Assembly: GCA_965285935.1 (NCBI GenBank) | Contig: OZ260663.1 | Location: forward strand, 75,392,001-75,456,000 | Direction of reading: 5' to 3' | Source of the DNA: Ophelia neglecta | Lineage: Eukaryota | DNA: 64,000 nt | In this document: piece by piece, positions 1 to 64,000 of the stretch | How positions within the stretch are numbered: the stretch's first letter is position 1 | Layout of the letters: each line of letters opens with the position of its first letter | Translations under genes and position numbers: made by a program | The notes under the pieces: generated by a model | The model's database searches: none | What the model was told of the DNA's origin: nothing | Seen by the model: the letters and a program-made list of their open reading frames with translations, nothing else

Positions 1-304
1 GTGAACTATGAATACTCCACCTTACCAATACTGCTCACTGCTTTCCCCTGCACATGATAGCATGCCATAAAAAATCTATTAATTGGGCCAAATAAGCCGT
101 TTAAGCCAGTGAGAATCTATATTCTTTTCGATGTCAGGGAGCTAGGTTTCAAACCAAGGCCAAGCTTATTATTACACGATTCCGAATGGCCAAAAATACA
201 TACCACACTTAGTCTGACATTTCTTAGCCCTTACTGTCTTTGCTCTTCCATGGTGTTCCCAGAACTAGATGAAACTACACCGCGCTGTGCAGCCGCGTAG
301 CAGT
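1..304 (-). pseudogene. Decayed family copy (5' part of exon 2; runs off the left edge of the window)
   Basis: Collinear with the exon 2 5' end of the 52.7 kb gene: acceptor ttctag|actgct at 305-306, upstream ATG at 251 (MEEQRQ*), main-ATG equivalent gaa ATG tca at 220 followed by TAA two codons later, and gatgtcagggag matching gatgcgttcagggag (SLNAS codons). Confidence 0.55.
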
Positions 305-1320
305 CTAGAACATTTACACTGTTAAAACTGCTTGGCGCTATCTGAACTTTAAATACAATTCACAAATATAAGGCACTTTGACATTTCCATTTGCTTACCA
401 AGAAAAAAAGCACTAAGGCGATATCATTTAAGATGGGGCATAATACTGTATGTATAAGTTGCATTACACCGAGACATTATTGTTTAATCAAGTTATAAAA
501 CACCGATATTGCACATGTCCTAGAGTGGCCTACGCTTTATCGGATACATATTGTTGAACAACTGATTTAATATTAACAATTACCATTTACCTTAGCCTAG
601 CGGAAAGACCAAAATAAGAAAAGCAATTTTTTAAATCAATCGTCATTTGCAGAAAATAATCGGATAACACTGATTAAATTACTTGTATTTTTCAAAATAT
701 GTATATTATTTTTCTCCAGTGGTCTTGTAATTTAATAATGTATTTAGTGATTTCTCGATGTGTCAATCGCGCGTGATAACAAGGGAAATTCAAAATTGAA
801 AGAACCGGGAAAGGTCCTATTGCCTGGTTTCATTGATCCCCTTATTGGGCAGTTAATACCCGCGAGTAGATAAAAGGCCGGTGAGCAGGATATGGGAAAG
901 GATACTCGATAAAAACAAACGGCTACCTATTAATGTGCTGTGCTGCAGATGCTGTGGCACGCTGTGTATTTTAGCATGACTGAGGCCGGGGGTAGGGTAG
1001 GGTAGGTAAGCCATCTCCAGACCATACCAGCAGTACAGCAAAGTACCTTTCAGATAGCCAAACAAACTTAGTTTACTTTTAACTAGTATTTATTAAAAAT
1101 TGTATTAGTCAGACACCATACTTCAGAATCAGCACTCAAAACAAAGGAGTCGAAAGCACAAAAATAGAAACCGAGGGAATCCAACTACTAGATAGCGGAT
1201 TGCTGTACTTTCAGTGGTGGATATATGGTTGATTGATGTTTTAATTAGAAAACTAGCTATCCGATTTACTTTTCTCTTTTTTTGTCTACGCACACTAATG
1301 CCACGGCTGTCTTCTGTAAT

Positions 1321-1470
1321 TATATTCCCACTGGGTAGATCATAACTGGATAACAATTACTTAAAAAGTAATTTATGTGTGATATTCAAATTTGGCAGAT
1401 TATTTCACTCAAGTTGTTCAATTTGATGATGGATTAAAAGTTATTTCCCACTAGGTAGATCATAACTGGT
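1321..1470. repeat. Short direct repeat, about 28 bp, period 120
   Basis: ttcccactgggtagatcataactgg (1325) vs ttcccactaggtagatcataactgg (1445). Confidence 0.7.
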
Positions 1471-1679
1471 GTGTCTGATATTGCTTTTCTGCTAGTACGT
1501 GGTTGTAAGTTTAAATTAGATGATCAGTTTTGGCCTTTGGGAAGATCCGAAGTCATTGTACTACTCCTAGCTTCAATACATCTGCGTATTATAACTTGCC
1601 CCTACCGTCAATGTAATCATTTTTTTTCAGCATTCCCAAGATTGCTAGCTTCAAAGCACAAACTAGCAAACATCACATT

Positions 1680-2010
1680 TATTGGCCTTGATTCGGTCTC
1701 AGGCATTGCATTTGTATCTTCTTCCTCTTGCTTTCATCGACTTCTACTAGTTTGGCAAGATGCCATTTTTACATGTAGTATGGCGGTCAAATAAGCATAT
1801 ACAGATGGAGAAGGAATACAGTTGATAGAAATATAGCAGGCGGGTCGCCGATGTTAATACACTTGCTGTTACATGTTGCACAATTTCGTGCCATGCAAGC
1901 AAAATTGATCATCTTCCGTTCCTTCTCTTAGGAAAATGATGTGCGACGAATTGCCAAGGAGCAGGTAATAAACCAGGTCTCATTTTTGTCTGAGAGTCAA
2001 TTGCAGTGGT
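1680..2010 (-). other. Conserved upstream block B, copy 1 (putative exon 1/regulatory block of type-B units)
   Basis: Aligns with 23260-23580, 33040-33250, 47800-48120 and weakly 60780-60920, e.g. cagatggaga...gcgggtcgccgatgttaatacacttgctgttacatgttgcacaatttcgtg. A donor-like cctacc lies at about 1601-1606. Confidence 0.7.
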
Positions 2011-2319
2011 ACGTTCTAGAATATAATAATGCCTTACTAGAAATCCTTACATACTAATCAGTCTTATCCCTTATCAGAACTAAACAGAAATGGAGGGAAA
2101 TGGATTACAGTATGACTGAACAATTATCGAAACGAGGGATGAATAATAAATGGGTAAGTGGGGTATGTACTTCGCAGTGATAATTTAGAATGTAGTTATT
2201 CACAAGAAGCCGAAAGCACCGTTCGAAAGCCACGTTCTTGCAGTGAGTTTGGTGTAGCTATGACTGACAGAGAGCATCCTGCGGATAGTCAGCCGACCTA
2301 GAAACACCAACTCGATGTG

Positions 2320-2420
2320 AAGGCGCTGAACAAATCTTATTTTCAGCCGCAAACTTATCATCTTTGCTATCTGGTTGGTCACCACATGAACTAATCCAGT
2401 TTTAGATCAGTCCGCACCGT
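2320..2420 (-). promoter_or_regulatory. Remnant of the family's shared distal upstream element
   Basis: aatcttatttt...gctatctggttggtca resembles aatcttatttc...gctattgattggtca at about 56183-56221 and the equivalent at about 44538-44575. Confidence 0.45.
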
Positions 2421-5039
2421 TTCATCGCCTTTTCTTTATTAATTAATGTACTTTGTATTCTCGGTATCAATTCCCTGTTTTATACAGCCAACCAATTTAG
2501 CTCCAGGTTGCACCTATTAAATATGACTTAATAATTTTGTAAAGTTGCAATAAAGTCTATACACTAGTTTCAAAACAGTTGTCAGTCAATATCCCTTAGG
2601 TGGAGAGTGCAATGAAGTGTCGACATAGGACGTTATGTACATGACGGAAAGTCTTCCTGTGAAATATACCAATGGCCAATGGCATGTTCGCATTTAGGCC
2701 TATAGTTGGTGACTGTTTCATATAACAGAATTCAAAGTCGCCATGCATTACCCCACAAGGCAGAATATAGCTATACATGGGAATCTGTAACACCTCCTTT
2801 ATCAATTCTTCTGGAAGGACGAAACATCCCATGTGTTGCCTTCTGGAAGCAAAAACCTTCTGTGTTCATACGCATTCTAAGTCGTGTCTTATTATTTGTG
2901 AACCTTGATTGCACGTTTTCTCAAAAATGTCACATGTAATGGTTTGTGTTAGCAACTTTAGACAGTTTTTCAAACAGTTAATATTGCTCACTGGAGGTTT
3001 AGATATGGCAACGACCGTACTCGCATTACATGCTGGCGTACATTTAAGGAGTATGACGTGTTTAAACGCCAAGCATGTTTCCTCTATAATGATGCATGAT
3101 GATGACTTCTTAATAAATCCTAAATGACGTTAGCAAGCACACACCTGCCTGGTTGCATTTATGAAAGCTCATTCAAATTAAGCAATATTTAATGGACACG
3201 GAACATTGTATGCAAACAGACAAACTGAAGCTCAAAAGCACTCTCAAATTAAATAATTAGATAGTCTTCGTACTACGTGGCGTAATGGAATTTTATAGTC
3301 ATAGGCTTCAAACCGGGAAAACCAAATGGTTGCAAATAAATGTAATACTGTAAATACTCTGTTTATCGGCTAAATAGTAGATTGAGGCTAGAAGACTTTC
3401 GAACACATTATATCTTCTTCGATTCTTTTCATAAGCATGCATTTCGCTTTCCAAGTTAAGTCACGCACTTTTGTATGTGTCAAAATAACCATTTTATTAC
3501 CTACATTTTTTTCTTCAAAATTGGGCAGCAACAATATCTTATATTTCTTCAATTTTAGCTCAAAACAAATCTTCTACAAAAATTGCAGTATCCCTGTTCT
3601 CATGACATAACGAGGTATGGAGGAAAGCAACGGAATTTAAAATTATTTATGAATGATACATAAATGATCACCACTTCAGTACGTGGAGACTGTAATTTGT
3701 ATTCAAAGGTTTTATGAAAATCATCTGTGTTGCATAAAGTACTTCTCACATTCTCAACAAGTTCGCAATTTACTACCAGGGAAAAAAGTCTAATTAAATT
3801 GATTTAATAATTTCGCTGTTGCTGTCAAAAGCAGCTTGGCACATTTTTCAGGGAAAGTCAACGTCCCATTCACCGAAGACCATCCAGACACACTCAAAGC
3901 TATATAATCATTGCAAGCCATTCGCTTGACAATGTGATGTTTGATAAGAACAAACTGCGCATCTGTTTTATACTGATATAACATCTTTGTTACCAATGCC
4001 AGTGTTCAGTCACACAGCAATCTTGACTGCTTCACATTACATAGTTAACATTGCATTGCGCTGATCCGGGAAATACAATGTCTTTTTACAGCTTAAGTAT
4101 ACAGGAATCTGTAACGTTTTTTTGTCTGGTCTTGCGTTTTTGACACGAATTCACCTGTAGTCCAAAACAAGAGAGGTTCTTGTCCATCAAACATTCTTCA
4201 AGGACATACATCATTTCTACCATTCGTTCACACTAACTCGCTTTGTTTTGTACCCTGATTCACACCATGGAAACATGTTGACTACTTCTGTGTCCAAGCA
4301 ATATCATATTTTAAGTTTATCATTATGTTACAAGTTTGTTTACAGGTAGGGGACTGGATACAGGACGTTTGTCAGCCTGACGTTGACGGTTCCTGATAAT
4401 ATCGAACAGAGTAGTTAACTATGTACTTGATATATAATAGTTTGCATTGTCAACCGAGTATCCAATCTCGCTTTTACAGTATTTCTCTGGTTGTTTATCG
4501 CAATTTTTTCGAATTATAGATAATTTTTCGGTCTTTAAAGTCACACAAGGTTTGCTGTGACGATGTAGTCGTGATAACTATATAAGCCAGCCGATATCGT
4601 TATGAAATACATTAACTACTACCTCCTTTCAGTTCCTCGGCTATGTAAAAAGCAAAAACCAACCAATCACTCTGTTTGGAATTTTTCTCGCTGACTACAG
4701 TTGATTTAAATATCGTTGCTCTTAACACATAGGCCTATGTATTCGGGTAAATGATAAACAACTAGGGAGAATCCGAGGAAAGAACTAACAACACATTGAT
4801 AGTTTTGCTGGATTATATATTTGTCTTTTTGTATAGTTGTATAAAGGCGCCCGGCAAATTTGCCAAACGTATTATTTAAGGATTGTCTAGTATGTTGATT
4901 ATTTTGGCCAAAAGTATGCACAACAGTGTCACTATAAATATATATTAGTATGTGTGTGTCTGACATATTAAAGCCTAATTTGCCTGGCGAGCTGGATGAG
5001 GATTGTCTCGGTAAGAACATTTCATAGCAAGGCGTAAAT

Positions 5040-5689
5040 CTTAGATAGCCAGGATGCTGTCTACTATTCATAAGGCAAACTACACCAGGATTTCAGCGGC
5101 GAATACATATGCACCACAAGGAATTCATTGTCTCACAGGGCTCGACATCGGAGGCTGAATATTGAATTTTCCTTTCTACATTCTATGGCGCCAGGAGAAT
5201 GAACATGCTTTGTTGATATCCTTAGCTACTTTCAGAAGTATTTCTGAAATGCCCAGTACACTGAAGCAGAATCCCAACGAATTAGTAGCTTAGTTGCCAG
5301 GGAATTATTATCGGCAAACCATTTTCCTTGGATAAAATCGCTTTCGGTGAACATGAAAGACCTGCGAGCGAGAGCCTGACTTGACGTTATCACGTTATCA
5401 GTCAGTTGTTAAAACAAGATAGGAATTCCGCGCCAGATTTCTTGAGTGGAAGATCAAAGAGATTTGTCTTAAAAATCCAAATACACGTAAGCGGACAACA
5501 AAATCCATAACGATACAAAGTACGCCGTGACGTCACCAATGGAAGAAAATCTGTCATGCCTGTGTATTTATCTGGTAGTATTTCCGCTGGGACACCATAT
5601 TTCAATCGGGCACTACAATATAGCTTCTCAAATACAAAATCCTTTCTGCTAATGGTTACAACGACGAAAAACAGGGTACGCACTATTGG
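5040..5689 (-). other. Putative 3' UTR of gene copy A, alignable with that of copy F
   Basis: Segments such as gaacatgaaagacc..cgagcg and agataggaattc recur at 52140-52530 downstream of copy F. Confidence 0.55.
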
Positions 5690-6154
5690 CTACACCTTGC
5701 TGACCTCGTGAAGCAGTGGCATGGTTACCCCGGAAAACGTGTTCTCGTACTCGTCATCCAGGAAGATGCTGGGTTTATAAATGTGATTGTAATGTTCCTG
5801 GGCGTTGTGTGTGCACTGGTGTGTCTGCTCGGGCTGGTCTTCCCTGTCATGGAGAACCCCATAATGACGCGAGCGTCGATTACACTGGTAGTAAGCAATG
5901 GCCAGCAGCACCAGAGCGGTGAGGGTTGCTAGCACCAGACCCCCCACAAGATAGGTATGAGAATTGTACAAATAATGCATATTTATTGGCTCTCGTTCTC
6001 TCACGTCTTTACTGAAAATCATCGTTACCACCGTGGATGTTTTCTTCCTTATAACCACTCCATTTCGAATGGTCGTGGACGATCTTGTTAGTGCGGGTGT
6101 TGTCACTGTCATTGAGGCGTTCAGGGATAACATAGAAACATTTTCAAATGGCAT
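5690..6154 (-). CDS. Copy A: uncharacterised 154-aa single-pass membrane protein with Tyr-motif tail and C-terminal PDZ-binding-like SKV
   Basis: Intact ORF homologous to two other intact ORFs. Hydrophobic segment YLVGGLVLATLTALVLLAIAYY followed by CNRRSR; tail HIYKPSIFLDDEYENTFSGVTMPLLHEVSKV; splice acceptor gttacag|g at 6281-6280. Confidence 0.85.
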   Translation of the reverse strand: MPFENVSMLSLNASMTVTTPALTRSSTTIRNGVVIRKKTSTVVTMIFSKDVREREPINMHYLYNSHTYLVGGLVLATLTALVLLAIAYYQCNRRSRHYGVLHDREDQPEQTHQCTHNAQEHYNHIYKPSIFLDDEYENTFSGVTMPLLHEVSKV

Positions 6155-6180
6155 TTCCCTTGATGAAGACCTTAGGCGGA

Positions 6181-6213
6181 CTACAAAAGGTCAAAAAATA
6201 TTCTAATTCGCAT
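6181..6213 (-). promoter_or_regulatory. uORF (MRIRIFFDLL*) 59 nt upstream of the copy A start, out of frame
   Basis: ATG at 6213 lies inside predicted exon 2; the same 59-nt spacing occurs in copy F and in the 25.7 kb pseudogene. Confidence 0.6.
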
Positions 6214-9200
6214 GGAAATGGATCGTGGCAAGAGGATATCTCCTTGTCCCACTTACTTTCAGCCAGTTGTCAGCAGAACCTGTAACAGTCGAAGAACACT
6301 ATAAATATGTGTGTCATGAATAAGACAAAACATGAGCAAATGAAAAATATCACCATGAACGAAAGATACGGGCGAAAAAGTATATATGGCATACTGAATC
6401 TGTCTTTCTCCGGCGCCTTGAGATAAAAAACAACAACATTTGAATCGTTAACCACATTGTACATGTGCCGAAGAGCTCTTGGAGTCATCCAAGTTAGATA
6501 CAATAGTTGTAAATTATAATTTATGACAGGGATAGATCTCGGGCGGGAGGGAGCTCGGGGAGGCAAAAAACCAAGGCCTTGTTGCTCCCTGGCCCCAAGT
6601 GTTCTGGGACGTGTAGAACGGCGGAGATGTACTCGGGGTGAAGCTATTTCAGGCAGGACTTAAAGCTGCTGAAAGCTTCTCATAAATAAACAGGTTGATA
6701 AAATTAATTATGAGAGTTGCGTTCTATTGTAGGAGTACAGTAGGATTGGTTGATTGATATATGATATTCATAAGGCTTGGGCTTGAAAGCTGTGGTCTAA
6801 TGTTTTTATGAGAAATGGCTGTTATAACGACCGATTTTTGGCTGCTACCGCGATTTTCTTGGCTCCTGTCAGGGCAGGTAATTGCAGGTAATATGTCTTT
6901 TTATGGCAACTGTTGTTCTAAGTATATATTTGAAAATTTCAGTGGCACCAAATATTTTTTTCTCCGAGCAAAACTAATTCGTTGCATAAAAAACCTTATT
7001 TTATTTAATGTGCATTTATGTACATTTTGAGGATTTCAAGAATGTCTCAAAATAAGTATTTTTTGGTGTTTCCTTCAAATATCGTTTCATGTTAGATTCA
7101 GTAAACCCATTCATGATAATACATCTGGTCATTATTTTGAATGTCCATAGTAATAGTGTTGACAACAAAAGCAGGGCATGCGCAGTTTTAAGCATAATTT
7201 TGTTAATTTCAACCGTACTGGTCAGACCGGCAATAATTACTTACGTTTTGCTGGATAGTGACGCTTAAGTGGGCGATGGAGAGACTAATGCACGGTACGA
7301 ACCATGGGGGGTGGGGGGGGGGGGGCGGTCACGATGCCATCGCTATACTGCAAGAGGCTCTCTAATACGCATAATATACAGATGCTAGCTCCTTGTGTAT
7401 CCAATAGGAATGTATACATCGAGATCCTGACTAGTAGAACATCTGTATTATTTCTAGCAGTGTTATCTGCTTAAATTTCACCTTTATCACATGCATGTCT
7501 CACGTTAGCTGAATAATTTGCAAAACCTTTCGCATTTAAATTTAGAATAGGTAATTAATAATCGCTTGCAAAAGAGAAATGTTTCGCAAACAAGGCAAGG
7601 CGGAAGTGGAATTTTCAATGATAATCGTATCAGTAATTTTAGGGTGAAATATATATTAAAAGCGAACAAAAGAAACAAAAAACATCTTTTAAAAAGAGCG
7701 AGTTGAAACGACCAAGCCAAAACGGAAAATAGTTTATCAAAATTGGACTCTTCATGCCAAATTGTTCAACATTCATCGATCGGAATGGTGGAACGCAAAC
7801 TATGAAAAATTATATGCCTATAAATATACAAACAAATTGTAAAAATATGGAATGCTGTTAGTCATATGTCCATGTCTCCGCATCAAAACTGCAATTCTTA
7901 CAATGAAGCACCTTTTTAAATAGTGTATATACATTAAGCCGGTGTAAAAAGGTCACTTTTGATATTTACTCGACCATGAAGCACCGAGCTATCACAAAAC
8001 ATGACTTTATCAAATAATCATTTGTACTCCTCCATGAAACTGCAAAAATAAAAGCTTTAAATAGCAACTTAGAAATATAATCCACGTTTAAACCAGGTAT
8101 CAAGAAAGTGATCAATAGGCAACAATCGGGTATCAACGACCGATAGGTATTTTGCAATTGTAAAATACATTTTTCATTAAGAATAAAACTCAATTTTAAA
8201 CAAAATCCTACTCAGGACAGTAACACGTTCAACGATTGAAGCTCCAATATTCTTAGATCAAACGTTATTTATGATGCGCGAGATCACTTGTCTAAAATTA
8301 AAGAGGCAATAATAATTTTTCTGAGCCAAGAAATTGATGGGACATGGGCATGGTACTCGCATTCCCTTCTAAATAATACCGTTCTTATTTTGTTCAATAA
8401 AAGCTAGACCAGACATCGCTGCTCACGTCACTCTCCTGAGCTTTTGAAGAAGGCTTATAATCATATAAGTGACATGCAACAAGTTTAAATTTAGATGATT
8501 TTCCGGTAGTGTCATAAGGTTACAATCTTGTTTTTAGACTCAACACAATGACGTCATTTTTAGCCAACAGCTACCCGTAGCATAGCGGAAAGAAGGAATA
8601 CTGCATGATTAATGTCAGGAGTAAAATACTAAGGCGTGCCCGGTTTCTTCTTTGCCGATGAAATAGTGCATGGTTTATCAGGATTCAAGCTGCGGTATTA
8701 GGGCCGTTTTCCAAACAAAACCGTGCACGACGTCTGAGGTGAAGGCAACATGGACGGAGCAATAATAAGGTTCGGAACAAAGTTAATCTTACCACAATAA
8801 AAGAAAGTCATGGGTATATAAGACTCGTAATCTTTCTAATAAAAACACAAAACACAATGTGAGATATACCCATGCCGTTCAAACACTTCTTGCCGCCCCG
8901 GTGTCACTGTTGGTTATCAGACCCCTGCGGAGATACATGTATAAATGTAGTTCAAGGGATAAGTCCATGTATAGTGTACTAAAAACCTAACTTGCTTAAC
9001 GTAATGCCCATGTAGGTGACCGAAATCCCGTTACATAGGACTCTCTGCACGCTAAACTTAGGTAAACATTTCTGAGTATTGTCAATTCTACTGCATGGTC
9101 ATTTGAAAATTGGGGGGGGGGGGGGCAGAGGAGGCAAGTATATATTAGAAAAACAAGTTGGTTTTCATATTGAAGAAAAAAAAGTTTCTTAGGTTCAGGC

Positions 9201-10408
9201 ACCCTCCTCCTACATCCTCTAGAATGCCCGCTGACATCCAAGAGCTAGCCCCCCCCCCCCCAACTCCTTAATAAGCGTTGCTTATAAGCTACGAGACTGC
9301 ATTCAAGATAAAATGGAGCACATCTTTATAAACACCCCCTTTTCCACTGATTTGCTGTAAAATAACTAGTCTTTCATCACGAAAACACTTAATCCTGAAA
9401 GGCACATTAAAAAACGTTTCAAAATGAACTATTTTTTTGGCTAAGGAAAGCAAATGCTTAATAATTTCCTTTTGGGATGGTGTTTCAAACGGCGAAATAA
9501 AACAAATCAACATAATAAAAACAACCATTGCCACCTGCTGTCCCCCCACTGCAGTCTGCAAATCAGGCTGAAAAATACCTGTTCTTGTATAATTTCGCAA
9601 AGTATCTTCAGGTTGATGCGGAAATGTGAAGTGGAGAAAAACTAAATTTTTCTGGAAATGGGAACGATCATTTAATTTGCTTTTAGGAAGCGCGGACCCT
9701 CGGGTGACAAAGACCCAATATGAAAACGCAGGTGGCCCCACAGGTAGCTTTAACCGCCTAAATATGGCCTTGTTGTGCATAGGTCCTTACGACATTAATC
9801 GTCCCAATTACACCCGTGGATAACAACAGATTTGATGATCACAATAATTTCACGTTGTTTTGCAGGATGGGCCGAAGTGATAATAGTACTCACAGATATT
9901 ATCATGAATGTCTTCAAACGCCCTCAGACGTTATTAAAGTTTATAGTATTATGGTTTGCAGCTTGTGGTTAAAAACAAACGTGTTCACAGCAATTTTCAT
10001 GTCGGAATATTTACTCCTCTATCCACTTCAATAACTAGGCGTTGATGACACAAAGGAACCTTCCCTTATTTAAGCGTTTGAATCTGCATCCGATAATGAG
10101 GGTTTTTATTGATAAGCAATGATGTGACGTGAATAAGACTAGGAAGGGGGGGGGGGGGGGCAATGGCATCTGCCTTGACAAAGTATCTATCATAGAAACT
10201 CGACTACCCTCATACTCCGCTTCCATGTTGACTGTTTTCTCACCTCTCAGTGTAAGCAGGTGCATCCCTGCAGGACATTAACCTGCAATAAAGACCTGCA
10301 TTTTTACTCGTCAACGGGCCCTTTGTAAGCGGCAAGTTACCGAGAGCTGCTCATGGCAACTCCCTAACACCCTGCCTGTCTATTCCTATTACACCTAAGA
10401 TTGCCTAC

Positions 10409-10800
10409 CTTTTGTTGGTTGTGGTCTACATAGTCCTCTCCCTTTTAAAATATGCTCACGATTCTCCAGTCGGTGTCAATACTGATCAAATAAGTCAGCT
10501 TTGTTGTGATCATATAAGAGCCTTTCGGTGCCTTAGTATTTTTTCTTTATTGCCACTCCCAGCAATTGTAGTCCGGTTTGTATGCGTCTGAGTGTAAAAA
10601 CATCCTGAGACCAGCTTGCTTGGCTTCTCTTTGGTATCTAGGCGTGTGTACCGCAATGCTGGCGGATAAATCACCAGAGAAGTTGATTTTGGGTCCTTGT
10701 TAAGCGGATTTTGCGAATCAAGTGAGCAATTGGTGGAACGCAAAAAAAGACAATTGTTAGAAGCTGTGGATGGCGGAATGCTGGCGCTGCCAGTGAATCC
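10409..10800 (-). other. Putative non-coding exon 1 of copy A (5' end uncertain); intron 6280-10408
   Basis: Donor AAAG|GTAGG at 10408, at the same relative position as donors at 43761, 55421 and 27664. Confidence 0.55.
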
Positions 10801-10819
10801 AATCAGGCGGTCACTCGGC

Positions 10820-11350
10820 AATCTAACGCGATGGCCGGGAGTTGTGAGAAGATGGGCTGTCAAGTCCGCCGCCCGAGCCATGCTCCTCTAAGCACATTAT
10901 ACCAGCAGCGTTTTGGAGCACATTAACAAGCATGAAACAGCATACCACACAGAGTAGTCATGCCATAGGGACCAACAAGCCTACGGCAACCGCGTAGGAG
11001 TGAGGCCAAAGCACAGCCTTGTTTGTAGAGAAACTGGGCCCTAAGGTTTGAGAGACAATACAACTAAATCCCAACACCATGCTCTGTTCCACTTAAGACA
11101 CAGCTGACTATTATTTGATATTCGAAAAGTCTTATTTCGGTGGTACCTTATTGAAAGCGCAATGGTTCTTCGCAGCACAGAACCAGCAGATGCCAATCGG
11201 GCTTGCCTCCCGTTTAACTAATCACTTCAAAACATAGGCATGACTATTTCAATTGGCTCAATAACGAGCAGTAGATAGCTACGTGCATGCTCAATGAAAA
11301 TAAGACACAAAGATGGAAACTGATAACATAGAAATCCCATCAGTTGAACA
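10820..11350 (-). promoter_or_regulatory. Type-A promoter of copy A with a conserved core (10846-10874)
   Basis: gagaagatgggctgtcaagtccgccgccc is identical at 44207-44235 and has one mismatch at 55871-55899. On the minus strand it contains GGGCGG and TGACAG. About 500 bp further upstream is also alignable. Confidence 0.7.
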
Positions 11351-12730
11351 AATAATAATTTTGTTATGGATGCTTTATACATTTAGAACGGAAGTGACTA
11401 AGATGTGTATCAAGTAGCCTGGAAGTATCACCGTCTATTGTAGACGAATTTGAAAACCCCACCCAAATATGTACTCGGAACAAAAAAAAGAGAAGATAAC
11501 GATTTTTCACACAACACTGGTTACTTTGAAGCCGAGATTAGTCGAACAGCTTCGATTAAGGAACCTCCAATACGGCCATTTTAGACTTGCCAATAACAAA
11601 TTTTTAGTAGGTCTTAGAACCAGCCTATTCACTTCTTTCTTTACCAGATTGATCGGATGCAAGCTAGGCAGCAGGGTGGATATCAATGGAGAGTCGTCCT
11701 GTTGGCCCCCTGTATTCAACGCAGCTCATCCTGTTAAGCCTAAAGATGGCGGGACTAAAATGAAATGCGATCGTGAAATCAGCCTTTGATCACATTAGAA
11801 GACTCACAAGAATATCATTGAGTCGGTTTAAGCAGAATAACTTACTGAGCTCCTTTGAATATTATTGATATGCATTGGCACTGTTGTGCTGCGGTCAATG
11901 CAGCATTCGGTAGGCCTATTCGCCGTACAGTAGCGGATAAGGGTGTCTGTTAATATAGTTTACCAGTTGATATACTTATCTCAAAAATGCACAGGTTACC
12001 TGAAGCAGCCCACATAAGCTTAATTTCACAATTTGGTAGCGAGAATTATGGCACTTAAATATATTTATCCTAGACCATTTCGGAAACAGACCACTCAGAA
12101 ACTCATGAACTACATGCATTGTACACCCATAATCAGTGACATTCAACAGCAACACTACCTATTAGCTCGTGTGTTTTCATGCGGTGCTTGATGAAAAATT
12201 TAAGGATGTTTCGCTTGAGCATTCCGCTCAGTTCCACTCAGCTGCACTCGGCTTAATTGTTTGGCTTTTTCAGCATAAAATTTACTCCTTAAGCGCAAAG
12301 AAAAGGTATGGATATGCTTTTTAATGTATGTCATATAGTTTCGAAAAAAAGTATATATTGCTATTGTTTTCTCCGTGAGAAGTCTTTATATAAATGAATT
12401 GACCTTCATTGGAAACAATTTCTCTTTATTTAACATGTTAAGCTCAAAAATGACTTTCAGCACGTTATGTTAACATGGCAACCGACTTTATGTTGCTTAA
12501 ATTTCCCCTTCGTAGCTAATGCGTATTTGTTCGGAAAAAAGTTTGAAAATGATGCATGTCAACTGTCTTATTTTCATTACAATGCGACTGTTTATCGCCC
12601 AGGTTAAACGGATGACGCCACGTCCTCAATTTCGACATTGCAGATATTAGAAATGAATTATTTATCTGCAAAAAACGGAGTGACTTCCCGGAAGACAAGG
12701 CAAAGAATGCTCAGTTTTTTTCTCTCTTAA

Positions 12731-13412
12731 GGGAGTAGTGCACCATGTTGTCATAAAAAGGGGCAACAATTTAGAACTGATGACATTTAATTGCCCTTCC
12801 AAAGATGAACAGAATATATCAAGACATTAATTGGGAATAACTTTTCCTAACGGCAAAACGCGTTATCAGAGGGTCATGACTTAAAATATAGCATTTTAGC
12901 CCTTTTATTTTAGTTGTAAATACAATTGCAACACCCATAAATCGAGACCAACGTGGATTGGGCCACAAATGGGATATGTACCCACTTTACAATTTTTTTT
13001 AACATTTTTAAAAATTTCGAACAGTGCAAGTTCAATTGGATAGCCTTATAATAAGAAAATATATGTAGCCTCAATGGAAAGATGCTACATGAATTCAGAT
13101 TAAATTTAGGAAATAAAGCTGTAGGAATGTTAGAAGTATAAATGAATCTCTTAAAGCCAATTTAAATGTCTCACCGTTACAGTTCAAAAATCCTAAAATA
13201 TCATTCTTAGCCCTTACCCCCCTATATATTAAATAGATTTAGCTATAGATAATGACCTCCCAATGGGTACATACAGTTTTTTTTAGCTAACTTATATTGT
13301 CATGAGTGGATGTCAGTATGGTGGATGGTTCTGACTATCGTTAAAAGGCCAACTAAGTATCACCATCCTGCATTGTTGCCCCTTTTTCATGAAGGCCTGG
13401 TGGACTACCCCC
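12731..13412. mobile_element. Non-autonomous DNA transposon (Kolobok-like MITE), 682 bp
   Basis: Imperfect TIRs of about 40 bp (gggagtagtgcaccatgttgtcataaaaaggggcaacaat vs reverse complement gggggtagtccaccaggccttcatgaaaaaggggcaacaat), flanked by TTAA at 12727-12730 and 13413-13416. TTAA with purine-initial termini fits Kolobok rather than piggyBac. Confidence 0.8.
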
Positions 13413-13949
13413 TTAATGGTTAAAAGGGCTAAATGAGCGAAGTTAAGAGCATGTTGTTAAAGGAACCTGTACCAATAATATGAAAAAGATACCATAGAAG
13501 TTTCAAAATCAGTAGTGTATGGAGGAGATAACACGTTCTGATCAATGATTAATGCCTCATCCCGCTCGTGTATCTCAGGAGGTTTAACGCTTTGTCAGGT
13601 TCAGTCATTTGTCACGTGCTGGTAGCACTATGGGGACGGAGGGTTGTCTAGCCCGCCATCCATACATCATTATCCACCGCGTTGGTCGATTAGCGATAGA
13701 TCGCTTGACATAAAAATCCTATCCATGTAATTAGTCTCTCTCTGCAATGTGATAAGTCTTCTTAGTATAGGGTACTCGTTTGCAAAACAAAACTGTATCG
13801 AGATAACTGATTTAAAGAAAGTCCACGGGATTTTCCACTCGAAGGGACTACATTTGCTCTTTTTTGCAAGGAAGAGGACTTTTTGAGACTCATTTTGCCA
13901 GCACATTCGATACAAATGCGCCTGAATCCGAAGCTTATACGAATACCTG

Positions 13950-14070
13950 ATCTGAATTTTCCCGTGCACAGATTCAAGCTGGGCCAGTCAACTATTTCAA
14001 GCTATAGGGTACTAACGGTAAAAACCAAACGTAATTAGTATGCATTGCTTTCTGGATGCCGAGTTGGAGG
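13950..14070. repeat. Dispersed duplicated segment, partner at 45410-45530
   Basis: tagggtactaacggtaaaaaccaaacgtaattagtatgcattgctttctggatgccgagtt vs tagggtattaacggtaaagccaaatgtaattagtattcattgggttctggatgctgagtt. Confidence 0.7.
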
Positions 14071-15559
14071 ACTATCCGCCCTAAGCGACTGCCTGAGAAC
14101 TTTCCACACTCTGCGAGGAACAGGATCCACAAAAATGGTCAACTGTAAACGCAGATTGATCGAAATAAAACCAGGAATCTTGGCCAGACATCCCTTGCTC
14201 TAATCACGTACAGAATCTGGACCGTGGTAAACGTGTCTTGAATACAGATCTTCATAACCTTTACACTAGGTTTTTTTTCCTGATTTTCAGAAAACGATGC
14301 AGACAAGGTTGAACAGTTTTGGCCAATAAGATAGCTGCTGCTACTTAGAATTTGTCGCTCCTCCTGAATGATTAAGTGCTCGGAATGTGAAAGTACGTTT
14401 GCCGAGCATATATGATAGATGATGCCTGTCTGTATAAGGGATCACATTTCTGCTTTTTAGTACTACACATTGAATAATATTTTGAACTGTGTGTCTTATA
14501 TTGTTGACTTTTTCTGTTCTCTGGAAAATGACTTGTATACCAAAAATGATCCAAATTGCAAAATGGTAATTCATTTGAAATGAGAAGATACATTTAGAAA
14601 AGACAAAATTAACCAAGACAACATATCGGCAAGAACCCAGTGATTCATATTCTGCTACTTTGCACTCAAAATAAATTTCCATCTGCTTTGGCCCGAAGGA
14701 CCACAACGTGACAGCCGGCCGCTCTAGGTTTTCTCTTTATTATTATTTTATCTAGTCACCAACCTATTTCTCCCTCTAGTGGCACGGGTCATTACTACAC
14801 TGCTGGTACAAAGCTTTTGAGCACCCGACTTTTTAACCCTTAAACCTTACCTCGGGACAAATAATTTGATAGAAACTATGGCTGCATCCGATTGACCAAA
14901 TAATGCCTATACGTGGTGTACACATAATGTCCTACATAAAACTAGCAGTTCATCGCCGTCACTCAAAGTTCCACCCGGGAAGTACTAAGACGTGTTGGAT
15001 ATACTTTCAACCGATATTTCACCCGTTACAAATGTAAAAGAGCAAGTACATTTATTCCCATGACATTGTCCAGTGCCGTTGGCTTCTGCATATGAACGAT
15101 ACAGTTAACTATGCCAGGTCTCTATACCAGAATATTTATCGTACATGTTCTTACATATATCTGAAATTTTGAATAAATGGCCGTCAGCTAATTATTAGAC
15201 ATCGTAGGACTCAGGCTACACAAAGGAAATCTTTACGAATGTGACATGCACACTGAAGACAACTACGTTACGGTCAACGTTATAGAAAAAAATTGGGTTG
15301 GAAGGTATGACTATGATTATATAAATGTCAATAGTGTAAATGAAATAGCGTATATTTGTGTATCTTACAATCATTTTCTATTGACTGCCCTAGTTTACTG
15401 TCGATTCTCGAAAAGGACAAAATTGTAAGTTTCAAGGAATAAAATCGGATCATAAACCTACTGATTCGTCCTTTATAATATTTTAAAGTTATCCTTTAAT
15501 TACTTAATGAGATATTACGACAATAGTTGATAAACCAATTATGGCAGAAGCGTAATTGC

Positions 15560-15900
15560 TTCATCTTTTACCTGCTGTCTGTCCTACACATTGTGTATCA
15601 GTATATAGGTCAACTGGAAACCAGTTTGCAGATAAGAATAACCGCTCTCCTTTTTGCTGGCGTGACCATTGTTGAGATTCAGTATCAACGTAATTACATC
15701 CATTCCCGAAGTCCGTGTTAACAAGAATTCTTCTGATACGATAGCAGATATCATCCCGGCAGACACGAAACAGGTCATACCAGTCAAAGTGCTCCAAGCC
15801 CTGGCATAATCGATTGTGGAAATAAACCTATTGCCGGGCAGTTGCTAAAGCACTCGTAAAACCTAAACAAGTGTCCCAGAGGTGTCTTCACGTTATGGTG
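15560..15900 (-). pseudogene. Decayed type-B family copy
   Basis: ggcataatcgattgt matches 59077 and 29922. Residual frame AWSTLTGMTCFVSAGMISAIVSEEFLLTRTSGMDVI parallels TFIVIAFEGILDNSRRPSRQDVF at 29.8 kb. Confidence 0.45.
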
Positions 15901-16139
15901 CTACATAATAAGCCACTTCTCTGTAAATTGGAGAAGTCAATAAAAGATGCCCTTCCCAACCCAATACACATTTATGGCCTTTAATGACTTGGCCCCGAGT
16001 TTTCGATAATGAGTCGAGGTCTAGGCAACAGAGAGTATCCCATCATTTCTTTATCGCAGACTAATGTGCTATTTCTGTACTTTTATTACACAGAATCTGT
16101 ATTTTTGCATGCACATTGATGTAGGCTCATTTATTATAT

Positions 16140-17750
16140 AATTCAATTCATTTTAATTCAATTTATTTCAATTTATTTTCCATATTTAAAGTTTTTATTT
16201 TCACATACAAATTAATATAGACTGATGAGAAGTTGCATTATTATAATATGGCAGGTGTGAGAACCATTTAAGGACCATAAACCCAAGGGAATATAACAAT
16301 CGAAGAAAATTAATGTTCAACCTGGTTAGATCTTGTACATGTATTCACATTTAATAAACAAATAGGTGCATCAGGTTATTATTCAGTAGAAGACATAATT
16401 ATGTGGATAAACAGTTGTGCTTATAGACACATACAAATAATACATACATATGTAGAGAGGAAGAAAAAGAAAGCAAAATAGACAGACATTGCTGAATGAT
16501 GATGGTTGGATTAACGAACAGCTTGAATGACAGCCAGTTAGCTACTTGTCCAGTGTAATAATGATGTACACACAAGTTCAATTAACAAAAAATGTAATGA
16601 TTCTTGTAAGCTCACTATTTAAGTAATTCAAGTCTTGATTGTTTAGAGGCTAAGTATATACCAGGAAGTATACCTTAGAATAGTCGATTACAATATGGAC
16701 GCTCCAGTAACCAAGCCAAAAGCAAGTTTTTTTGCCTTGGTGACTAGGTTTGGGCACGATACAACAGTTTTACCCAGCTCTTCTATGGTGTTACTCAAGT
16801 TTTATATGGATATATGTATCCTTTCATTCGTAGAAAATAATTTTCTGGTTTTCCACATTATTCCTAATCCCTAAACATTTTGTTATAATTTGCTAATTTG
16901 ACGCCATTTAACAAATTTTACGACTTCACTTTACATATTCCCATCAGTTATAAGGCATTCCACGTCTTTACTTTTAGATAATATATATTGTGGTCAGCTG
17001 TCTCAAAGGCATTTGAAACGGTAAGAAAACAGGCACATAACACAGTAACAAAGTTTCCTTGTCATTGTGATGTGTAAGGTGGGTAGATAGGTATATATTT
17101 GTTCACGAAATCCGAATTGATATTGCTGTTGTATGAAATGACTATCAACGATGTTTAATTAAGCGATTATACACAAGTCTTTCCAGTATTTTGACAGTAC
17201 TAACAAAACAGAGACTAGCAGGTAATTAGAAAAAAAAACCTTCATATATAGAAATTAATTTTACACTGTTGATTTCTTAGGAAAACATTACATTCGAAAT
17301 GACAACCTTGAGGAAACGGCTAAGGGAGCAATAAAATAATCCATTGATTGCCAAACAACTGAAAAATAAGAGCCAGACTGCAATAACTTTAATAATGAAG
17401 AATTTCCTCTGCAGAAACAGGATTCTGAAATGTACTTCGGCTGATATAATATTTGATAAATTCGGCATGACTGGGGAATCTTACTTACCAGACCAAAGAC
17501 AACATTTACAAAGAAATGTATTTGATTTCTAAGATATTAGGAGAGAAGTCTTGTTAAAGGGAGTTTGTTGGAGTGAACGGTCGAAGTATAACATGCTGCT
17601 AGCATTAAATTGATATTCCGTACTATTAGTGAATTAATGTACCATGAAAACTTTACATGAATTTCTTTTTAGTTGATATTATTTTTTAATCAAACACATA
17701 TATCATAATAACATATTACGTTTAATTATCAAACCTCCAAACATCGAGAG
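16140..17750 (-). mobile_element. Old, heavily mutated CR1/L2-group LINE (ORF2 RT region and 3' tail)
   Basis: Residual motifs in the expected order on the minus strand: FVNVVFGLVSKIP, NYLLVSVLLVLSK-(frameshift)-LERLVYNRL, QYQFGFR, CACFLTVSNAFETADHN, ANWLSFKLFVN, SLGF..LKW..H; (TTGAA)n-like tail at about 16140-16170. Confidence 0.75.
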
Positions 17751-18180
17751 AAGTTGATTTGAATGAGCGTGGAGCTGTAAGTTGCAATAGGGATTTTTTT
17801 TTTTTTTTTTTTTTATTTAATTGTTTATTTCTACAAGATTACATGCAACCTACAACGGACATTCCAGATACAATTCGTGACATAAGGCAAATAGCAAAAG
17901 GATTGGACCAAAAATAATGTAAATATTGAACCAAAGAAATAATGAGCTAGTAAGTACTTGAACTAGAACTATTAATAACAAAGGCAAATAACTAAAACTA
18001 CTGAACACAAAGTATTGTAAATATTGAACAAAAGAGATAATGAGTTAGCAAGTACTTAAGATCAGACTAATTCTATACATGCATACACTTGATTATTCCT
18101 TAGCTGACATACGTAAACATCTAAGTACGCAGACACATGCTCGTACATATACTTATATGTTGGCACCCATCTGTCCGATG

Positions 18181-21100
18181 CTATTTCAGTCTCAATAATT
18201 TTTCTCGATCAAATAGAATTGTTAGATTTGGATACATATCCCTTGTTCCGAATCTAAACTTGACAATGCTAAGTTTTCCTATTAATATAAGATAGTTGGG
18301 AATACGATTTAATATAGAATATGGGACAAACCCTAATATAACATTCTCTTCTGTGAGCAATACCCTCTTATTTAACAACACAGAGATTTCCTGTTCTATA
18401 GAATTCCACAATTTTCTGACTCGATTGCAGTAATAAAGCATATGATCTAGTGATTCAACCACATTACACTCACTGCACATAGGAGAAACTGATTTACCTA
18501 TCTTAAATAAATATTTATTATTTGGGAAAATATTGTGGAGAATCTTCCACTGAAGGCTTATAATACGTGTTTCACTACACACTTGCCTAGCTAGTAGAAA
18601 TGTATGTGAATCAACTGCTTTATCCCCATAATTTTCAACCCAGTATTTTGTTATATGTGTTTTAAAATCAGGCATGTTAGATAATATTTCATTCCTAATT
18701 AATTTAGAATCTGTATTTTGTGTATATTTTAATTGTTTAAAAAGGATGTTGCGATTGCACTTGTTTTCTAATAATCTGTCTAGAGCTGGACGATTAAGTG
18801 CATTTCGAACAGCATTTAATTCCCACGAATTCAATGTGTGAGGTGGGAGTTTTTCCAAGACCATCTCCTCACAGAGGTTACCATTACTTAAAATATCACT
18901 AAGGTAAACTATTTCATGGTCAATCCATCTTTTAATAAATAAAACGCTTCCTCTATATTGAATATACCGATTATTGAACAAAACAGTGGATATGTAATTT
19001 TCTGTCACCTGATTTTCTGTCACCCATAATTGCAGAAGGTGGAGCCAGTAGCTTGGCTCATCCTTCGTCAGACCTCTAAATTTACCAAAAAAAAATATAG
19101 CTGTTAAAAACACTTAGATTTTTTCCGAGTCTGCCATAAAAAGACTGTGGTATAATTTTCCAAGAACTATTTTCATTATCTAACAATTTGCTTACCCACT
19201 TAAAGATCATCTGTTTAAACATAATATGCATATCTATCATGCCAAGTCCCCCTTCGTCGTAATTCCTGATCAGTATACTACGGGATACTCTCTCTGTCGC
19301 TGTAGTCAACTGTTGCCGCTGATTTGCCCACAGAAATTTATAACATATTCTGTTTATCCTTACAAGCACATTTTCAGGTATAAAGATACTTTGCATTACA
19401 TAATTAAATTGGCTTGCTAAAAAAGTTTTAACAATCTGGATTTTCCCTATAATTGTGAGATTTCGTTGGATCCATTGTCTGGTTATATTTTCACACTTTT
19501 TTATTCTATAATCAAAATTTTCGTCACATTCATAGGAATTCTTTGTATTAGATAGATATATGCCTAAAACTTTTAGTTGATTTTCGGGAAATATTTTCCA
19601 TTTTAAACCTAAAGTTGTTTTTCTTCGAAATTTCCAGCATCCTAACCAGATAGCTTCACTTTTTGACCTATTCAATTCTAATCCTGAGATAAAGAAAAAA
19701 GATTCTACCACCCGAATGAAGTTAATTAATGACTCTTCATCGGAAACCAATCCTGTACAATCATCTGCGAACTGTAATAATTTAGATGCGATGGCATTTT
19801 GATTACCTTTAATTTTTATGGGGATGCCCTTGATTTCTTGAGTCTGTCTTATTTTGCAGGATAATACTTCCAACCCCAAGATAAAAATCAATGGTGAGAG
19901 AGGGCAACCTTGCCGGATGCCCCGTCGTAGCTCGATCGGCCGAGTAAACCAGCCACTATGATTTACTATAGCCTGGGTCTTAACGTTTAAAGTTTTGATC
20001 CATCGAATAGCAGATGGTCCAAAATTGAAATCTTCAAACATTTAAACATATACTCTTTTGAGATGCTGTCAAATGCCTTTTTGTAGTCTAAGGCTACTAG
20101 AATTCCAGAAATATTTTTAATTCTAGTGTATTCCATTACATCTTCCACAGCCCGAATTACCTCTGCGGCAGAGCGACCCTTCATAAAGCCAGCCTGGTCA
20201 TTAGATATTATTTTAGATATGATTTTCTTTAGACGATTTGCTATTACCTTTGCAGCAATCTTATAGTCTATAGGACTTAAAGATATAGGCCGCCAATTTC
20301 CTAGCAGTTCTTTTGATAGACCTTTTCCTTTATGCTGTAAGGAAATAATGCTTGTCCTTTGATTCAGGGACATGTGCCCTGTATTATAAGCATAATTAAT
20401 AGATTGAGTAACCATTTCGCCAATGTCTGCCCAAAAAACTTTATACCACCCCGCAGTGAGACCATCTATGCCGGGGCTTGAATCATTTTTCATGCTTTTC
20501 AAAGCTCTGCTACACTCTTCCCTTGTAATCTCCCCCTCACAGGATTCCCTCTCCTCGTCGGTGAGACGGGGAACATTTATATTCTCAATAAATCGGTCTA
20601 ATCTTTCGTCGGAGAAGGCAATGTTTTTGTCATAAAGTTTAGTGTAGAACAAGTGCAATTCATTCAAGATTTCGTCTTTACCCTCAGTTCGTGATCCGTC
20701 ATCTTTCTGCAAAGAATTTATGGTTTTTCTTATTCCGCTGCTCCGCTCTAACCCCAAAAAGTACTTATTATTTTTTTCCCCTTCACAAATCCATCGATAT
20801 TTAGATCTCAATTGAGCTCCCTTTGCTAGCTCCATTTCATATATTCCTATTTCCTTATTATACTTATTAATCTGTGCCTTAATATATTCATTAGTTGGCG
20901 ATTTTAAAAATTGTTTATTAGCTTTTTCCAATTTGTTTTGCAAACCAGAGTACTTTTGTCTCTTTTCCGAAGCTCGTTTTTTACTGTATCTAAGAGTTAC
21001 TTGACGGACTTTATTTTTTAATATTTCAAATTTATAGTCGGGGGATACTGTTTCATAATCACTGTTGACGGATTTTATAACTTCATTTATTTCCTTTAGA

Positions 21101-21876
21101 TAATCTGCCTCATTTAATAACATATTGTTAAATTTCCAATACGAGGGTCCGCGTGAACTAGTTTCAATGCCAATTTCAATTACAACCCCCCTGTGATCTG
21201 TCATTGGTACGTCAATTATTTCACAACTATCTATTTTCATTAATAAACTGTCATCAGTAAATATATAGTCTAAACGCCTAGCTATATTCTGTGATTTGTG
21301 CCTCCATGTGTAATCTTTCTTATGAACATGGAATTTACGCCAAACATCATTTAATAGATCAGTAGCATTATTGAAATGTAAAATTTCCCTCTTTGGGTGC
21401 ATTAACCCAGATACAGTATCCAAGTTAGACCTCGTACAATTAAAATCTCCAGTCATAATTAGATAGTATTCTGAATAGTTTTTCATGAGATCTTGTATCA
21501 CTGTATCTAGCGAAATGAAAAACTGTATTTTTTCTGCTGATCTTGTTGGTGCATATATATCAATAAAAATATAATTTTGGTTATTGTGTGTAAGTGTAAC
21601 TGTTATCATTCTTGGATTATTAACAACTATTTTGAGATGATCATAATCAAAATTTTTTCTTATTAAAATAGCTTCCCCGCAGCTATGTTCTGATCCTGGT
21701 GCATATATTATTTCCCCTCCCCATTCGAACTTCCATTGACTAAATATTTCTTCGGTAATAAATGTTTCTTGCATGAGAATAACATCAAAATTGTTTCTCT
21801 TCAGAAAGTTAAACACCGTTTTCCTTTTTAGCCTTCTTCTCAATCCTCTACAATTAATAGTTAGAGCTTTTATCAT
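18181..21876 (-). pseudogene. LINE ORF2 (APE endonuclease + RT + CCHC finger) split by two frameshifts near 20040 and 19090
   Basis: Endonuclease motifs TINCRGL, LMQET, GDFN, RLDYIF, TDH; RT motifs WRPISL, DYKKAFDS, GIRQGCPLSP, QFADD; C-terminal CSEC...DHMLYYC. No in-frame stops within the three segments. Probable start MIKALT at 21876. Confidence 0.92.
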
Positions 21877-22234
21877 AATATATCTTTTTGAATAATAGAA
21901 GTTAACATACCTGGCACAGAGACACAAGTGATATATCCATAAACCCTAGTTTTGATTTGATAATTATGAGCAAATAGTTTAGAGCAACTCATTTTGTCCA
22001 AGTACCATATCCATATATCGTCACCATAAAAATTCAGAGGGCACATTTTATGATTAGCCATCGCCCTTATGCAGTTTAGATTGTTTTTCTATAGGAGTAA
22101 TTTCTTTTCTCTTTGGTGGCGCCTTTGGAGTCATATAATCTCTAATTGCCGTTTGGGCCGAATCCACCTTGGTCTTGTCTTTTTTTTACTTTTTTTCCTT
22201 GTTGCCTTTTTATTTGCCTCTACCTTGGTCCCTG

Positions 22235-22887
22235 TTAACGGCTCGGAGGAAATCCAGGCCCCACATCTGATTGGTCAATAGTAGATGTAGTTGGTTTCGT
22301 AGAGGACTGCTCCGTGTCCTTTCCCTCATCCTCATCAGGATCGTTCACAGCGTCCGTGGAGTCAGAAGACTCACAGTCTGGCTCTTCATCAGATTCTGGC
22401 TGTTCTGGGGGGGATGACTGAGCAGAGGGGATCTGCATGTCCTCACACTGTTCAGATCTGTGGCCAGTCAGATTACACAAGCGGCAACGAGTTCTGCTCA
22501 GTAAAATGGGACAGTTCTTAACATCATGGTCGTCACGACAATATTTACAATTCACAGGTTGGCCGTCATGATAGACCACAATAGGCAGATCAATCAACTT
22601 CATGGGGTCAACAGGATCAGCCAGGCTGAAGGTGGTATACCTCGGTATTGGATCCTTGAAACTACTCACATAACAGAATCTGTTACCAGACAGCAGGCTC
22701 TTAAACCTGGTGTTTGCCACTTTAGCAGCAGCTTTTTTCACAGACGAGGTTATCACCGCCTTTTCCTCAACCCAATCATTGACCTCTTCATCACTCACGT
22801 GAAAAGGTATACCGTGAATGGATATTCTGTGGGATTCAGCCTTCCTAGAAAAACCTGTTGTAGTTGTGAAATCTGAAATCACATATG
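22235..22887 (-). CDS. LINE ORF1, 5'-truncated (RRM-like region plus two CCHC zinc knuckles)
   Basis: RISIHGIPFHVSDEEV, CKYCRDDHDVKNC, CRLCNLTGHRSEQC. The first about 13 residues of the listed ORF come from the TSD and flank. Confidence 0.85.
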
Positions 22888-23168
22888 AAGTTGCAATAGG
22901 GATGTTCTTCGGTGTTAATGTGTACACTTATGAAAATGTTGAGGTATTTTTGATGTTCGGGACTGCTCCATTTTGTCCCGCAATCCGGATATTAAAGAAT
23001 GTCGACTCTCATGTTGTTTTGATTGAGCATGCAGCTGTTAGGTGCGATAGGGATGGCATTCTTCAGTGTTATTGTGCGAAATTATGAAAATGTTATGGTT
23101 GCTTTGTTGATTGGGACTGCTACATTTTGTCCCTCAATCCGGAGATTAACGAATATCGATTTTCATGT
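22888..23168. repeat. Tandem duplication of about 154 bp whose first unit (starting about 17754) is interrupted by the LINE
   Basis: ttatgaaaatgtt...gggactgct.cattttgtccc.caatccgga at 22928 and 23082. Unit 2 (23013 onward) contains the uninterrupted equivalent of the insertion site. Confidence 0.85.
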
Positions 23169-23259
23169 TTCCGTCCCTTGCTTCGTCAATCTGTTATTTT
23201 GCGCATTCTTCGTTATAACCTTTTCTAATCATCTTCGCGAACGCAAGATTCATAGAAAA

Positions 23260-23580
23260 TTGTGCATGGCCTTGACTCGTAATGTTCTCTTTCTATTTCC
23301 CTCTTCCCAAATTATATCGACTTTTGCAAATTATGGCTGAATATCGCCCAGCCATGTACCAGAATATACAAACATTCATGCAGATGGAGAAAAGATTAGG
23401 CAGGAAGAAATCTGGGAAGCGGGTAGCTGAAGTTAATGCTGTTTTGCTGTTACATGTTCCACAAGTTCGTGTCGTGTAAGCACAATTGGAGATACATCTG
23501 TTCCTCCTTCTTGAAAGACAAATGCTAGGCACCATTCGTCCCAGTCAAGACTCATCTTTGTATGAGAGCCAATATCAGTG
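23260..23580 (-). other. Conserved upstream block B, copy 2
   Basis: Clear collinear similarity to 1680-2010 (cagatggagaa; ttgctgttacatgtt.caca..ttcgtg; ctcat.tttgt.tgagag.caat). Confidence 0.75.
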
Positions 23581-25589
23581 CTGCTTACAACAACAAAATT
23601 TCACAGATGTGAAAGTATTTCATGATACCAAAATGATTTAAGTGCAAATTTATTTAGCGTGACGCAATACAAACAGATCATAAATCAGGCTTTAAGATAT
23701 CGAGTTGACATCATAGCTAAAACTAAGGGACTAACGATTACCACATCTCACCAAAACAATGTTGGAAACAAATATATAAGACCATAAATAGTATATTTGT
23801 TTATTAAAGGCCATACTGATCTCACGGAGCAGTGGCTCGGCTATGAATCACCAGGCACTCGTCCACTGCAGCATCGCTATGAATTACGAACTGCAATTGC
23901 CTGTTTCAAATAGTTTGGTCAGGGCCGGGGGGGGGGGGGGGAGAGGGTCGGGGGCGTGGAAGTGCATTTTTAACTAAGTACAACACACCCAATACAAGGG
24001 AAAGCATGGGGCGAGGAACAAATGGCCACCCACATTTCTCCTAGGCTCCCTCTCCCTCAATTCTAATGGCGTCCTTATTTTTCAGGTTATTCACATGACT
24101 GTTGTGTTTCGCAGTGGATGTCAGCTGAAAATAGCCATCGCAGTTTACAATATTTTGCAGCAGAAACAAGCATGCAATAGGTAAAATTGCGTCTTTTCAA
24201 TTCTGAAACTATAAGGTGGTCTCCTGCAAGTTGCCGAAAGGATATATCAAGACCGGCTAAACGCCCGAAAAGCAACCACAACAACAATGCCATTAAGTTT
24301 TAGCACATCTCAAGGGACATTATAAATTGATAACTCGATTTCGGTAGTGTATAACAGAAATGTCCACAATACTCTTCTACCGTGTCTAGCATACCTTTTA
24401 TATATACACTTTTTCCCCAAACGGGAGTGAATGCTCGGCAGACACCAACAATACAAAACACTTATTTAGGAAGCATATATCAGGAATCAGCGTCTGCAGA
24501 TCAACATACATCAATTCTCATATACATACAACTGGTGCATATTTATACGTATAAAACGGGAGTCAATAGCCGACAGATCCATTAGGTGATACTGGATTCA
24601 GATTAATTTGAAATTAGAAACAAAGGCCAGTGATAACCGTAAAATAAAATCAGCGAACACGTTAATTTAACCTATTAGGACTAATCAGATATGCAAGTGC
24701 CATTTCATTTCTAAGACTGAAAATTGAATATGTTTTTATGTGACTATTACGTTTTAACCAGTTGGCAGTGTGGCTCAAGTACTGATAATATATAAGTGAT
24801 ATACATATGCATTTGATCATCATGAAATGGTCGCATGCTTGCACTATGTTACGGTCATCTCATCGAGATTGTATTCAGGGACTTCAATAAATACCTTGAC
24901 GAATCTATAACATTATTTTTTATTATGCATAGAATAGCAATAATTAGCCATCTCGAAGTACCTGTGTGTAGCATTGTACCCACGGTTGAACTAAATTTGT
25001 ATGGGTTTGCGAACAATCCCTGCGATTAACCAGTATTTATGATAAAAGCCTTTTCCACAAGGGATACATTCTCATCGCATAAAAAGACATTTAGTTGCTT
25101 GGTTCTTTACCTTGTAATGGCTGACTGGCCAATGTCTTTCCCATGACAATGACTAGAGGAAACATGAATTGGGATTGAGAGCATGACATTAGCCTCTTTC
25201 TATACTGCCTGTGTTATTTATAACTCGTATGTTACTAGAAACACATTAACGCTGCCTGTTTCGGAAGTCACGCAAGAGACAATGTTGCGGATACTGTCGT
25301 GATTACTTTAAAGACGTGATGCCACTGCAAATATATTACTCACGGCCATACATTGCCACACACTGTAGCAACTAATATAAGTGGGGTTTTGTGTGATATG
25401 CTTTATCGGTGATCACATGTATTGCTTTCTCACCTTGACCTCTCTTTGCGTACAAGTCCATTCAAACGCATTTGTGCAAAGAAAACGATAATATTCAAAG
25501 AGGTGCAGAAATATGTCTATTATTACCGCATTAATTGATTTCCTTTTTTGGCGGCTTATGTGTGTGTGTGTGTGGGGGGGGGGGTTCTA

Positions 25590-25849
25590 GTCCCGAGGGT
25601 GGCCTCGATGCTTTTCTGCCTGGTAGCATTTCCATTTCTGGCTGTCTTCGATGATCTTGTCACTGGCGCCGTCATCGCGGTGTCCAGAGAGAATCAAAGC
25701 CATCTGCAAGCCACAATTATCTTGATTATCTGATTAGTCGGAGTGCGACGGGAATTAGAATGGCCTGGTTCCCATGGAATGTGATAAAATGGACTTTGAC
25801 GAGAATTTCTTTTCCTGTCACTAATGATTTCAGACATTTGACAGCAGTT
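25590..25849 (-). pseudogene. Truncated type-A family copy (5' half of exon 2; TM and tail missing)
   Basis: ccatttctggctgtcttcgatgatcttgtc aligns to the stalk codons; acceptor AG at 25851-25850; upstream ATG at 25775; main ATG mutated to TTG at 25716; homology ends at a (GT)n/G-run near 25560-25585. Confidence 0.75.
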
Positions 25850-27664
25850 CTTAAACAATCAATGGTTATCAGTATGAGGAACAATAATAATCAAATCCAT
25901 ACACAGGCAATGGAACAACGGGCATTTACAATAAGTTATGTGTGGATGGCTATTTGAGACCTATCAGCGGACGTGTTATGATGACTTCGGACCAGTTTAC
26001 CATTCTTGATGAATGTTTTCCTTGGCTTCCAAGTATCAACTGTACACGGTTCCCGATGAATTTAGTCTGATATGATATATTTATTATAGCCTATAACATT
26101 AAAACTAGTATATTGCATGTCTTCACAAACTTGGATACAATAATTCATAATTAATGAAACGAACAATTAGGTTATATTTCATGGGAAATATGTAACTGCA
26201 GCTTTGCGTTGCACAATCTTTGTTTTTATTAGGTTCATTTGCCATAAAGATGGCCTTAGGGACACTGTTTCTATAGGTTTACAATTTTGACAGTGGCGAC
26301 ACTAACGGCCAGCTCACAACTTTTCCAAGTTGGACGAGTGCAGAAAATTACCAAAAATGTTCATATTACACTAATATAAAATGTCAATTGCTTGAACTTT
26401 AACCTGAACAGCATGATTTGTAACATTGATGCATTGACTCTAATATTGACCAATACAACAGGATGAACGTATAGATATTCTTCATGGTTGTTTAATTTAG
26501 GCCCGGGCTTTAGTTATAACTGCCAGCTCAATACAGCACACTTCATTGCGAGAGGTTTTGACATTTATATTATCGTGTGTTTGTTCGATTTATTCTGTAG
26601 CAGATTCCATAGATATCAGACTGCAGTTTTCGGTTTCTGAAGAACTCAAAGGCAAGTAAAGCATCTTTTTTAGAGATAATTTCCTTATACTGAGTAGGAA
26701 AAAACAGCTGTTTCTTATTGCATACAACGCCGGCATTTTGGTACCAATCGCATTTGCCAAATGACGATCGCAGTGTATGAAAAAACAGTGTTCGCTCAAT
26801 GTCTCGTACGGTCTGGCGAAAAAAACATGTGTATTATTAGGGACATCTTAGAGACAATCACACTGTCTCTCAAAGCTCAAAGCATTAAGGAGAGGACAAA
26901 TATTGACGCAGTGAAAATTGGTATAATCTCACCTCAGTTTGGATAACCACACCATCTTCAGTCGAGATTAAGGTACATACTAATAAAAAAACACATAACC
27001 GACATGAAAGCGTCAAGGGCAAGCACTTGTAGGCTGCACCTCAAGGCTTTTATCGATTCAGACGTTCCCCTTCCCACTCCCCGTGTTGGCATCAAGTCCA
27101 GAATTTGCAAGTGCTGCTTTCATCCCAAAAATCATCTTGGTTCTCCTTATAGAATCAAAATAGTGAAAAACCATCACAGATGTAATTTATAATTTTTTAA
27201 AACTCACACAAGCAGGAAACTTTCATAGACCAATTCTGTTTTACGATTGGTGTGTGTCTGTAAGGATTCAATTAAGATGCTAACCTTTAATAAAACAGTC
27301 CGGATAACCTTTTTTCCACCTTCGACCATGCATCAGCAACTAATGGGGACATTTATGGATACATTGAGATATGCTGCGAATAAAGATTTGGCTGTGTCAG
27401 GGTGGAAACGATCAATGATCCAGTATCTATGGCCCGTTTACATCTTGCCATTCAATTCAAGGAGGAGGCAGACGGTAAAGGCACATTTACCGCCTACACC
27501 TCTTTTAATTGGCTCCTTGCCCATTATTGTATCGGGTGACTTCCATGTGGAACGACCTTGAATACAAACCTGTGTACTTCCGGTGTCCTCGCTGATTAAA
27601 GGAGCTGCTTGTCGGTCACCTGCTGTGCAGTGTGTCTGCTCCGGTGACCCCCGTTAGTACTTAC

Positions 27665-28060
27665 CTTCTGGAGGGAGTCGCCTTCATAATCTTCTCCTAT
27701 CTGAGGCTTCCTCACATGCTTTTCTCCCTGCACTTCTGTATTGATTTCCTTAAGCCAATTTTGTGGCAATCATATTTCCGGGAAGGGCTGTAGCGCTGCT
27801 CATGTAATGTAATTTGCAGTAAAACTCGGGGATGAATCAAAAGCGACGCGCATATTACATCTTTGTTTAGGAGCTTTAGCGAAGAAAGTAAGTATTCAAT
27901 AGCGCTGATAAGACAATGAGTAGCAGTGATGGGAGTGGCCGCCTGGCGAATCAAATCAGGAGCTTACTCCACTATGTAAAGCGACGGCAGGTAGTTGTAG
28001 AAAGATAGGCTGTCAGTTCCCCAAAGCTTGTTTAGTCTAAAAACATGTTACTCCGGCCGA
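27665..28060 (-). promoter_or_regulatory. Exon 1 plus degenerate type-A promoter of the 25.7 kb pseudogene
   Basis: cttacctt donor at 27664; gtattgatttcctaag.caattttgtggca matches about 43846-43875; core eroded to aaagataggctgtcagttcccc (GC box lost). Confidence 0.75.
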
Positions 28061-29649
28061 AACCTGAGGGACCAGAACACTTTAATAGGGAAAGAACAGC
28101 AAACTATATAAAGTTGACCTGCCTGTTGACCAAACAGTTTACCGGCAGCCACGCCTCGAAAACGACACTATTGCTGCAAAAATAGGCCTCATAGTAAGCA
28201 CAGCGGGTCCCTCGTCCAAACATCTTGGACAATACAAGGGCCCACTGTTTGCGGGCACAATTAAATATTTAAAGGGTGGAATAAAAGGAGTGATCGCCCG
28301 AGAGATAGTCTCCGAATGAAAAGTCATGACCATGGTTCCCATTAATATCCTAGTTGTCCTTTGACACCATTTCCTGTGGGGAAATATCCATATAAGACAG
28401 AATTAACTACACACTAACTGTGGCATTAATTTTCTACAGATCGCAAGGTCACCCACTTGGCACTACTGAGTAAGATAATGAATGCGGACAATATAACCCA
28501 GGAGAAATTTAATGTTGGGCACAGATTTTTATCGGGGGTTAGCGATTCCTAACAACAATACTTAGTCTCTTGTGACAATACTTTCAAGAACGAATTATCT
28601 CTGTTGATTATTATAACTAGTATTCCGGATCCTAAGTCTTATCTTACCCTGCTCCCACTGGCAGGACGTAAGATTGATATAGCAAGGGGTCTTACCAGCG
28701 GTAACTTGTTGCCTTCTGTGAGCAGATTTTAATAAGTAGTAGTTCTATATTTCTAATTTGTGCAGGGAATGTCAGATATGCCGGTGTCAACTAGACATGA
28801 TTAATACAGAGAACTTTCTCCGGCAATTGTGACTAGTCGTACACAACGACCTCAAGTAGAGGCCCGACAGTCGTGCCCCTCATCTAATGAATCACTCCAA
28901 AACATGACCTTACAATATAGATGGGCTCACTACCATGTTGATTTCTGCTTGCTTGATTATAACAATCGATAACGAAGTTGCAACTTGGTAAAACCCTAAA
29001 ATTCCATCAGAGGAACAAAAATTGATGCGAGGGTCTTACCTATCTAAGCTTATGGTAGGGTGATGGACAACCAAAAGGTGAAGGAACCTAAAGCCCTCGC
29101 AGTCCTTTGCCGAACAAATGATAACTCGCTATTAAGTTCTGTTCTCTGAACGAACGCAATAAGGCGGGTGGGACACTTATTATTCACACACCCACAGTTT
29201 CTTACACACTCTGATTACCAGTAAAGCTTAGTCCTATGAAAAATTGATCATTGAGCGTTTTAAGACAAATCAATATCAAATAGACTATGTCACAAACTGC
29301 GACTGGCATTTCAATGTATGGGCTGGAAAAGTGGCTAAATAGCAAGTTATATGAGTGTCCATTAAGAATTATGAAGCTTATTAAAAGGACAAATTCTATT
29401 ATCATAGCGCTGTTATCAAGCAGAAGTATGTTCCTAAGAATGATGAAATTTGTAGAAATGTCGCAAGTCTCGATTTTACCATACAAGAAGAACCTTATGA
29501 TAAATCGTATTTAGTAGCGAGAATCGGTCATACTGCACATCCGTTGTACTTAAGCTAACGTTACAACGCGGCGCGGGTGAATCAACCGCAGATGTTTATA
29601 AGGCCATAAACCGCTTATATTGTGCCTTTCATTTCCTTAGTCCCTTAAA

Positions 29650-30200
29650 TGCACCGCTTACGTAAATGCCATTCAGAAAAAGGACCCTTTCCTAAGGGCT
29701 AAATTGTGTTTCTCATGTTCATGTGTTTATTTTTCTTAAGTTTTCTATGGGGTCTCTTGGTTTTGCTACTCTGTGTGTAGCAGCACTGACAACACGTTTC
29801 ATAAAAACGTCTTGTCTGCTCGGCCGTCTGCTGTTGTCTAATATTCCCTCGAATGCGATGACGATAAATGTCCTCGCGGGGCGTCTGGAACACCGGCGGA
29901 AATTATCCAGACCCATATTTCGACATAAATTCGATTGTTAATATTCTGTGTCACTTTAAGCATGACAAGAAATTCTTGTCTGTCTTACGTTGATGCATGG
30001 AATTCAGAATAAAAGGTGGCATTTTCACGCGTTACTTACCCTTCTTTTACTCTCCCGCTGAACTTTTTGGTCTAACATTACTTAAGTGGTGTTGTGTATT
30101 GCCTTGGGATGTTGAGGTTCTGACAACTATGTATTGAATAGCCTTGGCCTCAAGCCGATCACATTATTCGATTCTATTCTAAATTACCCACAATACCAAG
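29650..30200 (-). pseudogene. Decayed type-B family copy
   Basis: About 430 bp of collinear similarity with 58930-59330. Residual peptides IYVEIWVWIISAGV, TFIVIAFEGILDNSRRPSRQDVF and NVRQ parallel TM-NRRSRRYDVL and DVRQ of the intact genes; multiple frameshifts. Confidence 0.55.
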
Positions 30201-33039
30201 GAAGACTGGCGTTATACCACATCAAAAATCCTTATCGCCTTAATACTTCATTTGGTCGAAAAAAGTACCAAATAACTTGATGGCTAGGGAAGATTTTTAT
30301 AAAGTCACATCTAAATGTACAGCAAAGAGGCAGTGCATCAATAAGCCTGCAATTTTCAATGCAGCCGCTTATACAAGAACCAACAGTGGCCTGGAAAATG
30401 GTAAATTGTACGCCTTCTCACCAATTAAGTATGAATAATTATATTGATGTTTTCATTAAACAAAAACGGAACCAAATGTGCCAAATAAGGCCTTTCTCAT
30501 TAAACGCTTGTTTTAAATAGTTATAAGAAATAGCCCGTTTGAAATGTTGTTTAATTTGCATTCTATATAGCCTATGACGTTAAATGTAGCTTTCATATTA
30601 TATGAAACTTCACATTATGGATACAGGACCCTTCTAAGAATCTAGAACAGTTGTTTAAATGATAGTGTTGATAGGGAAAAAATCGGCCTTAACAGTTTTC
30701 AGGGTATTAAACCTTGATATCCTTAGTCCAGAGATTCATTTACAGTAAATGAACTCTAATTTCGCCTTTTACATAATTGATGCTGATTATCGGTTACCAG
30801 AATTTTCTCCAATAATCCCTTGTTATTGCCATGTCCCTATGAAATGCATGCAAATGTCACCGACTGCTGCTACAGTTATATGAAGTGTAGTAATTCCTCT
30901 CAGTTTGCGCTTTTGAAAAGAAAAGCCAAAATGATTATTGTAGTGCATTTGCTAAGTTCAAATTACAGCTATCGAGTAACACTCATAATTCAGCATGTAC
31001 GCGAAGCCAGCATGATGTCTAATTGAATTGAACAATGAATTCAATTGTATGTTTAACGCAAATTCTTTATTAAGGACATGAAAGCTAAACCCCTGTTAGA
31101 ACCTGACTAGTTTTTAATGCCAGCTTTAAATTCACCAATTGATACATAAGCCCATAATACAAGCAATTAGGCTGATGAAAAAACTATTGATTCAATAAAT
31201 GAAAGTTATTGTAAGTGACATAAGGCCATTACTTATTTCGCTATTTGGTAACATTGTTATAAGTCAATCGTTTTTACTCCGTGTGTCATGCAGATCTCAA
31301 ATTATTGTTTATCTAGGACGAGTTCAGTTCCCAGAACTGAATTGACTGGTGCCCTTTTTATCATGCATCAGTATATTAAACCCATTACATGTAGCCTTAT
31401 TTGACAAGACGCTTTAAGTGACAAATAATTTGTTTGGGAAATGCTTTAAACAAGGCACATGATAACTGTTGAATTAAACCCTGCTCCCGTTTCACATTTA
31501 CCGTACAATTGTTTACACAATTTATTGCATACTAGTCGGTAAGTTGTTGCAAGTGTTAACTGGTTTCACAAATCACCCAGCTAGTTGGATGAGTGTGGCA
31601 ATTTCCAGAGTAGATGATGTACACCCCTGTGGGTTTCCCTTTACCATATACTCAGCATTGAAGCAGCACGGACTCTAAAGCCAAAAGCCCACACCAGGAA
31701 TATCGTATGAGCATGATATTTATCCACAACTGCGCGAAACATTCTGTTAGACAGCGTGGGCCATGAATGTGCACGATCAGAAAGCGGATGTTGCCTGAAA
31801 GCCATGGAGTTACCGAGAAAAGCCATCCAGCGCTGCCAGGACTGTACAGCTAATTGAAAAAAGGGAGTGAATACCCGGCGAAAAGCTTAAGTGCGTAATC
31901 GACAACTATACCAAATCTTATACATATTTGTTGTATTGCATGTATTGTATTTAGCCTTCGGCCTTTGTACAAGAACTGTTTAAGACATATCTATGACCCA
32001 CGCTATCTAACAGAGTGTGAGCCCGCAATTGAGGATAGATATCATACTCGTAAGATACTGGTGTGTTTTAACACGTGGTGCCAAGTCCTCGTGTATTACT
32101 TTACGACTGTCTTTGCATCTAGGCAAACATACACTCTTGTGTATATTTGACAGTTATTTTTATTTCATCGGAAAATGTGGGATAATGTAAACATATATTA
32201 CGAATGGAAAAAAATGAAGGAAAAAGTTCGAAAAGTTACTCCAAAGATTATAATCAACGGTATTTATTCATTTGTTTGCCCTCAGTAATGGAGAGTGGGA
32301 AAATATGTAAACATGAATACGTAAGTAGGAACACATATACAACATTGATATAACATATACTTATGTATTTATATATATACATTCAGTTAGTTGAACATTA
32401 GATTTTATTAGTTTTTTTACACGTTAATGCTCAAACAGCAAATTCCCAACCATGCACGTGGAGCAAAATTATCTGAACAGGAAGATTACTTTACTCCAAT
32501 TCTTAACTGTACTGTACTGTGGTTCCGGGTGTGTTGTCCAATGGGTATTATACTGTATTAACACTTGGTCTGCTAAATACGTGCGTATGACAGTCATAAA
32601 CTTCATCCGCAGTATAATTTGACCGATGGGTCCATTTTAAAGCCTGAGAGAGTGGTGGATGGATTGTAAAGTGTTGCTCAAAATGTACACACCTTAGTGC
32701 GTCTTATTAAAATAATTTTCATGAGATCAACTTTGGAAGTCATATTTAAACTACAATAATTTAAATTAGATAATAATTTTATATGCCAGAGAAAATAAAA
32801 GATGTTATAAAGGTGTATTATATAAAAAATCAGAATGAGAGTAATTTGCCAAATGTGCCAATATACACAAAGAATCGTTCATGTTGAGTCCCAAATTCAA
32901 GTAGGCTTTGGTCTTATACCGTGGGATGAATGTGGATATTAGATTGAGGTTCCGTGTTTTCTGTCGCCGTGGCTGTCCCCCGAGTGGATAAATCCACATA
33001 AAAGTCATGCACTAGCGTGTAGAAGAGTACTCGTGGCTG

Positions 33040-33250
33040 CTATTTTCTGCCTTTCTAGCTTGCATCTACTTTTGCTTCTTTTGAAAACATGTAACCCTGA
33101 CATGTAGCAGTACTGTCAAAATTTCATGTAGATGAAGACATAATTAGGTAGTCAGAGCGAAGGCAGGCAGGCCGCCAAAGGTAATTCATTTCCTGTTACA
33201 TGTTTCACACCATCGTACCAAGATAACACACTTGATCATACTTCTGTTGG
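33040..33250 (-). other. Conserved upstream block B, copy 3
   Basis: gcaggcaggccgccaaaggtaattcatttcctgttacatgtttcaca vs gcaggcgggtcgccgatgttaatacacttgctgttacatgttgcaca (1836-1882). Confidence 0.7.
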
Positions 33251-34984
33251 GCTAATGGCATAGCGATGGTTGATATTTGTTCCAACACAACCTTCAGTGC
33301 TATGAGTTTAAAAAATGATGCTCCGTGATAGGCAAGTTATGGGGAAGGAAGAACATGTAATAGTCTTTTTTTAAACCCAGTGAAAACGGAAATTGGAAAC
33401 GGGTGTTTCGCAATATCTTTTGCTCTATTACACAAGCTCAGGAGTTGTATCCACCCTAATTGAGGGCTCATCTTTTGTAAACGTGAACAGGTCTGTGTGC
33501 TTACATTATTTGACCTATATTTCAACAGGAATATTCATATACTACCATGCTGACGTCACTTATCTATACAGCAAGTCTGGTCCAAGCGGTTTAAAATTTC
33601 CTAAATTACAATTAGAAATGGCAGCATTGGCTGTGTTACTTTATAGAGTTGGCAGTTACTAAATGTGCAATTCGACCATTTACTTTGGGTTTCCTTTTGC
33701 CATTCATTACACGGAGCTTAATTGGGACAAATTTGGCAGCATGTGAGATCGAGTAAATGTTATACGGTAAGAACCAAGATTACTTCAACCTAGACGAGGC
33801 CCATGTTAATATATTACTAAATCTCTTGCGTCGGCACATCAGTTTGATAAATGCAGACCTATATAAACTAAGCCATATAGTCTCATTTCGATTAATTTCT
33901 TTGATGAATGCATGCAATTGGTTTCAAGCCATCGTTCCTTTTTGCAGATCGCACCAATACATAGCATTACCATTGGAATTTTTGGAAGAGCCCACTAGGA
34001 CAGCAAAGAAACACAATTGGGTATTTCCTCAGTCAGTAAATACATTTTTAGTCTATTGAGTTGTACATCTATTGCATAAGATAGTTAATTTATCCCCATA
34101 GTATTGATGAATATATTGCTGTTTCTGTTGACCCAGCAGGCGACAAGACGTCATACTCGCTTGTAACATAGAAGAGATTTTAGCAGGGGAGAAAATTTGG
34201 CGTGAACCTACGATAACCCTGGCGTTGTCGATTTTGCCCCGAGGAAAACGACGCCAAGATGTCAACGAATGTGCCTGGGGGACTGCGCTGTCTCAACTTA
34301 TTCTACATCACTATTATTGGATTTCCCTTTGCTGTATTCCAAAGTCTGGATGTGACAACTTATGAACGGATGGGGTCAATGGGGTGAACCTATTGTCCTG
34401 AACTGTTTGGACAGAATATCTGTAACCCATGATGAAATGCAGGGACATCGCTACACAACATGAAATTTTCAATTCAATTCTAAGTAGCCTATTATTAAAC
34501 CTATATCTGTTTATCTACAACGCTTACATAGTAGATGCCAGTCGTAATCCTGATCCATTTGTCTCCGGAGAATACGAAACTATTGATCCCTCAGCACTAG
34601 GTCTTTGAATTAGTTAGTTAACTGTGAAAAAAATGATCTCTTTTTCCGAGATTCCTAGTTATAACATCACAAAAAAGGCGTAGACCTCGCAAGAACTGTT
34701 CTTAACGAAAATATTCACTGCATTTACTCAAGAAAACCATTGACGAAGTGCACGTGTTTGAATGTTTAAAACAACTTCCCCTTACGCCATTATATGGTTG
34801 TGCATGAGATTAGTCTACGTCAGTTTTCATTAATACAGATCATTATTAATTTTTAAGAACCCCAAGTCCAAAATGCCGATTTTTTAAAGCCAGTGTCGAA
34901 AATATCAAACGTGCAACCCCTAAACCATATATCGGGCACACTTCATACAGACTAGGTCTGTGGGGGATGAGTTGGCCTACGAAT

Positions 34985-35160
34985 AATAAATATATGCATA
35001 TCTGCGGACTCACACTGTCTTATGTCGTTTCTGAAAAACGGCGTAACCCGGGTTGTGCTTCCGCCTGAATGCAACTCCATTTCTGGCTGTCGGCGATGAT
35101 TTTGTCAACTGCAGCTTCACTGAGGCGATCGACGAGTTTTCCAAGCCACATATTTGCCAT
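34985..35160 (-). pseudogene. Fragment of a type-A family copy (stalk region, frameshifted)
   Basis: Translates to LTKSSPTARNGVAFRRK, then after a frameshift VTPFFRNDIRQCESADMH, matching LTRSSTTIRNGVVIRKK..VTMIFSKDVREREPINMH. Confidence 0.75.
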
Positions 35161-35339
35161 TGAGTTGCTTACATAAAAATGGTGACAAATTGTCTATTTC
35201 CCATGCAAATATCCACATAAATACGGATAGTAATTAGAAAATTATATATGCTATCGATACCAGGCAGCGTCGCTTGATGGGTCTTCAATCAAAGGCTAGC
35301 AAAGTGAGACATGAATCAAACATTATTATAAGTATTGCT

Positions 35340-36250
35340 AGTTTTCACGCACAGGAGAGACCCATGAGAACGATTTAGACTTGACTATAATATCAGATCT
35401 ATATATGGTCCAGATTTCAAAGAATATCCGACTGAATGTCTCGTATTCTCTTGTATGTGTCCCAATTGACTTATTCATGATCACCAATCTGCTGCTATGT
35501 TTACAATTGGCGAGAAAAATAGCACACCCTTTACATTCCGTGGCCATGATGCCCATATCATGCATGGTTTCTGATCCCCAAAAGAGCAATTTTCACCCTT
35601 TTGAAGTAGTACAAATATCTGAACCTATCACATCGGAGAATAATTCTTAGTGTTAACACGGAAAGATAAATCCAAATACCTCATTATAAAATAAGTCTAA
35701 TCGACCGGCTATTAACGTTAGGTCCTTATAGATTACATAGGAAGGTAGAAAGTTCTAATTGCGCATAAAATGAGATACGCTGATTAAGACAAAAATTCCA
35801 GTGTCCAGGATTGATAGACATTAATTTAGCCATCGAAATTCCGGATCTAACATGAATACTCAGTACCAGAATGATGTGAAAATGTTCTCCACATAGAGCT
35901 AATCTTGTCCTAATAATATAAGCAGCTATAAGAACTGCCAACATTGACCTGCATCTTAAGATTGATGTGATATCCATGTCGAATGCAGTTCCTTGCTCCT
36001 AAGAATATATGACATTCTAGTCATTACGGGCATGTTCTGTTACTGTAAGCTATTATGTAGCAAATCATAAATAATATCTGGCCTTTGGCGCAAATTCCAA
36101 TAACAAACAAAAAAACATGACAAAAAACAGATATAATATGCATCGGTCTTAATTTCTTTATTGCATTTTTTTTTTGTAAAACAAAATTGATTTCCCCGTT
36201 AATACAAGGCAAAGCTGATCAAATACTTCACCGTTCACAATAAACATTTA
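35340..36250 (-). mobile_element. Possible very old L1/Tx1 ORF2 C-terminal fragment in the pseudogene intron
   Basis: Stop-riddled frames give ELHSTWI..QCWQ..FTSFWY, KGCAIF and VNWDT in the order expected for the post-RT region; similarity is weak. Confidence 0.4.
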
Positions 36251-36497
36251 TTTTTACATACACCTTAACGGATGCAATTAAACAGAAAAAGTACATTCGA
36301 TTCGCTCCATGTCTTCATGGCGTTTAAAAATATATGCCAGCCGCGATAAAAAGAGCAAGCAACGCCATTACATTTAATATCAAAAGTGTCTGACAAGCAG
36401 CATGAGAAGTGATAGAAACATTGATAGCAAAATGTTGTGGTCAGGTAAATGCTGCTATCTCCCCACCATTAGAGAGTCACATGAGTCGATATTCAGA

Positions 36498-36660
36498 CAT
36501 AAACCGCCATGGTAAAGACACACTCTTTCATAAGCCTCCATGGTAAAGACAAACCTTCACATAAACTGCCATGGTAAATACACATTCTGGCATAAAATGA
36601 AATAAACTGGCCTGGTAAAAGACACTCTGTCATAAACCGCCATGGTAAAGACACACTCTA
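36498..36660. repeat. Minisatellite, about 31-bp unit x 5
   Basis: cataaaccgccatggtaaagacacactct repeated with variants. Confidence 0.9.
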
Positions 36661-37049
36661 CGTCTCAACCCACTTCTTCCGCAACCGAGCTTTCAGCCAA
36701 GTAATGTCGTGAAAGCCGTTATGGATGAATCGTGACGTAGGCCCTACTAGGAATCCGAGCGCTTTACCGCTAAAGGACGACATATACCAGGGTAGTGGTA
36801 ACGCATCAATGGTCCAGGATCATAAACACTTTCACATCCGGCCAGAACAAGAAGAAAATGGGGTATTAAGAGAGCCTTAACCATTCACTCCTTTCTTAAT
36901 AGTATCCTGCACCTTCATCCTAAAAGGCGGGCTCGACGCTGACTACAGCCACCTTCTTCGACCAGCTCTTCAAGCGGCTTTTGTGCCATTCGAGCACACA
37001 TGTTTTAACAAGACACCGCATGTCTGCCTAAGTATCGCGCTGACTATCT

Positions 37050-37740
37050 ACTCGGATGACTCCTACGAGATCGTACATTGTTGCGGGACTCATTTAACTC
37101 TCTTCTTCTGTCTTCTGAGGCTTCCTCCTGAAATGGTTTCATCTGTTCCTTCATATATAGTGATATCAATTTTTAAGTTCATTTTTTTAATTTGCATTAC
37201 AAGTTTATTTAATGTTTGGCGTCTGAGGATTAATGTATACGAACCTGTGGCTGCTGGTTCCTGAGTTTTTCTTGATTTAAGATTTTAGTTTGTCTACCTT
37301 GTTTCCCCTCCCATTTTCTTCTGAGGTGTTAAAATGGGGTTTAATGCGCTAGGACACAATGAATAAAATTCTGGGGCATGTACTTGACATCCTGACTACG
37401 CCAACAAGCATTCACAAACAGGGCCATAGTGTAAAACTATCACCAGTCTCACTTGCCGCCCTGTATATGGGCAGCCTGGAGCACGGTCGCACTTATATCG
37501 CTGGGAGGGCCACTTTATTTGTCGTTGAAACAACTGTTTGTAGATCACGTTGGTCGTGCTTTCCATGTAAAAATCTCATCCGACCTTCGACCTGACAATA
37601 CCAATGTACCCTCTAACGAGCCGTGGCTTTCTTCGACCAGAATGAAGATCAGACAGCTGAAAGATCTCATTTGATAAAACAAAATTTATTCCAGTAGGAG
37701 AGACAATTGTTTTGTTTTGTGGACTTGATTTATCTAGCTT
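37050..37740 (-). promoter_or_regulatory. Remnants of exon 1 (37050-37180) and upstream element (37588-37740) of the 35 kb pseudogene
   Basis: tctgaggcttcctc is shared with 27700; gacctgaca.ta.caatg....c.ctaacgagccgtggctttc is shared with about 56294-56336. The donor is degraded and no core box is visible. Confidence 0.65.
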
Positions 37741-38762
37741 TGGGGTAATATGGACGCACTTAAAGGAACTGGTATTTATCGTAATTGTTTGTAGAGAATT
37801 GTTAAAACTCATCCATCCTTTGATTAGAACTTACAGGGTACAAAAGACAGCTTCAAGCAGTGAGTCTCACACAATCCAAGTTGCTCATTGGCCTTTATTT
37901 AGTACCAAGGATGCATTCTCAAGTGATTTGAGTTTGATTAATAAATTAATTTTTTCATATCTTTTACAAGCTTATGAGTAAATATAGGTCAGGTTATTGA
38001 TATTATTTGTACCTGTTATAGATAATTCCTGGTGAATTTAGATAGACCGAATTAATGGCATTATCGTCATTAACTATTGCTGGTTTGTCTGCTTTGTCTG
38101 CGGTTTGTGTGCTAAGAAATGTCCATGTGACATTTTTTGACACATAAAAATCTAGTCTTTCGTAGTTCTGTCCTATTGACAACAATATGTAACGAGTTTT
38201 ATGGCCAAATAGCATAGCTGATTTCTATGAATTAAGTACCACCGTGTTTATAAATAAAGATTGCATATAAAGATAAAACTTTATACCTCAGTGTTTTCAG
38301 AATATATATTCATTGCCATGATTATTTCCATTGTCGGCGCACCAGCAATAATCGATTTGGCTTAGCCCGCTTCTAATCAAAGATCAATATAAATCACCAT
38401 AATAGAACCGGCTAGCGCTACAATCAGCGCAGGATGCATGATTATGATTCCGAGGTCTTGTGGCCATTCGAGCTTTCTCCTCCCCACTTGGTTCCAGGAA
38501 ATTCCCATTAAATTCTCCTCTTTTCTCTAACGCAATGAACCATTGGATAGTACGCTGCGTGTATATTTTACTTTGTTACTATGTTGTCAGCTGATTTTTA
38601 TGACAGAGCTTTATGCAGCCCTGTATCTATTACTTACAAAGCCTATACAACATGAAAGGCGTAGATCCTTCATCCTCATAAATTTAGCTGTTCTGTCCAT
38701 CTTTCCTGTCATTTCTTTCCCAATAGACCCTAACAAACTTGTTCGCTATATGCTATCTAATC

Positions 38763-39015
38763 AACAACAACATGCGATGCCATAAACTTGTGCACGTTTA
38801 AACCGTTTATTTTATATTTTTTGCTAAAAGCGATTTAAAATGTTCATAGAAATACTAAAACATCTATTGCCATCTTCATTAACTTTCTCATGAACAACAA
38901 CATGCGATGCCATAAACGTGTGCACGTTTAAACCGTTTATTTTTATTTTTTGCTAAAAACGAATTAAAATGTTCATAGAAATACCAAAACATCGATTGCC
39001 ATCTTCATCAACCTT
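38763..39015. repeat. Tandem duplication, period 130 bp
   Basis: aacaacaacatgcgatgccataaac.tgtgcacgtttaaaccgtttat... at 38763 and 38893 with few mismatches. Confidence 0.92.
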
Positions 39016-41270
39016 AATACACTTACAAAATAATCCTGTACGCCGTAGTGGTGTACTTGGCTGTTGGTATTGGTGCTTGTTAAAATCAGTGCCAGAGTTG
39101 TAAGAGCCGTTTATACACGTTTGGGACAAGAGATTAATTAGTAATAAATAAAAAAAACACGAACACGTAGACTGTTTAGACACTTTTCGATATTTCTCTA
39201 ATTAGTTATCTTACTTGGGGTTGAAATTGAGTATAATAATTCATGTATATTTTAAGATAGGTAACATTGAACAATGAAAGTAGCGTATATTGACTTTATT
39301 TTATGTGTAAATAATGAGCGATACTGGAACAGAGTGATGTATTTCGTTCTACTTTATTTTTATTATAGCACAGCCATCCAAAACTTATCTACCATATCAT
39401 GATAGTCTTTTTGATACGACTATCACCATTTTCCAACAAAGCACTATGATCGATGCAGGCGCATTTTTTGGGGGAGTTAAATTTTCAAGCGAGATTAAAA
39501 ATAAATTAATTATTCGGGTTGCAATATAATTTTCCTCTTCAGCTCCATTTTGGCCGACCTTTTCTACGCAAGCACAAACATTAAAGATCAGTTTTAATTG
39601 GAAAACTCGGCTTTTGACTTATTTATAGTTCTTCTGATCGATCCATAGTCTGGTATTCACAATATGCGGCTCGGGACTAAACGAACCATTTCTTAGGGAT
39701 GTTTTTAAGGCCGAAGGGTACATTTTTAAAGCCAACTGCAGTAAGCGAACAAGATTGATTATTGGTCACGTGAGTGAGCAAGGATGGATGAGACAGATTG
39801 AGTTTGGCGTTGCCTGGTGTCAAGGCTGTCTTCTGAAACACTGCATAAAGACACTTATAAAAGTGTTAGTGTGATGAGCTACTTGTGACTTGTATGTTTT
39901 GCCTCTCAATCCTTGCCACTGTGCATATCCATCCAAATGTAATGCCTATTTATGCATCTTCATCCACCTGCTGCATCCTCTTAAATGCTACAAGATATGA
40001 ATAAGTTTGCAGATACACAGAATATGTTATCCAGGAGAAGAAGCCAGTGGCTTATAGGTCCTCTATAAACCAGGTAATATTAAAGTCAAGCAGAGTTTCA
40101 ACTGAAATCTGTATATAGTATAATAATAATTACGATTAGATACTAACTGTAAATACAGGTGCGTAGCTTTAATTTTGAGCTACAGGTGCAATGTATAAAA
40201 AAAACTTAGTTATGAACTGAATTGTAATGCGCGCACAATTAAATAATACTTCATATAAATATATGATATGGCTTGACGAAGTGACACAGCTTTGGTACCT
40301 AAAGGTATAGCTGCAGCCCTAGGCGTGGATATATATAAATCATTCGTGTTTGATAAATATGAATTTCAGAATTAAATTTAAAATGGGGGTCAACTTAAAA
40401 CTCGCAGCTGTTATACTTGTTTGCATTTTTGCCGTGCGCGTCTAATTTGGATTTTCACATTTCAGGTAACAATAGAATTTAGTCAGCGGTGTTTACCAAG
40501 TCCCTCGGCTTAACTACCTCTATTTGTTTTATATGCTTGACCATTTATTACCAACAGCAGTCCACACTGCTAGTATGTTCGATTCGTCCACAAAAATAAC
40601 CACTGCCTGGCCTGACGAAAGTTACAATATCCAGATTGTAGACATGATTGTTAGGTAAATGGCAATAATTCGTCCAACTTAGTTAAATAATAAAATTTAG
40701 CCAATAAATGCACGATTTATGACATCTATGTTAATGCAATAACAAAGTTTGCTTTGGAAAACATACAAGCGTAAATTGCGATGATGCGCGTAGAAATATT
40801 CTTAACTGCTTCTACCTGATTTCCTAGATGAACCATGAAATGCAGCATAACTTTAAAATAAGATGCAGTGCAACTTTAAATAAGATACCAGGGGTGTTGC
40901 GGGAAAGAATTTTTGCTGAATAATTCATTTCCATTGAACACAAAAGATCTGATAGCGTATCTTCACTAGGAAGTGGCAGATAGTCGGTAACCTACAAGAA
41001 AGGTACGAGATTCCTATGTACATAAATTCAGTATTTTCTTTGCCAGATACACATAATGAGGGTAATAAGTTTCCGAAAAGTGGCTTTCTATAACAAGTGG
41101 CAAGACAATGTAAATTCCTCTTATTACACAAGAAAACCATTGAGCAAATATGCGTGCATTATTCTTTATTCAAATCCCGACCACATCACACATTGAAATA
41201 TATGCATTGTAGCATTTATTGAAAACCCTGCAAGTGGCTTATAATGCTTATGCAAGCTGTGAGCGGAGGT

Positions 41271-41783
41271 TTAAACCTTGCTAACTTCGTACAACATTGG
41301 CATAGTCACACCTGTAAACGTGTTCTCGTACTCTTCATCAAGGAAGACGCTGGGTTTGTAAATATGACTGTAATGTCTCTGTGTATCATGCTTGCACATA
41401 CAATGATGTGTCTGCTCGCAGTCGTCTGCTTCTTCAGGAAGGACGTCATAACGACGAGAACGCCGGTTGCAATGGTAGTAGGCAATTGCCAGCAGCACCA
41501 GGGCGGTGAAGGTTGCCAGCAACAGACCACCCACCAAATAGGCATGAGAGTTGTGCACATAGCGCGTGTGGGTTGGCTCTCGTTCTCTGACGTCTTTACT
41601 GAAAAACAGTTTGACCACAGTGGATGGTTTTTGCCTGATAGTACCTCCATTTCTGGGAGTCGTAGTTAACGGCGGCGTCTTCAAGACCACCGAAGTGTTC
41701 ATGGACAATTCCAGACCACTTGCCATCGACGATTCTCTCGATGAGTTGAGGGCAGAGGGCGAGAAAATTGGTCTACTTTCCAT
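41271..41783 (-). CDS. Copy E: 170-aa paralogue (predicted start MESRPIF at 41783)
   Basis: Acceptor ttctattactgtttcag|a at 41840-41839 makes the N-terminus of the listed 206-aa ORF intronic or UTR. Same TM and tail (HIYKPSVFLDEEYENTFTGVTMPMLYEVSKV). Confidence 0.85.
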   Translation of the reverse strand: MESRPIFSPSALNSSRESSMASGLELSMNTSVVLKTPPLTTTPRNGGTIRQKPSTVVKLFFSKDVREREPTHTRYVHNSHAYLVGGLLLATFTALVLLAIAYYHCNRRSRRYDVLPEEADDCEQTHHCMCKHDTQRHYSHIYKPSVFLDEEYENTFTGVTMPMLYEVSKV

Positions 41784-43761
41784 GGAGGTGGACACTGACA
41801 AGAAGATATCTATCGTTTTCAGAAGTTGTCCGCAGCCTCTGAAACAGTAATAGAATCCCATTGTGAGTCGGTAATAAGACACATTTACCATTCATGAGAC
41901 ACATGGAACACAATATAGGCCACATAAAAGACGTCAGATTCTGGATCGAAAATGCAATGCATATATTACTATCAGTCCCATGCATAGGCAACGTGCGAAA
42001 ATCAACAATTTATACCCCTACGAACACACTGAATATCAGACATGGCCGCCTTCAGGATTAAACACCTCATTTAAATTATCTTTATTAAAGTGGCACACTG
42101 CAATACAAATCCTTTTGAAAATTACGAACGTTTTGCACTGTTTTTTATTCTGCTTTAATGCATCTCAGTAAGATGAACCTTACTAACCAAAGTAACTATT
42201 TGCATTGCCATAAGGTCGAATAAATATTCAGGTATGCTATCGTCATCAAAGATGTCAATCATTACTTATAGTTCATAAATACTGGCAACTACTATTAAAG
42301 AGGTAAGTCGAGGTGATGGTTCTTGGTGACATTAAATTCATCGTGGCCGTTTTTAACTCAAAGCTATTTATCCTTACTAGAACGCCATGTTTTTCATTAT
42401 TCGCAAAACAAGTGGCCACATCTCACGCCTCAGAGGACAAAGTATGGGGCGCACACTGTATGGGCAATATTAAAACGCAGCTGGTTAACCAATGAAAACA
42501 ATTACACGTACAGGTCATTTTCAGTCACGTGACTGGGTTATTTCTGGGTTATTGCTCAACATGCATTTTGCTTACTGTACATAATTGCACAGCTGTACAC
42601 TGTACGCCCTCTGCAACTACATCAGCACTTTCATCCATACTCAAAAGTATTTAAGATGGCGAAGAGCAAGTTTTAGTAAACAAAATGAGCTTGTATTAAT
42701 TTGAGGCAAAAATGAAGATTACTTGTACAACATCGCGTTTGTTGGACTATGTCCTTCGAAGACATATGGTGGATTAATAGAAGGCGATTGACTTACAATT
42801 ATGACCCACATATGTAGAAATCTGTCTATGTTGCGATACAAATTGTAAATAACCGGTACCATAATCACTTAAGAAGAATAGTCTACTTAAAAGTCGGTCC
42901 GAAGTCCCCACCAACCGTTAATTGCATGCCCACCAAAGTCAATCATCACTTCTCTTACAATAGGTAAAAGTAATGGTAAAAAATAAAATAAATATCACTT
43001 GCCACGACCAGTAGCCAACATTTGTCCAGGATGGGAGTCATATGAATGCACGCATATTCTCGTAACAGCATGAGCTAAGTAAGAAGTCAAGGTCAAGTTC
43101 TGACGGCAACCAGCTATCTTCTACTTTTAAATGGCATTCAAAAGTGAAACTAAATAAAATCCCACGTGCCAAGTAACATTCTCTAAATTTCCACAAACTT
43201 GATTATACGAGACGGCCCTGTTGCTTGCTTGCAAAATGTGTCCATAGCTGGGGTAAATAGTGTCGGTAGGCAAAGTTATGGTATAAGCAAAACAGGCCCA
43301 CTTGCCCTTTTATGTCGGCAGATTATGCGTTGGTTCTCTCTTCTGTATCCATTAAGGTAATTAAGCACTGCTAACCTTTAAGAAACCTCTCCAGAATACC
43401 CATGTTTTTCAGTTTCCACAATTACGGCCAATGATGAGAAATTTATGGATCTATGGTGCACAGGCTGGATGCGCTAATAATAAAAAAAGGAGAAACCTTT
43501 AACTATTACAAAAAAACTTATTTCTAGTAGATTCCAAATCATTTGTGGGCAACGATCAATAATTCGTTCACTTACAAGGAGCAACCGGACGACTAAGACC
43601 GTCTTTACTGCATACTCCCATGGCCATTGTTTACTCGCCCCGGGGCGTCATTTGATGGGCATTCTCCAGAGACAACCCCTTCAATAAAGACCTCATCTTC
43701 CTATCATCGCTCCGGTCATACAGCTACCCTAATATTATCTGCTCAGATGACCCTTGCTTAC

Positions 43762-44160
43762 CTTTTGCAGGCATGAGTGTCGCCTACATTGTCTTCTTCT
43801 ATCAGCTGGGGTTCCTTGAAACGCTTTCCTTGGTGCTCGTCTATAGTATTGATTTCCTAAGACAATTTTGTGGCATTTATATTCCCGCCCAGAGTGGCAG
43901 CTTCGTTTATTATGTTCTTTGCCGCAATTTTCGTCAAATGATGTTCAAAGTCTTGTCGTTTTGGGGTGAAAACATCCGAAGCACTGTCTACTCAGCTGCA
44001 CTTCGATAGCTAGAATTCCTATTCACCGTACTACTGGATGATAGAGCACATGATACATCAATGCTGGTACTAAATCTTTATATAGAGGGCTTAGTGAATC
44101 CTCCATGGAAGCATAAGACAAAGGTAAGAAGCTGTAGATGGGAAAGCGCCGCCGGTAAAT
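43762..44160 (-). other. Putative non-coding exon 1 of copy E; intron 41839-43761
   Basis: Consensus donor AAG|GTAAG at 43761; the exon aligns with the blocks starting at 27665 and 55422. Confidence 0.6.
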
Positions 44161-44180
44161 CAAACAAACGCTCGATCTGA

Positions 44181-44770
44181 AATCTAACGCGATGGCCGGG
44201 AGTTGGGAGAAGATGGGCTGTCAAGTCCGCCGCCCAAGTCCGCCTACTCTAAACATATTACGCCGGCATATTTCCGTGGTGATATTGACAAACAGAGAAC
44301 AGCAATACAAACCTGAATGGGCCTGCCATGGAAACCGACAAGTTCACGGCAGGCGGGCCCGAGGGAACCACAGAGAAAACGCTTTTCACAGAGAAATTGG
44401 AACAAACTGGGCAATGATGCATTGGGAAACAATGCAAGACATTGCCAGAATTGCCGGCAACTATTCAATAGAAGACCCATAATAGGAAACAATCCCCTGC
44501 TTCACCGCACATAAGGCCGGGCTCCTGGCGTAGGAACAATCTTATTACGACGAAATTGAGGTCTATTGATTGGTCCTAAAAATTACCTATAGAAGAATGA
44601 AGCCAGTCGGCCGTTCCTCCTATATATATTACAGATCATTTCAGTGCATGGACTTGACATTATCAACGGGCTCAATTATTAGGCGTGCATTTCTCCATGC
44701 TTAATTATAATGAGGAATAAAGATGGAAAATGATAAAACTAAATCCCAACAGTTCAACAAGACTTGGAGT
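44181..44770 (-). promoter_or_regulatory. Type-A promoter of copy E
   Basis: 44181-44235 matches 10820-10874 at 54/55 nt; a CCAAT box (gattggtc on plus) near 44570 is shared with copy F. Confidence 0.7.
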
Positions 44771-45409
44771 GATAAACATGGATACAAAGGAACCTAACAC
44801 TCACAACGCCCATTCTAGATCAATTGAACAAACCCCATCAAGCCCTTTCGCTTGGATCACATAATCTATGACGCGTTTCGAGCATTTTGTATTATTGCGC
44901 TGCTAGTCTCTCGCACTCCGATCAGTGGTAAGGCTGGTTCTCTAAGAGAAAAACCGGACAGTGTCGGGACGGTATAAGCCAAATCAATGCCCTATTTTCT
45001 GTAGCTCGTTAGACCAACTGTTGGACAAACCGTTTAACATCTCATGATATGTCAGGGTTATTTTTATCATGCGCCGGAAGTACACGTACTATTTAAAGGG
45101 TTGTCTCGGCCTAGTCTATGTTCCACGGAGGTGGCTGATTAAACATAAAGATTGTTTGAACTCAATCTAATTCCTAGGATCGAACGCCCAGAATGTAATG
45201 CAATCAAATTTCGTAGAATATTCTTCAGCAGTATAAAAACCTTCATATAAAAGCTGTTTTGAAGAAAGTATCAAGGGGTTGCCCAAATTAGGGTTATATT
45301 TATTTAATAAATGATTGCGATAATTATTCATTTTTGCAGGCTTCTTCTGATGAAACCTATTACTCTGTGGCGGAATCTGGATTCTTACTTGTGTCTTTAA
45401 AGGGGCGAC

Positions 45410-45530
45410 ATCTGAATTCACCTAGGTGCTGATTTAAGTTTTAGACGGTCTAGATTTTGAGCTTCTAGGGTATTAACGGTAAAGCCAAATGTAATTAGTA
45501 TTCATTGGGTTCTGGATGCTGAGTTCGGGG
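45410..45530. repeat. Dispersed duplicated segment, partner at 13950-14070
   Basis: Same alignment as the 13950 entry. Confidence 0.7.
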
Positions 45531-45644
45531 GTCAAAATAGATATAAAGTCAAATTAAAACCTGCAACCTGGAATTTCGGATATCTACTCATACAATAACT
45601 CTTTTTAAAACATAGCAAAGACATCCATGATAACCATGTTATTT

Positions 45645-46100
45645 TTTAAACACCAGCACAACATCCAGAGCTTTCCTTACTTTTTTGGTTACATAAATGT
45701 GAAACACGCTTCTTTTTTTTTTATTGATGGTCGCTGTACAACAAGAGCTAGCGCTTACATGTGGGGCTATAGCTGCCGTTAGAACATGAGTGTATGCAAG
45801 TATACCGTACACGCGTATTGTGCACTTAAATGAAGCAGGTCTATAATATTTAAGGTAACGTTCCCATTACAAATAAACGATAAGGAAATCGCCAGGAACC
45901 AGCAGTGATAGGCCCAAATACATGAATTCCCATCTCTCAAAAAGTAAATAAACGTGTAGTGCAAATGAAAGAATAAATTTTATATCACTTAGAAGCAGCA
46001 GTCCATAGTTTATCGTGATGCCAGAAAGAGAAAAAAGACAAAGGAGTCAGTGGTCATCTCAGGGCAGAAATGACATGTGTCCCAGAAGAGTGTAGGATGA
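45645..46100 (-). pseudogene. Decayed family copy (type-B position)
   Basis: ORF 45779-45964 MHYTFIYFLRDG...WFLAISLSFICNG parallels MHYLYNSHTYLVGG...VLLAIAYYQCNR; DNA attaca...taaggaaatcgccaggaaccag vs attaca...taagcaatggccagcagcaccag. Confidence 0.5.
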
Positions 46101-47799
46101 TCGCAGCTCTCTCATAATTTGAGAAGAAAAGATGTAATTGCCTCAATAAACACAAGACCTAAGAGGAGTGTAAGCGATCCCCGCATTCTAAAGTGAATGA
46201 GAGCATTACACCTCCTCGTTTTGATAATGGTAAAAAGTGAACCAGCAACGCTTTTATTATGACGCCATACATGCAGATGCACAAGGCTCCTAGCCCTGAG
46301 ATAAGGGGAATATATCACTCAAAGCTTTATATTGCGTATGCGTTAAAACAATGGCTAATAGAACCAACACATGAATATTCCAAAGAAAGTCATCATTCGT
46401 ATATTGACACTACTTAAATGCCTTAAAATATACTGAATAAAACAGGAGCGACACTTCAGCAATGGAAAAAAATTCCATTCTCAAAACTCTAAATACAGAC
46501 CAGGTCTTGTAAATGCTTCTCACGTTTTAAAGAGGCAATATAAGTCAAAAGCTTTTTTTCAACAATTCCGATAAAACCTTAAGTCAATGAAAAGTGAGCT
46601 CGTCAGCCCTGATACATAGTTTTGTCATATAGTGACCAGATCGCAAAGATTCGATGAGGAAGCCGGCACCTATATACATCCATACATCACTTATTACTTA
46701 TACCCTGTTTAAATCGTCACTTTTGCGCCTTCGAATAACAAATGAATAACCCAACTAGCCACTTGAGGCGCCTTATCTACAATGTCAGATTCATTTTGTT
46801 CAAATGTTATTTACAGTTTAAAAAGACACGGTGCATTTTTCAAATTCAATAAAACTAATTTGTCTCCACCTGGTAGATGTCCTGTATTTAGGTTTGAGAT
46901 TGCTCTGTTCAGTTTTTTGACATTTTTTTTCGAGATGTGAATGCGTACCCTATTCCGCTTCCAAAACGCTCGGACTTCTCGGGAAGGCCAAAAGAAAGAA
47001 TAGTTTATTCTCTATTTGAAAATGAACAGCTGAATTCAACATGCATGAAGCATCTTTATCGTGTAGACAATATAACTAATGCTTAGAAACCAGATTAGCA
47101 TTTTTTGGAAAAGATATATCATTACCGAGTTAGTTTCTGGGTATGATTGAATAGCATGCGGGATTAAAATAAGATTGTTTTACTCAGGAAACCACAAGTT
47201 CATGGCCAAATGCTACTGCTTATTTGGTTATCCGTGATTCTTTATCCACCGAAAACTCATTTATAAAAAGCAAACAAAACTTTAAACTTGTAGATTCTAT
47301 CATGATCAAAACACCATTTTGTTACAACCCTTGCTCATGCCTTAAAAAACAATGTATACAGAATATCTAGTCTTTAACGTTTGTATATATTTAAAAGCAA
47401 ACGAACGCAATGTGAGCTGGTTGTTGACTGATATCCTGCTGGCTGATGCTGCCTATTATCGAGCTTTAGTTATGGGCAATGTTGATCCTACTCTAAAGCC
47501 AATTGGAGAAGTATTTAAGATTTTCGGTGACCAAGGCTCATACGCTTCTTCACACTACCCTAATAGCACCAGTACGCCTCCCGCCAAAAGTTTATTCCCT
47601 CGATCTAAAATAGTATAAGCAATCAAACAAGTTATTTCTTCACACAAACATTAACCTCCATAGCTATTACTTTAATAACTACACTGTATGCGCTGACCTA
47701 CGAATTAATCTCTTCTCTACCATGTTTTCATTAAGATCCATCCTCTGAAGTTTCTTCAGCTTGGTTTATTAACCCCCCCCCCCCTTACCCGTTGCATCA

Positions 47800-48120
47800 T
47801 TAATTTCAAGTGTAGCTGAAAAAGAACATCCTTGACCTGTGATGTGATGATTCTGGCTCCAGCCCTGCCTTTCTTGGTTTCATTGCCTTTTGATAGTGTA
47901 ATATTGACTTGCCATGTCCATGTCATGCACCCTAACTGTCAAATATCAGTGCAAACGAAGAATGAATCAGGAAAATAGAAATATATGGGAGGGAGGTCGC
48001 AGAAGTTAATACACTTATTTCGTGTTTTGTCTTTAAACTTTTGCAGCAGAAGAACAATTGCTAATGATCATTTCGTATGATTCTATCCCTCCTCGACGAT
48101 AATAATGAAGAACAAATTGT
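47800..48120 (-). other. Conserved upstream block B, copy 4
   Basis: atagaaatata...ggtcgc.ga.gttaatacactt and tcttg.tttcat.g.ctt.t..tagt are shared with 1727-1865; donor-like cttacc at about 47784-47789. Confidence 0.65.
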
Positions 48121-49037
48121 ACAAGAGAAAAACTTGTTTAATTGCTTCAGAGCCAACCATACTTGATACAACATGATACGACCAACCATGAAAAATGGCA
48201 AAACAAAATTACAAACAAAAAAGAGCCGAAATGACCAATCAAACACATACAATTATTATTAATAAGAAATTAGCGCATTGTTATTAAAGTAATAGCTAAG
48301 GAGGTAGTAATACTTATTAATGTTTGCGTGCCAAACCCCAACTTATTTTAATGCTTAAAGTAGGTTAGACAAAACCCTTTCCTGAAACAGAGGATAGTCA
48401 TGTTATGTAGGTCTGTCAAATTCCCTTATAGAATTCCTCAAAGGCGGCGGGAAGCGGACTGCTTCATCTAAGGGTACTGGGAACTCGTTGTTGGCCATTT
48501 TCTTGTTCTACTTACTATCATTAAAACATAGTCCAGTTTGGCTAAAATTTAGGAACATGTATGTTCAAATGATAAATGTTTCCTGGTGAGCATGCGTATG
48601 TGAAAACAAATGTATTTATCTCTTATACATGCATGTGAATAAGACTACTCAATAACCAAGGCAATGCAATCTAGACCAAATATGGATGATCATAGCGTAG
48701 CTAACCTTGGCGATAAAATATTGTCCTATCAGCTAGCAAAATGACCAAAGATTCTTCATGGGCAAAAATATGCAAGCTTTGTCAAATGAGGCTGCTTGTG
48801 GTGATCATGCTCTAGTGTACATGTCCCGAGGATAGATGCCATTTTATGAGCTGCCAAAAATGGCAATATTTCTGGATGAACAATCAAAAGGATGTTTGAC
48901 AAAAAGTGGCTGCTCCCCCCGGGGCTGCTCTTTAGGAAACGTGCTCTGGTGTTTGGCGTTTCGCGTGAGCCAGAAAAAAGGTTTACCCAATATGGTGACT
49001 AGTGAGACAACACACTCTTTTGAGTGTGCGAGTGACA

Positions 49038-49960
49038 CTAATCATCGAGTCTCAAGTTTTGAGTATGAGAGTTCGAATATAGAGTAAAAAAATTCGAGTA
49101 TCGAGTGGTAATATTCCCTCCTGTCGATTTTTCAGACCAAACTCGCTCCCTCTTAACGCACATAATATCACTTTTTGAGGTGCATACATATGCCTGCAAG
49201 AAAAAGTCAGCTACATTCGGTGTTTGTTTCATGTGAAATTATACCAAAGCCTACATATCGTTTTAAGACACGAAACAGCTCCCTGAGGCTTAATTCGCGT
49301 GTCATATCGGCAACAATTAAAAACATACTGCTCAACATGATGAATATTAGAGTGGCCTGATATCAATGCACTTAAAAGAACACTGGCCTATCAAATATGA
49401 AAGAGTTACAGTTCGCGCTGACTTTGCCAGGAATATTAAAACTCACATCATGCGTAAATCACACTTTTTTGCCTGGCGGCCCGGCGCGATCTCAACTCAT
49501 TAAGGCTATTTTCAGTCGGTGAACAGCCACCTGCGAATGCCACCTGCGTTTCTTATTGTGACCTCATCATTTCCATAGATATCCACAATAAGAAAACGCA
49601 GGTGGCATTCGCAGTTGGCTTTTTAAGCACCAAAATTGCGTTAATGTGCCAAGCAGAATCTCATATAGAATCTCCTAGAACATACCGAGTCTACATATTC
49701 ATACTCAATACTTGATCTCTCATACTAGGAACTCGAACTTTCTTACTCGAAACACGATGATTTGTAACACACAGTTCTCGTTATCTTCAATTCTAGGAGA
49801 TACTGGTGGGTGTCGCACCGGGCCATTAGCAATAGAAAATGTGATTCGCACACGTCAAAACACGATCAGATTTAGGATTCATATGTACTCGACTTTTCAT
49901 AAACGATACTGGATTCTCGAACTACATACTCGAAACTCGAACATTAGTCTCGATGATTAG
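49038..49960. mobile_element. Non-autonomous TIR element (about 923 bp) with an internal hairpin
   Basis: Termini ctaatcatcgag.ct / ag.ctcgatgattag with further imperfect inverted similarity over about 50 bp; many subterminal TCGAG/CTCGA motifs; CA on both flanks (possible 2-bp TSD). Confidence 0.7.
49525..49620. repeat. Near-perfect inverted repeat, 36-37 bp arms, 23-nt loop
   Basis: agccacctgcgaatgccacctgcgtttcttattgtg vs cacaataagaaaacgcaggtggcattcgcagttggct (1 mismatch, 1 indel). Confidence 0.9.
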
Positions 49961-51540
49961 CAAGACTCAGGAAATCGCCTATGATCCATTAACTCACCAA
50001 CCAACTTCCCATTTTACAAATAAACTAAGGTCACTAACATTCGTGATAAAGGCTATTGTCCGTTTGCCCAGTTTTCGTTCCTGTACTGACATGTTCCCTG
50101 CATGATGATAATTTTGTTTTGTTTTTTAATCTCGCCATGTTCATTTCCCGCGACCTGATGCCTTCTCAATGGCGTGATTTATAAAAACATCATTTTATTC
50201 CACATTTATTGTTCTTTAATATAGCAGCAGTTGGTCTGCCTTAGTATCCTAGTTTTTTCATTTCCTGTTTGCCCTGTATATTATATCGGTCGTGAAGCGC
50301 CGGAGAATCTTCTTAATGGCATAGTGCGTTATACAAATCCTATAAACTGCAATTGTATACTGGAATTCCTTACCAACCTTTAAATATGCCTAGCACATCA
50401 TCCGAAGTACAAAATAAAACACAACTTGCTCCATCGTGCCGTTGAAAAGGCTTCAATATGCTTTATATTTCAAGGTTGGCAACGAATTTCGACCCTTACC
50501 ACATCCAGTAACTTTGTCAGTTTCTATGCCCCGCGTTTAATATATTATACAGGCGAAAACGTATTTTATCAAATACCATACCATTGTGTTGGTGAAATCC
50601 ACATTTCATATCTGCTTCGGTTCCCGATAATATTGGAATTCCCGTCTTGTCTGAACTACTTGGTTCCCCCTGAAAATAGGTGGATGCAGGAATGCCGACC
50701 CGCGGCAAGACAAGTGATGTGTAGGTAAGGTTTAAACTTGTTTTATAATAACCTTTGCCTCCTGCAGTGCCAGTCCGCAAATCTAATTAAACATCATACC
50801 CTAGGAGTGCTATTCGTCTTTTGGTTTCCATTTAAACATGGAAACTCCTCTTTAAATGTCTATATTATAAATTCTCGATTCACAATTCGAGCAATACGGC
50901 TCATGCTAGCCTGGGGCAATTATTGTACAAAGTTACCCGAGTTTTCTCCACGCTAACATTACTCGTTATTTCTCTAACTTGTTAGGATTATGTAATTAAT
51001 GCAGTTTAATTCAAACATTTACATAGAAATTCTTTTTACATAATTTTACGTAATTCATTACTAATATTACTTATCGATAGGCCTTGTCACAAAAACGACA
51101 CGAGGGAAGAGGAAACTCGTACTTATCTTATCGCCCCTTCATTTTCACATGGGCCGCCACATCATTAATAAACATGTAAATAAGCTTTTAATTAATTATT
51201 TAATAAAAAATTAAGGTCGATATCACTTGCAATGGGAATTGGTAAACAGTTTTTCATGTTGATAGTCAGGGCAAAAACAAAGGAGTCAATGGCCTTATAT
51301 GAGATTCAATTTGGAGACAAACGATGCTTTTTACACATAAAGCACAAAATCAGAAAAGAATGACACTTTTATAATTTCTTACCATTTGATTGATAAAGAT
51401 TAATTATTATTATCTGAACAACATTATGATTTTCTATTTGCAGATTATTCAAAGTTGATTTATCTGGTAAAGGTAAATGTCCTTTAATTATAACAATATG
51501 AATATGCATGCAAATTATCTATAATTGATGTTGTCTTCAG

Positions 51541-51795
51541 CCGCCCTCCCCCCCCCCCACCACCCCCCTTCCCCCCACCCACCACCCCCCTCCCCCCTCC
51601 CGCACACTTCATAGACAACACCAGCTTTTTACTCTCTATCCGATGTATGTTATGGCGCCAGGCATCGCCAGGGGGATGTGAGAATTGCACAAAATGTGTA
51701 TTTTGTGTGTCTTTCATAGGAGTATTTGGAGAGGATGTTGTGGGTGGGGTTAGGGAGCAAATGCCTGGTGTGTGCGTGTCTATGAAATGTGTGGG
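51541..51795. repeat. C-rich tract (G-rich on minus) next to a short inverted repeat
   Basis: About 60 nt of C runs, then cccgcacacttcatagaca (51599) pairing with tgtctatgaaatgtgtggg (ending 51795). Confidence 0.6.
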
Positions 51796-52734
51796 TGGAA
51801 GGATAAGGGTATCAATATTAATACACTACTTCAATACAAGTCTCGTGGTCGTTACTTGTCATCTATACAGGACATGTTAGTTATCTTGTCACCTTAATTA
51901 AAAATAAAAAACAGAAAACTCTTGCGCGGGAAAGAAATTTTAATGGCACAACGAGGAGGCCCATTTCTTGTGTCAGTAGACACAAACTTGTCTTTCCTCT
52001 TCTTTTACATAAAGGCTCAACGCATATCCCAAGTACTTTATACTTTAGTTGTTTAGATGGCTTATATCTAATTCGTAAATAAAACGAAAATCATCAACAC
52101 ATTATATAACGTTAGTTCACTAAGTAATTTTATTGTGTGTCGACTAAAGTATTATATCAGGTCGTGCACCGGAGAAATTGTGCTGCCTCAAGTGTCTCGA
52201 CCTTGCCGGGGTGTCTCAGTGAATGTTTCATTCGATGCATTCCATGGCAGTGAAGAATGTGGTTTCTCTTGAAAACAAATTCCGCAATGCAGTGAACTTT
52301 GCTATTTTATATCCTCAATTACTGGCATGTAATTTCTAAAATCCAAGATACGTTGGAGCAAAATTATAGTACAACGCTATGTTAGATGACAAATTAGTCG
52401 CGGCGAAGCATTTTTCTTCTTATCAAATTGTTTCCTTGGAACATAAAAGACCATCGAGCGAAATCAAGACTCGGCAGAGACAACTAATCAGTCGGCTGTG
52501 AGAACGAGATAGGAATTCTACGCCGGAGTTACAAGACAAATGACAAAAAAAATAAATGTTCTGCAAATATAGCTTAGGAAAGCATTGTGTTAATGCACAA
52601 TGGTTGTATACAAAATCGGGGACATTTTATGTTGTGTCATACCATGCATTAGATAGAGGTTTATGGCAGTTCTCTTATTTTTAAGATCCTCTCGTGTCTT
52701 AATGGTGACAGTGTGTTTTTTTTTGTGCCAAGGG

Positions 52735-53208
52735 TTACACCTTGCTGACCTCGTGAAGCAGTGGCATGGTCACCCCGGAAAACGTGTTCTCGTACTCGTC
52801 ATCCAGGAAGATGCTGGGTTTATAAACATGATTGTAATGTTCCTGGGCATTGTGTATGCACACACACTTATCTGTCTGCACCGACCGCTCTTCTCCGTCG
52901 TGGAGTATGTCGTAATGACGAAAACGTCGGTTATACTGGTAGTAGGCGAGAGCAAGCAGCACCAGAGCGGCGAGGGACGCGAGCACCAGACCCCCAGACA
53001 TGAAATACGTATGAGAATTTAACGCATAATGCGTGTCTTTTGGTCCTCGCTGTCTTACATCGTTACCGATAAACAGGGTGACCACAGTGGATGGTTTCCG
53101 CCTCATAGAACTTCCACTTCTGGTGGTCGTCGACAATCCTGTCAAAGGCGGTGCCTTCGCGACAGCTGATGCGTTCAGGGAGAATTCTAGGTCATTTGAA
53201 AATGACAT
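52735..53208 (-). CDS. Copy F: 157-aa paralogue
   Basis: Intact ORF with in-frame stops upstream of ATG 53208; acceptor attccag|g at 53332-53331; TM YFMSGGLVLASLAALVLLALAYY; same tail. Confidence 0.85.
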   Translation of the reverse strand: MSFSNDLEFSLNASAVAKAPPLTGLSTTTRSGSSMRRKPSTVVTLFIGNDVRQRGPKDTHYALNSHTYFMSGGLVLASLAALVLLALAYYQYNRRFRHYDILHDGEERSVQTDKCVCIHNAQEHYNHVYKPSIFLDDEYENTFSGVTMPLLHEVSKV

Positions 53209-53225
53209 TTCTCTTGATGGGTCAC

Positions 53226-53267
53226 TTAGCAGGACGGCGAATGAACTGAAAATTGTCTTCTTTCCAT
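53226..53267 (-). promoter_or_regulatory. uORF (MERRQFSVHSPSC*) 59 nt upstream of the copy F start
   Basis: ATG at 53267, TAA at 53228-53226, out of frame with the CDS. Confidence 0.6.
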
Positions 53268-55421
53268 AGTATGGGACACTGGCAACGAGATTCCCTTATT
53301 ACAATCGATTTTACCAGCCGTCAGCAGGCCCTGGAATAATTAAAAACTGCCAATGTGATTCCTTAATAAGACACATGATTCAAGCAAATGTAAACCAAAT
53401 GTCACAATTGTGACAACAAATATTGAATCACAACTGTGACAACAAAATTGAAATGAAATAAAATACACTTAGGCTAATGCAATCTATCGTATACACATCG
53501 GCGCCCAATGATGTCATCAACTGTACCACTACGATCACAATTAGTGTACTACGGATTAAAAAATACAAACTAAGATATCATGCGTACAAGGGCCATTATT
53601 TTATCAAAGAATGCTTTCTATATTTATGGATGAAGAAGATAAGTTACTTTTCAATAACCACCTGCTTTTTCATTGCTTTCGCTGTTGTCTTAGATTTATA
53701 TTCAGAGTTTTAGGTACAAAAAGGAAAACGCTAACCGTAAGATAACTCCAGACCCGACCATTTCGCCCCCCCCCCCCCCCAACTCCCCGACTGGGACGAA
53801 ATATAATATAGAAAAACAATTACTCTTTCGCAAACAAATTCTGGTCTTGGAATTAAGGCTAAGCTGTCTAGAACATCGTTTGGCACCGTACGTACATTAA
53901 TAGTGATTATGATATAACTTATTGCCTTATACAAGAATACAAATAGTAGTTTAAAACAATCAAGGGAAATTAGTAACAAGAACAACATGGGTTATGGGTT
54001 ACCGTTAATTATTACACCAATAATTTCACACTTATCGTTGTTTAATACATTTCATTGATCAAACCATGCTTAATGTACTACTTATTGACTATTAGAACCT
54101 AAATATTTAGGGGTTGCGTTCTTAAACGTTTCTACTTTTTATTAAGAAAAATCAGGGGGTCAATCATTTAGTTATATTGCGTTACATATGGCATATGCAG
54201 TGGAAAGTTTGACACAAAATAACCCTTGACGGGACAGGATGTATGAAGAAATATCGCCCGCTCTGGATGAAAATGCTATACCCAGATTTTGCACAATCTC
54301 CAGTGGTGCCCCATTGCCGTGGGTGTCAAAACAAGATGGGTCGAATAGGGCTGGAACAACCAAACTTTAGTTGTTCTAGAATAGGGACTCCTTCCAATAA
54401 AAATATAATTTAGATTGTGTTTATTAAAAGAAAATGGTTCACCATCCGAATAAAATGATTTTATATGCCCATTACCAAGATTTTGCATCGCAATCCACAC
54501 TGTCAAGATCCACAAATAAATCGTTAGTACTCGCATAATAAACAGAAGATAAAATACTACCCTGGCAGGCATTAAGACAGTTACACAAAGCAGTAACACA
54601 ATATACAAGGCGTCATTTAGGTGGTTACACAATTTGAAAACAAACCGTCATACCAAATTCTATCAAAGCATTTCTCGGCAACAAGAAGTGCCACAAATAA
54701 CAATTGCGTCTGAAAAAAACCTAATAGTGAAAACGAGATTCATATATAGTCAAGGCGACTGTTATACTTAGATAAGCTGGTGGAATCATCTGTAGTCCCT
54801 AAGAAATGGGAAATGGACGGCGCTTTCCCTCGTCTACTTAGAGGGATAAATAACTAGCAGCAGGCTAGAATCTAAACATGAACAGTGAAAAAGGAAGTCA
54901 GCCATTGAATATATATATTTTGAATCACCTTCAACCCGAAGGTACCCTTTTACAGGCCCTCAATGCCTGTGTTATACTTAGACAAATTTAACTGGTAGAG
55001 TTCAAACCCTGGATCAATAAGTGCTACACCAAGCTACGAGTCTTTGGTTATCACCAGACAAAGCATGTGATCTTAAAAAGCTAGATAGTTGAAAAAATGC
55101 CTTTTCGAGAGGAACTTTAGTACCGCGAAACAACTCATCCCTAGTGGATTGGTTCGCATCACACAGCCGAGATCAAAGCCTCCTTTCCCTCAACCGGCCA
55201 TTAAAAAGGCATAAGGACTATTAATTAAATACCTCATTAACTTAATGCTCCCCCCTTAATTTTTTTGTCGCCCCGCCATTGGCGGCTGCATGTCGCCTGT
55301 GAACCACGACCGGAAAAATAAACATGCTCAGCTTGCGCTCATTTTACAAGACACATGTCCCTAGCTTTATGACTAATGGAAGACTACTTGCACGGATTAT
55401 ATCTATACTAAAATTCCTCAC

Positions 55422-55830
55422 CTTTTGCTGGGTGTCATCTACATTGTTCCCTTTTGTCCAAGGCTCCCTCAAATGCTTTCTTAGGTGCTATGCGAATGAT
55501 TTCCTAAGGCAATATACTGGCAGTCATATTCCGTACACAGCGCAGGTTGCCCCAGTGTGTTTTTATGGCCGCTTATGGCATGTAATAATATGGTGTTTCC
55601 GGTGTAACGTTGTCTGGTGTAAAAGATATCCCAAGCACTGCTTAATGCTTACATTTACAAGCAGTTTCAATGCCTTTGTCCTGAAAAACGCCAGCTTGAG
55701 TACAAAGTCTTCGCCACCTTAGCTTTACCGCAGGAAACTGATATCCACTTCCGAATCGTTGGAATCCATGGTGGTGCAAATAGACAATTGTTAAAGCTGA
55801 GATAAGAAAGCGCTGGGGAGGAATTCAATC
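55422..55830 (-). other. Putative non-coding exon 1 of copy F; intron 53331-55421
   Basis: Donor AAG|GTGAG at 55421; tgatttcctaag.caat is shared with the exon 1 copies at 27.7 and 43.8 kb. Confidence 0.6.
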
Positions 55831-55839
55831 AAGCGCTCA

Positions 55840-56430
55840 CTCCGCAATCTACGCTATAGCCGTGAGTGATGAGAAGATGGGCTGTCAAGTCGGCCGCCCC
55901 AGCCAGCCTCCTCTAAACATGCTTCCCGGCAGGTTTCTAGAGCACACTAACAAAACACACAGGAAAGTGCGTTAAGAGGACCTGCCAAGGTGACCAACAA
56001 GATCGCAATAGCAACGCCAGAAAAAAGCCAATAAGAAAGCAATGTTTGCGGAATAACTTGGAACACAGCAGTTTGGAGACGATGGAATAAATTGCTAGCG
56101 ATAACTGTAACTGTTCAATAAAAGAACCATAACGTAGAACAATTTTCTGAGTCACTAATAGCCCAGCTGCCTGGTGCAGGACAATCTTATTTCGCCCAGA
56201 TTGAGAGCTATTGATTGGTCATAAAACAAAATCTAGTAGAGGCCAGTCGGCTATGCCTCCCTTCTAACCGATCACTTCAGAACACATTACATAGACCTGA
56301 CAGTATCAATGGGCTCACTAACGAGCCGTGGCTTTCGTAGGGCTCAATCTATATAAGGCAAGAATTGAAACTTTACAAAACGAAATGCTCCTCAGTTGAA
56401 CAGACGATTGTTTGGTGGTAAGTATTTTAT
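55840..56430 (-). promoter_or_regulatory. Type-A promoter of copy F
   Basis: Core 55871-55899 (28/29 identical to copies A and E) plus alignable upstream sequence with a CCAAT box. Confidence 0.7.
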
Positions 56431-57127
56431 CTATTCAAAATTAGAGTGATGGAGATAGTATATGTGTGGGAAAACCTGAAACTGTTTTGGTCCGTTGTAG
56501 AACAATTGATAAAATCTAATCGAAGTTTCCCTCGGAACAAACCAAAGACGGTAGGACTTATCGAACATTTATTTCTCATGCACCACTAGTTTCTTCCAAA
56601 GGCTGAAGACCTGAATATCTGTAAAGTCGGCTCAATGTGTTTGGTGCTGCGCTGTCGGAGCTTGGCTGCGCGAGAACAAAACGAGTATCCTGACTAACCT
56701 AGCCGAGAGCAGCGGGCCAAGAAAACGCACAGCGCACAAAGCGCCGAATACCGAGACCCGTAAAGAGTGGTAGCAAAATTGAAGTCCCAGAGGGACGTTT
56801 TTGCACAAATCAATGGCACATTGTGTCTGTCTCTTAGGAGCAACACATAGAAGTCGTTCTTTATTGGCATTACTTTGGCCACATAACAATCACTGGATCA
56901 TTGTGCAGGTTAGAAGAGAGATTTACCGGCTTACTGACTAGGCTTTTACGACTAGAAGGTCAACCTATATTGACCGAAGTCCATGTCGACCGAATGAGGG
57001 TCTCGGGATTAGCCGGAAAACGCTTTGGAGAATCAAATGTTCATTGATTATCTAAGTGAAATGAAGTGAAAATTATTTTGGCATAAAATTACGTGAAACT
57101 TCATTTACAGCAAACAATGCAAACACG

Positions 57128-57250
57128 TACAATAGATAAAGTACAATGGATAAAGTACAATAGTAGATAAAGTGCAATAGATAAAGTGCAATAGATAAAG
57201 TACAATAAAAGATAAAGTACAATAAATAAAATACAATAGATAAAGTATAA
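57128..57250. repeat. Minisatellite, 14-bp unit (tacaatagataaag) x about 8
   Basis: Direct inspection. Confidence 0.9.
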
Positions 57251-58810
57251 ACGTTAAGGAGAAGTAGTGGTTCCAAGAAACTAATTGTATCCCCCAGATC
57301 TAAAATTATTATGCATTTATTACATTTAATACATAAGAATTGACCACGGCCTGATGTTCAAATATTGCGTTAAAAAAATCACGGGGAGCATTTGAATCGC
57401 TTCTCTGACATTGTTTTCTTCTTCCCTGGTCATTCTCATATTGCATTTATTACCATTTCAAACCCAGCCATTTTCTAAGTATAAAAGTGAGCATAATCTG
57501 AAACATCACATTTGTCATTCATATAAATGGCAAATTTATTAAATGTATTAATATAGTTTGATTTATCTATTTCGGATGGCTGGTCAAACAATTTTATTTA
57601 TTCAGGTAATTGAAGTATATGATTTTGGTGCTGCCGGATCATATTGCTTGTGTGGAAAAAGTGAAATTTTCCTCTTTCCTCTTTGGTTTTATTTTTATCA
57701 TCTAACAGAATTTCTCGACATTGGTCTATTGATTGTTCAGAGCCATTAGTGGTTTTCACACTAGATTTATTGGTTATAGTATGGCTGAGGAGAAAGCATC
57801 TGAGCGAAGAAAACAATGCTAAAAAGGGCTGTACTACTGACAGAAAAAGAATATCGTAGTAATTGGACACACACAAAAGCAGGACTGTATCCAGGACACA
57901 GCACAGTGTTGATTAAAGATTAATGCTTCATTCCCATCGATATCTCAGAAGGTTGAATGTTTATACCTTCGTCATCAACGTTTGTCATGAGCTGCTACAG
58001 CTGATACTCTAGGAACGGAAGCTTGCCTGGCCCTGTATATATATATATCATTTTCCACCGGGCCGGTCGATTAACCATAAATCGTTTGGCATTAAAAGTA
58101 ATTCCCAGCAATCAGGCATCCATAAGGCGATCAGACTTCCTGGGATACACGTCCTTAGTATAAAAAAGCCTACCAACTTGTTTTATGGAAAATCGAATTA
58201 ATATTCATAGCAGTCTGGATGCTGGTGTGGGCGGACTACGTGTCTTGAAGGTGGACGGGGCTTTTAAACAACAAGATCCTGGAAAAGGGAGTAAAAATAT
58301 GTATACAGATATACGTCCGAGGAGTCTTAACCAGCATCAGTCGCTCATATATTTAACTGCATTGTTTAGAACAATTTGTACTATACTTATAATATAAAAA
58401 TCTATACATTTGCTTGCTGCTAGTTGGTAAAATATCAAAAAGATAAAGCCGATAAGACTTGTATGAAGAGTATGGTTCATTGTGTGTTAATGTGGTCATT
58501 CTTTAAATTAATATGTAATATTGATGCGAATATAAGGCAACCGCAAGCGGAATGATTTGTAGCAAAGCGGCATTTAAGAATCTTTTATGAATCTTTTATC
58601 ATAAATAAAATGAAAATTATAGCCACTGTGGTATGGTTGATCGTAACTCCTGTAATAGAGCTGTTTTCTATTTGATAAATGCATTTAGTGTGACGCTTTA
58701 TTTACAAACTTAAGGCTCTTTTCAGGATGCAGAAATAATATTAGGCTTGTGCAAGACGTGGAATGATTGTAAGCAAAAATCGTAAGATCAGCAATTACAG
58801 ATAAAAGAAT

Positions 58811-59330
58811 TCACACATAATAGACCCTCTTAAAGACAGTGATCAACGGGATATGTGCTTAAAACGCCTTTTCATGACAGCATATTGGCTGTTTTGGTGA
58901 CCTACTTCTCCGTGGGAAAGTTTCTTTCCCAGATCTGTGTTCTGCAATACTGACCATCCTCATCATGAAGACGTCTTCTCTGTTAAAAGTCGTCTGCTGT
59001 TATCTATTCTTCCCACCAGTCCGCTGGTGCTAAGTGTGCCCAGAAGCCTGGTGGAAATCAACCAGATGAACATCTTGGCATAAATTCGATTGTTTTTCTT
59101 CTGTGCCCCGCTCATCAAAGGAAATTGACGTCTGCTTCTGGGAATGCAACATGAAATAAGCCACTTTCAACTTAAGTTTCTGTTACTGTGGCTTCACTCG
59201 AGACATATTTGTCTTGCATGCTCTACCGTGATTATGCGTTTTTCGACTTGAGGTTATCCGACCCTAATAGGAAAGCCTGCTTGAAATCGGATCCCTGAAT
59301 TGATTGTCTGTCTTCTCCTTAAAGGTCGGG
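58811..59330 (-). pseudogene. Decayed, roughly full-length type-B family copy
   Basis: Aligns with 29760-30200. Residual NNRIYAKMFIWLISTRLLGTLSTSGLVGRIDNSRR and LHDEDGQ; ends gtg tga (V*) at 58811 in a context resembling the intact 3' ends. Confidence 0.55.
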
Positions 59331-60779
59331 CAATGCCAGCTATTTTGGGCTGACTTCCCCACTGTCAAACAGGACTGTCAGTTTACCATCTCTAAGGCTC
59401 TTAATCTTCTTAATACTTAATTTGAAAATTATAGATAGAAAGTGAAGCCGACATTGGATCCATTTTAAGAAGATTCTAACATCAAATTACCCCGTTATAA
59501 ATGTAACTTAATCAACGTTCAAATAACATACATTACCATGGCAATTTCAAAATACCACAGTTTGATAATGGGGATGGTCTTCACCGGCCTAAGATGCACC
59601 AATTTGCATCATGCAAGCTGCTTCGTGCTACCTTAAAGACAGAGGTTATGATATTGATATATTTCAATTCATATCAACTAACCTAAAGGCATCTCGTTGC
59701 TGGTGCTTGAGTTTTTCAGCATGTGTAGTTAAAATGCTTTGGACGGGTTTTAATGTCACTTTTAACTAGAGCTGTCAATCCAGTTTTCAAATCCCATTAA
59801 TATGAACCATAAGAGCAGATTTTGAGTGTCTGTGCTGTTTCGATGCTCTGGGTGGGTATAGGACAGATCACACATGTTTCTGACGTTAATAGTAGGCCTA
59901 CTTCGAATATATGCCGCCGTTCTAACGGCATCCAAACTCGTATTGGAGACATCAAAGGCTAAATGTCTTATCGTCTAACAAAATGCAAAAGTGAGTTTTC
60001 TTTCGTTTGTTAATTGAGCTAGTAGAAAAGAAATTGTTAGATAAAAGGTAGGATAAATCTATAAAACTGTGTGCAACTGCCTCTCATTCAAGCAACCCCA
60101 TATATACTCTCTGTAAGCCTGATGGAATCCTTTGGACTCCACAAGTCGTCAAGGCTTGTGTTATACATGGATACATTGGTATTATATTTATATGTGAATT
60201 TTGGAAAATGCTCGTTTTATATACAGTCGAGTTTATAACAGTAATTTAGACACCAGAACTATGTGTCTTTTGTTAAAATCAAACAGAAAAGCACAAGCAC
60301 TTAAAAATAATGGCCACAAGTCTCGAAATGTTCATCTTAGGAAAGTATATCTAAATAAAACCATCGATTGGGGATGCCAATTGAGTATTAAAGTTATTAG
60401 AATGATGGATACATTTCCTTAACATATTGCTTGAATAATTTGTCATTAAATGAAAATAAATAATCTATAAACCTACAGGAGTCACATATCGTACTCAGAA
60501 GTGGGTAGAAACCAGCAGGTTGCTCCCGTTAGAATACCAGTATTATGAAACCTCACTACCCATCGCCTGAAAAAAACGATATTGTCATTGAGGACATTAA
60601 GTAACTCGACAAATTGGGGCAGCATTGACATTCAGTGCGTGATCTCTACTTGTCCCTCAATAGTTTGTTGCCTTTGGCGAAATTACAACAATGGGATTTT
60701 CCTTGAACAATGTCAAGGGAATGATTATACGGCGGATGTTGCATGCTTCATTTCATCTTACACTCATGTACAGACATAA

Positions 60780-60920
60780 ATGTACAAAAGAAAAACATAT
60801 GTGATGAAGGATGACTTTGATCAAACATTATTGTACAGCATGAGCAGAGATAAGTGCTGCTCTATTTTTTCAATATTTCTGAAATGATTCCGTCTTACAC
60901 TGGCTCTGTCCTGTTCCTCA
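60780..60920 (-). other. Probable block B, copy 5 (degraded)
   Basis: tgtac..aaacat..gatg..aga..tgctg..ctgttcctc with spacing similar to 23354-23506. Confidence 0.4.
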
Positions 60921-61639
60921 GGGGAAATTTCATTTCCGAGATCTGCCTGTTTAGTATAATCTCTTCATATGTATCAGTGGACACAATTAGTTCTTGTGAG
61001 GTCTCCAAGGATGTATGTTTATCCGTTTGGATAAAAGTGCGTAAATCAAGCATACTTTCAAAAACTATAGTCTAGGCCATGAAAAGACTCAGGCGAAAGA
61101 GTCAGGCGTATATCTGGTAGACTTTCTTCTCCATTGGTTTAGTATTTAAATGTCTATACCTGTTTCGACGGGCGAGAACATTATAGATCACTTTAATTAT
61201 CCTAATGCATGCTTTTCTTCTGACATTGCAATATGCGGCGACGAATGTTCGAGGACACATTTGATAAAAAAAGAAAATAAAGGTATTCCTATTTGCCCAT
61301 AGACCTAGTGGCATTTTACCGATACCAATCAAAATTGATTTATATAATATGTTTTTATATGGGCACTATACACATTTCGTTTTTTTACGGAAATGAAATT
61401 GAATGATTGGTGTTGCTACTGTTGTCTTCCCAGATTATCTTCATTGTTATGTTCTAGTTACTATTATCTTAACAGCCTTGGGATGTAAAAGACTGCTGTG
61501 GCTTTGAGTGATCTATTCCGCTCATTCTAGGGCTAGGGGCATTTTCATTTTTACTTGGATGGGAAAGGTTAAATACAATCATTTTCAGTGCCTACAACGG
61601 GGCCCCTTTGGGATTTTTTTTAAAGCATTGGGAGGAGGT

Positions 61640-61960
61640 CCACCTTGTTCAAGATACGACGCCAGTAAGGTGAAAACCATTATTTACATTTTTTGTTTAT
61701 TTGTTGCTCCTCTGTAGGCGAGTAGGTAGAGTTTAGACAGATATGTTCTTGGAATAGCATATAATTTACCGGAGAAGTCAGCCATTTTGTGCATTAGGTT
61801 CACCACACATGTATATAGGCAGAGGACCTGTTATTTTTACAGCTATGACTACCACCTCGGGGATGTCTGCAGAACTGCTGTTCTTTTTTCGCTTCAGATT
61901 GGCTGTCGGCGGTGACCTCGGTACTAAACTTATACACTAGCTCTTGAGTGCGATTGTCGA
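61640..61960 (-). pseudogene. Possible heavily deleted type-A copy
   Basis: Short anchors in the right order: caccttg, gaaaac, gtaggcgag, ataggca, tggctgtcggcggtga (15/16 identical to about 35084-35099). Spacing requires deletions. Confidence 0.3.
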
Positions 61961-64000
61961 AAAGTCACTCCTTTTTTAGGCAAACAAAAAATCAATAGCA
62001 ATAAATGAAGCATTACATCTGTCGGAATTCATCTGAGTCAGTTAAGAGCAGGTCCACAAACATCAGTTCCCATGATCATCAATATATTTGTTTGTCAAAA
62101 AATCGTTGTCGCCCATATTTAAAGACAAGTAAGATTTTTGCCCATCTTCTGAAGAAGAAAAAGGAATTACGTGAAAATGGAAAAAGAAGAAAGTTCGTCC
62201 GGAAGTTATCTTAAAGCCCTCGCCCACCTCCCCCAGTTATCTAATGGTGCTCCCCTAAATAAGATATGTTCCTTTCCCAAAGGTTGATAATGTGCAAACC
62301 TCTACAATGACAGTCACAATTATATTATCCTCTTTGCAGTGTACTGTGCTTCAAATGCAGACACACGGTTCATAACTTGTCTAATATACGTGGTAAACCA
62401 TTCTGTACGATAAAAGGACTCTAAAACGTTAAAGAAAATGGACAACGACAAAATCAACGTCGGAGACTTGACTTAAATACTCGATATCAGCCAATTCATA
62501 CTACCAGTGCTGTCTATGGTATACCTATGCTCGGCCATTACGCTGTCGAATGAAGGGAGGCACACAATAGTTGGCTTTCCGTGCACGGGTCTACTCCCAT
62601 CCCGGCGATGCTACTTAAATATACGACATCATGTGCCTATCTTGGTTTTAACAATATCAAAATGAACTGATTCGTGAAGGGACTGTCGTGATTTTTTATT
62701 GCTAACCACACTTTTTTTTAAATTTTAAACAACGACCAATCTTTGGAGGTAACTTAAATTCAAAGACATCTGCTAAAAATAGATGTTAAACAATTGCAAG
62801 CTTAATTAGTAAATATTTCCTGTAAAGGAGAAAATTTGTCTAGTGTAAACTCGCACGTGCTACGCAATATTGTTGTTTCGAATCGCTTCACTATTTTATC
62901 AATTTGGCCCGTTTTCTCAAAGCAGTAAAGGTATGTAATGATAACATCTATTAATGTATTTCTTTGTTCCCATCCGTCTCATAACGATTCAACGCATCTG
63001 CCATTCCTCTACCCGGTGATAGTGTCTGCACTTTTCGTAGATCGAGCATATTTCATTTATAAGCCAATATATACATGAGATAACTTGCCCATTGTATACT
63101 ATTCCGAACAAACTCAGCTGCCGTGTCAGCGAATGTATCTCAAGACAATAAATCAACTGCCATTTTATTTTTCCTACTAATGCATTCCATGCTAGCAGGT
63201 TATAGATAAAACGGTTGTGCCAGTGAAATGAACAATGAACAAAGAGCTTTTTTACATCTTCTGCTGGTTGTGTGACATTTCTGAAATGCAAGATATATTG
63301 AAGCAATTAGCGGTTTAGATTTCTTAGTAGTTTCCCATTCCAATAGTTTCCGGCAATAATGAAAAACACATTATTCGGCCGGGGCAATTAATCGGTTGGA
63401 TGTGGAAACAAAATAAGGCCGTTTGTGTTGGAGCTATAAGCAGGTGAAAAACTATATAACATGTTCTGTAATCACGATTTGCCTTCTTTGAAAGTTCATC
63501 AATGACAAGTTGAGTTTCTTCGAACAATCTGTTTTAGTCTCAACATTATTAAAGAGTCTGTTCCATTATAGGCTCTCCTGGGGCCTACTCATCATAAGCC
63601 TGCCTTGGCTTCTGCCTCTTCTGTTTTATGGTCCTAAAAGAGGAAAAAAAGCAATGCATAAAAGCGCTCAATTTACATCCAAAGATATGTTCAAAACACA
63701 GATTTTAAAAGCAGAACACACAGATTTTTAATGCAGAACTAAACATGTAGCTGTACACATTTCTCTCCACTCAGTCAGCAATTACAAGCGTGCTTGAAGA
63801 ATTGGGGCATGGGTCTTGATTTAAAGGCACTGACTCGGAAGATCTCAGACTGCAGAAACCAGACTCGGCCTTGGAACCTTTAGAAGTGGTTCTGACTCTG
63901 ACCTAAGTGAACGTAAAGGTTTGTAAGTTTCAATAAGTTCTTCAATGAACAGTGGAGACAGGTCACGCACGGCCTTGAATATCAGAAGAGAAGTCTTGTA

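What the first reader, a model, noticed from the sequence alone, without database searches (positions are those of the whole stretch)
1..61960. The window is a hidden tandem array of about 10-11 copies of an unrecognised small membrane-protein gene, only 3 intact
Seen: three intact paralogues plus collinear, same-strand remnants at about 0, 15.6, 25.6, 29.7, 35.0, 45.7, 58.8 and perhaps 61.7 kb, most with their own upstream block. Established: high pseudogene fractions in tandem arrays typify birth-and-death evolution, common in immune and recognition loci. Inference: this is a lineage-specific, rapidly turning-over receptor/adaptor cluster that probably extends beyond the window. I cannot confirm that it is undescribed without a database search.
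Basis: partly seen in the sequence, partly recalled or inferred. Interest (0 to 1): 0.8.

Follow-up and report, generated by a model that had tools for sequence, protein, structure and literature searches.

The report
Tandem membrane-protein genes, three intact
The window holds an old tandem array of a small membrane-protein gene, with three working copies, two broken ones and one nearly erased. That is about half the count first claimed, and the protein belongs to a wider, unnamed family of marine invertebrates with a highly conserved intracellular tail.

Summary
The three intact minus-strand genes are real (CDS 5690-6154, 41271-41726 or longer, 52735-53208). They are under purifying selection and are the only copies in this 762-Mb invertebrate genome.

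Profile searches confirm two of the claimed remnants, at 25.6 kb and 35.0 kb. Both are 5' halves of the coding exon that have lost the transmembrane segment and tail. Each of the five copies has its own 1.1-kb upstream block.

The claimed remnants at 29.7, 45.7 and 58.8 kb lie in or beside other blocks (X, Y, Z) of the same repeat unit, and the 15.6 kb one lies about 0.9 kb beyond the nearest such block. None of these blocks resembles the gene. Nothing is found at 0 or 61.7 kb.

The array does run past the window. One unit with its CDS deleted starts at 63.2 kb. Two more relics lie about 39-44 kb to the left, beyond a 34-kb satellite.

The protein is not an orphan. A search of 1.84 billion representatives found 34 relatives that share the transmembrane segment and a near-invariant C-terminal tail (YxYIYKP, LDDEYENTFxGV, PLL, [ST]-x-[VI] end). 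No Pfam family, source name, solved structure or paper covers it.

Function (a tyrosine/PDZ-docking adaptor) is inferred only. No RNA data exist for this organism.

The parts
5690..6154 (-). Gene A, intact CDS (154 aa). The coding exon probably starts at 6279, after a conserved branch point, pyrimidine tract and CAG.
41271..41726 (-). Gene B, intact CDS core (151 aa from Met56). The open frame runs up to 41891, and the predicted acceptor puts the first exon base at 41838.
52735..53208 (-). Gene C, intact CDS (157 aa). The predicted first exon base is 53330.
25598..25928 (-). Pseudogene D: only the 5' half of the coding exon. The canonical ATG is lost, there are indels, and homology ends at a C-run plus CA microsatellite. 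No transmembrane segment or tail remains.
34990..35359 (-). Pseudogene E: only the 5' half of the coding exon. The acceptor is lost, there are a 20-base deletion and further frameshifts, and homology ends just before the transmembrane segment.
10394..11550 (-). Upstream block of A (promoter and/or non-coding exon 1). The core 11239-11363 is conserved in the related species.
27658..29225 (-). Upstream block of D, in three pieces.
37350..37885 (-). Upstream block of E, 5' part only. The core 37589-37714 is conserved in the related species.
43721..44859 (-). Upstream block of B. The core 44651-44760 is conserved in the related species.
55381..56617 (-). Upstream block of C. The core 56294-56413 is conserved in the related species.
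13403..14719 (-). Distal blocks X, Y, Z of unit A (13403-13798, 13931-14269, 14606-14719). Non-coding and not gene-like.
45048..45534 (-).
57770..59179 (-).
29740..30028 (-).
1664..2049 (-). Downstream block of unit A. Other copies lie at 23251-23620 (D), 33027-33268 (E), 47830-48181 (C) and 39 kb left of the window. No reading frame is favoured.
63246..63306 (-). Tentative 3'UTR scrap of unit F. Its upstream block lies just outside the window at 64677-65232, and the CDS appears to have been removed by a deletion of about 2 kb.

Best explanation
The locus is an old head-to-tail array of one repeat unit. In gene orientation the unit reads Z, Y, X, upstream block, intron of about 1.8-4 kb, coding exon, downstream block.

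Eight units can be recognised over about 110 kb. Five have exon-2 homology inside the window:
- A, B and C are intact.
- D and E keep only the 5' half of the exon.
- F, at the right edge, has lost its CDS.
- G and H lie left of a 34-kb satellite.

Shown: the gene's whole CDS sits in one exon and encodes about 155 residues. The protein has no N-terminal signal peptide and a Ser/Thr-rich segment of about 65 residues with a conserved N-x-S sequon. One transmembrane helix follows, then a basic stop-transfer stretch and a tail of about 63 residues.

Shown: the tail carries the signature of a wider, unnamed family. That signature is a juxtamembrane Cys-x-Arg-Arg and YxxL, then YxYIYKP, then LDDEYENTFxGV, then PLL, and a final [ST]-x-[VI].

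Inferred: the protein is a type III (N-out, C-in) plasma-membrane glycoprotein that works as a docking adaptor. Its C-terminus would bind a class I PDZ scaffold. The acidic YEN tyrosine, once phosphorylated, would recruit a Grb2-type SH2 protein. The YxxL/I motifs may add endocytic sorting.
For: Array:
- nhmmer E-values are 1e-20 to 0 for exon 2 and for the upstream blocks.
- The blocks keep the same order in every unit.
- Units C and F are sisters, and F has a deletion.

Real genes:
- dN/dS is 0.20-0.37 between paralogues and 0.12-0.13 against the other-species copy. The tail (0.12-0.32) is more constrained than the outer part (0.24-0.48).
- A 120-base upstream core is 66-70% identical across species even though dS is saturated.

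Single coding exon with an upstream acceptor:
- An in-frame stop lies 12 codons before the ATG of A.
- The CAG acceptor and its upstream context are conserved in A, B, C and the relative, and degraded in D and E.

Family:
- 34 representatives score E<1e-3, and all match through the transmembrane segment and the extreme C-terminus.
- In the 36-sequence alignment, six positions are invariant (Y126, Y136, T139, F140, G142, P146) and others nearly so.
- All 36 have Ser or Thr at position -2 and V, I or L at the C-terminal position.

Topology:
- There is one hydrophobic 19-mer (Kyte-Doolittle 2.3-2.6) and no N-terminal hydrophobic stretch.
- The sequons lie on the N-terminal side and the Arg-rich stretch on the C-terminal side.
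Against: There is no RNA evidence: no RNA run was found for this organism. Exon 1, the transcription start and expression are therefore all unproven.

No binding partner has been tested. The invariance of T139, F140, G142 and P146 goes beyond what an SH2 or PDZ ligand needs, so the tail may serve a different, unknown partner.

The F scrap rests on a 61-base match (E 4e-4 in a small search). Unit H rests on the downstream block alone.
Confidence: 0.7

Rival explanations
1. One reading: 10-11 gene copies in the window, forming a rapidly turning-over, lineage-specific immune or recognition receptor cluster.
For: Dead copies sit among live ones, and the array continues past the window. One weak protein-level hit lies at 45642-45866 (E 1.8).
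Against: Six of the eight claimed remnants fail the profile test. The repeats at 29.7 and 58.8 kb are block Z, which is not gene-like. The outer part of the protein is short, not confidently modelled and under purifying selection. Copies are old. The family occurs in other species.
Confidence: 0.05
2. Each unit was originally a dimer, and blocks X-Y-Z are the relic of a second, much older gene copy. That would give roughly the reader's count.
For: X, Y and Z recur in a fixed order upstream of each gene. Chance-level exon-2 hits lie at 13840-13881 and 45642-45866, next to these blocks.
Against: The two weak hits fall in inconsistent positions relative to X and Y: a 5'UTR part between Y and X in unit A, and a coding part 5' of Y in unit B. 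The X, Y and Z profiles hit no exon 2 or upstream block at E<=1. The exon-2 profile hits no X, Y or Z at E<=200.
Confidence: 0.07
3. The protein is not a signalling adaptor. It would be a small auxiliary subunit or trafficking chaperone of a channel or transporter, as KCNE, FXYD and the sodium-channel beta subunits are. On this view the conserved tail acts mainly as a sorting signal (YxxL/I, PLL) plus a PDZ anchor.
For: The size and single-pass layout are the same. Sub-threshold PDB profile matches fall on KCNE2 and sodium-channel beta-2 through the transmembrane region (E 0.4-0.5). YxxL/I motifs are conserved at Y98 and Y122.
Against: The matches are not significant and are confined to the hydrophobic helix. 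The transmembrane segment is less conserved than the tail across the family, whereas auxiliary subunits usually conserve the helix that contacts the channel.
Confidence: 0.2
4. D and E are not dead. Their upstream blocks and truncated exons would still be used, for example as promoters of non-coding transcripts or as alternative 5' exons.
For: Both keep the upstream block, and E keeps the cross-species core. Another follow-up on this genome reported alternative first exons in a different gene.
Against: The acceptor is degraded in D and lost in E, the frames are broken, and no donor was identified at the point where homology ends. In the intact genes the whole CDS is one exon, so there is nothing to splice onto.
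Confidence: 0.05

Closest known systems
Transmembrane adaptor proteins of vertebrate leukocytes (LAT, NTAL/LAB, PAG, SIT)
   Same: They have a very short outer part, one helix, a juxtamembrane cysteine, and an unstructured tail whose acidic Y-x-N tyrosines recruit Grb2. This comparison rests on my own knowledge of these proteins.
   Different: No sequence homology was detected. There is only one YxN motif here. The tail ends in a PDZ ligand. The cysteine is a single residue and is absent from copy C.
Syndecan, neurexin, glycophorin C and Crumbs type short tails
   Same: A single-pass protein with a short conserved tail that combines a juxtamembrane tyrosine-containing motif with a C-terminal PDZ-binding end. 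The profile gives a sub-threshold match to the neurexin-1 stalk and helix (E 0.07).
   Different: The tail motifs are unrelated in sequence. The match is not significant and does not cover the tail. There is no large ectodomain.
TMEM154, opalin, PIK3IP1 fragments, SMAGP (nearest clusters in the protein atlas)
   Same: Small mucin-like single-pass proteins, with feature scores of 0.91-0.93.
   Different: The shared-feature counts (144-152 of 256) are in the range the tool gives for chance hits or distant relatives. Pfam TMEM154 does not match A, B or C, and reaches only 20 bits in one relative against a cut-off of 30.3.

Membership tests
Unnamed 'YENTF-tail' family (defined here from the database hits) | One transmembrane helix followed by a basic stretch (C-x-R-R) and a conserved Y-x-x-[LI] | tested here: met
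   Y98 is present in 33 of 36 sequences, and R93 and R94 in 24-25 of 36. A, B and C all have them.
Unnamed 'YENTF-tail' family (defined here from the database hits) | C-terminal signature YxYIYKP ... LD[DE]EYENTFxGV ... PLL at the very end of the protein | tested here: met
   The profile E-value is 3e-34 to 8e-31 for A, B and C. The invariant positions are all present, with HY-x-H in place of the first Y-D-Y.
Unnamed 'YENTF-tail' family (defined here from the database hits) | Class I PDZ-type end: [ST] at -2 and V, I or L at 0 | tested here: met
   A, B and C end in S-K-V. All 36 sequences fit. Binding itself was not tested.
TMEM154 (PF15102) | Score at or above the Pfam gathering cut-off | tested here: not met
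   A, B and C give no hit at E<=10. The best relative scores 20.1 bits against 30.3.
ITAM adaptors (DAP12, FcR gamma type) | Two YxxL/I motifs spaced 6-12 residues apart, and an acidic residue in the helix | tested here: not met
   The second tyrosine motif is Y-E-N-T, and the helix has no Asp or Glu.
   The genome has only three copies. RT and endonuclease domains are confined to the separate LINE at 18181-21927.
Signal-peptide-bearing type I membrane proteins | A cleavable N-terminal hydrophobic signal | tested here: not met
   The best N-terminal 12-mer hydropathy is 0.7-1.3. An in-frame stop before the ATG of A rules out an exon-1 extension through the conserved acceptor. Without RNA this remains inconclusive for other splice forms.

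The most novel reading that the evidence does not exclude
The 35-residue tail is an undescribed, deeply conserved docking module of marine invertebrates. Six positions are invariant in 36 sequences whose outer parts no longer align. It would define a new class of single-pass adaptor that couples a PDZ scaffold to phosphotyrosine signalling, or binds a so far unknown partner through the invariant T-F-x-G ... P-L-L core. In this genome the adaptor has been triplicated, with diverged outer stalks.
Probability: 0.3. Interest if true: 0.55.

Novelty: new variant of a known kind. Interest (0 to 1): 0.35.

Why it matters
The array itself is an ordinary tandem gene cluster with decayed copies.

The more useful result is the protein family. 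It is a set of small membrane glycoproteins whose intracellular tail is almost frozen across distant relatives, yet it has no Pfam model, no source name, no solved structure and no paper in the library searched. A tail this conserved should have a specific, testable binding partner. The three paralogues here would give a natural series with a constant tail and a varied stalk.

The case also shows how conserved non-coding blocks of a repeat unit can be mistaken for extra gene relics.

Tried and rejected
- RNA evidence: the one run search returned only three DNA-like holders from a single study. I therefore did not use read laying, and the exon 1 model stays open.
- Rfam over the whole window found nothing.
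- AlphaFold2 on the four-sequence alignment gave only the transmembrane helix (mean pLDDT 51), so I ran no fold search.
- Protein atlas searches returned only look-alikes by general layout.
- PDB searches by sequence and by profile found nothing significant.
- Paper searches for the YENTF motif returned only irrelevant hits, and those for the assembly and run accessions of the relatives returned none. The species range of the family is therefore not established.
- L005:1904-2365 was first taken as a second 153-aa copy in the related contig. It does not align and is unrelated.
- The downstream block was tested for coding potential by tblastx. All six frames scored alike, so it is non-coding.
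- Block W (B 43292-43508, D 27230-27428, unit G, and the relative) contains a donor-like AAG|GTTAGC and was considered as the end of exon 1. It was not found in A or C.
- Weak collinear hits at about 70.2 and 73.0 kb right of the window (E 0.2-4.5) were not accepted as a further unit.
Full report
**Setting**

The window is G000:C5:75392001-75456000 of a 762-Mb, 223-contig eukaryotic assembly. GC content is about 38%. The mitochondrial contig is 17.8 kb, reads TGA as Trp, and carries nad1-nad3-trnS-nad2-cox1. That points to a bilaterian invertebrate. Unchecked notes by other agents on this genome call it a lophotrochozoan, probably an annelid.

**The three genes**

ORF listing and tblastn confirm three minus-strand paralogues:
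- A: 5690-6154, 154 aa.
- B: 41271-41891. The core runs from Met56 at 41726.
- C: 52735-53208, 157 aa.

A six-frame search, a DNA search and a family-profile search of the whole genome find only these three.

dN/dS:

| Comparison | dN/dS |
|---|---|
| Between paralogues, whole CDS | 0.20-0.37 |
| Against the copy from another species, whole CDS | 0.12-0.13 |
| Tail only | 0.12-0.32 |
| Outer part only | 0.24-0.48 |

dS between paralogues is 0.6-1.0. These are real, old, constrained genes, and the outer part shows no sign of diversifying selection.

**Gene model (inferred)**

About 112-125 bases upstream of the ATG, copies A, B, C and the other-species copy share a CTCAC-type branch point, a pyrimidine tract and a CAG. 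Homology stops some 50-70 bases further up. In D the tract has a deletion and the CAG reads TAAG; in E the CAG is lost.

An in-frame stop lies 12 codons before the ATG of A. The CDS is therefore contained in this exon, and exon 1 would be non-coding.

A block of about 1.1 kb lies 1.8-4.1 kb upstream of each copy. Its 120-base core is 66-70% identical to the related contig L005, although synonymous sites are saturated. I read it as the promoter, possibly with exon 1. No RNA run was found for this organism, so this is not shown.

**The remnants**

An nhmmer profile of the coding exon, run with filters off, gives two significant extra hits, both on the minus strand: 25598-25928 and 34990-35359 (E 5e-31 and 1e-20; E 1e-65 and 1e-70 once they are included in the profile).

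Both cover only the 5'UTR and the first 40-60 codons.
- D has lost the canonical ATG, carries indels, and ends at a C-run and CA repeat.
- E has a 20-base deletion and further frameshifts, and ends just before the helix.

Nothing significant is found at 0, 15.6, 29.7, 45.7, 58.8 or 61.7 kb with the DNA profile (E up to 200) or the protein profile (E up to 50).

**What the other 'remnants' are**

Sensitive self-comparison and block profiles show one repeat unit with a fixed order. On the plus strand it reads down block, coding exon, upstream block, X, Y, Z.

- Block Z lies at 29740-30028 and 58901-59179.

The X, Y and Z profiles do not hit exon 2 or the upstream block, and the reverse searches are also blank. 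The down block shows no preferred reading frame. DNA searches of the genome with blocks X (C copy), Z (C copy) and down (A copy) found at most two further copies, so these are not high-copy repeats.

**Extent of the array**

- Right side: a sixth upstream block lies just outside the window, at 64677-65232, with block X at 65828-65992. It is sister to unit C (support 93/93). The only trace of its exon is a 61-base match to the 3' flank of C, at 63246-63306. The spacing implies a deletion of about 2 kb that removed the CDS.
- Left side: a satellite of about 34 kb with a period of about 483 bases fills -38.1 to -3.9 kb. Beyond it lie a down block (-39294 to -38917) and a further unit. That unit has an upstream block at -44054 to -43278, plus X, Y and Z.

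That makes eight recognisable units, three of them intact. The tree of units is star-like, with terminal branches of 0.2-0.5 substitutions per site. This indicates an old expansion, not rapid turnover.

**The protein**

There is one hydrophobic 19-mer (residues 69-87 in A) and no N-terminal signal. The first 60 residues contain 15-16 Ser or Thr, and one N-x-S sequon is invariant. An Arg-rich stretch follows the helix. AlphaFold2 models only the helix with confidence. N-out, C-in topology is inferred from the charge bias and the position of the sequons.

**Relatives**

Pfam gives nothing for A, B or C. The word-based search found one protein, P0001, at 55% identity. It comes from a 33-kb contig of another organism, with one copy in the 18.5 kb held here.

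Because the claim rests on an absence of relatives, I ran the full HMMER search over 1.84 billion representatives. It returned 34 proteins at E<1e-3. All are small proteins with a variable Ser/Thr/Asn-rich N-terminal part, one helix, and the same C-terminal tail reaching the last residue.

In the 36-sequence alignment, Y126, Y136, T139, F140, G142 and P146 (A numbering) are invariant. Y98, P128, D133, E137, N138, V143 and L148 are nearly so. Position -2 is always Ser or Thr, and the last residue is V, I or L.

- None of the ten relatives scanned reaches a Pfam cut-off.
- None of the relatives looked up carries a source name.
- No PDB chain matches significantly.
- No relevant paper in the library contains the motif.

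The sources are unannotated invertebrate-type assemblies and a Tara Oceans metagenome scaffold.

So the gene is not an orphan of this lineage. It is a tandemly expanded member of a wider family for which no description was found in the libraries searched. The local subfamily (A, B, C, P0001, P0002) differs from the family consensus in three ways. It has HY-x-H in place of YDY, Ser in place of Val after NTF, and His in place of Gln after PLL.

**Mechanism (inferred)**

The tail combines four elements:
- a class I PDZ ligand;
- an acidic Y-E-N tyrosine of the kind that binds Grb2-type SH2 domains once phosphorylated;
- two YxxL/I motifs;
- an invariant T-F-x-G ... P-L-L core with no obvious known reader.

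The most likely role is a membrane docking adaptor. A trafficking or auxiliary-subunit role is the main rival. None of this was testable with the tools available.

**Verdict**

The copy count and the six other remnant sites are not supported.

The immune or recognition reading and 'rapid turnover' are not supported. 'Undescribed' holds in the sense that no curated family, source name or paper was found, but 'lineage-specific' does not.

Noticed in passing
G000:C5, window coordinates about -38100 to -3900 (loci L011-L014): A satellite array of about 34 kb with a period of about 483 bases and 92-98% identity between units. It includes blocks in inverted orientation and sits inside the gene array, where one unit's exon and upstream block would be expected.
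   Followed up: partly
window 18181-22927, minus strand: A decayed LINE. The endonuclease, reverse transcriptase and zf-RVT domains are split over three overlapping frames, with a 230-aa upstream ORF that has no Pfam match. It is inserted between units A and D and explains their wider spacing.
   Followed up: partly
window 5690-5795 versus 52735-52840: The last 35 codons of A and C are almost identical at the DNA level (dS 0.10, against 0.44-0.76 in the other parts of the CDS; 95% identity in a 60-base window). This suggests gene conversion or constraint on synonymous sites in the tail-coding region.
   Followed up: partly
window 11239-11363, 44651-44760, 56294-56413, 37589-37714; L005:6248-6370: A 120-base core of the upstream block is conserved between species at 66-70% identity. 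A CCAAT-containing stretch lies just 3' of it in A, B and C. It is a candidate core promoter or enhancer.
   Followed up: partly
window 43292-43508, 27230-27428; window coordinates -44515 to -44306; L005:7658-7725: A small conserved block (W) lies between the upstream block and the coding exon in units B, D and G and in the related species. It contains a donor-like AAG|GTTAGC and may mark the end of exon 1. It was not detected in A or C.
   Followed up: partly
window 41733-41891: In B the open frame extends upstream through an ATG at 41783. In A and C the matching ATG starts a short separate upstream frame. The further ATG at 41891 lies beyond the predicted acceptor, so it would be intronic.
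   Followed up: partly
window 38756-39012: A tandem duplication of a 129-base unit (2 copies, 92% identity) in the spacer between units E and B.
   Followed up: no
G000:C223 (loci L007, L008): The 17.8-kb mitochondrial genome has genes on both strands, 21 tRNAs found by ARAGORN, and the arrangement trnL-trnS-nad1-nad3-trnS-nad2-cox1.
   Followed up: partly
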